A stretch of 64,000 bases of DNA from Octopus vulgaris (taxonomy: Eukaryota), in NCBI GenBank assembly GCA_951406725.2, contig OX597823.1, forward strand, positions 117,056,001 to 117,120,000, in the 5' to 3' direction. Positions within the stretch are counted from its first letter, which is position 1; the number at the start of each line of letters is the position of its first letter. Below, piece by piece: positions 1 through 64,000 of this stretch. The position numbers and the translations under genes are program-made. Under the pieces are notes generated by a model. It had not been told where the DNA came from, did no database searches, and saw only the letters and a list, made by a program, of their open reading frames with translations.

Positions 1-57
1 TTTAATCCTAAATCTGATTTTTTCCCTGTAAATTTGGATTTATTCCCTAATATTTAT

Positions 58-113
<56 letters not shown>

Positions 114-419
114 TTGCGTGTACCCTTGTCGGGACTTCTCATGATAGTTATAAATGAGCATTGTCATCATTGTCATATGTTTTCAGTCTTCCATAAAAAT
201 CGTGTCTGGCCATAAGGAAATATTACCTCATTTAGAAACAGGTGAGTATTGATGACAAGAAGGCCATCCTGTCAAAGGAAATCTGCCTCAAAAAATTCCA
301 ACTGAACCATGCAAGCAGGGAAAAACAGAGATCAAATGACAATGAGGATGATTTACACTCACAGAGCAGAAGTGTCAAGACTGGTCTATCTCGTGGTGTA
401 AAGTACTTGTGGCAGTGCC

Positions 420-900
420 ATCTAGAAGCACCCATGCAGTGTCACATAAAAGTGCACATGTAGTGACATGTAAAAGTGCCTGTGCAGTGCTACGTAAAAG
501 CACCATGTCATGCCACATAGAAGCAGCCATGCAGTGCCACGTAGAAAGTGCCTATGCAGGGCTATGTTAAAGCACATGTGTGGTAGCATGTAAAGGCGCC
601 AGTGTAGAGCCACATACATGCACCAAGCACACACTGTGAAGTGGTTGGTGGTTATGAAGGGCATCCATCTGTAGAAACCATACCAAATCAGACTGGAGGC
701 TGGTGCATCCTCCCAGCTTGCCAACCCCAGTCGCACCATCCAGCCCATGCCAGCATGAACAACAGACGTCAAATTACGGTGGTGATGATGATGATGATGA
801 TGAGGAGGAGGAGGAGGAGGAGGAGGAGGAGGGGTAAGAGGAGGAGGAAGTGGGGGTGGTGACGATGATGATGCTGAGGATGATGATGATGACAATGACA
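420..900 (+). mobile_element. RTE-LINE 3'-UTR-derived repeat (family D) with internal ~24-bp tandem units and (ATG/GAG)n tail
   Basis: Same 3' sequence (GGCATCC..GTAGAAAC..CAGACTGGAG..CCATGCCAGCATG) as the tail of the RTE copy at 13778-15334; ends in a trinucleotide tail. Confidence 0.6.
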
Positions 901-1089
901 CAGAAAGCCAGCTCCAGCATTCACTCTTCAGAAGAGGAGAGGTTGCCAAATAAGCCAAACTTGCTATCTTCACTTCAGTTTTTGTGTCTGTCCTCACCAC
1001 TGCTGATAAACATCGGGTAATGACTGAAAGAGTACAATCACAAATACATGTATCAAAAAGCTGGTTACCCCGAAGGAGCTTTAGAGAAT

Positions 1090-1425
1090 GTTACTCAACA
1101 GAGTGCATAGCTCAGAAATCGTGGGTTTTTCTTTAGTTCAAACCATTAATTCTCCACAATGAGAAATTACAGCTCATGTACAGTGCTATGGACATGTGGT
1201 TAGAATATCACAAGAAATAATCACAAGATAGATTCTTCAAGCCAAACCACCTGAAAGGAGATCCATGTAGGGGCAGACTAAAAATGAAGTGATTTAATAA
1301 TATCCATAACCTCAGTTGATCAAGCTTGTGAATCCAGCTTGAAAGTCTTATGATGGTTGCTTCTGACAGGACCCAATGGAAGAGGTACCTGAGGACTGTA
1401 CTCCAATGAACCTCTCAGGAATAGT
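1090..1425 (+). pseudogene. Decayed RTE-clade LINE ORF C-terminus
   Basis: Manual translation gives YGHVVRISQE..ILQAKPPERRS.GRLKMK.FNNIHNLS..ASDRTQWKR with stops, matching the RTE GHVxR..GRP..W pattern. Confidence 0.5.
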
Positions 1426-1591
1426 GAGTGGGTGGGGAAGATGGATGGAGGGCTGAAAATTTATACTACCTACAATTCTGTTCAGTGTTCTGCTATTTCT
1501 ACCAACTTAGTATTTTTCATACTAAAAGGGTGATCTTCATCATCATCATCATCATCATTAATTTGTTACTTTAATATTTAGGGTTAGTTAT

Positions 1592-1806
1592 GGTGGGAAG
1601 CTGGCAGAGTCATTAGGATGCTGTGCAAAATGCTTGGCAGCATTTCATCCATTTTCATGTTCTGAGTTCAAATTCGGCCAAGGTCGACATTGCTGTTTTA
1701 TCGTTTCAGGGTCGATAAAATAAATACCATTTGGACACTGGACTTGATGTAATCGACTTAAACTCCCGCCTCCGAAATTGCTGGCCTTGTGCCAAAATTT
1801 GAAAGC
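1592..1806 (+). mobile_element. tRNA-derived SINE (SINE-A)
   Basis: B-box-like GAGTTCAAATTC; body shared with >15 copies in the window. Confidence 0.75.
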
Positions 1807-2996
1807 AATATTAGGGTTGGACAGTTCTGCAATGCTATACATCTCTAATTGTTTCAGTCCTTAGTCATTTACCTTGTTATATCCATTAACATTTTTCTAG
1901 AACTTCCTTCACCACTTTTTTCTAGATCTTCTTCGGTCTCTCTCTCTCTCGGTCTGCCCAAATGAAACCACCCCACAACAGAATTCCTAAATAACTATTG
2001 TTATTGTTGTTTAGCTCAAGGTCAGGTCTGATTCAGTAGACATATGATCAACAGGGATCTAGTCAGGCTCCTTTTTTTGTTTACCTGGAACTTCATTAAT
2101 TCAGTGTCTCCTTCATTTTTTAAGATGGTCGAATAGGATCTGAGGGAGCATTCATTGTTATTTTTAGCTGATCATCATGCAAAGAACTGTATGTAGCATA
2201 GGTCTCAAGAAGATATTGAAAAACTGTTATCTTTAGAATTATCATGTTTTCCTTTGTGTGTTTTTAATTATTTGTTTTTTTCTTGTTTTTTATTTTTAGT
2301 TTTCTGTTTAAAAGAAAATATCCTTAAATCTTGGTTATTTCTCAAGTTATTTATTATTTTTGATGTTGTTATGCTTCATAAAACAAAAAGCACAAAAAAT
2401 ATAGAAAAATATATTTTAAAAAAAAAACCCTTTCCAATAGCTAATTAGAGTTTAATTAGTCAGAAGTAATGAGATGAAGCAAAATAATGAACAGACGTTT
2501 CTTTACATTTGGAAGTTGGTGTGGGAGAGATGAAGAATTGGTTTGGAGAGTGTCTTTTGATCAAATTAGAATTCTGATGTTATATTAGACCACAATATAA
2601 TTGCTAGATAATGCAATTAAGGTAATCATAGCTTGTCTTAGGTTCCATTGTCTTTGAATGTATGTGTGTCTTCTTGGTTAGTATAATTTTTTAAAATTAT
2701 CCATTTCAGTTTTTGTCACTCTCATCAACATCATTTTCATCATCATCAAAAACAATTTCTGAGGACTTCTTCCATGTTTTTTCTCTCTTTTTTTTTTTTT
2801 TTTTACTTTTTCTTTTTGCTATTTGCTACACTCCTCAGTACCAGCAGTCAGAACACCATTATTATACCTTGTCCCCCTCCATCTCTCACTTTCTCCCCGG
2901 GACTGCCCATTCCTTTGTCCATTTATAACCTTCTTAATTAAAATGACCGACCATAGTTATTTTCAGACATCCTATCAAAAAGTACTTGGTGCTTTG

Positions 2997-3028
<32 letters not shown>

Positions 3029-3339
3029 TACCAAAGAAAGACACGGTGAAAGAAGAAAGACAGAGAGAAGTAAAGAAGTCATTAACTCTTTCAGTCGTAG
3101 TTTAATACTTTTTAATTAATTTCCAAGTTAAACTGAAATTAATGTGAACTTATAACAAGTGCAACTAATTTGTTTATTTATTTATTTCACATTGGTTTCG
3201 TCTGAAGAAAAGGAGAGTGCCCATGCTTTATTGGAGGCCTTTTCAGACTGCACAGATCAATTCATAATAACACCATCTGAACAGTTGCTGTTGCTTTACA
3301 TTTTTTTGGTGATAGTGGCACAAAGCCAGCCTTTTTTAA

Positions 3340-3511
3340 GGAAGGAAATAAATCGATTACATCAACCCCAGTGTTCAACTGGTACTTATTTTATTAAACC
3401 CCCCAAAGAATGAAAGGTAGAAAGATAGAATTTGAACCTAGCACATTAAGAACTGGAAGAAATGCCACTAAGCGTTCTATCTGTCTCTAACAATTCCACT
3501 AGCTCACTGCC
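3340..3511 (-). mobile_element. SINE-A, diverged
   Basis: Reverse-complement similarity to other SINE-A copies. Confidence 0.6.
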
Positions 3512-3754
3512 TTATTTGATGTAAATAATAGTTTTACAGTAGAAATGGTTTAATCTTCACAAAGTTCTGAAATTGTTATCTGTGACTACTACTATATACA
3601 TCCCATAAAGTGCTATAGTACATTCTGCCAATAGATGTCAGGGAAATTTTTAATAAATTAAAGCCTGATTTAATTAGATTTGCGTCGTTAGTAAATTCAG
3701 ACCTGATTCAAATTGATTTTAAGCTTCAATTGTAAGTCAAGTGAATTTAAGAGC

Positions 3755-4341
3755 TTAACCCTTTTAATCACAACCTGCCTGAAACCATACTTAGTTCTAC
3801 GAAATAAACTTCTTGTTTTATACTGATCAAAATTGAAACCTTCCATCAAACTTTTGTGTCATTTAGTTCCAAACACTAGTTTCATAATGATAGTTATTTT
3901 CCTAGATTCTTTATTATTTTCAAAATTAATTGAAACAAGAGCACTCAGAGAACACAAACCTCCGCCAAGGCAACACCAACGTCCTCTCAATGATTAGCCA
4001 GAGGTTGTTTTTAAAACGAGAATATCTGAAATAAACTCGACTGCTCTCACAAACGAGAATACTAAAAAATGAACCTGACCACTCTCAAAAATTAAGTAAA
4101 AAAAAACAGGAAAAATAATCCAGAATCCTTGTCTGGAACCAGATCGATCCCAAAATCTAATCAGTTTGTGCCAGTCATGAGGCCAAGCATCCCTGAAAGT
4201 TTCATCTGAATCCATCAAATGGTTCTTGTCCATGGACAAAAAAAACAAACAAACAATACTGAAAACAATACCTCTGCCTTTGCTAAGGTGGAGGTAACAA
4301 AGTTAATGTATTTCAATAGAAATATGGTAACGAAGGGTTAA
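3755..4341. mobile_element. piggyBac-like MITE (TTAA target duplication) interrupted by a Helentron-type insertion
   Basis: TTAA 3755-3758 followed by CCCTT; AAGGG followed by TTAA 4338-4341. Confidence 0.6.
3934..4301 (-). mobile_element. Non-autonomous Helentron/DINE-1-like element
   Basis: Minus strand starts TTGTTACCTCCACCTTAGCAAAGGCAGAGGT (hairpin), then a GTTT microsatellite; ends GGCGGAGGTTTGTGTTCTCTGAGTGCTCTTGTT; ACCTCCGCC-like motif near both ends; inserted in a T/A run. Confidence 0.55.
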
Positions 4342-4369
4342 GCAGAAATAACCAGGAAACTATGAACAA

Positions 4370-4812
4370 TGGTTCTTGGAAACACCATCCCAAAGCTGAT
4401 AAATACACAACACACTTATGTCCCTCATACACAGAAAGTTGGGGTTAGATATATAAAGAGAACTACTAAAAAACAACAGAGATTTAAAAGGGAGCATGAT
4501 ATGGGATATAGCAATCCACACAGACAGAGCAGTCAAAGCAGCTAGCTGACCAGATATTGTGATCAAGGACCACCAGAAATACCTCCTAATCAAAGTATTG
4601 ACCCCAACAATCAATAATATATCTTCTTGAAAAGAAAACCATGGAGCAATCATCCAGATATACAGACCTGGAAAAGAGCTACACTGAATATGGGGCCAGA
4701 TACAGAGCTATAATAATAAGGGCCTTGGAAGGGATCAAAAGACATGCAGACAAATACATGACACAATGTCCAACATACAGAAAATTACATTACTGGGAAC
4801 TGAAGACATATT
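4370..4812 (+). pseudogene. Restriction-like endonuclease (PD-(D/E)xK) remnant of an R4/NeSL-type non-LTR retrotransposon
   Basis: Translation MIWDIAIHTDRAVKAAS*PDIVIKD..LLIKV, then after a frameshift SRYTDLE..IIIRALEGIKRHADKY, resembling WD..TDR..NRPDIV..D..KY.DL..GALG. Confidence 0.65.
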
Positions 4813-5019
4813 GGTTTCAAATATTGGCACAAGGCCAGCAATTTTAGGGAGAGAGTAAGTTGATTACAATAATTCCCAGTGTTCAACTGATATTTTATCG
4901 ACCTCAAAAAGAATGAAAGGCAAAGATGACTTCAGCAGGATTTGAACACAGAGTGCAAAGACAGGAGAAAATGCTGCTATGACTTTTGCCCAACTTGCTC
5001 ACAATTCTGCCAGCTCACC
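4812..5019 (-). mobile_element. SINE-A
   Basis: Similarity to other copies. Confidence 0.65.
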
Positions 5020-6261
5020 AACCGAAGGCACTAAGGACATATTACTTAGAAAATTTTCACTGAAATAAAAAATATAAAATTAAAACAAACACTGCACATA
5101 TCCAAGGTGCACAGAAATGCGGTTGTTTGTCCAGTGCAAACATGGAAGACAATGCAACAAATGAAGAATAACAACTTCTGGTTATTACAAGAAAAAAGTT
5201 TGATGTAAAAGTGAATAAATGAATGGTAAAATTGATTCTTTAATGTTTTTGAATAACTTGTTTGAAGTATTCTTCAAGTAGATTTAATTATTTTCATAAG
5301 AAATTTCTTTGTGTTGTGTCTTCAACAATCCTCTGTGTAATTACTACACTATTACTTTAGACTCTTACCAAGATGGCATGGACAAAAACATGTCACCACT
5401 CTCTCTCTTTTTCGCTCTCTCTATCTCTCTCTCTCTCCATCTGCCTCTTGCTCTCCTCTTTTCTTCCTCCACCCATCTCTGTCTCCTACTGATATTTCTC
5501 TACTTTTTTCATATATATACCTTTTTCATAAGCAGACATACAGACAGACAGACAGTTAGATGAATAGAAAGATAGATATATAAAATGATAGATAGACAGA
5601 TAGACATGTATACACACACATGCACACATACATATACACACACATGCACACGTGCATATACTCACACATGTGCACACAATGTTAAGTTATACCTTACTTG
5701 CGGAAAATCGTGTGTGTGTGTGTGTGTGTGTGCATGCGTGTTTGCATGTGTCCAAGTATGTACCTTTCTTTCTCCCCATATTCATCATCAGACTCAGTTT
5801 TCCTCTTCTAGCAGTAGTGGATAAGTTTACCAAGACAACCTTCTCCAAGTCCTTTCCATATTCTATGAGAAAGTGCCATTTGCAGCCCATATTCTATGAG
5901 GCTGCAAACGGTACTTTCTTACCATCCCCCCCCCAACCACCTCCCATGTTTACTTAGACCAAGTCTGTATTCACTGGTCACTTGCTATAAAGACAATGTT
6001 ATAATCTTGCCTGACATGACTATCACTACTGAGCAAGAGTATCTCTGATCACAGTTGTTCTGTCTGAAACCATTTCATGCTTCTCTTCAGCATTGAATAT
6101 CAGCTTTAATAACATGACAGTGTACATTGAGGGACACTTGGGTGCTATTTCTTTAAAAACAAATGACCACCTAGGTGCTCCCTTTTAGCCTGGTTATAAA
6201 TAGCATTCTTCTGCTACCTGTAGAGCTTTCTCCACCATACAGTTTCTTCTTGATCTTCTGC

Positions 6262-6410
6262 CATCATCATCATCATCATCATCATCATTAATGCTGGTTC
6301 TTCCATGCTGGCAATGGTTGGACGACTTGACAAGAACTGGCAGTTTTGGTTTCGTTTCTATTGTTCGATGCCCTTCCTAATGCCAAGCACTTTACAGAGC
6401 GTAGTGGTAC
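6262..6410 (-). mobile_element. RTE 3'-tail repeat (family D), short
   Basis: (CAT)n tail followed by TTCCATGCTGGCAATGGTTGGAC..GATGCCCTTCCTAATGCC. Confidence 0.6.
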
Positions 6411-6456
6411 TTGTTAACAGAACATAAATGATCCATCAGTTGTGTTTATCACAAAA

Positions 6457-6851
6457 CTAGCTGTATCGTCTGGCGTTGCTTGGGTTTGTTTCAACCCTTT
6501 AGAATTGGAATTTTTGAAAAGTAAAAATTTGGCATTATGTAGCTTGTTATTCTCTTTAAGTGAACATTTTTCTGGTCGAAATTCACCGAAAAGTGGCAAC
6601 ACAGCAGTAAAAAAAATCATAAAAAATAGGGATTTTCATAGAAAAAAAGCACCTTTTTTATGTAAATAATTTTTGGTCTTAACATAGTCCGATTTGAATT
6701 TTTTCTCCTACGGAATAAAGAGCAAGCCTTCTTCTATCATACTCGCAATTTTGGTCAACTTGTGTCGCAGGGTCTCAGAGGAGATAGTGTTAGTTGAAGG
6801 CTACCAAACCTGCCACACACAGACAACTTCAGCTTTATATATAGAGAGAGA
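6457..6851 (-). mobile_element. Non-autonomous Helitron
   Basis: Minus strand begins TCTCTCTCTATATATAAAGCTGAAGTTGTCTGTGTG after an A; ends CCCAAGCAACGCCAGACGATACAGCTAG followed by T; A|T insertion with no TSD. Confidence 0.8.
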
Positions 6852-7307
6852 TAACAGCAGAAGTTCTTTTTGTATCACTTGTTTTATGCATTCCATATAA
6901 ACACGAGTGGTTTTTACAGTTACAATACCAAAATAGACTTCATGCATGAGTGTACACACACACACACATGCGTGCACAAGTGAGTTGGCAGAGTCATCAG
7001 AGTATGAGATAGAATGCCTTGTGGTATTTGTTTTTATACTCCAAGGTCAACTTAGCCTTTCATTCTCTTGGAGGTGATGGACTGGCAGAACTTTGAGTAC
7101 ATCCTACAGAATCGGTTGTCTTGCAATATCTGATCCATCTTTGTGTATTCTGACGGCAACATCTGCAACATCAACTGTGTTACACTGCAATGGCCATGCC
7201 ATATCCATAGAGCATACATTGGGGGCATGGAATTAGGAGACTTGCATGCAAAATTGTTAATCTTCCATCAAAACAATTGAAAACACCAAACCTTGTCCTG
7301 CACTTTC

Positions 7308-7493
7308 TTTACTCTTTTACTTGTTTCAGTCATGCTGGAGCACTGCCTTTAGTCGAGCATATTGACCCCAGGACTTCTTCTTTGTAAGCCTAGTACTTAT
7401 TCTATCGGTCATTTTTGCCGAACCACTAAGTTATGGGGACGTAAACACACCAGCATCAGTTGTCAAGCGATGTTGGGGGGACAAACACAGACG

Positions 7494-7534
<41 letters not shown>

Positions 7535-7535
7535 G

Positions 7536-7595
<60 letters not shown>

Positions 7596-7739
7596 TATAT
7601 ACGACAGGCTTCTTTCAGTTTCCGTCTACCAAATCCACTCACAAGGCTTTGGTCGGCCCAAGGCTATAGTAGAAGACACCTGCCCAAGGTGCGATGCAGT
7701 GGGACTGGTAAGCAAGCTACTTACCACACAGCCACTCCT
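7308..7739 (-). mobile_element. Bipartite SINE (SINE-B head, internal (TA/TG)n, conserved tail)
   Basis: Head with A-box TGGCTGTGTGG, a microsatellite, then a tail ending AGTAAAAGAGTA; same layout at 18061, 21294, 45401. Confidence 0.8.
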
Positions 7740-7885
7740 AGGCCTATCTTTGATGTAATATACCAAAGGAGCTAAATTTGTGGCTTTTACTTTCAGCTGT
7801 GAGGAAGTGGCTTCAAGTTGTGTCTAGTTTTGCTGTCTGTGTTGATAGATGTATTGTGTTGTGACATTAATACTCTTTCCATTAT

Positions 7886-8082
7886 TGGCAAACTGGCAGA
7901 ACGTTAGCGCACCAGGTAACATATTCAGTGGAATTTTGTCCATCTTTACACTGTGAGTTCAAATTCCACTAAGGTCAGCTTTGCCTTACATCATTTTGGG
8001 GTTAATAAAACTGGAGTCAGTGTAATCAATTTACCCACTCCCTTGAAATTGCAGGCCTTGTGCCAAAATTTGAAACCATTAT
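7886..8082 (+). mobile_element. SINE-A
   Basis: GAGTTCAAATTCC B-box and family body. Confidence 0.7.
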
Positions 8083-8737
8083 TAATCACCTAATCCTGTA
8101 GGGAATTCTACTCAAGATACAGCTTTTGTTTAACAATGTTTCTCTGTCAGATTCTGTTTTATGCCTTGTGAATCATGGGGAAGGTGGCGTATTAGGATGT
8201 TCACTGTCAGAGGTAGAATTGAGAAGTTTACAGCTTACGATTTTATAATCAAATTTATAAACCATGTCTTCAAGAAGACTGCAAAGGACTATAAAGATTG
8301 ATGGGGCTAAGAATTTTACTCTTCTGAACAAACTACAAACTCAAGAACTCAAGAGTATATTATATATATATATTTGTTACTTTTCATTTGTCTTGCTTGC
8401 TTATGTTTCTGGTGTGCTAAATTTTTCTGGAGAACAATTCTTAGTGGTTAAGACCATAGCGAATCTTCTTCTAGCATAAGGGTTTCCACCTAGAAGTTTA
8501 AAAAATCCCCACTTATGTTTATGTATGAAATACTATTTGCTGAATCTCAGTTTTTTTTTATATGCTAGACCACTGGTGTTAAAATTGATGTTATCAAATT
8601 AATATCCAATTTTTCACCCTCATTTTGATTTATATATATATATAGCATGAAAGGAATCCTATGATGGATACCTCTTATGTGTTTAAATGTACACTATATT
8701 TATATGAATTATATATATATATATTTATATATATATA

Positions 8738-8904
8738 TAGGCGTAGGAGTGGCTGTGTGGTATGTAGCTTGCTTACCAACCACATGGTTCTGGGTTCAAT
8801 CCCACTGTTTCGCACCTTGGGCAAGTGTCTTCTACTATAGCCTTGGGCCGACCAAAGCCTTGTGAGTGGATTTGGTAGACGGAAACTGAAAGAAGCCTGT
8901 CGTA

Positions 8905-8905
<1 letters not shown>
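8738..8905 (+). mobile_element. SINE-B head
   Basis: GGAGTGGCTGTGTGG..GGTTCAATCCC..CACCTTGGGCAAGTGTC, ends in (TA)n. Confidence 0.8.
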
Positions 8906-8981
<76 letters not shown>

Positions 8982-8984
8982 CAG

Positions 8985-9146
8985 GTGCAGGAGTGGCTGT
9001 GTGGTAAGTAGCTTGCTTACCAACCACATGGTTCTGGGTTCAGTCCCACTGTGTGGTACCTTGGGCAACTATATTCTACTATAGCCTCAGGCCGACCAAA
9101 GTCTTGTGAGTGGATTTAGTAGATGGTAACTGAAAGAAACCTGTTG

Positions 9147-9148
<2 letters not shown>
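8985..9148 (+). mobile_element. SINE-B head, second tandem copy
   Basis: Near-identical to 8738-8905, separated by (TA)n. Confidence 0.8.
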
Positions 9149-9199
<51 letters not shown>

Positions 9200-9632
9200 T
9201 TATTTATTTATGTATATGTTTGTGTGTCTTGCAGCCGTCCAAGAATTTGGACCTGGAGATCTCCATTTCCAGCGACTTTGAGGGCCACCTCCCAGTGGTG
9301 TTGGAAATGGAGATCTCAGAAGAAACACTAAGAGACAAAAAAACTACAGGGTACATATTTATTACTCTCAAAGGATGGGAGACAAAATTGATTCTATTGG
9401 GATTTGAACTCAGATCACAGAAGAAATATTGCAAGGTGTTCGACCTAGTACTTTATGGAGTCTGCAGCAAAGATTTGTTGATTTCCATTGTAATCCATGA
9501 TATCAGTAATCCTGGGTTCTATTCTGGCTAGTAGTGATTGTTTCACATGCATAATGTTAAATATGATAGTGCTCAGTCATAAAATTTGGTTATTCAAGAA
9601 TGAAGAATCTCAGGCACTGAATATCCGAATAA

Positions 9633-10129
9633 TCTCTATATCTATAAACAGCAAAACGTCTGTGTATCTGTGTGTCCTTTATACAAATCCACAGTTTTTC
9701 ACATAACAGGCTCGCATTTTCTATGGGCTTTCAAAACTGTCTGAGGGTGGTCATGAAGATCATTTCAGTTCCCCAGTCTCCCAGAAAGCCATTAAAAAAT
9801 TGATAAACCGACCCCTTATGCCCATAAGTTATTTTTCTGCCAAATTCCAGTTTTTTGCTTTCTTCTGCCTCCTATTTTGTCTGATTAATGGCATGGGCAC
9901 AGTCCTGCTAATTTTCCATGTATATACCATTCCAGGTGTGAAAACCAAAGTCCAATGATTATTAATTACTCTAATAAAAAGCTCCAACTATCTCATAAAC
10001 AACAAAACTGACCCAGGCTGAAATGTGATAAGAAACTTAGCTCTTGATTTAGTGAGAAATTTTTACTGCGACCCAGCAACGAACAACAAGCACTAGCTCT
10101 AGACCCGGCAACACCGGGTCATATGGTAG
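9633..10129 (+). mobile_element. Non-autonomous Helitron
   Basis: A|TCTCTATATCTATAAA start; 3' hairpin GACCCGG-CAACA-CCGGGTC followed by GTAG|T (variant of CTAG). Confidence 0.6.
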
Positions 10130-10626
10130 TGAATAATTATTGGTGTTGTACATTCAGGAACTATACATTCACAACAAGAAAATGAGCAGGTTATACAAGG
10201 GTTTGATATTTTTGCTTCCGTTAAACCAGTCTGTACTGCTTTTAGACAGTGTAGAGCGAATTTGACAAATAAATAGATAAATTAATCAAATAATTTGACA
10301 AACGCTTTAACCCATTTACTAATCAGATGATGCAAAGTTTTGGTAACTTGAAGACATTCACTGGAATTTCAAGTAGATCTATAAAATATGCAGCAATCTA
10401 ACAACCAGTGGTAACCTCAGTTTGTTGTGTAAGGCAATATTTCAGTTGCTTCTTGTGGCTATATAAGAGGCAGGGAAGAATTATAAGAAGAAGATGACTA
10501 AATCTTGTTAGGCAAGTTTAGGTGTAATGGCACAGGTTTACACAGGTGATAAAATATTGATTATTTACAGAAAGTTATCGGCAAATTTCTAGCTAAGATC
10601 TTCATTTTTCTTTTACTCATTCTTTA

Positions 10627-10664
10627 TATTATTATTATTATTATTATCATTATTATTATTATTA

Positions 10665-10734
<70 letters not shown>

Positions 10735-10787
10735 TGTTATTATTATTATTATCATTATCATTATTATTATTATTATCATTATTATTA

Positions 10788-10837
<50 letters not shown>

Positions 10838-10872
10838 ATCATCATCATCATAATCATCATTATTATTATTAT
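10627..10872. repeat. ~250-bp (ATT/ATC)n microsatellite
   Basis: Direct reading; source of the poly-Ile ORF. Confidence 0.95.
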
Positions 10873-11376
10873 CTTAATATTCTTAAGGTGAGAATGTCAA
10901 GATGAGAGAACTGACTGACTTTGAAAGCTGTTGATGAAATTATCAATAGACTTTTTCTCGTTTTCCTGTATACATTTTCCAAAACAAAACAACATATTCC
11001 ACTGCAACATTAGATTCTATTTTTGCTGATCATTCTGCATAATGGTTCCAATTTCTTGGACATTTTTATTTATTTGTTTATTGTTTCCTGTTTATTAAAT
11101 ATAATTTCAGTTGTATATCATCAAGTTCCATGAAATATTTCCCCCATAATTTCTCACACCAATATGAGCTGTCTAATCTCTAAATTGGCAAATTTTTGGG
11201 AGGAAGATATCTCAAATAACTTTTTTGACTGATGCAAAATGATTAAAGAACAAAATATGGTGTAAAAATGTTACCAAATTATTTAACCATTCCAGCCAAC
11301 CATTTCTTATCAACTCCATGTAGAAGAGAGGTTTAAAAAGCAGGGCATTGTTCAATCAGTTTGGAATAAAAAATCT

Positions 11377-11586
11377 TTTCTGCTCTAGGCACAAGGCCTG
11401 AAATTTTAGGGGAGGGGTCCAGTCGATTAGATTGCTCCCAGTATGCAACTGGTACTTAATTTGTTGACCCCGAAAGGATGAAAGGCAAAGTCGACCTCGG
11501 CAGAATTTGAACTCGGAACGTAGCGGCAGACGAAATACTGCTAAGCATTTTGCCCAGCATGCTAATGCTTCTGCCAGCTCGCCACC
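11377..11586 (-). mobile_element. SINE-A
   Basis: Low-divergence copy of the family. Confidence 0.8.
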
Positions 11587-11599
11587 TTGTTTGGAATAA

Positions 11600-11775
11600 A
11601 TAAAAAAAAAAGGATAGATACGACTGAGTGATTGAGGACTTTCCTTTCCAACCACATCGTTTTATTTTCAGTTCCCCTGCACAGCATTTTGTACAAGTGT
11701 CTCCTCTTATAGCCTTGGGGCCAAGCAAAACCTTGTGAATAAATTTCATAGATAGAAACTAAAAGAAACACACTA
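11600..11775 (-). mobile_element. SINE-B head, diverged
   Basis: Similarity to 8738-8905. Confidence 0.55.
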
Positions 11776-11818
<43 letters not shown>

Positions 11819-11827
11819 TTATAATTA

Positions 11828-12150
11828 TGGCTCAGTGGTGAGAGCGTCAGGCTCACAATCATGAGGTGGTGAGTTCAACTCCCAGATCAGGCTGTGTGTT
11901 GTGCTCTTGAGCAAGTCACTTTATTCCGTGTTGCTCCAGTTACTTGGTTGTAGAAATCAGTTGCAACACCACTGGTACCAAGCTGTATTGGTCTTTGCCT
12001 TTCCCTTGGACAACATCGGTGGCATGGAGAGGGGAGACTGGTATGCATGGGTGGTCTTCCACAAAAACAACCTTGCCCAGACATGTTCCTCAGAGGGGAA
12101 CTTTCTAAGTGTAATCCCATGGTCATTCGTGACCAAAGGGAGTTTTTACC
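11828..12150 (+). mobile_element. tRNA-derived SINE (SINE-F)
   Basis: TGGCTCAGTGG A-box, GAGTTCAACTCCC B-box, CTTGAGCAAGTCACT segment; homologous copy at 28972-29290 (minus). Confidence 0.7.
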
Positions 12151-12430
12151 GTTGTATGTGTGTGTGAGTGTGTGTGTGTGTGTGTTTATATGCACTCTCT
12201 GAAAGTGATGAGCAATGACTTATATTGTCGTTGACACTTTTCCTGTCGGCAAATCATCTACAAGCTTTGTTCCTTTGATGTTGTATGAAATAAAGCATCT
12301 CTTACATGGAAAACAGATAAGTGGTAAGAAGAACATTTGGCATTGGAACCATCGCTCCGTAATATATTCTTCGAACTTATGCTAGCATGAAACATGAATG
12401 TAAAAATGAACAGCTACAAAATAAATACAT

Positions 12431-12659
12431 ATTTCTTTATTACCCACAAGGGGCTAAACATAGAGTGGGCAAACAAGGACAGACATAGGTATTAAGTCGA
12501 TTATATCGACCCCAGTGTGTAACCGGTACTCAATTTATCGACCCCGAAAGGATGAAAGGCATAGTCGACCTCGGCAGAATTTGAACTCAGAATGTAGCGG
12601 CAGACGAAATACTGCTAAGCAGTTTGCCTGGCATGCTAATGTTTCTGCCAGCTTGCCAC
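12431..12659 (-). mobile_element. SINE-A, long-tail subfamily
   Basis: Tail CCCCTTGTGGGTAATAAAGAAAT shared with 24539, 39459, 48899, 54770. Confidence 0.8.
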
Positions 12660-13309
12660 AAAATAAATACAGCTATTTCCTTTCATGTAGTTTTCGTTTG
12701 TTTTTATAAAGAACTCAATACAAAGAGACGGAATGTAAAAAATAGAAATCAAATTTGGAGTGAAGAAAATACACATCAAATAAATGTTAGACATGAGAAA
12801 TTGGCATAAAAGACACATCTAATTGCATTTCAGACTTTAACAGCTTGGGTACAGTACCATAGAAAGTACAACAAGATACTTTTGTGCCATTCACACCTGT
12901 GGCTCTCTCTCTCTCTCTCTCCTTCTTCTTTATGCTTCTGCTGCAGTTTAAGGCCATGCTAGTTGTTATAGTTGTGCTTTTAAACTTGTCAACCTATACT
13001 ATTATCAAAAGGTATCTTTGTATATTCATCACTTTATAAGAAAGGAAATATATATGGAAAAATATAATTAAGTTGTGGTATGTGTGTGTGCATATATGTG
13101 TGTGTGTGTATATATGTATGTATATGTATGTATGTGTATATATATATATATATATCTTTATTTATGTGTGTGTATATGTATTCATATAACAGGTGTTAAA
13201 GGATGATGATGGTGATGATATATATATATATATATTTATATATACACACTCACACACATATATATACATATATATATATATATGTACATACATGCATATA
13301 TACAGATAT

Positions 13310-13545
13310 ACATACATATAAATAGTTAATCCAAACATGAAAACACAAAGAGAAAACACAACAATGTGAAGACATGGAACAAATATAGTGTTATTGGATG
13401 CTCAGGAAAGGAAAGGAAAGAAAGAAGGAGGATTTAATGTTCCGAATGGAGCTCTTCATCAGAAACATAGGAAAAGGAAAGACCCAAGGAAAGGAAGATG
13501 GAGGAAAAAAAAATCGCCAACAATACACACGCGGTCACATATTGA
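13310..13545 (-). mobile_element. Penelope-like terminal-repeat fragment with degenerate hammerhead motif
   Basis: Minus strand TTTCTGATGAAGAGCTCCATTCGGAACATTAAA at 13433-13466; (TA)n upstream; similar layout to 25439-25610. Confidence 0.4.
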
Positions 13546-13746
13546 ATGACCAGAAGGGAATGGGTGAAGAAAAAGTTCTTTCAAAGACAGGAGAGTGCAA
13601 GAGAAGGAGGTATGTGTGGGTATGTGCGTGCGCGCAAGTCCGAGTGTGTGTGTGTGGTGTATGTGTGTATATGTATGTGTGTGTGTAATGATAGCACGTG
13701 TGTGTGTGTGTGGTTGTGGCTGTTAATCTGTGTGTGGTGGGGCTAT

Positions 13747-13777
<31 letters not shown>

Positions 13778-13780
<3 letters not shown>

Positions 13781-15334
13781 CATCATCATCGTTTAGCGTC
13801 TGCGTTCCATGCTAGTATGGGTTGGACGGTTCAACTGCGGTCTGGGAAGCCACATGGCTGCACCAGGCCCAGTCTGATCTGGCAAAGTTTCTACGGCTGG
13901 ATGCCCTTCCTAACGCCAACCACTCCATGAGTGTAGTGGGAGCATTTTACGTGCCACCGGCACGGAGGCCAGGCAAGGCTGGCAACGGCCATGATCGGAT
14001 GGTGCTTTTTACATGCCACCGGCACGTGGCCAGTCGGGGCGGCACTGGCAACAGCCACATTCGGATGGTTCTCTTACGTACCACCAGCACTGGTATCACA
14101 ACTGCAATTTCCATTGATGTTGATCGATTTTGATTTTGATTTTGGATTTTCACTTGCCTCAACAGGTCTTCACAAGTAGAGTTTTGTGTCCCAAGAAGGA
14201 AAGGTATGCATAAGTGGACTGGCTACATCCCAGGTAGAGGCCATGGGTTATGGTCTCACTTGTCCTGCCGGGTCTTCTCATGCACAGCATACTTCCAAAG
14301 GTCTCAGTCTCTAGTCATTTCCTCGGTGAGACCTAAAGTTCGAAGGTCGTGCTTCACCACTTCATCCCAGGTTTTCCTGGGTGTGCCTAATCCAAAGGTT
14401 CCCTCACCGCTAGGGTGTGGCACTTTTTCACACAACTATCTTCATCCATTCTCACCACATGACCATACCAGCGCAAATGTCTCTCTTGCACACCACAACT
14501 GATGCTTCTTAGGTTCCACATTTCTCTCAAGGTACTTACACTCTGTTGAGTATGAACACTGACATTACACATCCATCGGAGCATACTGGCTTCATTTCTT
14601 GTGAGCTTACACATATCCTCAGCAGTCATGGCCCATGTTTCACTGCCATGTAGCATGGCTATTCGTACACATGCATCATACAGTCTGCCTTTTACTTTGA
14701 GCGAGAGGCCTTTTGTCACCAGCAGAGGTAAGAGCTCTCTGAACTTTGCCCAAGCTATTCTTACTCTAGCAGTTACACTTTCAGCACACCCGCCCCCGCT
14801 ACTGACTTGGTCACCTAGGTAACGGAAGCTATCAACTATTTCTAGTTTTTCTCCCTGGAATGTGGCAGAAGTTGGTCTCAGAGCATTTTCAGTGTTTATT
14901 GCTCCTGAGCATCTGCCACATACAAAAACTATCTTCCTAGTTAGCCTTCCTTTGACGTTGCTGCACCTCTTATGTGTCCAGAGCTTACACTTGGTGCATC
15001 TTATAGAGTTTCTACCTACGCTTTTTCTACAGATCGAGCAGGGCCATCTACCTGAAGGCGTTTGCGACTTGTCTACCTTCCTACTTATAAGGACTTTGGT
15101 TTTAGCTAGGTTGACTTTAAGGCCCTTCGATTCTAATCCTTGTTTCCACACCTGAAACTTCTCCTCCAGTTCTGATAGTGACTCAGCAATTAGAGCAAGG
15201 TCATCAGCATAGAGGAGCTCCCAGGGGCATCCTGTCTTGAATTCCTCCGTTATTGCCTGGAGGACTATGATAAATAGGAGGGGGCTGAGGACTGTGCCTT
15301 GGTGGACCCCTACCTCTACCCGGAATTCTTCACT
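13778..15334 (-). mobile_element. 5'-truncated RTE-clade LINE (RT C-half, PHD finger, C-terminus, 3' UTR, (ATG)n tail)
   Basis: ORF 14387-15463 encodes GVHQG..SPLLF, YADD (15200-15211), FRYLGD, WYGHVVRM; after a frameshift near 14412 it continues GTPRKTWDEVVKHDL..KTRQDK* (stop 14256-14258); 3' UTR ends in (GAT)n at ~13780. Confidence 0.9.
14256..15334 (-). pseudogene. RTE reverse transcriptase remnant with embedded C4HC3 zinc finger; the N-terminal part of the track ORF is microsatellite read-through
   Basis: RT motifs as above; finger at 14909-15040; one frameshift and one late stop. Confidence 0.85.
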
Positions 15335-16020
15335 GTATGTATACATACATATATATATATACATACATATATATATATATATACATACACACACACATAC
15401 ATACATACATACATATATATATACGCACTCTTTTATTTGTTTCGCTGATAGGTCTGTGGACATCCTGAAGCAGCTCCTTGAAGACTTTCGCTGATCAAAC
15501 CGACTGTCCTACTTACTTTCTTAAAGTCTTGTTTATATTCTATCAGTCTCTATTTTCAAGACCATTATTTTCATGGAAACATAAACAAACCAACATCAGA
15601 TATCAAATGACAAGAGGCAAACAGAAAAATGTGTACCTGCTCACATACAAACACAAGCACTCACCTGCATAAACTGTATACAACATCTCTCCACACAATT
15701 TTCTTCAACCAAAGTCATTCACAACACATAAGTCAGTTGGGATCGTGGTTAAAAATATTTTCCCAAGGTGCCAGGCTGTGAGGCTGAACCAGAATCCACA
15801 TGGTTACAAAGTAGAATTATTAACAACACACCCATGCCTGCTATACGCTTGTTGATATAAACAAGGCTATCATATATCATATTCAATAATATGCATAAAT
15901 AAGTATATATGTGTGTGTATGTATACACACAACACCCATGGGCACTCGTTCACACACACGTGCGCACACACACACACACACACAAATATATGTGTGTGTG
16001 TGTTTGTGTGTGTGTGTATA

Positions 16021-16160
16021 GTGCAGGCGTGGCTGTGTGGTAAGAAGCTTGCTTTCTAACCACATGGTTCCAGGTTCAGTCCTATTGCATTCTTCTACTA
16101 CTATAGCTTCAGGCTGACCAAAGCCTTGTGAGTGGATTTGGTAGAGGAAAACTGAAAAAC
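16021..16160 (+). mobile_element. SINE-B head
   Basis: GCAGGCGTGGCTGTGTGGTAAG..GGTTCAGTCC. Confidence 0.7.
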
Positions 16161-16198
16161 CTCTCTGTGTGTATGTAAGTATGTATGTATGTGTGTCA

Positions 16199-16560
16199 GG
16201 TCACTTTTGAGTGCTACTGGTAACATGTAACCCAGTACAACCTGATGCATGGTCGGGTCGTCGGCGACTAAACCGGCAACCGCACCAAGCTTGCTTGGTG
16301 AGGAGGGTGTTTATTGGACACCCTGCGGGATGAAAAACAAAACCCGTCAAAGGGCGGAGGATCTCTTGAGAGCCAACGGCCATCCAATAAATGTCTCAAG
16401 GCTGTATCATGCGTGGGGACATAGAAATAATCGGACTGAATACCCAATCGTGCGGTTAAACCATTGGGAGTGAAGGACTCCCAGCCTTTGTTAGAGCATC
16501 CTTCTAGGAGAAGGTAACTCAGGTAACTGGGATAACTCCGACATAAATCCTGCGGCTCAG
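16199..16560 (+). mobile_element. GC-rich segment, possibly a LINE 5' UTR fragment
   Basis: CpG-rich relative to flanks; GAGGAGGGTG..ACCCTGCGGGATGAAAAAC resembles LINE leader sequences; no ORF support. Confidence 0.25.
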
Positions 16561-16741
16561 TGGTTACCGATGATGTTGACTTGTTCTTCTTTTCGGATTA
16601 TGGCTGCCGTTGCTTATTGAGTGGGATTGATTCTGTGCACATCCTTTCCCCATTTAAAAAAAAAATCTTCTTGCACAGGCATTGCACGATAATAACATTG
16701 ATTAAGCTTCATGTAATGGCCATACTCGATATATATATAAA

Positions 16742-17298
16742 CAAGCAAAATGTCCCCCGTCCGATGGACGGTGCTGAATCATATCTGCTGAATAAAAAGC
16801 AATCAGTATTTTCTTTTCATTAAAAAATAATTAAGCATGCCTTTATTTCAATTAAATTTGAGCGCAATCGGATGGAGGATGCCCAAGATCCTAGAAGACA
16901 CACAGACAGAACGGATTTTATATAATAGACGACCATCCCATAGGCCTCTCCTTTGAGAAACACTGATTTAATCTAAATTTGAGACACCAGCAAAAGAAGA
17001 AATAAAGATAGACTTTTTTCTATTCCAAAGAAAAACGATTTTTATTCACACAAATATGCAACCGAAGTGTTTAAAGTACCAGTAAGTTCATCGCAACAGC
17101 TGATGTACTTGCACATACAAATGCACGTTCCCATGGCTTTATCGATCACATTCTCACTTGTCCTTCCTAATTTTTTCAAGACTTATACACGCCCTGATAC
17201 TGTTGGTATCTACATATCAAATTTGAGCACAATCAGATGGAGGATGCCCGAGATCCTAGAAGACACACACAGACAGACGGAAGGGATTTTATATAATA
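16742..17298 (-). mobile_element. Composite non-autonomous Helitron (two 5' ends, one 3' end)
   Basis: TATATAAAATCC..GTCTGTGTG 5' motif at ~17298 and again at 16929; 3' hairpin CCGTCC-ATC-GGACGG then CTTG|T; homologous to 41996-42371. Confidence 0.7.
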
Positions 17299-17657
17299 TA
17301 TATATATGCACATACACACACACATTAACATTCAAACATGCACATATAAGCAGATACAGATAATAACACCCTCATCAGTGATTTACATCTATTTTTGTTC
17401 GCTGGCACAGGTTGGACAGCTTTTTTGACTCAGTATTTCATGGTTGGATGCACTTCCTGTCACCAGTATTTTTAGTTGCCTTTTATAACATGCAGGGACA
17501 CGGTGTCCCTATTCTAGAACCAGAATACACACATTTAAGATATACATATACACATATACACTCATATATATATAGATACATAGATAGATAGACAGATACA
17601 GATAGATAGATAGATACAGGCATACATACATTCATACATATATATATATGTATGTAC

Positions 17658-17743
<86 letters not shown>

Positions 17744-18060
17744 GAGAATGAGTGTGTGTGTGTGTTTGTGTATGTATGTATATATAATGCACATTCATTT
17801 GTAAAGTTGGTGTGAACACATGGCTAGAATATTTAATAAATATGATTAGATTAATGGAGAATTTGGATGAAGTAATTCAACTGAGTGTTTTGACATTAAT
17901 CTGAATGGATGAGATAATAGAGTGTGAGGTTGATAGGATATCAGTAAATGCACACAACTGCTCTGTCCTTCATCGTACCGTACGAAACTGTAGCAAAACA
18001 AATGATTGTTGGTGTAATCAGGGGATGGTTTCAATGAGATCCATTGAGGAAAAAACATAA

Positions 18061-18270
18061 CTCTCTTTTACTTGTTTCAGTCACTTGACTGGGGCCATGC
18101 TGGAGCACCAGCTTTAGTCTAGCAAATCGACCCCAGGACTTATTCTTTGTGAGCCTAATGCTTATTCCATCAGTCCCTTTTGCCGAGCCGCTAAGTTACG
18201 GGGACATAAACACGCCATCATCGGTTGTCAAGCGATGTTGTGGGGGACAAACACAGACACACAAACATAT

Positions 18271-18311
<41 letters not shown>

Positions 18312-18557
18312 CCAACAGTATATTGGATAAATGATATTCCATAGTGGGTTACACCCATAACCTCTATCTTACTTTGTACTACATATATATACATTTATAC
18401 GACGGGCTTCTTTCAGTTTCCGCCTACTAAATCCACTCACAAGGCTTTGGTTGGCCTGAGGCTAAAGTAGAAGACACTTGCCTAAGATGCCATGCAGTGG
18501 GACTGAGCCCAGAATCATGTGGTTGGTGAGCAAGCTACTTACCACACAGCCACTCCT
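18061..18557 (-). mobile_element. Bipartite SINE-B with internal microsatellite
   Basis: Same architecture as 7308-7739. Confidence 0.75.
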
Positions 18558-19091
18558 CTGCCTGGAAAGAAATCTTTGGACAGTATTTCTAGCCTTGGAA
18601 ATCCACTGTTTTTATTACCAAGGGATTTTTTTCCTGTTGAAATATTTTAGTCAGAAGACAGAACAGGTGCAGGCATATGTGTGAGTGGTTGTTTATCAAG
18701 GTTGGGTGGGGGACGATAAATCTTTTATTACTTTCTGATATTGCTGTGAGCAGAATCACAGCCAAGTTCAGAGTTATTATGCAGCTGATCAATTTGCTTA
18801 GATATACCTGTACTCATAAGGATAGGAGTTTAGGGAGGCACCTGAGTGAAGGAAGTTCTTCTAGGTGATTATTTTCTTGGCCAAGCAGAGTTTCTACCAC
18901 CTACAACTGTTGAACTAAGATTTACACTTTTCCAGTATCTTCTATTTGATGTCATAGCATGCTGCATGTTTCTTCATTAACTGTATGTCTCTCTATAATT
19001 GTGACATGGTTCATCCGTTGGAAATTAAAGGTGCTCTTTGGGTTATTGAACCTGATCCTGAATGGACTTTCTGTCCTGTCCACGTATTCTT

Positions 19092-19522
19092 TTATACTCT
19101 TGGCACAAGGCTCGACATTTTAGGGGAGGGGTCCAGTCAATTAGATCGACCCCAGTACATAACTGGTACTTAATTTATCGATCCTGAAAGGATGAAAGGC
19201 AAAGTTGACCTCGACGGAATTTGAACTCAGAATGTAAAGACAGCCAAAATATCGCTAAGCATTTCACCTGGCAAGCTAACATTTCTTTTTTATTTACTGC
19301 CCACAAGGGGCTACACACAGAGGGGACAAACAAGAACAGACAAACAGATTAAGTCGATTATATTCGTTACTTATTTATTTAATCAACTTTCTTATTTAAT
19401 CGACCCCGAAAGGATGAAAGGCAAAGTTGACCTTGGCAGAATTTGAACTCAGAACGTAGTGGCAGACGAAATACCGCTAAGCATTTCGCCCGGTGAGCTA
19501 ACATTTCTGCCAGCTGACTGCC
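19092..19522 (-). mobile_element. Two adjacent SINE-A copies
   Basis: Two GAATTTGAACTCAGAA B-box complements (~19217, ~19439). Confidence 0.75.
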
Positions 19523-20121
19523 CTTGCCTGTCCACATATTGCCATACATCTGTTGATCCTAGGATCCTTCAAGCCCACATCCACCCTGATACATAACAGT
19601 TTCTGTATTGTATTAGTTATTTAGTGACCATATCTCATTATATTTGCATGAGCAGCCATCATTTAGTTTAGGTTTAGCCCTACTTACTAGTATATATTTT
19701 TATGTTAGGTGCATAGCTAAAAGACACTCCCAAAGCATATCTATCACAGATTTCTCTGTAATCGATGTGTTTGGGGGTGGGAGCAATGTTTATTGACTGA
19801 ACTAAGAAAGATCATACTTACACAAGCTTTCTTATTAAAGAATAGTGAGGGCGTAACGAAAATATTTACTTTCTATCAAAATATGCTACTGGTTTCAATC
19901 ATTTTATAAGTTGTTTTAGTCATACTATAAAATACAAAAATGGGAAAATATGTTGAGATAAATTGAGATTAATTTCTCATGATATCAGTTCTGAACGTTC
20001 ACATTTTTCTTATAAAATTTACATGGCACTGGTTTCATCCGATGGTTGAGTCGTAGTAGTAGATGTTGGCGACAGCGGTGGTAGTCACAGTGATGGCAGT
20101 GGTGACAGTGACAGCAGCAGT

Positions 20122-20320
20122 GGAGGTGCAATGGCCCCATGGCTAGGGCAGCGGACCCATGGTCGTAAGAAAGCGGTTTCGATTCCCAGACTGGGCATTG
20201 TGAGTGTTTATTGAGCAGAAATACCTAAGCTCCACGTAGCTCCATCGGAGAGGAGGGTGGTGAACCCTGCTGTACTCTTTCACCACAACTTTCTCTCACT
20301 CTTTCTTCCTACTTCTGCCA
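20122..20320 (+). mobile_element. tRNA-derived SINE (SINE-E)
   Basis: GGAGGTGCAATGGCCC..GGTTTCGATTCCCAGAC head shared with 29872 and 63726. Confidence 0.7.
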
Positions 20321-21293
20321 CAAAGCAGAGGAACCATGGTGTAACCCACTATGGTGTGGTAAAACTTTCAGACCCTAGTCTAGATTGCAAATCCTCTGTA
20401 CCCCAGAATGGTTCAGCTCTCCACCCATTAAAAGCCACCATTTACGGAATGAGGTTAACAACGTAGCTTTCACACCTGTACAACCACCAGCCTGTCGCGT
20501 GTGGTGGGTGGATCTTCAAGTTGCTGCAAGCATTCTTAGTAGCTTAGAGTAGGATCGAATTAGATATTATTCTTTGTGGCTAATGGCGTGAGTCCTGATT
20601 GGAAGAAGAATAAGAAATAGCAGCAGTAGTAGTAGTAGTGAGGACAGCAGCATTGGTGATAACAATGGTGACAGCAGTGGCAACAGTGATGAAGATGTCA
20701 ACAACAGCCCAGTGGCCATCAGAAGGAAAGCAAGAACCCACAACATAGGAATTCTGTAAAAAAAAAAATTATCAACTGCCAAAACTGATATCATGAAAGA
20801 TTAATTGAATTTAATTTAATTAATTTCAATCTATTTCCCTTTCTCTTACAGTAAGATTTATATGTCTTATAAAATGATTTAAACTAGTAGCATATTTTGA
20901 TAACAATTGAAACTTTTTTTTCTTTCAGCACAAGATGAATTTCTGAAAGCATATTCTTCTCTTTGATTTTAATACATATATATGTATGCATGTGTGTGTG
21001 TGTGTGTGTGTGTGTTTGTGTGTGTGTGTGCAATGCTTCCTTTTAGTTTCCATTTACCAAATTCACTCACAATACCAGAAGACCCTGACCCAGGGTCTCG
21101 GCAATTGGGACTGAACCTAAAGCCATGTGATTAGAAAACGGACTTCTTAAACACACAACTATGCTTGCACTTATCTTTCACACTACTTACCTGTCTTACT
21201 ATCTAGCTATCTCTCACTCCCCCTCCTTCCCTTGCTCTCTCCGTCTCTCTCTCTTTAATCTAACCTCTCTACCTCTTCATCTTTCAATACTCT

Positions 21294-21691
21294 CTTTTAC
21301 TCTTTTACTTGTTTCAGTTATTTGACTGTCGCCATGCTGGAGCACCGCCTTTAGTCGAGCAAATCAACCCCAGGACTTATTCTTTGAAGCCTAGTACTTA
21401 TTCTATCATTCTCTTTTGCTGAACCGCTAAGTTACAGGGACGTAAACCCACCAGCATCAGTTGTCAGCGATGTTGGGGGAACAAAGACAGACACACAAAC
21501 ATATACACACTCATATACATATATATATGTATACATATATACTACGGGCTTCTTTCAGTTTCCATCTACCAAATCCACTCACAAGGCTTTGGTCGGCCCG
21601 AGGCTATAGTAGAAGACACTTGCCCAAGGTGCCATGCAGTGGGACTGAACCCGGAACCATGTGGTAAGCTACTTACCACACAGCCACTCCT
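21294..21691 (-). mobile_element. Bipartite SINE-B with internal microsatellite
   Basis: Same architecture as 7308-7739. Confidence 0.8.
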
Positions 21692-22225
21692 ATGCCATAA
21701 CTTATTTCTCCTACTTTGTTACACAAACACACACACTCACAGACTTGCAATCATACACATTTGCTATAGCTCCTGTATACAACCACTATCTTTTATTCAC
21801 CTGCATCTTTCCCATTTCACCTCTTCACCCTTCCTACACTAAAATATATCCTAATCTACCTCCACATTTAGCTTTCATTACTTTGCCCACTCCTTCTGCA
21901 AACTCTGTATATAATCCCACTGGATTTACACCACTGCACAAATTATGCAACCACCCACATTTTTATATACCTTATTCCACAATCCATGCCATGACATATT
22001 CTATGTTACCACTGACACCTACATATTCATATGTATGTGCGTGTGTGCGTGTGTGTGTACTTTATTCCACTTCCCATGCCACAACTTGACAAGTGTTTCA
22101 CCATCCACTCAGTTTACCCCCCACTCCCCAACCTCCAATCTTTCAGAATAGTTTTAAAATGCATAACTGTATTTAGTCAAGCAAGATCCATTTTATACAA
22201 ACATTCATATGTGGCGGGGTATATA

Positions 22226-23097
22226 CAGGGTGCAGTGAATAAACTGTCATCGAAATTGCACAAAAAATGAAAACAACACTGACATCTCAATTTAACAGAT
22301 ATATTTATCAAAAGTACATAAAAATATCTGGAAATACGAAAGAGTAAATTTATTCAATAAAATTGCCATTGGCTTCAACCACAGCCTCCAAACAACTTCA
22401 GAATCTCCTGCAAATCTTCTGGATGGGCCCCTTGTTTAAGTTGGTGAATGCTGCCATAATCCTTGGCTTTTCTTTATCTTTGGTGTTACAAGGAGTTTTG
22501 TTGGTCTCTTGCTCAACTGCGCCCCACATATAATAATGAAGGGGGTTGCAGTCTGGGCAGTTCGATGGCTAGATTTTAGGGGTGATGTGGTCACAGAAAT
22601 TATCTGACAGCCATGAATGGCTTCTCCTACTTTTGTGGCATGACACAGAGTCTTGTTGCCAGACATAGGGTCTTCCAGCAGCCACACTCTTGACCCAGGG
22701 CAGCACTACCTCCTCTAGGCATTTGTTGTATGTCTCTGTCTTGAATCTGAGGACATGTGGGAAGATGAATGGAGGCATAACATCGCCATCACTAGCGTTC
22801 ACTCCAAACACCATGATGTTGACTAAATGTTTGGTTTTTATCCCCTCAGTACATGTCTTCAGATTGCACATGTCTTCAGATTGACACCCAAACACTCTGA
22901 AATGTTCATATTGGAGCTTCCAGCATGAATCCCTAACAGTACAGCTTGTTGTTTCCAAATTTCTGGCAGAATGAATTGCATCATGGTGCTGTTTCCCTCA
23001 CAGACTGTCCAACCATACTGTGCAGCTAACATAATCAAAAACCAACAATGTGCATGCAGGAAATTAAGAATGATGACAATTGACCCATTGCACCCTG
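22226..23097 (-). mobile_element. Internally deleted Tc1/mariner (DD37D, maT-like) transposon
   Basis: TA-flanked imperfect 26-bp TIRs (CAGGGTGCAGTGAATAAACTGTCATC at 22226; GATGACAATTGACCCATTGCACCCTG ending 23097); translation MVFGVNASDG..VWQQD-37aa-[H]YYMW. Confidence 0.85.
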
Positions 23098-24427
23098 TAA
23101 GTGTGTGTGTATACACATGTGTATATATATATACATACACACACATAGAAATGCATGTATATATGTGTTCAGTATTCAATTAAAAATACCTGACTCTTTT
23201 CATTGCAGCTACACATCACACATCCACCCTCTTCTCTTCCTCTGCCATCTTCCAGTCAGGCATTCAGCAACTGAAATTTATCAAGGAATCTTTCCTATTG
23301 CAAAGACCCTTGTGAATGTATGTGTGTGTGTGGATGCATATATACATACACATGCACACACATAAATACACACTTGTGTTTGAAGCATGTTACATCTATG
23401 CTTATTGTGTGGAGAGAAAACATTATTTCTTTTAGCGTAAAAAGGTTTCCTCTGCTTTTTATTTATTTCAAACATCTTTGTTGCTGATTGACTTTGCATA
23501 TTTGAATTGAAATTTTTCACTTAAGGTGAAATAGTATTATTTGTGCATATGCACCACACACTCACACACTCACACATATGCATGTGTGTTTATATATCAT
23601 CCTTATTATTATACATCCATTTTTTTATTATTCTAGATGTTGGATGTGTTCCCTCCAGTACAGTGCTTTGCCATTTTTTGTAATTATTTGTCATCTATTT
23701 ACTGATGATCTGTCTCCTGATATCGGCTTTCACCCCCTTTCTCCATAACTTCTTTACTCTTCCTCTGTAACTGATATTAGGTACCCCCTGTAACCCACCT
23801 ACAATGTGAACAACAACTAATCTTCTGCCTTGATATGTTATACATTCACAGTTTGAACTACTGACTTACCTTCCTCTAGCACTCTATAATCTATGAACTC
23901 ACAGACACACACACAGACCAAGTATCACCACCCCAAAACGCATAGATGAGACTTTCCCAAGCGCATATATGCACATCTTTCACAAACTCACACGTAAACT
24001 ACATTCATTCCCACTTTCACACACACACACACACACACACACATACATTTCATTCACCTACATCCATTTACCACTTCTGTTATTGTTGTCGTTCCCAAGA
24101 CAATACCCACTTCTTAATGTGCCTTTCTCCCATGTGAGACATTACTGAAATGATATAAACTTCTTCTCTTCTTCCAAACATGTATTTTTTTATCTCTGTC
24201 TCTCCTCTCTCTCTGTCTCATCAAATGACCACTAAAACATCAAACATTTCCACCATTCTTTACAGCATGAAACTAATAAATGTTCACATCTTTATCTTGT
24301 ACTTTTTCATTGTACTCTGCACTCTAAGTGAAGCAAAGATTCTACACTCACACATACACATATGTGTGGTGTGTTGGTGATGGTGTCTTTCTCTCTCTCT
24401 TCCCCCTCTCTCTCTCTCTGTATATAT

Positions 24428-24800
24428 ACACCACAGGCTTGCTTCAGTTTCCATCTACCAAATCCACTCACAAGGCTTTGGTCTGCTCAAGACACTTACC
24501 GAAGGTTCCACACAATGGTTCTGAAAGCAAACTTCTTATTTCTTTACTGCCCCCAAGGGGCTAAACACAGAGAGGACAAACAAGGACAGACAAACGGGTC
24601 AAGTCGATTATATTGACCCCAGTGGTAACTGGTACTTATTTAATCGACCCCGAAAGGATGATAGGCAAAGTCGGCCTCAGTGGAATTTGAACTCAGAACG
24701 TAACGGCAAACGAAATACTGCTAAGCATTTCACCAGGCGTGCTAATGTTTCTGCCAGCTCACTGCCTCTGAAAGCAAACTTCTTACCACACAGCTATGCC
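24428..24800 (-). mobile_element. SINE-B head interrupted by a SINE-A insertion
   Basis: SINE-B sequence resumes after a 19-bp TSD. Confidence 0.75.
24539..24766 (-). mobile_element. SINE-A with 19-bp TSD
   Basis: TCTGAAAGCAAACTTCTTA at 24520-24538 and 24767-24785. Confidence 0.9.
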
Positions 24801-25058
24801 AGTGCAGTGCCATATAAAAGCACCTGTGCGGTGTCATGTAAAAAAATCCCATGCGGTGTCATACAAAAGTGCCCGTGTGGTGTCATGTAAACAAACCCAG
24901 CACACTTTGTAAATTGGTTGGCATTAGGAAGAGCATCCAGCCATAGAAACCATGCCAAATCAGACTGGAGCCTGGTGCAGCTCCCCAGCTTGCCAGCTCT
25001 ACTAAAACCATCCAACCCATGCCAGCATGGATAACAGGCATTAAATGATGATGATGAT
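24800..25058 (+). mobile_element. RTE 3'-tail repeat (family D) with ~24-bp units
   Basis: Family D body and (GAT)n tail. Confidence 0.7.
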
Positions 25059-25138
25059 GTATATATATATATATATACAGAGAGAGAGAGAGAGAGATAG
25101 ATAGGTAGGTAGGTTGGTAGACAGACCGACAGACAGAC

Positions 25139-25212
<74 letters not shown>

Positions 25213-25524
25213 GCAGACAGATAAATAGATATATAGGCACAGGCATGGTAGTACGAAGTTACTTCTCAACCACAGGGTTTCAGGTTCAATTCTATTATGT
25301 GGTACATTGAGTAAGTGTATTCTGCTGTAGCCACAAGATGACCAAAACTTTTTGAGTGAATTTGATAGATGGAAACTGAAAGACATCTGTTGTATATATA
25401 TATATATATATATTTTTATGTGTGTGTGTGTGTGTGTATAGGGGGAGAATTCACAAAAGACAAAGGACAGGTGGTGTAGACAACAAACAGATGTATTAGT
25501 ATAATGCTCGAGAAGTGAAAAAGT

Positions 25525-25560
25525 CTTTAACATTTCAAGCCTACGCTCTTCCTCAGAAAG
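25525..25560 (-). ncRNA. Minimal type I hammerhead ribozyme-like motif (slightly decayed)
   Basis: CUUU-CUGAGGA-A-GAGC-GUAG-GCUU-GAA-AUGU-U-AAAG: helix I CUUU/AAAG, helix II GAGC/GCUU. Confidence 0.55.
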
Positions 25561-25619
25561 AAACAAGGAAAGAAAATAAAGAATGTGTAGTGGCTAGCGA
25601 TCTATCATAGCATATATAT

Positions 25620-26095
25620 ATCATCATCATCATCATCATCATCGTTTAACGTCCGCTTTCCATGCTAGCATGGGTTGGACGATTCAACTGGGGTCTGGCA
25701 AGCCCGAAGGCTGCACCAGATCTGGCAGTGTTTCTACAGCTGGATGCCCTTCCTAACGCCAACCACTCCGAGAGTGTAGTGGGTGATTTTATGTGCCACC
25801 GACACAGGTGCCAGACGAGACTGGCAGACAGTCACGCTCGAATGGTGTTTTTTATGTGCCACCGACACAGGTGCCAGACGAGGCTGGCAGACGGCCACGC
25901 TCGGATGGTGTTTTTTATGTGCCACCGACACAGGTGCCAGACGAGGCTGGCGAACGGCTATGATCGGATGGTGTTTGTTACGTGCCCACAGCATGGGGCC
26001 AGTCGATGCGGTACTGGCTACGGTCCCGTTCGGATGGTTTTCTTATGTGCCACCGGCACTGGTACCACAAGGATACAAATTCCATTGATGTTCAT
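25620..26095 (-). mobile_element. RTE 3'-tail repeat (family D) with 63-bp tandem units
   Basis: Units start at 25791, 25854, 25917, 25980. Confidence 0.8.
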
Positions 26096-26123
26096 CTATT
26101 TGATTTGATTCGATTTGACTTGA

Positions 26124-26158
<35 letters not shown>

Positions 26159-26198
26159 TTGACTTACTTATATATATATATATATATATATATAGACT

Positions 26199-26229
<31 letters not shown>

Positions 26230-26230
<1 letters not shown>

Positions 26231-27010
26231 GGTAACATGCCTCAATAAAAATATCATCCAATGAGGATTCCAAGTTTGTATTTATGGACTCATGCAGTAC
26301 TACCTTCAAAGCAAGAAATCGTAATCATTACTCTAGCTTTAAACCTCAAGCAAAAACTAACAGTACTTCTCTGTCTAAACTCATTCATAACCTAAAGCAT
26401 AACTCAGTTGTATACTGTATAAAATGGTCCATTGTTACCTAAGCCAAACCATACAGCGGTTATAATAACAAATGCAGTCTCTGCATTGCAGAAGAATTAT
26501 CTTTGTCCATTAATTCAGTCATTAATTAATGGACAAAGTTACCTTATTCTAAACTGCAAGCATAAATAATACAACACATTCTTAAGGTACAAACGAAGGA
26601 TGATGTGTTTCACCTCGATAATACATCAGTTAATCTTCTTACATCCCTTCTAATCTTATTTCTTCTATTTATTTATAAGCATTACCTTTTGGCATTTTTA
26701 TAAATTTCTTTTACTTTGTGGTCTCTTTATGTTTTCCTCTTTGCATGTGAGAGTCCACATGTCCATGCATGTCGTACTTCATGACCATTTTATTTCTTCA
26801 AACCTTTGTTTTTTTTATTTTGTTTTTCTTGTTTCACAACTGAGATCTGCAGTGAGTTCACTTGCGATTCTCAAATGACAATGTAACCATCATGTAATTA
26901 ATGTATTCTTGGCCTGATGACTAGCTTAGCTGAGTACTGCTCATTTCAATAATTATTACATCAGAGGATCAGCTAGCTAAGAAACATAAGCAGCCTGGAT
27001 TTTACCTGTG
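26230..27010 (+). mobile_element. Penelope-like element 3' remnant: GIY-YIG endonuclease C-terminal part plus downstream HHR-like motif
   Basis: From 26281: FMDSCSTTFKARNRNHYSSFK..NSTSLSKLIHNLK..IKWSIVT*AKPYSGYNNKCSLCIAEE, matching PLE TFK.R..NH..SF..ST.LSK.I..LK..W.I..A.PY..C.LC; CTGATGA at 26914, GAAAC at 26981. Confidence 0.75.
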
Positions 27011-27104
27011 CCATGCCATTCCCTCAATATACATATATAAGAATTTTTTGTGTAATAAGATAAAAAACCAAGGCTGTATAGATATTAGAGCATTTATAGA
27101 TAGA

Positions 27105-27158
27105 AGGTTTTACAGCTGTTTCTAGGACATTAATTAATAATATCCCTTCATCGGAGAG
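27105..27158 (-). ncRNA. Hammerhead-like motif with palindromic helix III (U4C variant)
   Basis: CCGAUGA-A-GGGAUAUUA-loop-UAAUGUCCU-A-GAA-ACAGCUGU-A; 9-bp helix II; helix I pairing poor. Confidence 0.4.
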
Positions 27159-27186
27159 GAAAAATTAAGTCATAGTTAGTTTCAAT

Positions 27187-27221
<35 letters not shown>

Positions 27222-27789
27222 TTATCATCGTTTAACATCCGCCTTCCATGCAATACATATATATATACTGTTTTAAAGAATAAAGTTAATTTAGAATGGT
27301 TGATTCTCTCAATCTCGATACCTTATGACAAAGGCAAGGAATTCTGTCTTCTCTGTAATTCTGAACTATTTTTCATTATTTTTTCTAAAAATCCCCTACT
27401 AAACACGGTTATAGAGCGTGCATACAATGTAAACATTGGCAAAAGCACACCTTTAGCTCATATAAGTAATCTTTATCATTATATATAATTTAAACATTAA
27501 TTTCCTTTATATTTAACATTCACTATAAATATCCCTACTCTTTCTATAGGCTACTTCTGATGTTATATCATATAACGGTTTTTCAAACAATATTAATAGC
27601 GTTCAGTAAATCACTATACAAATCCATCATTTTTTGCTAAAATGTCTTATTGATGAGTTTCGTTTTTCCACTTCCCTGAAAAGAAGATTGCATTGTTTTA
27701 TACCATTTATTCTTTTGAATAATATCAGTGAAATCTTTGAAACATGTGTCGAAAGTAAAAGTATTTGATCTACACCTGCGTTAAACTCC

Positions 27790-27846
<57 letters not shown>

Positions 27847-27981
27847 ATATATAGACAGACAGACAGATAGAAAGAACAGATAAGAGAAGTGAGGTGAAAG
27901 AGTAGATGTTTATTCCATTAGTTTACAGCTGTTTCATAATCTTGTTAATTATATAATATATATATATAATTATATAATATG

Positions 27982-28027
<46 letters not shown>

Positions 28028-28179
28028 AATGAATATATGTGCATATGTATACTGACATATACAAGGGTGCTGAGATGGGAGCCAGTAGACTAACCCTCTG
28101 AATGATTCATGGTAGTTGAAAATATCAGCTCTACTTCAGTGATACACTGAGTAAGCTGACTCTATATATCTACTTGAAG

Positions 28180-28221
<42 letters not shown>

Positions 28222-28971
28222 ATGCACGTGTGTATGTGTGATTATGTATGTATATGTCTATATGGTTTATATATGTATATAAAGTTAATTATATCACTGT
28301 TGAATCTATTGTTACCAAGAAATTTGCAAGGAAGCCAAATTGTTACTGATTTCTTGACGAAGAACATGGGTGATTTCAAAAATTGTTGATGCTGGTTGAC
28401 TTTACTTATTTGAATTGAAATTCTTCAGTGAAGGTGAAACATCACAAAAGCAATGCCAAAATTCTTTGTTGCTGCCAAACAAAGAACAATTTATATTCAG
28501 AGGAAAGTGTATACATTTTATTCAATGAGAAAATGGTTAATTCTCAGAGGGAATTTTTATTATAAATTTATTTATTTATTTGCCTTGATTTTTTTTTTCT
28601 ACTTTGTATGGTTTAGTGTAGACATCGTTCCAGGGAAATAGTAAATAATTAATGCCAATAGTCTGAGTAGATGGAAACACATTGAAGTGAGTTTTAAAAA
28701 GTGAAGTAGAAATAAGAAACACGCAAAATGATTTAATATTCAGCCTTAAAGTAATACCTTAAACTTTAAAATTCTTGAGGAGAGGTTTTAGTTTTTTCAT
28801 TGTTTTTTCCTTTCTCTTGGTTGATTTTTTTTGTCTCTTTTGTTAATAATTTTATTGTTTTATTGTGTGAGGAGATCCAGTCTTCAAACCTGACTCTGCC
28901 GCTTTTCTTGGAATTGAGGATGGTTAGTAATATTTTCGTAGTTCCTTGGATAATAAGAACTAAAAAGGGTA

Positions 28972-29290
28972 AAAACTCCCTTCAGTCATGAATGACCATG
29001 AGATGCACCTTGGAAGTCCCCCTCTGAGGCACAAGTCCAGGCAAGGTTGTTTATGGAAGACCAGCAGTCACTAATGCATGCCAGCCCTACCTCTCCATGC
29101 CACCAATGTTCTTCAAGGCAAAGGCAAAGGCTGATACAGTTTGGTTCCAGTGACTTTGCAACTCATTTCTACAGTGAATGAAGCAATGTGATATAAAGTG
29201 TCTTGCTGAAGAACACAACACAGAGTCCAGTCCAAGAATTGAACTCACAATCTCATGATTGTGAGCTTAACACTCTAACCACTGAGCCAT
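28972..29290 (-). mobile_element. SINE-F
   Basis: Reverse-complement similarity to 11828-12150. Confidence 0.7.
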
Positions 29291-29871
29291 GTGCCTTCAC
29301 TAGTAAGAACTAGTCACTGACAAAATAGAATACTACTGGCTTATATTAGGAGCAGTGGTTTTATCTGTTTAACAGTAAATGGTTGGCCATTTAATTGATA
29401 GATATTAGATATGCTCACCTACTAGTTAAACTGATTCATGAGTTATCCCAAGTCACAAATCTCTTCTGTCACATGATCTTATGAGAGAGAGAGAGAGAGA
29501 GAATAGAATGAAAGAGGGAGAAAGAAAAAGAGAAAATTTGTAGCTGATATTTGGAAAATAAGTTAACACAATATGCTTACATAAAAATTATGAGATGTTT
29601 TAATCTAAATATTAATAATTACAAACAAGTCTTTGTGTACCATGAAACCAGGGTTAGTGGTCTCTGGTGGGTTGCTGTTATATGTATACTACAAAAATAA
29701 TTACTAGACTGACTAAATTTTCATTCCAGATTTCATTGAATACTGTGGAAATTATGATTTTTTCTTAATTACAAGACTGTAGAATCAAATGATGATCCTT
29801 ATCACAAATGGGATATAACATAAGATAAAGGTTGATATTACAGCAATTGTTGTTGTTATTAATGTTGTTGT

Positions 29872-30176
29872 GGAGGTGCAATGGCCCAGTGGTTAGGGCT
29901 GCGGACTTGCGGTCGGAGGATTGCGATTTCGATTCCCAGACTGGGCGTTGTGTGTGTTTATTGAGCAAAAAACCTAAAGCTCCACGAGGCTTCGGCAGGG
30001 GGTGGTGGTTACCCCTGTTATACTCTTTTGCCCCCACTTTCTCTCTCTTACTTCCTGTTTCTTGAGGAACGCTGCGATGGATTGGCGTCTCGTCCAACTG
30101 GGGGGAACACATATGCCACAGAAACCAGGAACCCGGGCCCATGCGCCTGGCTAGGCTTGAAAAGGGCACATAAAAA
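29872..30176 (+). mobile_element. SINE-E, full length
   Basis: tRNA-like head with A/B boxes; homologous to 63441-63726 over its whole length; A-rich end. Confidence 0.8.
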
Positions 30177-30559
30177 ACAGAAATAGTGTTGTTGCTCAAT
30201 CTAAGGTCAGCATTGAGATAAAGCACAGCTATGATGGAAAGTTGTTTTTAATCATAGGTTGTCTCTGAGTCTCAGTGAGTGTTAAAAAACAAAACGGAGA
30301 AAAGCTCTTTTAAGTTTTAATTTATTGAAAAGACATTTTAGTTTTTTGAATTATTAGAACTCTCTCTCTCTCTCTGTCTCTCTCTCTCTGTCTCTCTCTC
30401 TCTGTCTCTCTCTCTCTGTCTCTCTCTCTCTCTCTCTCTTCCCCCCCTCTCACACACACATTGTTTACAAGTACAGTTAGAATCTTATGTACTTTGAAAT
30501 AGGTACATGTGTGTTTTCGTATGCATTCATACACAAGTATGGAAGTCTACAATTTATTG

Positions 30560-31670
30560 TAATCTTTATATTTGCTTAAAAAGTGCTTTATTTAAAACAT
30601 TTCAATAAATCTTGAGATATTTTCTAAAACTGAACTTTACACTCAGATCTATAAATATAAAAGTTCCACTTTACAATGCAAAATAATGTCAGAATAAATT
30701 TATAACCAAATATTTTTGGCAACCATCACGTGAAGTGGCTTTGAGCTTCTTTAGAACAAAAGACATTATATTCTCCAGTTTGCAATTTGATTCTTTGAAT
30801 ATTTTATTCGACATAACAGTTATGATGAATAAGTAGTTCAAATTTTGAATTAGAAAGCCTAGATATTACTGGTTACTGCATGGCTTTGTGTTATGATATT
30901 AGAAATTGTTCCACAGAGTTGATTCTGCTTTAATTTTTTTAGTTTCATAAAGAAATCGGGTTATTTCTCTGTGAACATCTTTTTAAACTTTCAACTCAAA
31001 GATCAGTATTACATGGGAAAAGTGGCATATCTTTCTGAGATATCCACTTATTTGAATAAGGTTAATCTCAGAATTCAGGGTACTGCTAATATAATACATT
31101 TTAAAGTAAAAGGAATGCACTTAAGTGTAAACTAAAACTCTGGGGTGACTATATATTACTAAGGATGATGTTTTGAAAATTTAGTTGGGTTTTTTTTGGT
31201 GTTGTTTTGTTATTTCTTGTCATAAAATTCCCCTACATCAAGGTAGAAAAGATTCAATTTTGCAACATTTCAATAACAGAAAATTTTTTTGATTTGAAAA
31301 TTGAAAGCCAGCTTTGGGAAGAAAACCCATTTGTAAACTTGTTAAACTTAAGCAATCCTTTATAGGAAGAAAAGAACATCAAAATAGACAATGCAATAGA
31401 TTTCACCTTAAAAATCAAAATTCCAAGAGGTTGAATTGACAAAATTTCCTATTGCATTATTAATGGAGTATCCTACTCTAAGCACAAAGGTTTTGGAACT
31501 GTTCATACCATTTCCAACTTCATATTCAAGTGAAAGAGTTTTCTTTCGCTGTAATAGAAATAAACTGAATATGGAAACTGACTAACCATTATGAATAACA
31601 GCCATAATTCCAACCAAATATTAAGGGTCTCTCTGAAGAAAAATAGGCTCAGCCAAGTCACTGTCTTTTA
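30560..31670 (+). pseudogene. Decayed hAT (Buster/Charlie-type) transposase
   Basis: AYLSEISTYLNKVNLRIQG (~31025) and EYPTLSTKVLELFIPFPTSYSSERVF (~31467) match the LAYL.DIF..LN.LN..LQG and EYP.L...AL..L.PF.T.Y.CE..FS blocks; left boundary uncertain. Confidence 0.6.
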
Positions 31671-32039
31671 ATGTCTTAGTTATGGAGTTGAATTCTTCAA
31701 ATCACAACAACAGAAAAATGTAACTAAATTATGGTAATGCAGTGTGTTTTTTATTTTTTTTTTATGATTGTTTGTAGCATTTTCTTTTTCAAATAACTTT
31801 AGGGTCTAAGAGTTTTCTTCTGAATGGGCTAGGGTTTCTAAACAAGGCACTATTTCCCCTTGGCCAGACATGGAAGACCGGAAATGACAGTGACATTTGT
31901 TTACCCACCTCTCTCTCTCTTCTCTCTCTCTCTCTCTCATGTATCTCCCCTACTGACCTGTTTTTGTCTGTCTGTCACACTCTAACTTTTCCTCATCTAG
32001 AACAAGACCAGCTCCCCCAATGCCCCGCTCTCCTCCCAA

Positions 32040-32358
32040 ACAATCTTTGTCTTGCAAGTTACTTGGTGACCCTACCAACGCTGGTGTCATGTAAAAAGTA
32101 TCCAATCCACACTGTAAAATGGTTGGCATTTGGAAGGGCATCCAGCTGTAAAAACCATGCTAAAACTGACCTCACCTGTGCTGGTGCCATATAGAAATCA
32201 CTCTGTTAACTCTGCCGGCTGGTTGGTCTTCGGAAGGACATCCAGCCGTAAAAACCATGCTAAAAACAGACACTGAAGTCTGGTGCAGTCTTCTGTCAAA
32301 CCGTTCAACCCATACCAGCTTGGAAAGTGGACGTTAAATGATGATGATGATGATGTAA
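32040..32358 (+). mobile_element. RTE 3'-tail repeat (family D) with partial internal duplication
   Basis: GGAAGG(G/A)CATCCAGC(T/C)GTAAAAACCATGCTAAAA occurs twice; (GAT)n tail. Confidence 0.65.
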
Positions 32359-32682
32359 TGCCAAGACAGAGGTACACACACAAACACACACACACATACA
32401 TACATACATACAGGATGGACTTCTTTCAGTTTTACTCTACCAAATCCACTTACAAGACTTTAGTTTTTGGTTCTATTTCTACTGTTTGTCTTGCCAGACC
32501 TATTACACACACACACACACACACACAAACACACATACACAAACACACAAAGACATCTTACAGTGTATTACAATCAAATGAATAATATCTATCATCTATT
32601 ATTATTCATTTGATTATATGTGTGTTTGTGTGTGTGTATGTATGTATATATATATGTGTATGTATATCTATGTATGTGTGTG

Positions 32683-32740
<58 letters not shown>

Positions 32741-33039
32741 GATGCAATGAGCTTTTCAATTTTGTCTGCCTCATTCACTCCAAGCGCCTTGGTTCGTTGC
32801 GATGTATAGTAAAAGACATTTGCCCAAGGTGTCTCACTGGGGAACTGAACCTGAAGCCACATGGCTACAAAGTGAACCTCTTCAACTCACAGCCATGCGG
32901 AAAAAGAAGCTAATCAATCCTTCACTATATTCTTGAATGCGAGAGTGGCATCTACATTTTATATCTGAGAGTTTGTATCCCGTATTCTTTGTTAGTTCCA
33001 TTTGTAGATTCCTGGAATCTTTGAAATATATTGATAGCT

Positions 33040-33400
33040 GAGTGCACAAAGAACCATCAATGATGGCAGTTATTATTTTCCTGTTATTTCCAGATGGCAG
33101 TTTTCCTATTTTTGCTTCAACTGCAAAAATCTAGCTGCCATTCCTACCATGACAGAATACATTATACAAAATATTATATGTTTGAATGCCATAGACTGGT
33201 GAAAAGCAGTGAGTGAATAAAGCCTTTGAGTCAATACACAATTGATTATCATTGGATATCACATGTTTGAGCTTCCCCATCATACAATATCCAGTGATAA
33301 TCCATCATCTGGAGATAGAGATGGACTTCAAGTTGATTTGCTCTTTCACCCACAATATGAAGACAAAATCTTCAGTTATGACCTGTTAATACTTTAAGAG
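33040..33400 (+). pseudogene. Possible highly decayed Gypsy integrase fragment
   Basis: Patches INDGSYYFPVI, MFELPHHTISSDN and FHPQ resemble GP..G..YL, FGLP..I.SDN and YHPQ; many disruptions. Confidence 0.3.
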
Positions 33401-33837
33401 TTTTGGAACAATTTCCTTCATTTTATGTTTGATATATTTTCTTTCTTTTTTCTTCTTCTTCTTCTTCTTCTTCTTTCTGCTGGCACTCTCATCTTGGTAA
33501 CCATATTTCTGTTCTCCAGTGATTCCTGCTATTATCTCTATTAGGTTGTAGGCAGACTACTTCGTCTCCTGTTGCTCTTTTGTTCAATGTCATCATGCCA
33601 TCCGTACAACCACATCCTTTAGTAGCGCCAGCTTTAAGTCTTCACAATCATTAGATGTCACTCAGCATCAACATTAGATGGATTAAATAATCAGCTAACA
33701 TTTTATGTGCTCTATATTAATCTTGTTAAATTCTTAAATATCTCAAGTGGCTTATTTCCAAGTGAGTCAGAAACATGAAAAGGAAAACGGCAAAGACAGT
33801 GATGACAATGACAGCGATGATGATGATGACTGTTGTT

Positions 33838-33869
<32 letters not shown>

Positions 33870-34078
33870 GTTGGGTGACACAGATTTATTATCTTAGAAT
33901 AACAATGAATTAATAGATCAGTGGAGTAGTGGACTAATATGTATTAGAGTATTTGCTTTTGCTTTCCATATTCTGAGTTCTAATCTTACCATTAGTGATT
34001 TTACTATTCATTCCTCCTTGGTCAGAAAATACAAAAATCAGGTGAAGACTGAAATCACTGTTTCTCTCTACCAAACTA

Positions 34079-34790
34079 TTCAAGGTGTTTACGCTATATT
34101 TGACATTTTCCATAAAAGTACGAGAAAACACAAAATCCCATTCAAAAATAGAAGTATTTTAAGAAATCAATAAATATCAAGTAAGTTGTGGCTGGGAAAT
34201 AACAGGTCACAAAATGTCGCTACCCTGATGGCCCCAGAACATGCATTCCATACTGTGTTCCTGGGAAGATGCTCAAATGCTTCCTTGTTCTTGGCCACCA
34301 GCTCACCCTTGATGTTGCAGGCAGAGCAGTTGGTGTCTTTCTCAACTGCACTCCACACAGTAATCCATAGGATTACAACCAAGAGAATTAGGAGACCAAG
34401 AAATTGGGGTTGATAATATCATAGAAATTCTCCAAAAACCCCTTCTGACTCTTTCCATGACATATGGCAAGAAGCTAAATCCTGCTGCCATACATATGGC
34501 TTTCCAACAGCAACTCTCCCAGGCTAGGGATTGAATTGATCACAGTCTCCAGCAGCTTCACATAGCCATCTGAATTGAGCCTAAGATCCTGTTCACAGAT
34601 GTGCAGCAGCATGACGTCACCCTCGCAGGAGACACACCCAAAAACCATCACACTTCTGGGGAAGCTTGGTTTCTATGATGTCCATGATGTCTTACAAACT
34701 CTGAACTGTTCACAGAGCATCGGGCAGCAGTCGTGAAGTCAGCATTTTGATGCCCAGTGCAAATCATCGTGACTCAGGTAACTCTTTTCT
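34079..34790 (-). mobile_element. Decayed DD37D/maT-like mariner fragment
   Basis: VMVFGCVSCEGDV..KPYVWQQD..CNPMDY..SAVEKDTN with frameshifts; CAAGGTGTTT TIR-like end at ~34081. Confidence 0.7.
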
Positions 34791-35029
34791 CATATATAGA
34801 TGGCTTAAGGCAGTGAGCTGGATGAATTATTACCACGTTGGACAAAATAATTAGTAGCAGTTCTTCCAAATTTGTTTTCAAATACTACAAGGGTTTAGTT
34901 TGACTTTCATCCTTTCAGGGTCAATAAAATAAGCACCAGTTGAGTCCTGGGGTGAATGCAATTGACTCAATCATTCCTTCAAAATTCCTTGTGCCACATT
35001 TGCAAGTGACCCACTATGCTTGAGGAGAC

Positions 35030-35372
35030 CTATTGAGTCAAGTATGTCAACATCAAAATAAAAATAAAAATCAAATGGAAATTGTAGTTATGATACCCGT
35101 GCCGGTGGCACATAAAAAGCACCAACCGATTGTGGCCATTTACCAGCCTCCTCTGGCCCCTGTGCCGGTGGCACATAAAAAGCACCCACTACACTCACAG
35201 AGTGGTTGACTTTAGGAAGGGCATCCAGCTGTAGAAACACTGCAAGATCAGACTGGAGCCTGGTGCAGTCTCCTGGCCTCCCAGACCCCGGTCAAATCGT
35301 CCAACCCATGCTAGCATGGAAAGCGGACGTTAAACGATGACGACGATGACGATGATGATGATGTGATGATGG
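35030..35372 (+). mobile_element. RTE 3'-tail repeat (family D)
   Basis: Family body and (GAC/GAT)n tail. Confidence 0.75.
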
Positions 35373-36040
35373 TGATGATGATGGGGGGGGGGGTAATGAT
35401 GATGATGATGGCTTCCACTCCACCATGTCAGCTAGCTTTTCCTCAACTCCAACTTTAATCTTTATACTCTTCAACGTCATTGATTGTTCACCAATACATG
35501 AAAAAAAATATACATAAAAATTCATCAAAATTAGCCAGAACACTCTGTAAATATTGGTTTTAAACTATAGATATTGGTGTGAGAAATTTATTAATAAAGA
35601 AGTGTTACTTCAGAATATGATTTTAGATTCTTGTTTAAACTGGAAGAATATTGAGGTTATGATGAAGTAGAATGGAGAATGTGATTGACAGAAAGTAATT
35701 TAACATTTTGAAGCAAAGAGTCTGCAAACGATTCTAGGTTGTCTGAAACTGAAATTCGTGAATTGTTGTAGAAAAATGATTACAGAAATATATCTGCTGC
35801 ATCTAGTGGAATATTGTTGTGGAAGCAATAAGAAATACTAGATTTTACCATCCACAAGACAATAGTCTTGGAATATTAAAGACTGGTGAGTATTGACTGA
35901 GAAAAACAATAAAAGCTGATGTATTATTGACACTGATTCCTTGCTGTGTCTTGGCACCATACTATGGTTACATTGTTATATTGGCATACCTAGGCACCAC
36001 AGTATTGGTATATTGGTATAGCAAGATATTACACTATTGC

Positions 36041-36737
36041 TTATACCTAGATATTAATATCGGTTTCAAATTTTGGTACAAGGCAGTAATTTCAGAGAGT
36101 GGGGTAAGTCGATTACATTCACCCCAGTGTAAAACTGGTGCTTATTTTATTGACCCCAAAAGAATGAAAGAGAAAGTCAACCCCAATGCTATTTGAACTC
36201 AAAACATAAAGTTGAGAGAAAATGCCACTAAGCATTTTTTCTGGTGCAAGCTTGCCACTTTAAACCTAGTTATTGATAGTGGTTTCAGATTTTGGCCAGC
36301 AATTCTGAGGAGGTGGGTATGTCGATTACATCAACCTTAGTGCTCAACGGGTACTTATTTTATCAACCCCAGAAGGATAAAAGTCAAAGTTGACCTTAGT
36401 GGAATTTGAACTCAGAATGTAAAGACAGACGGAATACCACTAAGCATTTTGCCCAGTGTGTTAATGATTCTGCCAGCTCATTGCCTTATACCTAGATGTT
36501 AATAATGATTTCAAATTTTGACACAAGGCCAGCAATTTCAGGGGAGGTTAATAGTCGATTGCCTCAACCCCAGTGTTCAACTGATACTTATTTTAACTAC
36601 ACCAAAAGGATAAAAGGCAAAGTCAACCTCAGTGGAATTTGAACTCAGAACATAAAGTTGGAAGAAATGCCACTAAACACTTTGCCCAGGATGTTAACGA
36701 TTCTGCCAGCTCACCACCTTATACTTAGATATTAATA
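36041..36737 (-). repeat. Head-to-tail array of three SINE-A copies
   Basis: Spacer TTATACCTAGATATTAATA-like at 36041, 36260, 36486, 36719. Confidence 0.8.
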
Positions 36738-37031
36738 TTGCCAACAGAAAACGGAAGAATTCTGTCTACTTATCATATCTCCAGAACATACCAAAAACAC
36801 TTAACTACTACTGGCTCAGTCAACTGAGCTGCAAATTAAGTACCACCCCTCCTATCATATTAGAAATGCTAATGTCACAGCCCACCAGTACTCAGTTCTA
36901 TTGTCCCTATTCAGGTTCTCTTCATAGAATAAATACATAACCCCCAAAATTAAACTCACTACACAACCCCTGACTTTTGAGCTGACAGTTCCTCCTTCTC
37001 CTTACAACCTCTAATATTAAACTCATCACTA

Positions 37032-37250
37032 AGGTGGCCAGCAGGCAGAATCGTTAGCACACAGGGCAAAATGCTTAGCAGCATTTTATCCATGTTGATG
37101 TTCTAAGTTCAAATTTCACTGAGGTCAACTTTGCCTTTCATCCTTTTGGGGTCAATATAATAATAGGAACCTGGTGAGCAATGGGGTCAATGTAATCGAT
37201 TTACCCACTCCTCCAAAATTGCTGGCCTTGCACCAAAATATGAAACAAAT
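37032..37250 (+). mobile_element. SINE-A
   Basis: Family head and body. Confidence 0.7.
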
Positions 37251-37251
37251 T

Positions 37252-37515
37252 ATAGGCACAGGAGTGGTTGTGTGGTAAGTGGGAATAGGCACAGGAGTGG
37301 CTGTGTGGTAAGTTGCTATAGGCACAAATGTAACTGTGTAGTAAGTAGTTATAGGTGCAGGTATGGCTGTGTGGTAAGTAGCAGTAAGCATAGGACTGGC
37401 TGTGTTGTAAGCAGAAATAGGCACAGGAGTGACTGTGTTGTAAGCAGAAATAGGCACAGGAGTGGCTGTGTTGTAAGCAGAAATAGGCACAGGAGTGACT
37501 GTGTTGTAAGCAGAA
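37252..37515 (+). repeat. 33-bp minisatellite, 8 units, derived from the SINE-B 5' end
   Basis: ATAGGCACAGGAGTGGCTGTG(T/G)TGTAAG units at 37252, 37285, 37318, 37351, ~37384, 37417, 37450, 37483. Confidence 0.9.
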
Positions 37516-39389
37516 ATAGACGCATACTACATGTGGAATTCTACTTTAAATGATAGTTTTAAAGTTGTCTCCCTTTCCCACTGAGATAAAAATGAACCTC
37601 CTGAGTTAATGCTTTCATTTCCTCATTAGGAATAGAATTTCAGTTAGTTACAATTAATTTAATTATTAGATGTTGCAAAGAGGGAGCAAGGTCTATTCAA
37701 ATATAAGGGAACACAAAATGGTCCTACTACTACTACTACTACTACTACTAGCAGCAGCAGTAGTAGTAGGATGTCTCTTGTTTATGGTGTTTTGAAGAGC
37801 ACTATTTCTATAAGTCAGTCATTGACATTATCATCATCATCAACATTGTCATCATTTTATGTCTGCTTTCCTGGCTGGCATGAGTTAGATGGTTCACCAA
37901 TCTTGAGTGATGGCATATTTTGGAATATTCATTTCGATGTGTCAGGGGACTACATCTCACTCACGATTCTCTCAGCTACCACATCTTCTTTCACTCAATC
38001 TCTCTCTCACACACACACACACACTCTCCCTCCGTTGCTCTCTCTCACTTCCTCTTCCCCTCTCTTTTACTTTCTCTCTCACCCCTCCCCTTACTCTCCC
38101 CCTCATGCACATCTCTCAACAGTGAGATACCATCACAGCCCTATTACATCAGTGCAACGCGTCAAATTTAAATAACTTCAACATTTACATTGCTTCTTTT
38201 TTATTATCTAAACACTTTGTCCCTTTGGTTTTATAGCAATTTAGCAGAGAGATGCTAAACTATCTCTGTATGCCAATCTTTTTTTTCTTAATGTAAATAA
38301 TTAAAAACTTATTGAATGAAAGCAAAAATCAATGGCTACAAATCACTTTAAAGTATATCTCAAATACAAATCAATCCCGTATGAAATTAATCTTCACAAA
38401 TGTTTGGCTCTTTTCCACCAATTATCTTCATCTTAAGCAGTTGGCAATGTTGTTTTAGAATGAGTTAATGTTGTTGCTGTTGTGGTTGTTGTTGTTTTTG
38501 TTATTACTGCTGTATTAGCAGTTCTTGCAATAGTCGTTACAGTTTTGGTAATAGTTGTATATACTATATATATAATTATATATACATACATACATATATA
38601 TTATGTGTATATATATTTAATGTACATATATAATGTGTGTGTGTATATATATATACATATATGTATATAAATATATATGTATATATATATATTTAATGAA
38701 CATATATAATGTGTGTGTGTGTGTGTATATATAAACATATATGTATATAAATATATATATATATATATATATACGCATATATATATTATGTAAATATATA
38801 TTTAATGTACATCTATAATGTGTGTGTGTATATATATATACATATATGTATATGAATATATATGTATGTATAAATATTTATATATATATACCCACACACA
38901 CATATATATTAGCATGGAAAGCGGACGTTAAACGATGATGATGATGATATATATATATAATGTACATATATGTATATATATATATATATACATGTACATG
39001 TGTGTGTGTGTGTGTGTGTTATATAAGTGAGAGAGTGAAGTTATTTTATATCAAATTTAGTTCATTTTCCTATATATTTTAATTTAATTCCATTTTAGTG
39101 GTATGGGTATGGATGTTCTGTATTGATTCCTGTAATGATAACAGCATCAGCTACACTCTGCTGCCTAATTAATGTGAAGGCATATCCCCACCTTTCCCAC
39201 TGGCCACACCACATGCACACACACACACACACACACACACACACCATACTGGTACCCACATCATACCCACTTGACACCTATTTTGCAACACATTCACTTC
39301 AATGTGAGTATTCTACTTTAATGATTGTGTCACGTTGCATGGTTTGTTGTGTGTCAGATATAACAGACCAGTGTTGTTGTGACTGTCTA

Positions 39390-40580
39390 ACATTCTACCA
39401 ACATTCTACCAATTCTACCATATGCATCTCAGTATTCTACCAATATTCTCAGTATTCTTATTTCTTTACTGCCCACAAGGGGCCACACACGGAGGGGACA
39501 AACAAGGACAGACAAACGGAGTAAGTTGATTACATCGACCCTAGTGCGTAACTGGTACTTATTTAATCAACCCCGAAAGGATGAAAGGCAAAGTCGACCA
39601 CTGCGGAATTTGAACTCAGAACGTAACGACAGACGAAATACCTCTAAGAATTCCGCCCAGCATGCTAACAATTCTGCCAGCTCACTGCCTTCTTACTACA
39701 CACACATGGTAAAAATTAAGTAATTGCCTAATATATACACATGACAAGTTTCTATCAGTTTCCACCAACCAAATACAAACAGATTAAGTCGATTACATCG
39801 ACCCCAGTGCATTACTGGTACTTATTTAATCGACCCCCAAAAGGATGAAAGGCAAAGTTGACCTTGGTGGAATTTGAACTCAGAATGTAACGGCAGACGA
39901 AATACTGCAAAGCATTTCGCCCGGTGTGCTACCATTTCTGCCAGCTCACCGCCAATATTCTCAGTATTCTACCTAGTTTATCTCTGCAGTTGGTCCATTA
40001 TTCTACCAATTCTTATAACTATTATCTACCTGCTTCTGAAAATGGTTTAACATTCTGCCAATTCTATCATATACTTCTCTCTGAAATTGGTCCAGTATTC
40101 TACCAATTTTGTCCAGTATCCTACCACTTATGCCATCTAGTCTATTTCTGCAGTTGATCCATCATTCTACTAACTCTTCTATCTATTATCTACCTCTTTC
40201 TGAAAATGGCTTAACATTCTACCAATTCTTCCATATACTTTTCTTTGAAATTGATCCAGTGTTCTACCAATTTTGCCTCCTTGTCTATCTCTGTGGTTTG
40301 TCCTTCATTCTACTAACTCTTCTATCTGTTATCTACCTCCTTATGAAAATGGTTTAAGATTCTACTAATTCTAATTCTACCATATATTTACCTCTGAAAA
40401 TGGTCCAACATACCACTAATTCTACCATCTACCTCTGTCTGAAATTAGTCCAACATTCTACCAGTTCTACCATCTATTAACCTCTGGAAAATAGCCAAAC
40501 TCTCTACTAATTCTACCATCGACTTCACTCAGCAGTTAGTGCAGTATTCTACAAGTTCTACCATCCACCACCTCTATAAT
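39390..40580. repeat. Diverged ~40-bp minisatellite (ATTCTACCAATT..CTGAAAATGG) interrupted by SINE-A copies
   Basis: Recurrent ATTCTAC(C/T)AA motif and CTGAAA(A/T)TGG motif. Confidence 0.7.
39459..39953 (-). mobile_element. Two SINE-A copies plus a linker, bracketed by one 17-bp direct repeat
   Basis: AATATTCTCAGTATTCT at 39442-39458 and 39954-39970. Confidence 0.7.
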
Positions 40581-41305
40581 CCATAAGGATAATATCCATG
40601 ACAATATGCATTATTACACTGTCAAAATTAGCACTGGCACCATCAAGCTGTCATTTTATGCAACAGATTGCACACAGATTTGATAAAGCAATGGCTAATT
40701 AAAAACATCATTAGAGAATAGATGTCATTATATTTTTCTGAAGTGCCTACTAACAATGGAAATTTTTTGTTTGTTTCCATAGAAATACATGATGCCAGAC
40801 ACATAAACCACACTCATATATGAATGTGATTATCATAGTGATGATGATGATGATGATGATGATTGAATCTTGCCTTAGATTTTTGTCTGCTGTTAAACTA
40901 TTATGAGACCATCTTAAGAAAACACGTCATTTACAAAAAAACATCAATAGCATTGTTTCTATTTTATTTAGTTTGGTAATATTTTTCTACATTTTAAAAA
41001 AATATTTTGCTTCTTTTTTATCACCATTAATTTATACATTTTTGTTTTATTTAACAATTTATATTTTAAGTATGAAGATTGAATGTAAGAAATATCTAAT
41101 TTTTTACAAAAATTATTTTATCCCAATTTAAACTGAATCTAGTATAGAATTAAAAATAAATTACAGAGATATAAATACAAATATTGTTGTAGTGTGAAAC
41201 TTAAGATGAGTTATAAATTTTCAGTTTCAGTTAACCATATACTCTATAGTGTGTACTGAGTACTCCTTTGTCCATTTGTTCAGCACACATCAGCATATGA
41301 ATGTA

Positions 41306-41508
41306 CAAGGGGGTACTGAAAAGTTCCTGATTTTAAGGGTATCATGAAAGGCCTAGTTCTGAGTTCTTTTACGGGGCTGAGAAAAACTAAAGGACCGTTA
41401 CAATAAATGTGTGAATCTGAGAGGGGAATATATTGAATAAAATCATAATTAACTGATCCTCCTGTATTTTCTTTTACCTAAACCCTGGAATTTTTCAGTG
41501 CTCCTTCC
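41306..41508 (+). mobile_element. Mariner-derived MITE
   Basis: TA-flanked degenerate TIRs (CAAGGGGGTACTGAAAAGTTCCTG / CTGGAATTTTTCAGTGCTCCTTCC); internal stretch encodes KLKDRYNKCVNLRGEYIE* like a mariner C-terminus. Confidence 0.6.
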
Positions 41509-41962
41509 TATAAAATTACAAAGCAAACTTCTAGACCACACAGCCATTAGCATATATTAAAGAAATGCTATACGTATATAAACATATATATGTGCTCACT
41601 CAGTTTTTTGTCATGTAAATTCCATCAAGATTTGCTCAGCCTGGGGTTGTAGTAGAAAACACTTGTTCCAGTTGTATGCAATAGGACTGAACCCAAAATC
41701 ATGTGCCTGGAAAGCAAACTTCTTAATTGCACAGGTATGTACATAAATACAAGCGTACAAACATACACATACATACATGCATACATACACGCACACATAC
41801 ATACATACATACATATAAATATAAGAAAAAATGGGATTAAAAAATCCTGGCAAAAATCAAGTAAGCACTCAGTATAAAGGAATACTGTTAAATTTTCAAC
41901 AAGTAGACATCAGTAAGGCATGATCGGAAATAAATATATGATTTTCTTCATACATATTATTG

Positions 41963-41995
<33 letters not shown>

Positions 41996-41998
<3 letters not shown>

Positions 41999-42371
41999 TA
42001 TATAAAATCCGTTCTGTCTGTCTGTCTGTATGTGTGTAGCTTCTAGGATCTCGGACATTCCCCATCCGATTGTGCTCAAATTTGATATGTAGATACCGAC
42101 GGTATCAGGGTGTGTATAAGTCTTGAAAAAATTACAAAAATCGATTCCAGGTTAGAATGCGATCAATAAAGCCGTGGGAAATCATTTTTCTTTGGAATAG
42201 AAAAAAAAAGTCTATCTTTATTTCTTCTTTTGTCGGTGTCCCAAATTTAGGTTAAATCAGTGTTTCTCAAAGGGGAGGCCTATGGGACGGTCAGACAAGT
42301 TCTTTTGAGAAAATTCGGTTTAAATGTTTGACAACTCAGCACTGTCCATTGGAGGGGGGGCGTTTTGCTCG
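41996..42371 (+). mobile_element. Non-autonomous Helitron
   Basis: A|TCTTATATAAAATCCGTTCTGTCTGTCTG start; ends ..CTGTCCATTGGAGG..GCTCG|T; homologous to 16742-17298. Confidence 0.7.
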
Positions 42372-42455
42372 TAATATATATGTATATATATGTACACATA
42401 TATATACATTTAAATACTCATATAAACATTTATATATGTATACATATATATATAC

Positions 42456-42505
<50 letters not shown>

Positions 42506-43140
42506 TTATATATATATATAGTTCATATATATATGTATACATACATACATACATACATATAATACATATAAATATGTGTGTGTTTGTATATATATATCTT
42601 AGATCCTGGTGGGATATTTCTAGAGAAGCACTCAACACAAATACTGGGTTATCAATACTTTTGGCTTCTAGAGCAATGCCAAAATTCTTCAATTATAGAA
42701 AATCCTAGTTTTACATTAGTAAGACCTTTGTATTGGTTTGATAAAGAGTAAATTATAATCTAAATAATAAGATAGAGAAATTCTTTAACACATCTCTGAT
42801 GATTCCTTACAATTGTTTCTGTACCAGCTCTGCTTGCAACACCAGTTTATGCAAAAATTCATAGTAGAAAGTTATGTAATGTTTGTAGTTTCAGACATTA
42901 GCATGGCACTTCGTCAGACTTGCATCAAACTAAAATATATTACATGATAGTTCTGAGCGTTACTGTTGTACAAACAGTCTTATTCATTTCCAATATTCTG
43001 TGAAAAAATGTCTGGCCATGGGAAACTACAAACTTGGAAACAGATGAAGGTTGACAACAGAAAGAGTATCCAGCCGTTGAAAATCTGCCTCAACAAACGC
43101 AGTCCAACCTATGCAGGCTTAGAAAAATGGACGTTAAAAC

Positions 43141-43171
<31 letters not shown>

Positions 43172-43406
43172 GTGTGTGTGTGTGTTAAACAAAGAATGAC
43201 ATATAACTAATGTTTAGACCTCCATGTGTTCCATTATAGATCCATTAGTGAAGAGAGGTAGAATTATTTTTTGAAATCTTTTGCTGCTGTTTTCCGTCAA
43301 TATTTTAAATGCAGAATACATATATATTAACAAGAATGGAAATAAGTTTTTTGTGCTTACTCAAGGCATTCTTGTACATCTTTCATTATAAAAAATACCT
43401 TCTATA

Positions 43407-43641
43407 CAAGGTATTACCCAATAATCAGATTGCACCATTAGATCATCAGAAATTATATACAAAATGAAAAATTAACCTTATGTTCAACAGATACATCATT
43501 TTCACAGAATCTGCAGAAGTCAGATTCTGTAGAAACAATGAGTCTGTGAAACTAATATAAAGTCAATTAAGGCTAAGTTTTCATTTGTTATACAATTTCT
43601 GATGAATTGATGGTGCAATCTGATTGTAATGTAATACCTTG
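43407..43641. repeat. Imperfect fold-back palindrome
   Basis: Arms 43407-43480 and 43568-43641, plus inner hairpin ACAGAATCTG/CAGATTCTGT. Confidence 0.8.
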
Positions 43642-43698
43642 AGTAACAGACATTTTCATTAATGAAACATGCGTAAGAATGTATTTGATAAATTCCAG

Positions 43699-43789
<91 letters not shown>

Positions 43790-43966
43790 GCTAGCTAGCT
43801 AGCTGTCTATCAATCTATCTATCTATCTATTTATCTCTGTTTGTATGTATGATGTATGTGTGTGTATGTATGTATGTATACATACACACACACACATACT
43901 CAAACTCACAAACACATACATATTCAGATAGACAGACAGATAGAAAAAGTGCAGAAAAAACATAAA

Positions 43967-44336
43967 TTTCACAAATAGCTCATAACTTAATTAAATTCAA
44001 CAGCTGTTTCATTAGCAGTAAACATCATTAATTCCATAGATATATAATTAAGATATTTAATTAATTAAATGATTGTAGATTAAATTAATTTTGTTTATCC
44101 CCATTCAGCAAGCATATTATGAGTGTTAATCAGAATCCATTATTGAAATAGATTCTGAATAATGTAACCAGAAATATTCTCAATAATTGGAGATAAACAT
44201 CATTTTCACTTTATTTAATTAAAATTAATTTAATTTGATTAAATACATATCTTAATTAAGTAATTATGGAATTAATGATGCTCATTGCTAATGAAACAGC
44301 TATTGAGTGTAATTAAATTATGAGATATTTATGAAA
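43967..44336. repeat. Diverged inverted repeat (~120-bp arms, ~130-bp spacer)
   Basis: Arms 43967-44092 and 44221-44336 align as reverse complements. Confidence 0.75.
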
Positions 44337-44574
44337 CTTCTGCTTTTTATTCTGCTTTTTATTTGAAATATGCTACTCTAAATGATCATTTTAACTGAGT
44401 ATCTATTTACCTGTTAGGCATTCCTCCACCTGGATTTACTACAATGGTATAATATATTGGAGTTTAATGACCTATTGTTTGAACCCTAATTATCATGCAT
44501 ATATTTTTTGATGTTTATACACCACTTCTCTCTCCCTACCCCCCTCTCTCTCTCTTTCTCTATATATATATATA

Positions 44575-45050
44575 TCGTTCGTTGTTTAACGTCCGCTTTC
44601 CATGCTAGCATGGGTTGGATGATTTTGACTGAGGGCTGGTGAACCAGATGGCTGCACCAGGCTTCAATCTTGATCTGGCAGAGTTTCTACAGCTGGAAGA
44701 TGCCTTTCCTAATACCAACCACTCCGAGAGTGTAGTGGGTGCTTTTTACATGCCACAGGCACGGGGGCCAGTCAGGCAGTACTGGCAACGACCTTGCTCG
44801 AATATTTTACACATGCCACCAGCGTGGATGCCAGTAAGGTGATGCTGGTAACGATCACGCTTGAATGGTGTTTTTTACGTGCGACCGGCATGGAGGCCAG
44901 ATAGCCACTCTGGCAACAATCACGCTCGGATGGTGCTCTTAATACTCTACTAGCACGGGGCTCGAGTGCCAGTAGTATGACGCTGGTAATGATCACGCTC
45001 GAACGATGCCTTCTAAGTGCCACTGGCACAGAAGCCGGTTAGCCACTCTG
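44575..45050 (-). mobile_element. RTE 3'-tail repeat (family D) with 4-5 diverged ~60-70-bp hairpin units
   Basis: Family D end plus recurring GTGCCACCGGCAC..GCCAG-loop-CTGGC..GCTCGGATGGTG-like frame. Confidence 0.75.
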
Positions 45051-45149
45051 TCATATATATTTATAAATAAGGATAAGATCGATATTTAAATATCGATTTC
45101 ATCAAGTGGCCAGCATGAGAATGAAAACCTTACAAAGGTAATAATTATT

Positions 45150-45382
45150 TAAAATTATAAATTAGGGTACCTGAGAGATACCACTATACTGAAATAGCAG
45201 TCAAAACCTGACCCTAAAGCCACATTAAATGTTCATATAGGAGAGTAGACAGAGATACAAAATAAACTAGCAAATGTCTACTCTCCTAGTGCTATATGAA
45301 CATCTAATGTGGCTTTAGGGTCATGTTTTGACTGCTATTTCAGTATAGTGGTATCTCTCAGGTACCCTAATTTATAATTTTA
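45150..45382. repeat. Near-perfect fold-back palindrome
   Basis: Arms 45150-45251 and 45275-45382; 2 mismatches and one 6-nt indel. Confidence 0.9.
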
Positions 45383-45400
45383 CATGTATATATATATATA

Positions 45401-45806
45401 CTCTTTTACTTGTTTCAGTCTTGTGACTGTGGCCATGCTGGAGCACCACCTTTAGTTGAGCAAATTGACCCCGGGACTTATTCTTTGTAAGCCTAGTACT
45501 TATTCTATCGATCTCTTTTGCCAAACCACTAAGTTACAGGGACATGAACACACCACCATCAGTTGTCAAGTGACAGTGGGGGGACAAACATATATACACA
45601 CATATACATACATACATACATACATATATATATATACACATATATACGATGGGATTCTTTCAGTTTCCATCTACCAAAGCCACTCACAAGGCTTTGATCA
45701 GCCCGAGGCTATAGTAGAAGACACTTGCCCAAGGTGCCACACAGTGGGACTGAACCCAGAACCATGTAGTTGGTAAGCAAGCTACTTACTACACAGCCAC
45801 TCCTAC
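45401..45806 (-). mobile_element. Bipartite SINE-B with internal microsatellite
   Basis: Same architecture as 7308-7739. Confidence 0.8.
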
Positions 45807-47079
45807 ACCTATATGAAATATATATATATATATATATCTGTATGAAATATAAAGAAAGAGAGAAGGAATATTTTATACACTCCTAATGTAACAATTATTA
45901 CCAGTTGGATTTGCTGGATTTCAACTGCATCCAACTCTACATTAGATCCCTTTGTTTTGTTTTTGTTTATTCTGTGGTCTGTAGCCTGATCCATTTAAGG
46001 AGCTTTTCTATGAGTACCACAAAACTTGCTAAACCATGGGTAAGATGGTTTGACTGGAGCTGGTAAGCCAGAGAGCTGCACAAGGCTCCAGTCTGTTTCA
46101 GCTTAGTTTTTATAGCTGGATGCCCTTCATAATGCCCACCACTCCACAGAGTATATTGGGTACCTTTTATGTGTCACCTGCACAAGTGCTTTTTACATGT
46201 CATCAGCATGGGTATCTTTCATATGTCACAGGCATATCTATATTTACACATACACACACACACACACACACACAGATATGAACACAGACACATAGCTTAA
46301 CTTGAATGACATATGGAAAATATACCATGGCATCTGCATCAACCTGCTCAGACAATGTTCCCTGTTTACCAGAAGTTTCAGACTTGACATTCTGCCAGTA
46401 TTCCAATATAGCTGGAATTGGTTAACTCCACATTAAAATCCAGTCAAATTAAAAACCGATTGGCCATTCTAAATAAAGATAGATTGTCAGCACAGAATTA
46501 GGCTGTTTACAAATGTCTTCTCACAAACGTTGCTATTTTAGTGGTTGTTTTGAATAGGTTTTTCCAATTTTTCAACCACGGAGCTCATGGCAGCTGAACA
46601 CTTCTAGCAGACTTTGTTTACAACACAAAGACATAGATTATTTAAAACTGATGAGATACTGCAACTTCTATATTACATTCTGATAAATATCAGCAGGAGA
46701 TGGATAAAACTTATCCAGGGGATGACTTAAAATTAGTTGATGGTGATATCATTCGAGTGGTTGGTGATAATGATGCATACCAACAAAATCACACACACTG
46801 ATTGTTAATCAAGTGATGGTATTGGTGGTTGCAGTATTAGTATTAGATTCCTAGATTACCAATTCCAGATAATATACTCAATTTTTTTATGCTTTTATTT
46901 AGCAGTTTTCAGTCAATCTCTTTATTTGTGATGTGTTTGTGAGTTGATATATGTTCTGACTGAGGAGTTCAATTACTGACACTGGTTGTTTCCCCATACT
47001 TAGAACTGATGAGGTTGAAAATACACATAATACATAGTCGTCATATATATGTGTGTGTGTGTGTATGCATATATATATA

Positions 47080-47304
47080 TATTGGCTCAATGGGTTCCTC
47101 ACAAACGTTCCAGGTCATTCAAATAACTCTTTTGTCTTAATAACAGTCAATCACACAGAAATTCCCCTTTGTTTTAACAGTCATTTTCATAGCATTTCTT
47201 CTGATGGCTGGATAACTGAAGAGATGGGGGCATGGATTTCCACCCGGACATCCAAAACTCAGAGTTTTATCATGGCTACCAAATAATTGTCTCATATTAC
47301 ATTT

Positions 47305-47310
<6 letters not shown>
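47080..47310 (+). mobile_element. Single-arm relative of the 52750-52985 palindrome with decayed HHR motif
   Basis: 47192-47308 aligns with 52868-52984; GAUAA-CUGAAGA..[A]AAAC-UCAGA-GUU-UUAUC at 47211-47271; (TA)n flanks. Confidence 0.7.
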
Positions 47311-47353
<43 letters not shown>

Positions 47354-47689
47354 AAATAAGAAAATATATATATATATATATTGTTGAGTGAATGTTAGGA
47401 AGGGCATCCAGCTGTAAAAATCCTGCGAAAACAGTCTCAGAAGTTTGGTGCCTGGTCAGCTCCTGTCAAACCATCCCACTCATGCCAGCATGGAAGGTGG
47501 ACGTTAAACGATGGGGATGATTATGATATACATGATGATGTTATTTTATTGAAATAGGAATTCATCTAAGAATATATTTATTAAATCAAATTCTATTTTA
47601 TCCTTGTGTGTGTACAGGTTATGCTCTGCCCCTCCAATGCCTTTTTTACATTATTATTATTATTATCATTATCATCATCATTATTGAGT

Positions 47690-48238
47690 GAGAGAGCAGT
47701 GCATGCCATCAAAGTGACACTGGGGTAAAATATATGAAGCCCAGTATACCCATCATGATTACCCGTCTGATAAGGGTACACTAGGCATATGCACCACAAC
47801 CATATGTGCGCAACATGGTGATCTCATATCAGGATAAACAGCACATGACCTTGCAGGTGGAGCCCAGTCAGAATTTCCATCTGGTCAAGTAGCCCATCCT
47901 GATCAAAAGGTCTCTGAATAAGGATTGTTTAAGGATGTTGAATGAAACCCCCATGTTTCCAAAGGTGAATTATTCAAACCCCAAAGAATCCCTCTCAACA
48001 CTGGCTTTATGATGCTCCCCCATTACTTCTGCTTGTGATCAGAGATGCACATATCGTCAGCCACTAAGGGACATGCTCAACTGGTTATGGTCAAACAACT
48101 GACAAGCAAATCTGGCATTGAGCTGAATATTTGCTGTAACCCATCTTTTATACCAAGACAAAACAATGTATATGATAACACTTCCAATCAGTTAAGGTCA
48201 GAAGCCATGAGAGCCACTGCCTGGCACTGTATCAGGGC

Positions 48239-48240
<2 letters not shown>
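47690..48240. other. Unclassified ~550-bp segment between two (ATT/ATC)n tracts, probably an interspersed repeat
   Basis: Higher complexity and GC than flanks; single copy in the window; no ORF. Confidence 0.3.
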
Positions 48241-48277
<37 letters not shown>

Positions 48278-48898
48278 CATTATTATCATTATTATTATTA
48301 TCATTATTATTATTATTATAATCATTGACATTATTGGGAAAAACACATTCAATCTCAGCTATGTAAGATCTCAGAATCTTTACATTGTTTTACCAAATTG
48401 GTATGTATCTGGTTACAGAATTTTTTTTGTCACTTACACAGAGAAATGAACCTGCTTATTTTTGGGGGCAGTTTCTCTATTTTGCATGATCTTCATCTTC
48501 CATAACATGCAAGCTATCAAATTTAAAATTTTGTTTTGTGAAATCGTCTGTATTTCTTGAAAAATAAACATGAATCCCTTTGGAGAAATAACATTCACTG
48601 GGAACAAATAACACACAAGGAGCGAAAGATTACTTAATTGAAACAAAGAGAGAGAGAAAACGCACACACACAAAGGTATGTGTCAATGTCTGCTATTAGA
48701 AATAGTTGTGTTGTTTCTATGACAATGACAGATTACATTAAAGAAAATTTGCTGTTGTCTGCTTTGAATCAATTTACCGATAAGGCAAAAAGACATAACC
48801 ACAATGACAACATCAGTTAAACAGCGGCAAGAACAACAACACTGGAAAGAGTAACAAGACTAATGGGGTTAAGGCAACTTCAATGAAGAATACCCCCA

Positions 48899-49128
48899 TT
48901 TCTTTACTACCCACGAGGGGCTAAACACAGAGAGAACAAACAATGACAGGCAAGCAGATTAAGTCGATTATATCGACCCCAGTGCGTAACTGGTACTTAT
49001 TTAATCGACCCCAAAAGAATGAAAGGCAAAGTCGACCTCAGCGGAATTTGAACTCAGAACGTAGAGACAGACGAAATACTGCAAAGCATTTCGCCCAGCG
49101 TGCTAACATTTCTGCCAGCTCACCGCCT
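48899..49128 (-). mobile_element. SINE-A with 14-bp TSD
   Basis: AATGAAGAATACCC at 48882-48895 and 49131-49144. Confidence 0.9.
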
Positions 49129-51708
49129 TAAATGAAGAATACCCATGTCTGAAACCTTCTAAGTCAAGTACACATATTCATCCATTGGGGCAACAATAAC
49201 CATTTAGTCATTCTAATGACTGGTGATTTGTGCGGTGACTTTGTATCAAGTGAAGAAGAGCTGCACATCACCAACCTCACTCTCTTGTCCATATCCATCT
49301 TCAATCCAGTGGCCCGACCAGGTCAATGTAACTGGGATGGAGATGAATGCAGGGGATGACCAAGATGTCAAGCTTGCTTCATCTTGCTCTCTGCACCCCA
49401 CAATGCATTGCCTCTCTGTTAAGCCATAAAGGTTTCTTCCACAAAGTCTGCTGGATTCAGTTTTCATATGCATAGGTAAGCAGGCCCTAATTCACAGAGT
49501 TACTCACCCAATGGCTACCCTCGTTTTACTTGGTTCATCAGTCAAAGTGGTTTACCAGAGTGTGGCTGCCATTGCATGCACACATGTACTTGGAACCACA
49601 GGTGAGAGCTAGGTGTCAAATGGAGACCAAAATGAATGAACTGCCTCTAAGAGTACAATGTGTTCCCCCTTCAAAATTGTGGCCCTTCCTTGTTACCTGA
49701 CACATCCCAGTCAAGTAACTACAAGCAACAACAATGCACCAGGGACACAGGTGTATCACCACCACAACAACAACAATGACTTTAGCCACTTCCACAACAG
49801 CATCACCAATAGCAACGTCATCACTGTGACAGCAATGCAAACAATAATCAATATTAAATATTGCAAAACTGTCTCAAACAACTCAGTTATACCAGAAGAC
49901 AGTTACTTATTTCGAAGGACCTGTAATATTTGTAAAGGAAGATGGCTGATACATATTTTTGTTGGCTCTGATATACGAGTGTTAGGTAATGTTAACAGAT
50001 GCATCAACATGAAAGCTGTTCATGTTTCAAACTTAATGATAAATGTGCCGGAGAAGCATATAGAGTTATGAAAGTTGCTCCTCTTGTGGCAAGTATACTG
50101 GAATAAGAGATGAGTTTTGCCTCTCAATAAAAAGGCAAGGACTCTATCATTTTCTAAAGGCTGAGTGGTTTTGCTCATTCCTTCCTACATAGGGGAAAAA
50201 CTGATGAAAGTGAAAAATGTTCCACCAGAAATAGGCATATGATGGTTGATAGTCAGTGCAATAGATGATGTAGGTGAGAAGATCATCCTATACAGAATTT
50301 CACCAGGTGAGCAAATGATTAGGTATTGATATGGAGATGACCATACAAACAGAACCAGATATCATCGAAAATTACCAAATCTTTTCATACTCCCAAATAG
50401 AACACAGTGACTTTGTTTTAGCTATGGTTCTGTAATTTTGTGCTAATAGAACAATATTGTATTTTTTCCATGTATTTTTATATTTGGTGGGGGGGGGGGG
50501 TAAATAAAAATATGTACCTGTAATATACTGAGGTCTATTTAATTAGATATAACTCACTCTGACACAATGAAAATTGGTCATGTGCTTAGTCAAATAAAAA
50601 AAAATATATCTATTAGTTCTAACAGTTACAATGTATAAAGAGGACAACAAAGGAATATGCTTTTAGTCAAAGATTTCATAATAGAATTTTCCATTAATAT
50701 TATCCTGAAAAGATTACATTTTTACTTCTTATTGTTTGAAAATTGTATTTTTTATATTTATTATTATTTTTTATTTTTTATCTTTTTTTTATGAAATCAC
50801 TTCATGGTTTTAGAGAGTAAAAAATAATAATATAATATGAAATAATAAATAAATGCAAAATCTCAATTATCCAAAGCAAAATTAAAATTATGAGAAAACA
50901 AAGAGATTTTAATGTTTTAACAGAGTTGGGAAGATTGTCCTAGTGATAGTGTTTGTTGGTTGATCAGAAGATGTGATGGAAGCAGGGGTGTAGTTTTTAC
51001 CAAGAGTTTCTCAGCTTTTGTTTTTTTTTTTGTTTTTAGGTTTTGCTTTTCTTTTGTCTTTTTAAAACAATTGACTACGACTATGAAGAAGAGAAATTAT
51101 TTTATATATATTTTCATAAAGTTATCTATTCTTCTGTGTTTCTCTCTGTTTGTGAATGGTTCTAAATTACCTGGGAAAAATTTCCAAATTATCAAAAATT
51201 AATAAATACATAAATGTTTTAATAATATATTATCGAATATAATAAAGGGGGAAAATGAAAAACAGAAAAGGAGAAAACATATAAAGAACTGAAAACTAAA
51301 ATATTTAAATAAATTCTTAAAAAGAAACAAAAAGTATAATCTTTGTAGTTCATATTTTCTAGAATGGAGACTTAATGAAAAATATATTCATTTCTTTGAG
51401 AAATTGCTTCTAAACGTTTGATATTTAATGAAGGAAGTTAAATGGGAGTTAGCTACGGAAGTTCTATGATTGGAATATGAAGTACTACTTTATGTTGGAT
51501 GAACTTTCTAAATGGACATTGCTAATACACACTGATGTCGATACATGCATAGACACACTGACTTTGAGCACACGCATCAAGATACACTGCTTAGATTCAT
51601 GCATGCACTGATGTGTATATTCACAGAAATGATAAAACTTTGATGAGAAATATTTCAACCTGATCTGATAAATTTTTGTGGTTAATGCTGCTGTCACTGT
51701 TGTTGTTC

Positions 51709-51752
<44 letters not shown>

Positions 51753-52114
51753 CACCATTCTGTGTGATGAATGATTTATGTGTGTCTTCATATAAAGTAA
51801 ATATTTACAGCTGCATGCATCTGCTATGGATGCATGTATTTGCATGAACAAATCTACGCACTAAAATCAGATGAACGATGAAGATATGGCAGTGAAACAA
51901 GTACACAGAACTACAAAATTTAGGCTACTGAATATTTCTTAATGCTCCTGAATTCAAATCCTATTAAAGGCAACTACTGATCTCCTTTTCTGCTTCTCTT
52001 TATTCAATATAAATAAAATGCTGGAGATTGTAGGCCGTGTGTAGGTCCAGAATGACAAGACAAGTAGAAATCCATATGTATATATGTATGCATGCATGTA
52101 TGTATATATATATA

Positions 52115-52161
<47 letters not shown>

Positions 52162-52195
52162 TTACATATAAGAGTATAAAGTATACGTACGCTGC

Positions 52196-52429
52196 TATAT
52201 ATATAAAATACAAAATGGGACAAGAATGCAAAACATCCAAATGGACGATACAAAAAATACAGATGTGTCATTCGAAGCCTTTAATCTTCAGTCAAGAACC
52301 AGATCGTCCTCAGCCGAAATTGTGAGGATGATCCGGTTCTTGACCGAAGATTAAAGGCTTCGAATGACACATCCGTGTTTTTTGTATCGTCCATTTGGAT
52401 GTTTTGCATTCTTGTCCCATTTTGTATTT

Positions 52430-52439
<10 letters not shown>
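52196..52439. repeat. Near-perfect fold-back palindrome in (TA)n
   Basis: 117-bp arms (52196-52312, 52323-52439), 10-nt loop, 5 mismatches. Confidence 0.92.
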
Positions 52440-52467
<28 letters not shown>

Positions 52468-52749
52468 TCGAATAGAGGTTAGAGTAGCCTCATTAAGGGA
52501 TAAAAAATATCCAATGAATTACGAGTTCATTGTCTATTATTTTTTTTTTTTTTGTGAATAGTAGTATTTGTAAATAAAAAGCTTAAGTAGAAATCTTCAT
52601 TTATAAATATTCAAATTAAAATTCAGAAAATGGAGATGTAGCATTTATGTAATTTATTAACTGCAAAAATTCAACGTATATATATTGATAAAAATGGCAA
52701 GACAACAAAAGAAAGAAAGAGACCTCAATATTATGTAAATAGAGGAATT

Positions 52750-52980
52750 TATCTGTAAATGTAATATGTGACAATTATTCGGTAGCCAAGATAAAACTCT
52801 GAGTTTCGGATGCCAAGGTGGAAATCCACACCACCATCTCTTCAGTTATCCGTCCATCAGAAAAATGCATTTTTCTGATGGACGGATAACTGAAGAAATG
52901 GTGGTGTGGATTTCCACCTCGGCATATGAAACTCGGAGTTTGATCATGGCTACCGAATAATTGTCACATATTACATTTAC

Positions 52981-52985
<5 letters not shown>
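52750..52985. mobile_element. Spacer-less palindrome carrying mirror-image hammerhead-like motifs
   Basis: Centre between 52867/52868, 7 mismatches, no indels; HHR-like at 52790-52850 (-) and 52885-52945 (+). Confidence 0.85.
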
Positions 52986-53017
<32 letters not shown>

Positions 53018-53864
53018 AATTTTAGATATTGGGTAAAAATTAAAATATAAATTTTTTACCAGCAGTCAACATGAGTAAAAATGTCTTGTAGACTGCAAAT
53101 ATTATTATATTATATGTGTGAATAAGTCTTATACACACACACACTTACACACATATATATATATATGATAAAGGTTACTGCTATAAGTTACAGTTGGATC
53201 TCCAAAGCATAAGTTATCGCTAACCATTAGAAAAATGAGGAAAATAGTGGTCCCTATTTCATCACTAGTGCTGTAGGATTTGTCCATAAAAATAATCATT
53301 TAATTGCTAATGATTGTTAATTATAATGGAGTAAGATCTAGAATTCAAGAAAACCTGTAATAGTTTCTGTTGGTAATAATTAGTTTAGTTCAAATATGAG
53401 TTTAATAAGTTTACTTGCCTTGTGAAATGTAAAATCCATAGTTATTCCTTCCAACAGCAGATGTACCGGTTCTGCTGTTTTGTCATGCGTATTGTTTTAC
53501 GAACTGATGAGGAGTAGTTTGTCATCCATTTAGTGTTAGATAAACAAAGCGGGACCATTTTTTTAGTTTTACTGCTGTCATATATGTTATTTTACTCAAC
53601 CAGAGGTATGTAGTCTGTGAACCATTTTTCTGTTCTTCCACTAAGCTTTCACAGTTAATTCTTCCTTCAACATGGTCTCAACAGAATAATTTCCACCACT
53701 TTAAAACTGCAAACCTTATCTACATCTATTTATTTAATCATTGTAGCATTTTGCTTCTAACAAGATCTGAAGAGGTCTATTTTTTGTTGGTATGTAGGAA
53801 ACAAGAAGATAAACATTATGCATGCATAATTACATGCTGTTTTTATCTATACAAAGTTTCTATT

Positions 53865-54745
53865 TAAGTTAAGTTGAGTTAAGTTAAATTTTTGGCTCAA
53901 AATGCAAAAAGCAAGGCCATGTAGTGGGACATGGAGTTATGTACAGGGAGGGTGTTCATGCAAAGAGTTCAGGCTATTTCTGGTCAAGAGTGACTTTGAA
54001 CCAAGCGGTTGTCGGCATCTTCACTATCTCGTCTGGCAGCTTATTCCACGGATCCGCAACCCGGATGGAGAAAGCCCCTCTCCTTCGATTGAGATGAAAT
54101 CGTCACAGATAGAGCTTTTCGGAGTGACCCCACAGCCAACGCTCTGGAGCAGGAGTGAAGAACAGATTCCCGTACTCCAATATGGGTCTCACCAGCATGA
54201 CATAGAGCAGTAGGAATATGGCTGCTGTGAGCGTTCCGAATGACCGTCGAATCAAAAACAGAGCTCTGTGTGCTTTGTTGGTAGCATGGACGCACTGGGC
54301 CAAAGGCAAAAAGGAAGAATCCACCAAGATAGCCAGGTCCTTTACCTGGTCGGTCCTCTCCAGCAGCAGACGACCCGGCTCGAAATCAAGTTGAGTTGCA
54401 GGAGAAGAGCCAACAGGCAGATGACAGCACTTTGACACATTCAGACACAGGTCCCATTCATTAGACCATCTCCAAACTTGTTGGAGACATCAACGAAGAT
54501 CAGCTGTATCACCGTGAGGAGCGACCAGTTTGACATCATCGGCAAATAGAAGGGTATGTTGCGTGAGGTTGTCGGGCAAGTCATTTATGAAGACTAAAAA
54601 CAATAAGAACCCAAGCACTAAACCTTGAGGCATGCCACTGCTCGCACTGGAGACGTAGGACAGTGAACCATTAACTTGGACTTGGAAGGAGCGATCTGAG
54701 AGGAAGGCACCAACCCATCGTACAATATCCGGATGGATACTTGTG
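53865..54745 (-). mobile_element. 5'-truncated CR1-type LINE (RT C-half) with (AACTT)n tail
   Basis: SGMPQGLVLG.LLFL.FINDLP..LLFADDVKL..W..EW.L.LN.SKC..KDL..RPILEYG..WNKLP; internal deletion after EYG; short tandem 3' tail. Confidence 0.85.
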
Positions 54746-54769
54746 CATTTATCACACAAGTGTGTTAGT

Positions 54770-55000
54770 GGGATTACTGGCAGAATCGTTAGCATGCCGG
54801 GTGAAATGCTTAGCAGTATTTCGTCTGTTGTTACGTTCTGAGTTCAAATTCCACCGAGGTTGACTTGCCTTTCATCCTTTCAGGGTCGATAAATTAAGTA
54901 CCAGTTACGCACTGGAGTCGATATAATCGACTTAATCCGTTTGTCTGTCCTTGTTTGTCCTCTCTACGTTTAGCCCCTTGTGAGTAGTAAAGAAATAGGT
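54770..55000 (+). mobile_element. SINE-A
   Basis: Low-divergence long-tail copy. Confidence 0.8.
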
Positions 55001-55556
55001 ATTAAATATGTACTACAGTTCTCTTATTCAAATGTTCAAATCTCACAACAGCCATTGTGTTTTGCTCTTCAGCAAAATAGATAACTTTGTTCCTTTCAGT
55101 AACTCTGGATAAATGTCCACAAAGTCTTCCTGAATCTCATATTTGAATGGTTAGCAGAGGCATGAGCACTCATCTATATAAGGAGTTGCCTTTACCAAGT
55201 ACCATTCCAAGTAAGGAACATACGACAATAACATGAGACAATTACCAAATCGTTTCTAATAAAGAAAGTAATTAAGCAAATGAATAATCAGTCCTGAATA
55301 TATTTTAGGAAACCTTTATATAGACATCTGTTTACCTACAAAAAGCATTTGATTGAAAGAATACCTTGAAGGTTATCTCTGGTGTGTATGAGTATATGCA
55401 TGTGCATACAGACACACATACATATATACGTCCATACATGCATGCATACAGACCTACATACAGACACACACATTCATTCATTCATACATATATACAGACA
55501 GACAGACACACATACATTCAAACATTCTTAAAAAGAAAGGATACAGAGTAAAGTTC

Positions 55557-55795
55557 CTTTTCACGTCCCATAGACCCACAGAGTCAGTTTCGCAGGTTCT
55601 CTGGTGTATACACTCCTCCATGGATGGTGAGAAGTATATACAGGAATACTTATTTTTGCCAGCTGAGTGGACTAGAGCAACGTGAAATGAAGTGTTTTGC
55701 TCAAGACCACAATGCATTGCTCAGTCAGTCCAGGAATTGAAACCACAATCTTACAATCATGAGTCCAATACCCTAACCACTAAGCCATGCATCTC
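55557..55795 (-). mobile_element. SINE-F-like head with a different tail
   Basis: TGGCTTAGTGG A-box, GGTTTCAATTCC B-box, CTTGAGCAAAACACTTC segment; partial relative at ~60575-60745. Confidence 0.55.
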
Positions 55796-57880
55796 CACAC
55801 ATACATACATGCATAACACATACATGCATACATGCAGGCATATATACATACATGCAAGCATACATACATACATACATACATACATGCATACATACATGCA
55901 TACATATATATATATACATGCATGCATACATACAGACATACATGCATACATACATACATGCATGCATATATACATACATACATACATACATAACTATCTA
56001 CCTGCTGACATGCATACATACATGCATATTTACTTTAGATATATGTATGTATAAACGTACCTACATATATTTAAAGTAAATACTTTTATGATGAGTGCAA
56101 GGAAACTTGACGTGCTTCCTCCGCTTATTCTTAACTTTTCCCTCTCAATATTCCCAATCTGTCAACTACATCAGAAAATATTCAGAAAATATCACACTCT
56201 AACAAAAGATAATGTTCAATACTTGCAATTTTTCGTTCTACACACACATACATACATACATGTGAGTGTATGTATGCTGGAGTGTTTACATCCCCATAAC
56301 TTAGTGGTTCGGCAAAAGAAGCCGATAGAATAAGTACTAGGCTTACAAAGAATAAGTTTTGGGGTCAATTTGATCGACTAAAGGCAGTGCTCCAGCATGG
56401 CCACAGTCAAATGACTGAAAAAAGTAAAAGAGTATTTATATATATATATATATATATGATATGCTTCTTTCAGTTTTCATCTAGCATATATGCACACAAG
56501 GCTTTGGTTGACCCAGAGCTATAATAGTAGACATTTGCCCAAGGTTCCACACACAGAGACCGAACCTAATGGTTGGAAGCAAGCTTCTCAAACACACACC
56601 CATACCCACACCTACAGTTGATATAATTACATAAAATCAAAATCATATTGATTAAAGTTTAAGACTAAAGGCCTAATCGAAGGACCTTTCACAGTCTAAT
56701 AAAACAACAATTCTAAGTAATCTTAATCAAATCAATTTATTGCAAAGACCCCTGTCAGAAAATTCCAAGAAGAAGAAAAGAGATTACTCATTCAACAGTG
56801 TGCCTAACATTTCTGTAGTATGTCACAAAGTATTATATTATTATATTATCTTCAATTAATTACTAATTAATATTTACATTAATAGGAGTTATTAGTATTT
56901 ACATTATTACAAAACAAATATGAAAGTCAATTCCATAAAAGTATTTAGCGGCTTAGATAGATTCTTAGAAAGTACTTTTGAAATTAAAACATACCACTGT
57001 TTTGTTCTAGACTACAGTAATATAGTATAGACTTATGGACTTAGATATATTCTCACAGAAACAAATCGCTACCGCTGCCGCCGCCGCCGATGGTGATGGT
57101 GATTATTATTATTACTATTATTATTATTATTATTATTACTATTATTATTATTATTATTATCATCATCATCATCTGTACACATAAATACGTGTTCATGCAA
57201 AACTATATCTGTACGCACACTCAGACACATGAATATACATTTGCTTATAAATGCATATGTATTCTTTTGTATAAAACGTATATATTTTCAGCATCAGAGA
57301 ATCTCACAATTCATCCATGTTTATAATATTTGACAGGATTAGTAAATCTTACCTTGTAGCTATTATTTACATAAACTATTATTCCCAAACACAAACATTT
57401 CTAGAATCGAATGCTCATGAATATTTGTGTGTGTGTATAGCTCCTCTGATCATTCATCCATGTGTGTGTATAAACACACATGCATATACACACAGATATA
57501 TACACACATGCATATACACACATGCATATACACATGCACGCATATACACACAGATATATAAACACATGCATATACACACACATGCATATACACACAGATA
57601 TATAAACACATGCATATACACACACAGATATATACACACAGGTGAATGGTCAGAGGATGAGCAAGCAGATGCTATGTTGTGAACTTGTTTGTAGAAAGTG
57701 CCCCCAGCAGAAGCTGCAATCTATGGTTTAAGGATTGTGTAAAGTACGAATGTTGAAGGCATGTGAGATATGGAAGGTCAACTGGGAAAGCAATTCTTGT
57801 CATTACCACCAATGCACGAAAAAAAGGAATCGAAAGTATGGGTCTTTCTGTAGAAACACACCCACACAAATATAATTTAA

Positions 57881-58054
57881 CCCTTTGGCATTCAGATTAC
57901 TGTCAAATGTAATGCTTATTTATTCACATTGTCTTGGATTGATCATGCATTATCTCATAGCTTTGAGATTTTGATGATGTTATTGTATATTTCTAGAATG
58001 ACATTGTAGTATAGGAGTGAGAGGTCAGATCTGGCCAGTTGAAATGCTAAAGAG
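57881..58054. mobile_element. piggyBac-like MITE
   Basis: TTAA|CCCTTTGGCATTC ... AAATGCTAAAGAG|TTAA. Confidence 0.7.
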
Positions 58055-58199
58055 TTAAGCAAGATGTTCAAAAACATAGCAGCAGTGTAGTGAGAGGAGG
58101 AAGTTTAGTCTGCAGTATTTGATGGCATGTATATTTATCAAGAGCTGGGTTCATTAGTCACCAGTGGAGTCACAAATATAAAGTATAATTTTGTCCAAT

Positions 58200-58480
58200 T
58201 GCACAATGTTCTTAAGAGTCAGTGATGGTCTTCCTCTGTCTTGAGTGGACAGCCATGATATACTTATATACAGACATATGTAAAGACGTCAACAAGAGAC
58301 TATGACATTACAACCAGCCAGGCAAAGTCTTCGCTACATTTGCAACACCTGCCAGCGGGAGTGTTTGTCCAGGATAGGACTACACAGCTACAGCAGGAAA
58401 TGTATCAGGACATGAAATGTAAAGGCTGGACTAGATTATTCTATGCGCAACTCCATTGTCTCCCGAGACAAAAAGAATGC

Positions 58481-58485
<5 letters not shown>
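58200..58485 (+). mobile_element. RTE (BovB-like) LINE 3' end remnant
   Basis: YICNTCQRECLSRIGLHSYSRKC finger; 3' end CCATTGTCTCCCGAGAC. Confidence 0.65.
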
Positions 58486-58519
<34 letters not shown>

Positions 58520-59175
58520 TACTTCCATGTGACTGGTGCCTGGTCAGCCATGATCTTTCATTCTTGGCCTGACTGCCGACCGTCAACATGTCTTGTGTCC
58601 ATCTCCCATGTTCCTACCTTTAGGCTTTTACTTCATACACACCACCTCAATTTGAATTGTTATTTCTTGTTGTTATATTCGTAATTGTGTACCATGTTCT
58701 CCGTTTTTTTGTTTGTTTGACTTTTCATCTTTGTTGCTGTACACATTTGCTAGATTTCTTATAAAGGGGTCTAATGCTCTTAGCTTATACTTTTTTGGGG
58801 ACAACCAGATCGAACCATCTCAAGTGTAACTGTCCAAAATGGTCGTGACTTCTGGTACTTGACTGATGAAAGATAGCTAAGAAAAACCCGTCTTTTTTTG
58901 CCTGTCCTCCTAGTTGTTGTTTCTCTTGTCCGCCTTTGTGTCATCTGTCTGTCCAAACGTTTTAATGCCCTCTATTGCGTTTTTGTTCCATTATATATAT
59001 ATATTTATATTAAACTTACCTGTTAGTACAAATTCTGTGTGTGTTGTATTCTATTTCTTAATACATGTCAAAATTAAACAGAGAATACAACCTGGCAACC
59101 ACACCAGACTCTGAGGGTGGAGTCTTCGACTTGGCCTGAGCATGGACTCAAACTCAAATGAAATGAAATGAAATG

Positions 59176-59401
59176 AAATGAAAAAGTATGGTAAATAAAC
59201 AAATGAAATAACATAGACTGAATGTAAAAACAAATGGGAGACAAACAGAAGGTCCATATCTCTTCATCAGTTATTGACCAATTGAGTTTTGTACCAATTG
59301 GTTGATAACTGTCAAAGGATTACAGACCCTTTTGTCTCCTGTTTGTTTTTGCATTCACTATACATTATGTTGTTTGTTTATTTATCATACATTTTTCATT
59401 T
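59176..59401. repeat. Diverged fold-back palindrome
   Basis: Arms 59176-59284 and 59295-59401, 10-nt loop. Confidence 0.75.
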
Positions 59402-59531
59402 ATTAGATACATATGTGTGTGTGTGTGTGTATATTTGTATGTATGTATGAATGTAAGTATGTATGTATGTATGCATATATATATATACATATTTATGTTT
59501 GTGTGTGTATATATATATATATATATATGTA

Positions 59532-59798
59532 AATTGCAGCATGGACGCTGTTTATAAGCCATTTAAAAACACACTAAAACTGTTAGATTTACTTCAACAT
59601 TTAAATTCAATTTGCCAAAATATTTTCATCACTTTGAGACCGCAACCTTTTCACTGACAAAATTCCATGCTGCATCTGATGAACTAACTGTTACTTTCTC
59701 AGATGCAGCATGGAATTTATTAAATTTAAATGTTGAAGTGAATCTAATGGTTTTTGTGTGTTTTTAAATGGCTTATAAACACCTTCCATGCTGCAATT
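59532..59798. repeat. Fold-back palindrome with a one-sided ~50-nt extra segment
   Basis: Outer arms begin AATTGCAGCATGGA / end TCCATGCTGCAATT; inner stem 59660-59679 / 59699-59718. Confidence 0.85.
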
Positions 59799-59870
59799 GT
59801 TTTTGTTTCAGCACAGGATCTCAGATTAGGTCACTTGCTATGCAAGTACATCTCCTTAATATATATATAT

Positions 59871-60332
59871 GTCAGTCATTAGAAAAGTGCTCTAGCAATG
59901 CTGGTGCTGACTAGCACCCTCCATCACTTTAGTAACAACTATATTTGTGGCCTTTTGGTTGTAAATTGTGAATAGCCACCTTAATAATTTATAATTCTCA
60001 CTTCACTGTTTTCGGAATCAGTCAGTGTTTCCTATGCTGTTCTCTATAAGACTGACAAGGTGACCAAGGTTCTTTATGCCCTTGGTGACAGAGTAATGGG
60101 TCACTGATGAAGATTAATCAAATCTGAAATCAGCGCTGATATGACTCCTTCACGATTGTCATAGGGAGTTTGTCTCTCTTGTCAGTCATTAGAAAAGTGC
60201 TTTCATGTGGCTAAGAGTTGTTTTGACTCTTATTTCTAGCAATGCTGGTGTGGACTAGCACCCTCTGTCACTTTAGTGATGTCTACACTTGTTGCTTTTG
60301 GTTGTAAATTGCAAATAGCCACCTTAATAATT

Positions 60333-60334
<2 letters not shown>
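59871..60334 (+). mobile_element. Retrozyme-like or Penelope pLTR-like unit (direct repeat A - HHR core - A') in (TA)n
   Basis: 59871-59991 is repeated at 60181-60334 (with a 34-nt extra segment); hammerhead lies between; (TA)n on both sides. Confidence 0.7.
60085..60162 (+). ncRNA. Type I hammerhead ribozyme, intact core; predicted cleavage after 60141 (AUA)
   Basis: GGGUCA-CUGAUGA-AGAUU-AAUCA-AAUCU-GAA-AUCAGCGCUGAU-A-UGACUC; all core nucleotides present; helices I-III pair; distal helix I GUGACA/UGUCAU. Confidence 0.85.
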
Positions 60335-60391
<57 letters not shown>

Positions 60392-60479
60392 AATCAACTG
60401 GAACAGCAATCAGCATCATTGATGGAATGCCAGTTTTTATATACATGTATATGTATGTATATACGTGTTTATATATATA

Positions 60480-60510
<31 letters not shown>

Positions 60511-61154
60511 CCAGTTGATTCGATGAACCAACCAAACAGCTTGCTTCTGAAATTAACATGCAAGTGGCTGAGTACTCCACAAACTCGCATATCCTTACTG
60601 TAGTTCTCAGGGAGAATCAGTGTAACACTGCATGTAACAAGGTTGGCTCTTTGAAATACAGGTACTACTCATTTTTGTAAGCTGAGTGGACTGGACCATC
60701 ATGAAATGAAGTGTCTTGCTCAAGAATACATTGCACCAATGGGTATTGAAATGGGTATTGATGTTATGATCATTAATTGAATATCCTAACAAAGAAGCCA
60801 TGGGCCTTCACCATTATATATATAAATGTATATGACATGTGTGCGTATATATATATATATATATATACATATATATTTATTTATGTATGTATGTATGTAT
60901 GTATGTATGTTGATTATGTTGTGGTGGGGGATAAACACAAATACAAGGACATACATACATGTGTATGTGTGTATCTTTGTATGTATGTACATATGTGTGT
61001 GTGTGTGTCTGTGTTTGTCCCCCCAACATCACATGACAACCAATGCTGGTGTGTTTATGTCCCCGTAACTTAGTGGTTCAGCAAAAGAGACTAAGCTTAC
61101 AAATATTGTGCTTCATCATGGCCACAGTCAAATGGCTTAAACGAGTAAAAGAAT

Positions 61155-62243
61155 ACAATAGCAGATAATAACTTTATTTATCAAAAATCTCTTCTATAAC
61201 GTTATTCACTAAAACCACCTTTAGCTTCTACAACTGCTTCTATATGAGATCCTAATCATCTTCATGCTCGAATCAAGTGGTTCTGGTTCATTTTGGACAT
61301 TACTCTGACTATGGCAGCTTTCAAAGAATCTTTGGTGTCATGGGTGTGTTCATTGACCACTCTCTCAACAACACTCCACATGTAATAGTCCAGTGGAATG
61401 AGACCTGGGGAATTAGGGGTTCTGTGATTGTGAAAATTTTCAGCCATCCATTCCTGTGTTACTAAAGCCATGTGTGATAGTTCTTACTGAAACACACATG
61501 GCCTTCCATTGCATACAGTTTTCTAACTAGGGCTTAACAATTATTTGCAGGACCTCAATATAGGTGGCAGAGTTAACTCGAAGGCCTTCATTGCTGACAA
61601 CCCCTAAAAGCATGACAGTTGCAGGAAACTTTGTATGCATAACACTTGGAACTTCAGAAGGATATGCACATAACCATCCATCATTTCTTCTGTTAACTTT
61701 TTGATCTTGGTCAAAGATTTTCTTGTTTGAGAATAACCAAATCAAATATTCTGCTGATTTTTCAGTTTGTTTAAAAGCCTTTTAGATCTGATGTAGTGAT
61801 TTTCTTTTGCTTTCTGATGTCTTCATGGACAACATTTCTGACTATTCTTCCTGACACATGGAGATCTTTTGCAGTTGACCTCATGGACTTTCTAGGATTG
61901 TAATAAATGATCTGTTGAACTTACTAGATAAATTCAGGTATTCTGATGATTTCAGAAAGTTTAGAATGCTTTTTATGCTTTGATACCGGTGATATGTTTC
62001 CATCTTCAGTCTCTAGCTCCTTACAAACTTTGTAGACGAAAGATCTGGTAACTTTTAAAAACCAAGCTATTTCTAAATAACTATGCTCAGCCTTTACAAC
62101 CACATTATCAGCATACCTCTTCATTTTTTGAGTAAGCTGAGGGTCTGCCGTTATTTTTTTCTGAAACACAGATTATACAGAGTTAGCAAAAAATGCAGCA
62201 ATGACCCCCAAATGGTATGCCCTCAAATATCTTATGCATCCTG
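61155..62243 (-). mobile_element. Decayed DD37D/maT-like mariner
   Basis: N-terminal HTH-like SYLEIAWFLKVTRSFVYKV; NRRNDGWL..TKFPATVMLLGVVSNEG; PNSPGLIPLDYYMWS; TA|CAGGATGCAT TIR at 62243; other end not seen. Confidence 0.75.
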
Positions 62244-62339
62244 TATATAATATACCTGTATTTATATTTATATTCAATTGAAGCCTTCCAGAATCTAGGG
62301 ATCCATCTCTGAAGACAGCCTCCTAGATACTCAAAAGTG

Positions 62340-63175
62340 TTTTGAGTTTTTCATATGTCTATCCTTGAGCAGGTATAAACATAACTATGGTCTTCTTTTG
62401 GCTTATTGCAAATCCAAAAGCAAAGCAAGTACCAAAAGAGAGGCTTATTATTTTCTGAATATCCTGTTCTGATTAAGAGACAAAAGCACACAATTGTCAA
62501 CTTACAACAATTTCAAACAAGAGTAATAAAGGCCTTTTGTTTTGCTTTGAAATGTTTCAGATTCGATAGTTTACTTGCTGTGAACAAAGATACCTAGATC
62601 GCAATCTTTGAACCATGAGCGATCACCACTTTGACAAATATGGAGAACAAAGTTAGCAAGGATATATTATCCTGTTTAATACCATTGAATCAGTTCCAAA
62701 AGAGCGCCATTTGATTTGAAGCAGCCCTTCATAACAGTGAGAAACACATCAACAAATATAGGTGGGCACCCACAACTTTCCCATGATTCTCTGCAATGCA
62801 CTTCGATTCACTAAGTCAAAATCTTTTGCTTGTTCAAAAGAATCTTGGTAAAGTGGGCGTCTCTGCTCTATACAATTCTCCTGCACCAACCCAACACTAA
62901 AGATCATATCTATCATCTCTCACAACCAGATCTAAATCTACACCGAGATGTCAGGAAATCCCTGGAGCATATGTATGACTGTAACCAGTTCAATTAAATT
63001 CTGGTGAATATTTTGCCAACAATTTCAAGTAAGGAAATATGAAAGTTGGATTCTTTACTGTTTATGGTAAAATCTGTATAGCATCCCTCCAGTCCTGTGG
63101 AAGAAGTGAGTCATTCCACACATTGGCAAATAATGTGGTTACAAGATCAGCCACTACATCCTTACCATCTGTAAT
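62340..63175 (-). pseudogene. Decayed RTE (BovB-like) reverse transcriptase fragment
   Basis: LPQDWRDA..LEIVGKIFTRI..FRSG..DMIF..VQENCIEQ..DFDLVNR..LSNLKHFKAK, with many stops and frameshifts. Confidence 0.65.
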
Positions 63176-63440
63176 AATATGCACACACATGTGCATGCAT
63201 ATGTGTGTGCATAATTATGTTCCTCTGCTTTTGAAGACCAGTGGAATAAAATATTTTGATTCAAAAATATGTAAGCATACACAACAAGAAGGTCACCCTG
63301 CCATAAAGTTCTGACTCAACTCCAAATACAACTCATGCTAGCATGGAAAAATGGTTGCTATATATATACATATTTATATCTATACATACACACATATATA
63401 TGCATATTTATATCTATACATGCATACATATATATATATA

Positions 63441-63725
63441 TTATGTGCCCTTTTCAAGCCTAGCCAGGCTCATGTGCTCGGTTTCCTGGTTTTTGTGACG
63501 TATGTGTTCCCCCCAGCTGGACAGGACACCAGTCCATCGCAGCGTTACTCAAGAAACAGGAAGAGTACAACAGGGCGAAAGAGTACAACAGGGGTTGCCA
63601 CCACCCCCTGCCAGAGCCTCGTGGAACTTTTAGGTGTTTTCACTCAATAAACACACAACACCTGGTCTGGGAATCGAAACCACGATCCTCCGACCATGAG
63701 TCCGCTGCCCTAACCACTGGGCCTC

Positions 63726-63726
<1 letters not shown>
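63441..63726 (-). mobile_element. SINE-E
   Basis: Reverse complement of 29872-30176. Confidence 0.8.
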
Positions 63727-63774
<48 letters not shown>

Positions 63775-63778
<4 letters not shown>

Positions 63779-64000
63779 CTTCTTCATCCCCGTCTGTCTT
63801 GATAGACAATGGGTTGCGCCAAGGGTGGGGCCTACTTTGATGATGTGCAGCGTCTGCTGTGACTGAACAGTCCAATTCTAGAGTGGCAGTCCTTGGTACA
63901 GTTGCTGCACACGAACATCGATGGGTACGTGTGGGGTGTTGCTGCAGTTGTCCTCCTGTCCTGCCTGTCCAACCACAGCTGTGCTCTCCTCTCCTCAGCC
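63775..64000 (-). mobile_element. RTE LINE 3' end (runs off the window)
   Basis: ..MFVCSNCTKDCHSRIGLFSHSRRCTSSK* (stop 63832-63834) then CCATTGTCTATCAAGAC and a short GAA tail. Confidence 0.8.

What the first reader, a model, noticed from the sequence alone, without database searches (positions are those of the whole stretch)
13433..60162. Window-wide system: ~8 hammerhead-like motifs plus 7 long fold-back palindromes, many beside (TA)n
HHR-like cores occur at 13433(-), 25525(-), 26914(+), 27105(-), 47211(+), 52790(-), 52885(+) and 60098(+), from at least five unrelated sequence families. Palindromes of ~230-370 bp occur at 43407, 43967, 45150, 52196, 52750, 59176 and 59532 and cluster in three patches. 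Several adjoin (TA)n, and a Penelope GIY-YIG remnant is present at 26281. Established: Penelope-like elements carry hammerheads in their pseudo-LTRs and often insert with inverted termini. Inference: a diverse set of non-autonomous, ribozyme-bearing, hairpin-forming Penelope derivatives favouring TA microsatellites, giving many potential dsRNA and self-cleavage sites.
Basis: inference. Interest (0 to 1): 0.75.

Follow-up and report, generated by a model that had tools for sequence, protein, structure and literature searches.

The report
Penelope-type retroelement insertions in TA repeats
This stretch of a very repeat-rich (probably cephalopod) genome has been hit again and again, at TA microsatellites, by Penelope-like retrotransposons and short gene-less elements that insert the same way, which explains both the hammerhead-ribozyme-like motifs and most of the long palindromes; it is a real but already known kind of mobile DNA.

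Summary
All seven palindromes exist. Rfam finds no hammerhead. My own descriptor finds one canonical type I hammerhead (60098-60147) and two more full three-helix layouts with an exact core, against 0.017 expected. Consensus sequences built from other genomic copies keep the layout in four families, A, B, D and E; B' was judged by eye.

Family A (47113-47310 and both arms of the 52685-53003 palindrome) is the 3' end of a GIY-YIG-encoding retroelement: at least 15 genomic places carry ORF, 3' UTR and family A contiguously. The ORF features match the published Hydra clade of Penelope-like elements.

Palindromes at 52196, 52732 and 59532 have constant outer ends in (TA)n, a variable centre and a one-sided tail. 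That is the Penelope-type signature, not a MITE signature. (TA)n adjacency is 9 of 13 units against 1.45 expected.

Limits: only one motif is canonical. Cleavage and dsRNA are unproven. The palindromes at 43367, 43944 and 59172 are unassigned, and 45147 is only partly characterised.

The scan has already reported Penelope-type hammerhead SINEs elsewhere in this genome. This is a new member of a known kind.

The parts
13323..13538 (-). Family B' copy, about 215 bp in the window (family consensus about 250 bp); core CUGAUGA at 13462. In this copy GAAA has decayed to GGAAC.
   Evidence: seven copies are bounded by (TA)n or TG/TA-rich simple repeats. By eye the consensus reads GUUU-CUGAUGA-A-GAGC-UCC-GCUC-GAAA-CG-UU-AAAU, a PLE min-HHR layout. 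Six copies occur in about 280 kb of unrelated loci.
25441..25611 (-). Family B copy (about 205-bp family) with a hammerhead-like module; core CUGAGGA at 25556.
   Evidence: At least 3826 genomic candidates. It passes the relaxed descriptor. The family consensus has CUGUGGA, i.e. A6 to U. Copies are flanked by (TA)n or (CA)n.
26228..27026 (+). Decayed, 5'-truncated 3' part of a GIY-YIG retroelement. Coding remnant at about 26261-26640; 3' UTR with a decayed hammerhead-like motif, core at 26914.
   Evidence: 77 candidates at 70-80% identity. Sister copies carry the CxCX5C linker, a GIY-YIG-like ORF and a CxxC..E motif. The 3' UTR is shared with L077, L085, L079 and L081. The ORFs are collinear with the 723-aa protein P0087.
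27027..27189 (-). Family D copy, 5'-truncated. Hammerhead-like module with core CCGAUGA at 27154 and helix III palindrome ACAGCUGU.
   Evidence: At least 3028 candidates, many with inverted partners. The consensus passes the relaxed descriptor with one core mismatch. Copies reach about 530 bp.
43367..43681 (.). Palindrome P1: old, low copy number, mobiliser unknown.
   Evidence: few hits, 64-80% identity. Not next to (TA)n.
43944..44359 (.). Palindrome P2: inverted dimer of a unit of about 130-180 bp. The unit also occurs as single copies elsewhere.
   Evidence: Not next to (TA)n; it sits beside (TCTA)n and (TATG)n tracts.
45147..45385 (.). Palindrome P3: young inverted dimer (arms 97% complementary) of a unit of about 130 bp; (TA)6 at its right end.
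   Evidence: at least 1413 candidates, both single-arm copies (query 1-128, about 90% identity) and palindromic copies. Adjacency.
47113..47310 (+). Family A single copy, i.e. a 5'-truncated 3' end of the GIY-YIG element, ending in (AT)n. Hammerhead-like core at 47216.
   Evidence: Matches L002 positions 1421-1617 (bases 1322-1518 of the 1518-base representative L002:100-1617) at 86% identity. Contiguity with the ORF is shown.
52160..52439 (.). Palindrome P4: a twin insertion, with its 36-bp one-sided tail at 52160-52195.
   Evidence: At least 3269 candidates. Outer ends are constant in (TA)n, the centre junction varies, and the tail (GCAGCGTACGTACAC...) lies on one side only in the copies that carry it (about 6 of the 9 aligned).
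52685..53003 (.). Palindrome P5: two head-to-head 5'-truncated copies of family A. The left arm carries the 3' extension present in the longer form of the family A end. Hammerhead-like cores at 52845(-) and 52890(+).
59172..59404 (.). Palindrome P6: old, unassigned. CUGAUGA is present near its centre but no full hammerhead layout.
   Evidence: No other copy appears among the 40 scored candidates.
59532..59860 (.). Palindrome P7: a twin insertion with a 60-bp one-sided tail at 59799-59858. Each arm carries a min-HHR-like module with G3/C8 in place of C3/G8. The left-arm copy has its core at 59654(-).
   Evidence: At least 6068 candidates. The centre varies while the ends are constant. Descriptor hit with two core mismatches. 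Family members appear in RNA-seq.
59873..60335 (+). Family E: a 1.4-mer of a 344-bp unit lying between (TA)n tracts.
   Evidence: At least 1960 candidates, as partial tandems and inverted partners. GC content 39%.
60098..60147 (+). Canonical type I hammerhead. Helix I GGGUCA/UGACUC; core CUGAUGA; helix II AGAUU/AAUCU; GAAA; palindromic helix III AUCAGCGCUGAU. Predicted cleavage is after A at 60141.
   Evidence: Strict descriptor. The consensus of 13-17 copies keeps every core base.

Best explanation
The window is repeat-rich DNA in which (TA)n microsatellites have been repeatedly used as landing sites by Penelope-like retroelements (PLEs), and by short non-coding families that integrate in the same way. 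[quoted passage not shown]

The hammerhead-like cores are the ribozyme modules these elements carry near their 3' ends:
- one canonical type I hammerhead (family E, a 344-bp unit in partial tandem, resembling a retrozyme or a PLE pseudo-LTR);
- PLE-type minimal hammerheads with the hallmark extra base after A9 (families B' and B);
- variant or dead versions (families A, D and P7, and the decayed PLE 3' UTR).

Three palindromes (52196, 52732, 59532) are twin insertions. An inverted 5'-truncated copy is joined head to head with a second copy, both 3' ends sit in (TA)n, and a short tail lies on one side. The palindrome at 45147 shows only part of this pattern.

Shown here: the family structures, their copy numbers, the contiguity of family A with a GIY-YIG ORF, and the (TA)n enrichment.

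Inferred from the literature: the endonuclease nicks (TA)n, reverse transcription is primed on the target, and a template switch or second-strand event creates the inverted twin.

Not shown: that any of these RNAs self-cleaves or forms dsRNA in vivo.
For: HAMMERHEAD MODULES
- One canonical site, and three exact-core full layouts against 0.017 expected.
- Consensus sequences made without the window's own copies keep the layout in A, B, D and E. B' was read by eye from the alignment consensus, which includes the window copy.
- Family E conserves every core base across 13-17 copies.
- The extra nucleotide between A9 and 10.1, the G10.1-C11.1 pair and palindromic 15.2-16.2 are the published hallmarks of PLE min-HHRs. 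So are motifs found on opposite strands 100-700 bp apart (PMC4209133).

LINK TO PLEs
- At least 15 genomic places match L002:100-1617 end to end, covering GIY-YIG ORF, 3' UTR and family A.
- ORF pieces are collinear with P0087, a 723-aa protein carrying DKT, YRDDG, FLD.., CxC and GIY-YIG-like motifs, CxxC..E and N..CxH. These match the Hydra-clade description in PMC8557442.
- Atlas neighbours of the P0087 N-terminal part carry RVT_1 and HTH_animal.

INSERTION ARCHITECTURE
- P4, P5 and P7 have constant ends in (TA)n, variable centre junctions and one-sided tails of 36-65 bp.
- Single-arm and dimer copies coexist for P3 and P2.
- This matches the published PLE architecture: an inverted 5'-truncated copy, a 30-40-bp tail and a microsatellite bias (PMC8557442).

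(TA)n ADJACENCY
- 9 of 13 units against 1.45 expected.
Against: - Rfam's hammerhead models score nothing here, even for the canonical site (none among the listed matches).
- Folding energies are no better than those of shuffled sequences.
- Pfam finds no RT domain in P0087 or P0142. GIY-YIG matches are all below the gathering score.
- Families B, B', D, E, P3, P4 and P7 are tied to PLEs only by insertion style and motif, not by sequence identity with a coding element.
- The B and D consensus cores carry single changes at invariant positions.
- P1, P2 and P6 show neither (TA)n adjacency nor a PLE link.
- No read ends pile up at the predicted cleavage site, though depth there was only 0-7.
Confidence: 0.75

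Rival explanations
1. The palindromes are MITE or foldback-type non-autonomous DNA transposons, for example Tc1/mariner-like elements with a TA target-site duplication. Their long terminal inverted repeats would make the hairpins, and their TA target preference would place them in (TA)n.
For: Hairpin shape and TA-rich flanks. In the P4 family every scored copy is a full palindrome.
Against: In P4, P5 and P7 the centre junction differs from copy to copy while the outer ends are constant. One arm is a variably 5'-truncated copy of the other, and a tail lies on one side only. Family A arms are the 3' end of a coding GIY-YIG retroelement. Single-arm copies exist for P2 and P3.
Confidence: 0.1
2. 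The hammerhead-like cores are chance matches to a short consensus inside ordinary repeats and have nothing to do with ribozymes.
For: There are 54 CUGANGA matches in the window. No Rfam hit (none among the listed matches). Folding z-scores are unremarkable. Five of the eight sites fail even the relaxed descriptor. With two core mismatches allowed, shuffles give 1.25 hits per window, which covers 56185 and, taken alone, 59654.
Against: Exact-core full layouts number 3 against 0.017 expected. Four independent family consensuses keep the layout. The deviations coincide with published PLE min-HHR hallmarks that my descriptor did not require: which base is extra, G10.1-C11.1, and palindromic helix III (PMC4209133). 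Two motifs lie in the sense-strand 3' UTR of GIY-YIG elements.
Confidence: 0.07
3. The short families are ordinary LINE-dependent SINEs with microsatellite tails. On this view the inverted pairs arise by LINE twin priming, and Penelope enzymes play no part.
For: The genome holds RTE-type LINEs (ORF at 14390-15508) and tRNA-derived SINEs that also sit in (TA)n. Several family B copies end in (CA)n, which could be a tail.
Against: (TA)n lies on both sides of full-length and truncated copies, which indicates a target rather than a tail. Twin priming yields an inverted 5' segment joined to a different 3' segment, not two copies of the same 3' end with a one-sided extension. None of the families shares sequence with a LINE 3' end in the data at hand. 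Family A is itself a GIY-YIG element.
Confidence: 0.08

Closest known systems
Hydra clade of Penelope-like elements (Craig, Yushenova, Rodriguez and Arkhipova 2021, PMC8557442)
   Same: C-terminal GIY-YIG-type endonuclease, with no CCHH motif evident on inspection. CxCX5C linker. CxxC and CxH motifs around the conserved E and N. DKT motif, seen in the homologue P0087. Insertion into (TA)n. Hammerhead motif near the 3' end. Inverted 5'-truncated partner copies and one-sided tails, which the paper describes as typical PLE insertion features (for Naiads). Reported from Mollusca among other aquatic invertebrates.
   Different: Placement in the clade rests on motifs, not on a tree. The hammerhead of family A is not canonical: it has a bulged C between helix II and GAAA. 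The tails seen here (36-65 bp) are somewhat longer than the 30-40 bp quoted.
Minimal hammerheads of metazoan PLEs (Cervera and de la Pena 2014, PMC4209133)
   Same: Type I layout. Helix I of 4-7 bp. An extra nucleotide between A9 and 10.1. A G10.1-C11.1 pair. A very short palindromic helix III, implying action as dimers. Many sequence-unrelated families per genome. Pairs on opposite strands a few hundred bp apart. A published U3-A8 covariant of the C3-G8 core pair.
   Different: Here family P7 shows G3-C8, not U3-A8. The B and D consensuses have single non-compensated core changes. Most motifs sit in short non-coding families rather than in recognisable pseudo-LTRs.
Non-LTR retrozymes of animals (Cervera and de la Pena 2020, PMC7229834; proposed PLE origin in bioRxiv 10.64898/2026.07.22.740005)
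   Same: Family E has a canonical type I hammerhead, a 344-bp unit, low GC (39%), tandem arrangement and thousands of copies.
   Different: Most copies seen are only 1.3- to 2.4-mers with a single ribozyme, often with an inverted partner and (TA)n flanks. Circular RNA is not shown.
MITEs and foldback DNA transposons
   Same: Short, abundant, hairpin-forming, TA-rich insertion sites.
   Different: No fixed terminal inverted repeats with target-site duplications. The centre varies, the arms are 5'-truncated, and the tail is one-sided. One family is the end of a retroelement.

Membership tests
Hammerhead ribozyme, type I (canonical) | Core CUGANGA ... GAAA ... UH with helices I, II and III in the type I order | tested here: met
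   60098-60147 only (strict descriptor). The family consensus keeps it.
Hammerhead ribozyme, type I (canonical) | Reaches the Rfam gathering score of a hammerhead model | tested here: not met
   No hammerhead row at the gathering score, none among the 150 listed matches at E<=10 in the whole window, and none at E<=10 in the seven small loci. The loop-less palindromic helix III is probably penalised by the models.
Hammerhead ribozyme, type I (canonical) | Self-cleavage at the UH site | tested here: inconclusive
   RNA reads show no pile-up of ends, but depth at 60090-60179 was only 0-7.
PLE minimal hammerhead (PMC4209133) | Extra nucleotide between A9 and 10.1, with a G10.1-C11.1 closing pair | tested here: met
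   B' consensus CUGAUGA-A-GAGC..GCUC. B. P7 GUGAACA-G-GUCGC..GCGAC. Not met in A or D, where the extra base lies 3' of helix II.
PLE minimal hammerhead (PMC4209133) | Short palindromic helix III (15.2-16.2) | tested here: met
   B and B' ACGU; D ACAGCUGU; P7 AAUAUU; the PLE 3' UTR ACAUAUGU; E AUCAGCGCUGAU.
PLE minimal hammerhead (PMC4209133) | Intact catalytic core in the family consensus | tested here: inconclusive
   Intact in B', A and E. B has A6 to U, D has U4 to C, and P7 has G3/C8.
PLE minimal hammerhead (PMC4209133) | Located in the terminal repeat or 3' region of a PLE | tested here: inconclusive
   Met for family A and for 26914. No coding partner was found for B, B', D, E or P7.
Hydra-clade Penelope-like element (PMC8557442) | [quoted passage not shown] | tested here: inconclusive
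   The endonuclease part and the region between RT and endonuclease were read in this genome's copies. GIY-YIG Pfam matches are below the cut-off. The RT was seen only as motifs in the homologue P0087 and through Atlas neighbours with RVT_1. Pfam finds no RT.
Hydra-clade Penelope-like element (PMC8557442) | CxCX5C linker; CxxC and CxH motifs around the conserved E and N; no CCHH motif | tested here: met
   L081 CSCKRPISC and L083 CSCRHPTSC. L002 CGLCDME. P0087 CDLCVSEK...NKRTEILESCRH. Judged by inspection against the text.
Hydra-clade Penelope-like element (PMC8557442) | Insertion into (TA)n | tested here: met
   Both ends of the full-length 470-bp copy in L009 abut (TA)n.
Hydra-clade Penelope-like element (PMC8557442) | Groups with Hydra families in an RT phylogeny | not tested
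   No reference Hydra sequences and no RT from this genome were at hand.
Non-LTR retrozyme (PMC7229834) | Type I hammerhead within tandem repeats of about 170-400 bp and low GC | tested here: met
   Family E: 344-bp unit, 1.3- to 2.4-mers; GC 39%.
Non-LTR retrozyme (PMC7229834) | Expressed as unit-length linear and circular RNA | tested here: inconclusive
   The joint 60278 to 59950 in three RNA runs fits a tandem copy or a circle equally well.
MITE or foldback DNA transposon | Fixed terminal inverted repeats flanked by a target-site duplication, with the same internal structure in all copies | tested here: not met
   P4, P5 and P7 have a variable centre, 5'-truncated arms and a one-sided tail. 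Not examined for P1, P2, P3 and P6.

The most novel reading that the evidence does not exclude
The hammerhead fold, rather than its catalysis, may be the handle by which the Penelope reverse transcriptase picks its template. On this reading many unrelated non-coding RNAs have become Penelope-dependent, SINE-like parasites simply by carrying a min-HHR-shaped module. That would include catalytically dead versions (B with A6 to U, D with U4 to C) and a compensated G3-C8 version (P7). Together these families would make up a sizeable part of this 2.8-Gb genome and seed it with thousands of hairpins.
Probability: 0.2. Interest if true: 0.65.

Novelty: new member of a known kind. Interest (0 to 1): 0.4.

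Why it matters
The result explains several abundant repeat families as Penelope-type insertions. It links a coding GIY-YIG element directly to one of the palindromes. It also supplies one intact hammerhead family and several natural core variants that could be tested for cleavage.

If the short families really depend on Penelope enzymes, part of what is counted as SINE or unknown repeat in cephalopod-size genomes belongs to a third class of retrotransposon. The twin insertions would then be a steady source of long hairpins in transcripts.

None of this is new in kind. Minimal hammerheads, (TA)n targeting and inverted twin copies are published features of Penelope-like elements.

Tried and rejected
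- Rfam at the gathering score, at E<=10 on the whole window, and on small loci found no hammerhead; the rows are microsatellite or hairpin look-alikes of miRNA models.
- Single-sequence folding of six candidate modules gave z-scores between -1.4 and +1.1, which is uninformative.
- Pfam on long homologues (P0087, P0142 and others) found no family, even at E<=10.
- All-against-all BLAST of the family representatives found no shared sequence apart from microsatellites, so the families are unrelated at the sequence level.
- RNA reads from three raw-read runs gave no cleavage-site pile-up. P7-family reads occur in both orientations, which could reflect unstranded libraries or read-through. This is no evidence for or against dsRNA.
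- P4 and P3 units were inspected for hammerheads. P4 has CUGAAGA...GAAU and P3 has CUGAGAG, so neither is a hammerhead. P6 has CUGAUGA but no GAAA in register.
- The hit at 56185(-), with one core mismatch, was taken as chance.
- In L074 a GIY-YIG ORF lies upstream of a P7 copy but is separated from it by a long (TA)n, so this was not taken as a link.
- The supplementary files of PMC8557442 are not held.
- After no more genome letters could be fetched, so the flanks of P1, P2, P3 and P6 in other copies, and the RT part of the family A parent, were not read.

Full report
SETTING. The window is G000:C10:117056001-117120000 of a 2.8-Gb assembly in 227 contigs. It is AT-rich (29-43% GC) and full of microsatellites (137 TRF rows). 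The repeat content, with tRNA-derived SINEs of a type I know from octopus genomes, suggests a cephalopod. That is my own knowledge and was not tested.

OBSERVATION: PALINDROMES. All seven palindromes are recovered at the stated places. Arm complementarity is 78% (43367), 79% (43944), 97% (45147), 96% (52196), 90% with no spacer (52732), 78% (59172) and 91% (59532).

OBSERVATION: HAMMERHEAD-LIKE CORES.
- The bare core is not informative. CUGANGA occurs 54 times on the two strands.
- Rfam reports no hammerhead at the gathering score. There is none among the 150 listed of the 284 whole-window matches at E<=10 (the other 134 were not shown), and none at E<=10 in seven 220-310-nt loci cut around the eight sites.
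- I therefore wrote descriptors. The strict type I descriptor requires an exact core, contiguous helices I, II and III, and a UH site. It passes only 60104(+), against 0.025-0.3 expected in dinucleotide shuffles.
- Allowing one extra nucleotide next to helix II, with an exact core, passes 25556(-), 52845(-) and 60104(+). That is 3 against 0.017 expected in block shuffles.
- With up to two core mismatches, 56185(-) and 59654(-) are added, but shuffles then give 1.25 hits per window, so those two are not significant on their own.

OBSERVATION: FAMILIES BEHIND THE EIGHT SITES. They fall into five sequence-unrelated families.
- B/B': 13462 and 25556.
- The 3' UTR of the GIY-YIG remnant: 26914.
- A: 47216, 52845 and 52890.
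- E: 60104.

Consensus sequences built from other genomic copies, leaving out the window's own, keep the whole layout.
- A: exact core, one extra C before GAAA.
- B: A6 to U, extra A after A9.
- D: U4 to C, extra A before GAAA.
- E: fully canonical.

Further points on individual families:
- The B' consensus reads CUGAUGA-A-GAGC-UCC-GCUC-GAAA-CG-UU. Position N7 varies between U and C among copies, as expected for the one free core position. This consensus includes the window copy and was read by eye.
- Family E keeps every core base in 13-17 copies that are otherwise only 79-86% identical.
- The four available copies of the GIY-YIG 3' UTR point to an ancestral ...CUGAUGA...GCUAA-GAAA-CAUAUGU-A-GCC. 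It has the palindrome ACAUAUGU as helix III but a mismatch at 10.1-11.1.

WHAT THE DEVIATIONS MEAN. Cervera and de la Pena (PMC4209133) describe the minimal hammerheads of metazoan Penelope-like elements (PLEs). Their features are:
- a conserved G10.1-C11.1 pair;
- palindromic 15.2-16.2;
- helix I of 4-5 bp;
- extreme sequence diversity within a genome;
- pairs on opposite strands 100-700 bp apart;
- a U3-A8 covariant of the core pair.

Families B', B and P7 show exactly the first three features, none of which my descriptor demanded. The P7 consensus reads AAUUUUGUCA-GUGAACA-G-GUCGC..GCGAC-GAAA-AAUAUU-U-UGGCAAAUU. Its only two core differences are C3 to G and G8 to C, which keep that pair complementary. 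By my rough estimate only a few percent of double changes would do this.

LINK TO PENELOPE-LIKE ELEMENTS.

(a) The remnant at 26228-27026.
- It begins at a (TA)n tract (26126-26226) and reads ...SCSTTFKARNRNHYSSF...KCSLCIAEE in frame.
- The family has 77 genomic candidates at 70-80% identity.
- Sister copies have ORFs with a CxCX5C linker, [IV]VYKCTV...YIGSCSTTFK..R...NH and C.LC..E. Pfam GIY-YIG matches are weak (E=4e-4, below cut-off). Atlas neighbours carry GIY-YIG and HTH_animal.
- The similarity runs on to about 27009 in L077, L085 and L081. The 26914 motif therefore lies in the sense-strand 3' UTR.

(b) Family A.
- In locus L002 a GIY-YIG-type ORF lies 0.9 kb upstream of the family A end on the same strand, with no microsatellite between.
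- A search with L002:100-1617 found at least 15 genomic places that match the 1518 bases end to end at 78-87% identity, and many 5'-truncated ones.
- Family A is therefore the 3' terminus of this coding element.

(c) The protein.
- The ORF has 4687 representative relatives at E<=0.001.
- A 723-aa relative, P0087, carries ADKT, FDI..FYP, YRDDG, FLD...YRPF.K..GR.FL.L..KHFP, CNC, a GIY-YIG-like block, CDLCVSEK and NKRTEILESCRH.
- Pieces of this genome's copies align collinearly to it: L002 frame 1 to residues 498-546 (E=2e-12), L078 to 341-421 (E=2e-7) and L083 to 588-646 (E=1e-6).
- These motifs match the description of the Hydra clade of PLEs. That description lists DKT in place of DKG, a CxCX5C linker, CxxC and CxH around the conserved E and N, no CCHH, elements under 3 kb, insertion into (TA)n, hammerheads, and presence in Mollusca.
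- Pfam sees no RT in P0087. Atlas neighbours of its residues 100-500 carry RVT_1 and HTH_animal. I did not make a tree.

THE PALINDROMES.
- P5 (52685-53003) is two family A ends joined head to head. In other loci the partner arm is truncated at different points. A longer form of the 3' end, extended by about 65 bp, occurs on some copies.
- P7 (59532-59860, at least 6068 candidates) has in every copy a left arm ending CAATTG at (TA)n. Its right arm runs on for 60 bp (TTTTCGTTCC...CTCCGTA) before (TA)n. The centre differs from copy to copy.
- P4 (52160-52439, at least 3269 candidates) is built the same way. A 36-bp tail, GCAGCGTACGTACAC..., lies on one side beyond a (TA)n stretch in about 6 of the 9 aligned copies.
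- P3 (at least 1413 candidates) and P2 occur both as single arms of about 130 bp and as inverted dimers.
- P1 is old and rare. P6 gave no other copy among the scored candidates.

Constant 3' ends, variable 5' truncation, an inverted partner and a one-sided tail are the PLE insertion hallmarks described by Craig et al..

(TA)n. Positions within 15 bp of (TA)>=5 make up 5.8% of the window. Four of seven palindromes, and 9 of 13 units, have an end there, against 0.76 and 1.45 expected (P about 0.004; 0 of 5000 placements). Some ends were defined by the repeat finder and include TA bases. The three patches are places where several elements piled into one microsatellite. For example, P7, family E and their flanking (TA)n form one nest at 59475-60389.

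FAMILY E. The window copy is a 1.4-mer of a 344-bp unit (positions 31-131 repeat at 375-474). Other copies are 1.3- to 2.4-mers, often with an inverted partner. GC content is 39%. This is what animal non-LTR retrozymes look like (PMC7229834). A 2026 preprint proposes that such retrozymes derive from PLE terminal repeats.

RNA.
- Three raw-read RNA-seq runs of the same species label were laid on 59100-60420 at 82% likeness or more.
- Most reads are under 95% alike, so they come from other family members.
- The P7 family is well covered (depth 100-500) in both orientations. Reads cross hairpin centres at various junctions, as expected from the variable genomic copies.
- The hammerhead of family E has depth 0-7, and no place shows many molecule ends.
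- A joint 60278 to 59950 in all three runs fits a tandem copy or a circle.
- Cleavage and dsRNA therefore remain open.

VERDICT.
- The reading as Penelope derivatives that favour TA microsatellites is right for family A, the 26228 remnant, P4, P5 and P7. It is plausible for B, B', D, E and P3. It is open for P1, P2 and P6.
- Only one motif is a canonical ribozyme.
- The kind is known (PMC4209133, PMC8557442), so this is a new member of a known kind.
- Earlier notes of this scan on other pieces of the same genome describe tRNA-headed SINEs with Penelope-type hammerheads, inverted double insertions and a U3-A8 variant. I used them as leads only. My results agree with them in outline.

Noticed in passing
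window 7580-7707 (-), 8737-8900 (+), 8980-9146 (+): Copies of a tRNA-derived SINE (GGCGYAGGAGTGGCTGTGTGG...) lie between (TA)n tracts. They form an inverted pair with 181-nt arms, 93% complementary and 1.1 kb apart. My descriptor found no hammerhead-like layout in them.
   Followed up: partly
window 59600-59665 (-) and the P7 family consensus (loci L063-L075): A min-HHR-like module whose only core differences are C3 to G and G8 to C. It would be a compensated variant of the core pair for which a U3-A8 variant is published.
   Followed up: partly
window 60278 to 59950 (RNA reads): Reads of three RNA-seq runs join 60278 back to 59950, with 8 extra letters between. This is the junction expected for tandem or circular forms of the 344-bp family E unit.
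   Followed up: no
window 13323-13538 and loci L007, L029, L037, L064, L066, L067: Family B' turned up six times in about 280 kb of loci fetched for other reasons. It probably has tens of thousands of copies.
   Followed up: partly
window 25787-25986: A 63-bp tandem repeat (3.2 copies, 91% matches) lies inside a longer repeat that also gives long spurious ORFs (25662-26108).
   Followed up: no
window 14390-15508 (-): An open frame of 373 aa with reverse-transcriptase motifs of an RTE-type LINE. It is the only long ORF of the window.
   Followed up: no
window 56185 (-): A further hammerhead-like layout with one core mismatch (CUGAAUA). It is within the chance expectation and was not assigned to a family.
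   Followed up: no
L074:258-701 and L072:2730-3281: Other PLE-type pieces lie near P7 copies: a canonical-looking GIY-YIG block (LYAIRCERCHKDYIGQT) and an RT fragment (RVT_1, E=2e-6). They are separated from the P7 copies by (TA)n. Several PLE lineages therefore share these microsatellites.
   Followed up: partly

What the first reader, a model, noticed from the sequence alone, without database searches (positions are those of the whole stretch)
60085..60162. Intact extended type I hammerhead ribozyme with a 12-nt palindromic helix III
Seen directly: helix I GGGUCA/UGACUC (60098-60103 / 60142-60147), core CUGAUGA (60104-60110), helix II AGAUU/AAUCU with loop AAUCA, GAA (60126-60128), self-complementary AUCAGCGCUGAU (60129-60140) and cleavage nucleotide A60141. 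A distal helix GUGACA/UGUCAU encloses a 7x9-nt internal loop in helix I. Established: this matches the hammerhead consensus; internal loop 1/loop 2 contacts occur in extended type I hammerheads such as Schistosoma Sm-alpha, and palindromic helix III is typical of Penelope-associated hammerheads that can cleave as dimers. Inference: a possibly active self-cleaving RNA in otherwise dead repeat DNA.
Basis: partly seen in the sequence, partly recalled or inferred. Interest (0 to 1): 0.85.

Follow-up and report, generated by a model that had tools for sequence, protein, structure and literature searches.

The report
Hammerhead ribozyme in octopus repeat
This is a real, well-preserved copy of a small self-cutting RNA motif (a hammerhead ribozyme) carried by an old, non-coding mobile repeat in an octopus genome; such ribozyme-bearing repeats are already known in other animals, so it is a nice but ordinary find.

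Summary
It is far beyond chance. My descriptor finds only this hit in the window, with about 0.003-0.006 expected. A covariance model built only from four experimentally studied coral, mussel and axolotl retrozyme hammerheads finds this single site (23 bits, E about 2e-4). 100 pre-selected look-alike bacterial loci reach at most 15.4 bits.

The window is octopus DNA. The motif lies in a 465-bp, non-coding, 39% GC element (59870-60334) made of 1.5 head-to-tail units, with (TA)n tracts on both sides. About 122 kb of Octopus vulgaris DNA holds four diverged relatives. Their flanks also align with the window element. One has the same repeat-ribozyme-repeat layout, and two form an inverted pair.

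It is therefore a type I hammerhead of a retrozyme / Penelope-like non-autonomous repeat family.

Caveats:
- Rfam hammerhead models do not hit it, though they also miss textbook phage hammerheads at their thresholds.
- It has A10.1-U11.1 and an AUA triplet.
- As a monomer, an alternative CUGAU/AUCAG pairing is predicted to win; as a dimer, the hammerhead fold is near-optimal.
- Activity is untested.

It is a new member of a known kind.

The parts
60098..60103 (+). Helix I, 5' strand (GGGUCA; positions 2.6-2.1)
   Evidence: Pairs with 60142-60147. Aligned full-length by model R1. C2.2-A2.1 is identical to all four validated retrozyme hammerheads.
60104..60110 (+). Catalytic core box CUGAUGA (C3-A9)
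60111..60125 (+). Helix II hairpin AGAUU-AAUCA-AAUCU (5 bp, 5-nt loop; A10.1-U11.1 instead of the usual G-C)
   Evidence: Pair probabilities are 0.91-1.0.
60126..60128 (+). Core G12 A13 A14
60129..60140 (+). Helix III: perfect 12-nt palindrome AUCAGCGCUGAU. As a monomer it forms 4 bp plus a GCGC loop. Between two copies it forms a 12-bp helix.
   Evidence: Its 5' half AUCAG can also pair with the core CUGAU at 60104-60108.
60141..60141 (+). Position 17 (A). Predicted cleavage lies between 60141 and 60142; the triplet is AUA.
   Evidence: AUA occurs in natural hammerheads but is catalytically sub-optimal (PMC1636495).
60142..60147 (+). Helix I, 3' strand (UGACUC; positions 1.1-1.6)
60085..60090 (+). 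Candidate distal extension of helix I, 5' strand (GUGACA).
   Evidence: Present in the sequence. Not significant: 34% of shuffled flanks give a distal helix of at least 6 bp.
60157..60162 (+). Candidate distal extension of helix I, 3' strand (UGUCAU). GUCAU can alternatively pair with AUGAC at 60141-60145.
59870..60334 (+). Whole non-coding element: about 1.5 head-to-tail units, 39% GC, no ORF of 40 aa or more lying inside it
   Evidence: No further copy of the ribozyme part lies upstream or downstream.
59870..59991 (+). Direct repeat A (first copy; lacks 34 nt that the second copy has)
   Evidence: 86% identical to 60235-60334, plus a 22/22 match to 60180-60201
59992..60179 (+). Unique part B of the unit, carrying the hammerhead
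   Evidence: Its flanks align to Octopus vulgaris copies.
60180..60334 (+). Direct repeat A' (second, partial unit), cut off by (AT)27
   Evidence: Aligns to the flanks downstream of the hammerhead in L129 and L283.
59859..59870 (.). (TA)n tract on the left edge of the element
60336..60389 (.). (AT)27 tract on the right edge of the element

Best explanation
**What it is.** The site is a genuine type I hammerhead ribozyme motif of the canonical metazoan (retrozyme) architecture. It has a 6-bp helix I, a 5-bp helix II with a 5-nt loop, and a fully palindromic helix III. It sits in an old, non-coding, more-than-unit copy (A-B-A', about 1.5 units of 310-344 bp) of a dispersed octopus repeat family, between two (TA)n tracts.

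**How it most likely works (inferred from the published retrozyme and Penelope-like-element model).**
1. Source elements are transcribed as multimers.
2. Two hammerheads pair through the palindromic helix III into a double hammerhead and cut after position 17.
3. This releases unit-length RNAs with 5'-OH and 2',3'-cyclic phosphate ends.
4. A host tRNA ligase circularises them.
5. A Penelope-like reverse transcriptase copies the circle more than once around. That produces insertions with a terminal direct repeat, like this one.

**This particular copy.** It has one ribozyme only. At most it can cut a read-through transcript once, at 60141/60142. It cannot release a unit-length RNA.

**Shown here:** the motif, its statistical significance, its match to validated retrozyme hammerheads, the element layout, and the existence of related copies in Octopus vulgaris.

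**Inferred:** transcription, cleavage, circularisation, and the identity of the mobilising enzyme.
For: **Motif and chance.**
- The motif is exact.
- It is the only descriptor hit in the window. Expected numbers are 0.0025-0.0056 per window, and below 2e-4 at the observed helix lengths.

**Match to validated retrozyme hammerheads.**
- Model R1 was built only from coral Amil224, mussel Mg353 and axolotl Ax353/Ax330 hammerheads.
- It gives one hit in the window: 60098-60147, 23.0 bits, E 1.8e-4, full length.
- With filters off, the next best hit in 7 kb scores 10.4 bits.
- Multi-copy phage type I hammerheads score 14-42 bits.
- 100 bacterial loci pre-selected to share 16 specified bases of the motif reach at most 15.4 bits.
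- The architecture is shared with all four validated ribozymes. These traits were not in my descriptor: a 6-bp helix I ending C-G then A-U at the core, a 5-6-nt loop 2, and a perfectly palindromic helix III.
- Ax353 shows that a non-G-C 10.1-11.1 pair and A17 are tolerated.

**Dimer energetics.** The canonical double hammerhead scores -32.9 kcal/mol against a dimer MFE of -33.3.

**Element context.**
- It is 1.5 units, 39% GC and non-coding, with TA tracts touching both edges.
- This matches published retrozyme traits: tandem units of 170-400 nt with low GC. It also matches more-than-unit reverse transcription and the TA-microsatellite bias reported for Naiad PLEs.

**Family in Octopus vulgaris.**
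- The window is octopus DNA.
- About 122 kb of O. vulgaris holds related motifs at L129 16260-16306(+), L129 15969-16015(-), L281 10622-10668 and L283 10390-10433.
- Flanks compared without the motif are significantly similar across the five copies.
- L283 repeats the A...ribozyme...A' layout, and its repeat aligns to the window's A'.
- L129 has an inverted pair, as described for Penelope-like elements.
- On model-fitted alignments, 89-91% of cells pair, against 65-71% in shuffles and at most 40% when partners are slid.
Against: - No Rfam hammerhead model matches, even at E<=10 on 54-501 nt. This is weak evidence, because textbook type I hammerheads in phage locus L040 also fail at gathering thresholds and reach only 27 bits against a cut-off of 48.5.
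- A10.1-U11.1 replaces the 'highly conserved' G10.1-C11.1. The AUA triplet is sub-optimal.
- For the monomer, the predicted MFE pairs core CUGAU (60104-08) with AUCAG (60129-33). That gives -20.8 against -11.5 kcal/mol for the 78-nt stretch, and -12.3 against -6.7 for the 50-nt stretch. Helix III pair probability is about 0.
- This locus has only one ribozyme, so no partner in cis.
- The plus-strand unit does not fold unusually well (z -1.1).
- No Penelope-like ORF (RT plus GIY-YIG) was seen. Pfam on seven window ORFs gave only RVT_1 plus PHD on one, and no long ORF lies near the L129 copies.
- The O. vulgaris relatives are decayed and highly diverged. Automated alignment fails, and the covariation counts come from model-selected, model-fitted alignments.
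- No transcription or cleavage data are available.
Confidence: 0.82

Rival explanations
1. It is a fossil hammerhead. The motif truly descends from a ribozyme of the repeat family, but this copy no longer cleaves. The reasons would be the alternative CUGAU/AUCAG fold, the A-U at 10.1-11.1, the AUA triplet, and the lack of a second copy to dimerise with. This rival concerns activity only, not origin.
For: - The monomer MFE sequesters the core and beats the hammerhead fold by 5.6-9.3 kcal/mol.
- The two direct repeats are only 86% identical, so the insertion is old.
- Penelope-type and amphibian hammerheads cleave poorly as monomers.
- AUA is the slowest triplet tested in the eggplant latent viroid (+) hammerhead.
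- Pairing of CUGAU with neighbouring sequence is a documented inactive trap.
Against: - All 11 core nucleotides and all 15 base pairs are intact.
- Helix III as a monomer (4 bp plus a tetraloop) is stronger than in validated invertebrate retrozyme ribozymes.
- Nearest-neighbour energies ignore the tertiary contacts that stabilise hammerheads.
- Intermolecular dimers are predicted to be favourable.
Confidence: 0.4
2. It is a chance match. AT-rich repetitive DNA happens to spell the 11 core nucleotides with three complementary stretches around them, with no evolutionary link to ribozymes.
For: - An octopus genome, if a few gigabases as I recall, holds tens of thousands of 64-kb windows, so a few chance matches per genome are possible (rates).
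- Rfam is negative.
- The motif departs from the consensus at 10.1-11.1 and 15.2-16.2.
- The window holds 54 CTGANGA words.
Against: - At the observed helix lengths, 0 of 300,000 random contexts match.
- An independent model built from validated ribozymes gives 23 bits, against at most 15.4 bits for 100 look-alikes drawn from 596 Gb.
- It has traits that were not selected for: a palindromic helix III, C2.2-A2.1 with U1.1-G1.2, and loop 2 size.
- The flanks are homologous to other hammerhead-bearing copies in O. vulgaris.
Confidence: 0.04
3. It is a box C/D snoRNA-like element. UGAUGA (60105-60110) would be the C box, CUGA (60136-60139) the D box, CUGA (60124-60127) the D' box, and GGGUCA/UGACUC the terminal stem.
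For: In permissive mode, all but a few of the Rfam matches over the motif are C/D snoRNA families. The best is snoU2_19 at 25.9 bits, E 0.017-0.15.
Against: - All hits are below their gathering scores (25.9 against 39).
- The alignments skip 39-42 model positions.
- The stem-to-stem length is 50 nt, which from general knowledge is too short for a eukaryotic C/D snoRNA.
- There is no C' box and no room for guide regions.
- The resemblance follows from the hammerhead core containing UGAUGA and from the palindrome containing CUGA.
Confidence: 0.01

Closest known systems
Type I hammerheads of metazoan non-LTR retrozymes (coral Amil224, mussel Mg353, axolotl Ax330/Ax353; Cervera and de la Pena 2020, PMC7229834)
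   Same: - Type I topology, with a 6-bp helix I ending C-G then A-U at the core.
- A short helix II with a 5-nt loop.
- A perfectly palindromic helix III that allows a double hammerhead.
- Residence in a low-GC, non-coding head-to-tail repeat of a few hundred bp.
- It is found by a model built only from these four.
   Different: - Helix III is longer: a 12-nt palindrome against 6-10 nt.
- It has A10.1-U11.1, a 5-bp helix II and an AUA triplet.
- Only 1.5 units and one ribozyme are present at this locus, not a multimer.
- No sequence similarity exists outside the motif.
- Expression as circular RNA is unknown.
Hammerheads in the pseudo-LTRs of Penelope-like elements ('min-HHRs'; Cervera and de la Pena 2014, PMC4209133; Craig et al. 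2021, PMC8557442)
   Same: - Type I topology with palindromic positions in helix III, and presumed action as dimers.
- Copies scattered mostly as single motifs.
- Partial-tandem (pseudo-LTR) and inverted arrangements; the inverted pair is seen at L129.
- Insertion next to (TA)n.
   Different: - Penelope minimal hammerheads have a long helix II (7-8 bp), a short helix I (4-5 bp), an unpaired nucleotide after A9, and little or no helix III. The window motif has none of these.
- No RT/GIY-YIG ORF was found in the ORFs scanned in the window or near the L129 copies.
- A different O. vulgaris motif, L281 4599-4664(-), does have the bulged A and a long helix II.
Newt/salamander satellite 2 and Schistosoma Sm-alpha hammerheads
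   Same: - Type I hammerheads in short, dispersed or tandem non-coding repeats.
- A weak or palindromic helix III, with dimer-assisted cleavage in amphibians.
- An internally looped extension of helix I that contacts loop 2.
   Different: - The conserved loop 1 / loop 2 nucleotides could not be checked.
- The proposed distal helix here is not statistically supported.
- No tRNA-like (SINE) head was found.

Membership tests
Hammerhead ribozyme (any type) | Conserved core: C3 U4 G5 A6 N7 G8 A9, G12 A13 A14, the A15.1-U16.1 pair, and H (not G) at 17 | tested here: met
   CUGAUGA at 60104-10, GAA at 60126-28, A60129-U60140, A60141
Hammerhead ribozyme (any type) | Three helices radiating from the core | tested here: met
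   Helix I is 6 bp, helix II 5 bp, helix III 4 bp as a monomer or 12 bp as a dimer. Expected below 2e-4 per window by chance.
Hammerhead ribozyme (any type) | G10.1-C11.1 pair (highly conserved, not absolute) | tested here: not met
   The pair is A60111-U60125. Precedents exist. Axolotl Ax353 has U.U and still cleaves. Cave-cricket copies show compensatory changes at this pair. L129(-) is best read as A-U after a bulged G, and L129(+) keeps U11.1.
Hammerhead ribozyme (any type) | Match to the curated Rfam hammerhead models (RF00163, RF00008, RF02275-7, RF03152) | tested here: not met
   No hit at gathering thresholds or at E<=10. In the control, textbook phage type I hammerheads also give nothing at gathering and at most 27 bits against 48.5. 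The test is therefore insensitive.
Hammerhead ribozyme (any type) | Site-specific, Mg2+-dependent self-cleavage after position 17 | not testable with these tools
   Requires in vitro transcription or mapping of RNA ends
Canonical metazoan type I hammerhead of non-LTR retrozymes | Type I topology with helix I about 6 bp, helix II about 4 bp, and a short palindromic helix III/loop 3 | tested here: met
   Side-by-side comparison with the four validated ribozymes.
Canonical metazoan type I hammerhead of non-LTR retrozymes | Recognised by a sequence-and-structure profile of validated members | tested here: met
   R1 gives 23.0 bits, E 1.8e-4, and is the only hit in 64 kb. Negative controls reach at most 15.4-17.4 bits.
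Canonical metazoan type I hammerhead of non-LTR retrozymes | Lies in head-to-tail repeats of about 170-400 bp with low GC and no coding capacity | tested here: inconclusive
   The unit is 310-344 bp, 39% GC and non-coding, but only 1.5 units and one ribozyme are present here. Related locus L283 has the same layout with about 700-bp spacing. No multimer array was seen in the 186 kb examined.
Canonical metazoan type I hammerhead of non-LTR retrozymes | Conserved loop 1 / loop 2 tertiary-contact nucleotides | not tested
   The consensus nucleotides appear only in figures I could not read. Mussel retrozyme ribozymes also lack most of them. The distal helix is not significant.
Canonical metazoan type I hammerhead of non-LTR retrozymes | Expressed as unit-length linear and circular RNA | not testable with these tools
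   No transcriptome data are available here
Penelope-like element pseudo-LTR 'minimal' hammerhead | Sits in the flanking repeat of an element encoding RT plus GIY-YIG endonuclease | tested here: not met
   Pfam on seven window ORFs found only RVT_1 plus PHD on one. The ORFs near the L129 copies were listed but not scanned. Most genomic Penelope-type hammerheads are solo copies, so this does not exclude a Penelope origin.
Penelope-like element pseudo-LTR 'minimal' hammerhead | Helix II 7-8 bp, helix I 4-5 bp, an unpaired nucleotide after A9, and helix III absent or minimal | tested here: not met
   The window motif has helix II of 5 bp, helix I of 6 bp, no bulge, and a 12-nt helix III
Box C/D snoRNA | C (RUGAUGA) and D (CUGA) boxes brought together by a terminal stem, C'/D' boxes and guide regions, and a match to a curated family | tested here: not met
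   Only sub-threshold Rfam matches with large deletions: 25.9 bits against 39. The span is 50 nt stem to stem, with no C' box.

The most novel reading that the evidence does not exclude
Octopus genomes carry a very abundant family of hammerhead-bearing non-autonomous retroelements; I have found no report of it. In my small and biased sample there were about 4 copies in 122 kb of O. vulgaris. The family has an atypical ribozyme design:
- U15.2-A16.2, giving AUC/AUA cleavage triplets. AUC is said to be essentially absent from natural hammerheads.
- A-U at 10.1-11.1 in some copies.
- A 10-12-nt palindromic helix III that makes the ribozyme an obligate dimer.

On this reading, intact members are still transcribed and processed into small circular RNAs in octopus tissues.
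Probability: 0.3. Interest if true: 0.45.

Novelty: new member of a known kind. Interest (0 to 1): 0.3.

Why it matters
Hammerhead-bearing retrozymes and Penelope-like elements are known in cnidarians, bivalves, insects, fishes, amphibians and other groups. In the literature I could search, none is described for cephalopods.

If confirmed genome-wide, this would:
- add cephalopods to the hosts of ribozyme-bearing retroelements;
- supply a natural hammerhead variant (AUH triplet, A-U at 10.1-11.1, long palindromic helix III) for testing how dimerisation and competing folds regulate self-cleavage;
- flag a class of octopus repeats whose transcripts may be cut and circularised, which matters for annotating octopus circular RNAs and repeats.

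It does not change how hammerheads or retrozymes are understood.

Tried and rejected
- **Rfam.** Scans of the whole window (gathering thresholds) and of 501, 101 and 54 nt (E<=10) gave no hammerhead hit. A control on phage hammerheads showed the thresholds are too strict for short type I motifs.
- **Metagenome scan.** A scan for the core plus helix II gave 9 hits, mostly in what look like coding sequence and none related.
- **Bacterial and viral scans.** Scans for a family-specific pattern gave only chance matches. I reused these as negative controls.
- **Exact-ORF look-ups.** Four window ORFs near the motif are not on record.
- **Peptide search.** The 39-aa stop-free peptide next to the motif is too short for the search tool.
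- **RT-tail ORF.** A protein search with the ORF at 54103-54438 found nothing.
- **Literature.** Searches for the motif's own sequence strings found only unrelated primers and genes.
- **More copies in the window.** BLAST, Smith-Waterman, nhmmer and model R1 with filters off found no second copy of the ribozyme part in the window.
- **Automatic alignment.** MAFFT and RNAalifold misalign the octopus copies. I used pairwise local alignments and model-guided alignments instead.
- **tRNA-derived SINE head.** None was found.
- **Viroid-like compact fold.** The plus-strand unit gives no support for one (z -1.1).
- **Box C/D snoRNA.** Considered and rejected (see rivals).
Full report
**1. Observation**

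- Helix I is GGGUCA (60098-60103) with UGACUC (60142-60147).
- The core CUGAUGA is at 60104-60110.
- Helix II is AGAUU/AAUCU with loop AAUCA.
- GAA is at 60126-60128.
- The perfect palindrome AUCAGCGCUGAU is at 60129-60140.
- A60141 is at position 17.

I wrote a descriptor requiring CUGANGA, a closed helix II, GAAA, a closed helix III with A15.1-U16.1, a non-G residue at 17, and helix I.
- It finds only this site on either strand of the 64-kb window.
- It gave one hit in 400 dinucleotide-preserving shuffles.
- A Markov-chain test gave 1e-4 per core word, or about 0.006 per window.
- None of 300,000 random contexts reached the observed 6/5/4-bp helices.

The motif itself is therefore well beyond chance. 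The distal helix GUGACA/UGUCAU and its 7x9 internal loop are not: 34% of shuffled flanks give a distal helix at least as long.

**2. The Rfam result and its control**

No Rfam hammerhead family matches. This holds at gathering thresholds on the whole window and at E<=10 on 501, 101 or 54 nt. Nearly all the permissive matches over the motif are sub-threshold box C/D snoRNA families. They arise because the core contains UGAUGA and the palindrome contains CUGA.

To see what this negative result is worth, I fetched viral contigs matching CTGATGAG...CGAAAC.
- Many carry several textbook type I or type III hammerheads per contig.
- Rfam reports none of them at gathering thresholds.
- In permissive mode, two perfect type I hammerheads in L040 reach only 27 and 18 bits against Hammerhead_3, whose cut-off is 48.5.
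- Those scores rest largely on the consensus G10.1, C11.1 and C15.2, which the window motif lacks.

The Rfam negative is therefore weak evidence. It does correctly flag the departures from consensus.

**3. An independent profile test**

The supplement of Cervera and de la Pena 2020 (PMC7229834) prints four retrozyme clones whose hammerheads were assayed: coral Amil224, mussel Mg353, and axolotl Ax353 and Ax330. All four share these features:
- a 6-bp helix I ending C-G then A-U next to the core;
- a 4-bp helix II with a 5-6-nt loop;
- a perfectly palindromic helix III of 10, 8, 8 and 6 nt.

The window motif has the same design, with a 12-nt palindrome.

I built covariance model R1 from these four only.
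- It finds one hit in the window, 60098-60147: 23.0 bits, E about 2e-4, covering the full model.
- With filters off over 57-64 kb, the runner-up scores 10.4 bits.
- Phage hammerheads score 14-42 bits.
- Metagenomic chance matches to the core plus helix II score at most 17.4 bits.
- 100 bacterial loci pre-selected from 596 Gb for sharing GTCACTGANGA...TGAAATNA score at most 15.4 bits.

**4. Context in the window**

The window is octopus DNA.
- An RT-plus-PHD ORF is 86% identical to an Octopus vulgaris protein.
- Many window repeats match O. vulgaris loci at 75-94% identity.

The hammerhead lies in a 465-bp element, 59870-60334. It has the layout A (59870-59991), B (59992-60179, carrying the ribozyme), A' (60180-60334).
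- A and A' are 86% identical and differ by a 34-nt indel. The unit is therefore 310 or 344 bp, and about 1.5 units are present.
- The element is 39% GC and has no ORF of 40 aa or more lying inside it.
- No second copy of B lies nearby.
- The element touches (TA)n tracts on both sides.

These are the published hallmarks of metazoan non-LTR retrozymes: tandem units of about 170-400 bp with low GC and no coding capacity. They also fit the more-than-unit copies expected if a circular RNA is reverse-transcribed. A bias for TA microsatellites is reported for Naiad Penelope-like elements.

**5. Relatives in Octopus vulgaris**

I fetched six 20-kb pieces of the O. vulgaris assembly through annotated repeat-derived proteins. 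R1 finds motifs at these sites:

| Locus | Position | Bits |
|---|---|---|
| L129 | 16260-16306 (+) | 16.7 |
| L129 | 15969-16015 (-) | 12.8 |
| L281 | 10622-10668 | 19.6 |
| L283 | 10390-10433 | 14.3 |

- These four share GAAAU.AC.UGAUCUGG, that is U15.2-A16.2 and a (near-)palindromic 10-nt helix III.
- They are partly decayed: A9 is U in L281, the core is mutated in L283, and helix II is broken in L129(+).
- The window motif shares GUCA|CUGA with the two L129 copies. It shares GAAAUCA...UGAU with L129(+), and A-U at 10.1-11.1 with L129(-).

The flanks are also related when the motif is excluded from the comparison.
- The window's downstream flank against L129(+) scores 38-42, with null maxima around 36 (0/1000 and 1/400 shuffles).
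- The window's upstream flank against L281 gives z 3.5. Its downstream flank against L283 gives z 3.1.
- Among the O. vulgaris copies, z reaches 5-13.

Layouts at the other loci fit the same picture.
- L283 shows the same layout: an 89%-identical direct repeat before and after the ribozyme. That repeat aligns to the window's A'.
- At L129 the two copies form the arms of an inverted repeat. Penelope-like elements and their hammerheads are described in this arrangement.

Two further hammerhead-like motifs of other types turned up.
- L284 6490-6532 scores 22.6 bits.
- L281 4599-4664(-) has a bulged A after A9, a long helix II and the palindrome ACUGAUCAGU, which are Penelope-type traits.

On model-guided alignments, 89% (3 sequences) and 91% (7 sequences) of cells form pairs. 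Shuffles give 71% and 65%, and slid partners give at most 40%. These counts are inflated, because the sequences were selected by the model and fitted to it.

**6. How it most likely works, and what this copy can do**

By analogy with characterised retrozymes, the sequence of events would be:
1. Multimeric transcripts of source elements are cut after position 17.
2. The unit-length RNA is circularised by a host tRNA ligase.
3. It is copied by a Penelope-like reverse transcriptase.

All of this is inference for octopus.

Energetics support action as a dimer.
- For the monomer, the predicted optimum pairs the core CUGAU (60104-08) with AUCAG (60129-33). That gives -12.3 against -6.7 kcal/mol for 50 nt, and -20.8 against -11.5 for 78 nt.
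- This happens because the 5' half of the palindrome has two identical partners: the core, and the 3' half of the palindrome.
- Traps of this kind involving CUGAU are documented.
- For two copies, the canonical double hammerhead scores -32.9 kcal/mol and is essentially the optimum of -33.3.

This locus has a single ribozyme. It could at most cut a read-through transcript once, and it may need a partner RNA in trans.

The AUA triplet is natural but slow. Departures from G10.1-C11.1 have precedents in active or conserved hammerheads. I put the chance of detectable in vitro cleavage at roughly one half.

**7. Classification and novelty**

The motif meets the definition of a hammerhead, apart from the quasi-conserved G10.1-C11.1 pair. 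It matches the canonical metazoan retrozyme type rather than the Penelope minimal type.

Whether the element is a retrozyme proper or a solo or partial pseudo-LTR of a Penelope-like element cannot be decided here. A recent preprint argues the two are related anyway.

I found no description of hammerheads or retrozymes in cephalopods in the searchable literature. One search was uninformative. The kind of element is well known, including in another mollusc, the mussel. This is a new member of a known kind, of modest interest.

**Limits**

- No octopus-wide scan was possible.
- Family evidence rests on five diverged copies in about 186 kb, sampled non-randomly.
- The alignments are partly manual.
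- The model's E-values are rough.
- No expression or cleavage data exist.

Noticed in passing
window 59532-59798: There is a 267-bp foldback just upstream of the element. Its outer arms, 59532-59611 and 59719-59798, are 91% complementary. An inner perfect 17-bp hairpin lies at about 59665-59715. It contains a CTGATGA word (59677) but scores only 10.1 bits with R1, and it has no sequence similarity to the hammerhead element. It looks like a MITE or foldback element.
   Followed up: partly
window 14387-15463 (-): A 358-aa ORF carries RVT_1 plus a PHD-like zinc finger. It is a non-LTR-type retrotransposon fragment, not Penelope-like. It is 86% identical to an Octopus vulgaris hypothetical protein, and this identified the window as octopus DNA. 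Its 3' tail repeat recurs at least 5 times in the window and in every O. vulgaris locus fetched.
   Followed up: partly
window 60202-60235 versus 59891: Repeat copy A' has 34 nt that copy A lacks. The O. vulgaris copy L129(+) aligns weakly through this stretch. This suggests the longer (344-bp) unit is ancestral and that copy A suffered a deletion.
   Followed up: partly
window 59870-60179, minus strand: The reverse complement of the unit folds unusually well: z -3.2, with 2 of 100 shuffles as stable. The ribozyme-sense strand does not (z -1.1). This is unexplained.
   Followed up: no
L129 15896-16056 / 16218-16377 (Octopus vulgaris OX597814.1): Two decayed hammerhead copies point away from each other in the arms of an inverted repeat. 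Between the two arms, a short distal helix beyond helix I (CUAG/CUAG against UUGG/CCAG) appears to keep pairing through a change on both sides.
   Followed up: partly
L281 4599-4664 (-) and L284 6490-6532 (+) (Octopus vulgaris): Two further hammerhead-like motifs belong to different types. One has a bulged A after A9, a helix II region of about 32 nt and the palindrome ACUGAUCAGU (Penelope-like). The other has a 6-nt ACAUGU helix III and a weak helix I. Octopus genomes may hold several hammerhead families.
   Followed up: partly
L012, L040, L041, L114, L015, L034 (IMG/VR viral contigs): Several viral contigs carry multiple well-formed type I or type III hammerheads a few hundred bases apart. 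For example, L012 has four at 21, 655, 955 and 1330 with compensatory changes. In the four of these contigs that were scanned (L015, L034, L040, L041), Rfam's gathering thresholds report none. Short hammerheads appear under-called by the curated cut-offs.
   Followed up: partly
window, whole: The window is extremely rich in microsatellites: 83 (TA)n tracts of at least 5 units, plus many (CATA)n, (TGTA)n and (ATT)n runs. ORFs at 61262-62169(-) and 22569-22958(-) look to me like transposase fragments, but Pfam gave no match for them.
   Followed up: no
window 60141-60145 / 60158-60162 and 60085-60089 / 60100-60104: The words UGAC and GUCA recur. As a result, both strands of helix I can instead form local hairpins: GUGAC with GUCAC, and AUGAC with GUCAU. 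This is a second possible inactive conformation besides the CUGAU/AUCAG pairing.
   Followed up: no

Follow-up and report, generated by a model that had tools for sequence, protein, structure and literature searches.

Animal non-LTR retrozymes are a recently recognised source of abundant circular RNA, and both the route by which they integrate and the enzyme that mobilises them are still only a model. Their units, 170-400 nt in length, are AT-rich (G+C below 45-50 %), do not code for protein and contain a canonical type I hammerhead ribozyme (PMC7229834). According to the published model, oligomers are transcribed, cleave themselves and are circularised by tRNA ligase, and a primed circle is then reverse-transcribed to tandem cDNA by an autonomous element, a Penelope-like element being favoured for this part (PMC7229834). 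The retrozymes of the mussel Mytilus galloprovincialis have units of 350-390 bp and amount to about 5000 ribozyme copies, and those of corals include size variants that differ by an indel of ~20 nt (PMC7229834). Masking of the ribozyme by alternative pairing is known in plant retrozyme circles and in some of those from mussels (PMC7229834). The canonical type I ribozyme of tandem repeats has a helix I of 6 bp, a helix II of 4 bp and a short palindromic helix III, and a G10.1-C11.1 pair at the base of helix II is highly conserved in natural hammerheads (PMC4209133). In contrast, the minimal hammerhead in the pseudo-LTRs (pLTRs) of Penelope-like elements has a helix II of 7-8 bp, a helix I of 4-5 bp, an extra unpaired base after A9, the G10.1-C11.1 pair and little or no helix III (PMC4209133). 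Dispersed 'monomer derivatives' of about one unit, thought to be unable to transpose further, occur among vertebrate retrozymes, according to a preprint by Li, Clavereau & Pollet (2026), in which a Penelope origin and rolling-circle mobilisation are proposed for retrozymes (bioRxiv 10.64898/2026.07.22.740005). In Octopus vulgaris, Dong-R4 and RTE LINEs occur alongside Penelope-like elements, of which 31 families have been active recently (PMC13282606). While the animal retrozyme type is thus already known, no mention of hammerheads or retrozymes in cephalopods, and no prior description of a retrozyme-type element there, was found in the literature searched; the supplementary text file of PMC7229834 contains neither cephalopod terms nor ribozyme core strings.

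The locus considered here lies within a window of 64 kb, i.e. the whole stretch of O. vulgaris DNA that was analysed, and on balance it probably represents an old and inert non-LTR retrozyme of the animal kind, i.e. a copy of a short mobile element with no coding sequence, seated in a (TA)n microsatellite. Based on sequence reading, repeat finding and self-BLAST, the insertion occupies positions 59870-60334 (465 nt), is non-coding and has the order A-B-A', and its length corresponds to 1.4-1.5 lengths of a unit of ~310/344 nt. Its parts and flanks, with the means by which each was delimited, are as follows.

59859 to 59870, no strand assigned: upstream flank, (TA)6 (sequence reading)
59870 to 59991, plus strand: repeat arm A, 122 nt, the short variant that does not have the 34-nt segment (repeat finding, BLAST, alignment)
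59992 to 60179, plus strand: middle part B, 188 nt, unique in the window (sequence reading, self-BLAST, fold)
60085 to 60153, plus strand: extended hammerhead domain with a distal helix I stem (sequence reading, structure evaluation)
60098 to 60147, plus strand: type I hammerhead ribozyme motif (descriptor scan, shuffle control, palindrome)
60141 and 60142: predicted cleavage ends, ...CGCUGAUA and UGACUCC...
60180 to 60334, plus strand: repeat arm A', 155 nt, the long variant (repeat finding, BLAST, alignment)
60202 to 60235, plus strand: 34-nt segment found in A' only, its placement ambiguous by 1 nt (spacing shift, alignment, fold)
60335 to 60389, no strand assigned: downstream flank, a C followed by (TA)27, the latter at 60336-60389 (sequence reading, TRF)

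The initial annotation had noted that the first stretch of this element recurs further on, the second time with an extra, hairpin-bearing segment of 34 nt, and that the two arms bracket one hammerhead. Repeat finding, BLAST and alignment bear out the positions of the arms to within one base. Positions 59870-59891 and 60180-60201 are identical at 22 of 22 nucleotides, and 59891-59991 and 60235-60334 share 86 % identity (BLAST E 2e-28). The spacing between the arms shifts from 310 to 344 nt because of the extra segment at ~60202-60235, so that both this shift and the alignment confirm the segment itself, and the hammerhead motif does lie between the arms, in the unique middle part. All three of the small hairpins named earlier were recovered: GGTGCT-GACT-AGCACC within arm A, CCAAGG..CCTTGG in part B together with the hammerhead motif, and AAGAGT-TGTTTTG-ACTCTT, which is formed by the segment specific to A'. 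The element had also been called non-coding, and its longest stop-free frame is indeed only 39 codons, with none of 40 or more. When that frame was compared with 1.84 billion protein representatives, the only match was to a repetitive bacterial adhesin (37 % identical), which was set aside as a false positive. The G+C content of the element is 39-40 %, and ARAGORN detected no tRNA-like Pol III head in 59000-61500.

The hammerhead motif has a complete conserved core, consisting of CUGANGA, GAA, the A15.1-U16.1 pair and a cleavage-site base other than G; helices II and III end in loops, while helix I stays open. Helix I joins GGGTCA to TGACTC (60098-60103 with 60142-60147; 6 bp, including one G.U), and the core sequence CUGAUGA (60104-60110) follows directly upon its 5' strand. 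Helix II joins AGATT to AATCT (60111-60115 with 60121-60125; 5 bp) across the loop AATCA, and 3' of it lies the core sequence GAAA (60126-60129). Helix III joins A-TCA to TGA-T (60129-60132 with 60137-60140; 4 bp, including A15.1-U16.1 as A60129-T60140) across the loop GCGC. The whole of helix III, at 60129-60140 (ATCAGCGCTGAT), is a perfect 12-nt palindrome, so that two neighbouring ribozymes could pair as a dimer (PMC4209133). Cleavage is predicted after an AUA triplet, between A60141 and U60142, where the base at the cleavage site is not G. Additionally, GUGA at 60085-60088 pairs with UCAC at 60150-60153 to form a distal helix I stem of 4 bp; between it and the proximal stem lies an internal loop that is asymmetric, with 9 nt on its 5' side and 2 nt on its 3' side.

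When both strands of the window (128 kb) were scanned with a hammerhead descriptor, 60098-60147 was the sole motif returned. Across 400 dinucleotide-preserving shuffles of the window, there were on average 0.025 motifs per window with helices of 4/3/3 bp or longer, and not one of the 400 contained a motif that reached 6/5/4 bp; by extrapolation from these shuffles, a genome of 2.8 Gb would be expected to contain a few motifs of 6/5/4-bp quality by chance. The 6-bp helix I, the asymmetric loop with its distal stem and the palindromic helix III were not required by the scan, yet they too fit natural animal ribozymes. Position 10.1-11.1 is occupied by an A-U pair (A60111-T60125), a G-C occurring only as the second pair of helix II. 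No hammerhead family of Rfam 15 matched at gathering score across the whole window, or at E<=10 when 801 nt or 96 nt were searched, and the Rfam matches in these searches were confined to microsatellite 'miRNA' artefacts and sub-threshold C/D-box look-alikes. Based on nearest-neighbour energies, the catalytic fold is at -8.7 kcal/mol versus -20.7 kcal/mol for an alternative hairpin, in which CUGAU is paired with AUCAG.

As to the properties by which retrozymes have been defined, the unit of 310/344 nt, the G+C content and the lack of a coding frame all lie within the published range, and the ribozyme, with helices I, II and III of 6/5/4 bp, conforms to the canonical type I (helix I of ~6 bp, helix II of ~4 bp and a short palindromic helix III). 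With 1.4-1.5 units and one ribozyme, the locus does not show the head-to-tail tandem in which two or more units have a ribozyme apiece. Since published monomer derivatives equally have no tandem, its absence lowers the case for a functional retrozyme locus but not the case for derivation from one. With a single ribozyme, a transcript would be cut once, and therefore the locus could release neither a unit-length RNA nor a circle. By this comparison, the locus fits the category of a dispersed, dead-end monomer derivative.

When set beside the retrozymes of mussels and corals, the octopus element is alike in its AT-rich, non-coding unit (310/344 nt), its canonical type I hammerhead and its size variants produced by an indel (34 nt). 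It further resembles those of mussels in its molluscan host, in a self-paired circular fold, here a predicted one, and in a ribozyme that, in the predicted fold, is partly masked by alternative pairing, as in some mussel circles. However, there are 1.4-1.5 units and one ribozyme here, as opposed to arrays that extend from dimers to 62-mers, and the A-U at 10.1-11.1 departs from metazoan retrozymes, the likeness to mussel units being one of description. The vertebrate monomer derivatives are similar in that they, too, are isolated, scattered copies of about one unit; however, these belong to vertebrate families, with a few from insects and corals, and neither a partial redundancy nor (TA)n targets are described for them in the sections consulted (bioRxiv 10.64898/2026.07.22.740005). 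The likenesses to the pLTR hammerheads of Penelope-like elements comprise the type I topology, a palindromic helix III suited to dimers, partial tandems and insertion into microsatellites, including (TA)n (PMC4209133, PMC8557442). Unlike that arrangement, in which a ribozyme sits in both of the repeats that flank an RT/GIY-YIG ORF, the octopus locus has a single ribozyme, in its unique part, and no ORF, and the 6/5/4 bp of helices I, II and III differ from the minimal Penelope ribozyme.

Several other hammerhead-bearing repeats may be compared with the octopus element. The satellite 2 retrozymes of newt and axolotl (330-350 nt) share with it a non-coding repeat, a unit of ~330 nt and a type I ribozyme; however, helix III in the amphibian forms is much weaker, at 1-2 bp. 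The Sm-alpha element of Schistosoma likewise has a type I ribozyme in a non-coding, SINE-like repeat with a unit of ~330 nt, but it also has a Pol III-type head, whereas no tRNA-like head was detected here by ARAGORN. In helix I of the Schistosoma ribozyme, a 5'-side internal loop, GUACU, precedes the distal stem, and its putative counterpart in the octopus motif is GUAAU. With plant LTR retrozymes, the element shares direct terminal repeats, and the plant element is likewise non-autonomous and makes a circular RNA intermediate by way of hammerheads; not shared is the rest of the plant set, i.e. a type III ribozyme in each LTR, target duplications of 4 bp, a G+C content >55 %, circles of 600-1000 nt and, probably, the PBS and PPT.

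The earlier claim that the element is bounded by (TA)n also stood, as the insertion splits a (TA)n tract into the upstream (TA)6 and the downstream C(TA)27. The homology between the arms starts exactly where (TA)6 ends and stops at 60334. When the flanks are joined with the element taken out, the result is ...ctccttaatatatatatat followed by catatatatat..., or ...ccttaatatatatatat followed by catatatatat..., in both cases a near-continuous (TA)n tract that is presumed, from its sequence, to be the empty site. Because both ends of the A-B-A' block coincide with (TA)n, an insertion is indicated and a purely local duplication is less likely. Runs of at least six TA units are frequent in the surroundings, with 66 such runs making up 2.3 % of the 64-kb window, and many of them directly adjoin SINEs of two families at their 3' ends. 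As SINE 3' ends are also so placed, no single kind of enzyme can be read from a (TA)n junction in the octopus genome: the microsatellite bias of Penelope-like elements would account for it, and LINE-type machinery that uses (TA)n tails would do so equally well. The (TA)n flanks had been considered as a sign of a Penelope-type endonuclease, a view that was weakened by the two SINE families ending in (TA)n.

Comparison of the arms gives some indication of the age of the copy. Over 121 aligned bases, A and A' differ by 13 substitutions, namely 10 transitions and three transversions, and by one 1-nt indel, which corresponds to a K2P distance of 0.118, with ~11 % of sites differing. At three places (59922-3, 59936-7 and 59969-70) one arm has CA and the other TG, which points to ancestral CpGs that were lost independently in either arm. 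Only three CpGs are left in the element versus 17.6 expected, and the observed/expected ratio for CpG in the window is 0.35. From their sequence, the differences between the arms, with a transition:transversion ratio of 10:3 and three lost-CpG pairs, look like decay within the genome. The divergence fits a once-identical pair that decayed in place and, equally well, two monomers from a heterogeneous multimer that were already different. The 22/22 identity at the starts of the arms was considered as a special feature but has a probability of ~0.2 at the non-CpG divergence seen, and so is unremarkable. With a rate of ~0.0036 per site per My, derived from distance-to-age pairs in PMC13282606, and half of the K2P distance of 0.118 assigned to each lineage, the insertion would be roughly 16 My old if the arms were identical at insertion; in that case, a deletion or insertion after that event would account for the presence of the 34-nt segment in one arm only.

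The initial annotation had interpreted the locus as a candidate retrozyme or an insertion derived from a circular RNA. The retrozyme part of that interpretation is upheld by the anatomy, unit size, G+C content and canonical ribozyme type, whereas the origin of the redundancy from a circle is unproven, as a linear multimer that was copied, or a duplication at a later time, would leave the same footprint. A possible but less favoured explanation is that the element is of the same type but that its redundancy arose with no circle, from a linear oligomer of a heterogeneous array, from Penelope-like template switching, or as the remnant of an array after deletion or unequal crossing-over. Neighbouring monomers in an old array would be expected to look like these arms, which are size variants of 122 and 155 nt with 11 % of their sites diverged, variants differing by indels occur within retrozyme families, e.g. 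the short and long forms in coral (PMC7229834), and a 5'-truncated upstream copy in partial tandem is a normal product of Penelope-type integration (PMC8557442). On the other hand, decay of identical arms after insertion would account just as well for the CA/TG differences and for the bias towards transitions, circular templates are favoured by the published model (PMC7229834), and a single copy cannot tell these routes apart. That the locus might instead be a fragment of an ordinary autonomous Penelope-like element, i.e. a solo or truncated pseudo-LTR with its own hammerhead, is improbable, even though most single hammerhead motifs in animal genomes have been assigned to truncated Penelope-like elements (PMC4209133), Penelope copies are numerous in octopus genomes, and Naiads and, by hypothesis, Neptune elements favour microsatellites such as (TA)n (PMC8557442). 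Xenopus retrozymes, moreover, are sequence relatives of pLTRs (bioRxiv 10.64898/2026.07.22.740005). Against such a fragment stand the position of the ribozyme, which is in the unique part B and outside of the repeated arms, the canonical rather than minimal Penelope architecture of that ribozyme (PMC4209133), and the stretch between the arms, which is only 188 nt and non-coding. Within about 5 kb there is also no RT or GIY-YIG motif or Pfam match, bar a LINE RT remnant ~5 kb upstream. Attachment of all genomic copies to a GIY-YIG/RT ORF, as in an ordinary Penelope pLTR, had been named at the outset as an observation that would speak against the retrozyme, and such attachment was not seen at this locus, which has no such ORF and a ribozyme that is not minimal.

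A further explanation dispenses with ribozyme biology, and takes the motif to be a chance likeness to a hammerhead, either in a repeat of another kind or in DNA that was merely duplicated 1.4-fold in tandem at this place. The lack of an Rfam hammerhead match, the A-U at 10.1-11.1 and a catalytic fold that is not the predicted minimum are all compatible with it, as are the single copy in all accessible data, the commonness in the window of direct repeats at 140-365-nt spacing and the expectation that some motifs of this quality occur genome-wide. It is nonetheless unlikely, as none of the 400 shuffles was as good and even the loose thresholds gave 0.025 motifs per window, while the features not required by the scan (the 6-bp helix I, the asymmetric loop with its distal stem and the 12-nt palindrome) match natural animal ribozymes. 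The size of the unit is, moreover, that of a retrozyme, and both ends fall exactly at (TA)n, indicating an insertion. The CUGAUGA ... CUGA segment with its terminal stem could in principle also represent a small C/D-box RNA, since the only Rfam matches on 60099-60147 are to C/D-box families (the best being snoU2_19, at 25.9 bits versus a gathering score of 39) and a 6-bp terminal stem adjoins the C-like and D-like boxes. However, all of these matches lie far under the gathering scores, with 37-42 model positions deleted, a C box here would begin with C and not with a purine, there is no second guide, and neither the 5-bp helix II nor the palindrome of helix III would have an explanation. Because the segment measures 43-50 nt (the families being about 70-120 nt), has no C' box and scores below threshold, the snoRNA reading was rejected as highly improbable.

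If the locus is a decayed retrozyme, as is favoured here, the family model suggests how it might have arisen. Tandem units at source loci would have been transcribed into oligomeric RNA, and each hammerhead, the motif of which is present at the locus, would have cut after the AUA triplet, at the equivalent of A60141; owing to the palindromic helix III, ribozymes of adjacent units could also have paired with one another as dimers. Starting at a nick in (TA)n, the reverse transcriptase of some autonomous element, perhaps a Penelope-like one or a LINE with (TA)n tails, may then have run along a circular or oligomeric template through more than one unit length. The redundant ends and the interrupted (TA)n tract would be the footprint left when the cDNA was integrated. 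Thereafter, the copy, with its single ribozyme, would have been a dead-end 'monomer derivative' and presumably underwent neutral decay for roughly 16 My. By comparison with known systems, it is plausible that the redundancy stems from reverse transcription through 1.4-1.5 turns around a circle. In the predicted circular fold, long-range pairing occurs between part B and the start of arm A, and the circular unit folds modestly better than shuffled versions, with ~60 % of it paired and z-scores of -1.9 and -2.3 for the units of 310 and 343 nt, respectively; such modelled values are suggestive only as support for a retrozyme circle.

More doubtful is the larger proposition that an undescribed octopus retrozyme family is still expressed as ribozyme-processed circular RNAs of ~310-345 nt, and that the locus is the footprint of target-primed reverse transcription that began at a (TA)n nick and passed around such a circle more than once. 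Were that proposition true, the locus would offer natural evidence for the integration step of animal retrozymes, which has been proposed but never directly observed. Should the element be one of many in octopus genomes, the known host range of retrozymes would extend to cephalopods. Many copies would also permit a test of circular versus linear templates, through permutation points, given the partial redundancy and the defined (TA)n junctions, and a test of mobilisation by Penelope-like elements versus LINEs, through comparison of junctions and tails. As a single decayed copy, the element has no obvious effect on its host.

The search for relatives took in several data sets. Self-BLAST of the element gave no second copy in the 64-kb window, and there was none in a 20.9-kb O. 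vulgaris locus on OX597814.1. An exact pattern for the ribozyme core had nine matches in the JGI metagenomes, none with shared flanks or the remaining helices; an exact-pattern scan of IMG/VR gave zero matches, and a 22-mer common to A and A' had zero matches in GTDB genomes. No RT or GIY-YIG ORF lies between or beside the repeats or within about 5 kb of the element, the nearest RT being the remnant of a FADD-type LINE at 54106-54843, on the other strand and ~5 kb upstream. Six-frame searches with GIY-YIG and RT motif patterns revealed no Penelope-type motifs in the window or in the 20.9-kb locus, and Pfam comparison of ten neighbouring ORFs returned LINE RVT_1 only.

As for the wider surroundings, direct repeats at spacings of 140-365 nt were seen at no fewer than six other loci in the window, most of them tandem pairs of SINEs. 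The window is marked as DNA of O. vulgaris or a relative by an RT remnant at 14390-15508, which has 86 % identity with a hypothetical O. vulgaris protein, and by the repeats that it shares with the 20.9-kb locus surrounding the gene for that protein. A protein search seeded with the same protein gave no further octopus proteins. Many repeats are common to the window and the 20.9-kb locus on OX597814.1, at 75-94 % identity.

Many of the (TA)n tracts in the window are tails of mobile elements or sites at which insertion was targeted to such tails, since the 3' ends of two repeat families, the abundant SINE (ending in ...GAAACTGAAAGAAGCCTGTCGTATATATG) and a second family, pass directly into (TA)n. 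These families and other features of the window are as follows.

8739-9217 (tandem pair); also 7540, 25393, 45624 and 56437: abundant SINE
25060 and 38947; reversed at 13759, 27190 and 44561: second family, ending in ...GTTAAACGATGATGATGATG(TA)n
59532-59798, next to the hammerhead element on its upstream side: foldback or MITE-like element
60390-60402 and 60511-60523: 13-nt inverted match, TGAATCAACTGGA / TCCAGTTGATTCG, just downstream of the hammerhead element
14390-15508, minus strand: decayed LINE reverse-transcriptase remnant, 86 % identity to an Octopus vulgaris protein
54106-54843, minus strand: decayed LINE reverse-transcriptase remnant, FADD-type RVT_1 (Pfam E 1.6e-07)
61265-62172 and 22572-22997, both minus strand: ORF fragments, candidate Tc1/mariner transposase remnants
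37220-37549 and 25787-25986: longer-period tandem repeats with 33-nt (about 10 copies) and 63-nt (3 copies, 85-95 % identity) units, respectively

The SINE tandem pair is 90-94 % identical to positions 1144-1334 of L010, a 20.9-kb O. vulgaris comparison locus. Close to the hammerhead element, a 465-nt non-coding insertion, the foldback or MITE-like element starts right behind a (TA)10 tract (59508-59527) and consists of two 80-nt arms, 91 % complementary, with 107 nt between them; no further copy was found within the window or L010. On the downstream side, the inverted match encloses a TA/TG microsatellite, and its right arm begins a repeat-like segment of approximately 300 nt (60511-60810) that has an 84 % partial match at 55638-55716. 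Rfam matches to mir-297, mir-466 and mir-4012 at 60438-60500 were rejected as artefacts of the microsatellite, scoring 37.7 bits against a gathering score (the family acceptance threshold) of 90.

Among the coding remnants, relatives of the LINE remnant at 14390-15508 contain RVT_1 and PHD domains. The ORF fragments look, by eye, like Tc1/mariner transposase, as in the string ...PGLIPLDYYMWSVVE...; a Pfam search with the ORF pieces of 61265-62172 gave zero matches. Over the whole window, CpG is strongly depleted (observed/expected 0.35), and the depletion is stronger still in the hammerhead element (3 CpGs versus 17.6 expected), which is compatible with a long stay in methylated DNA.
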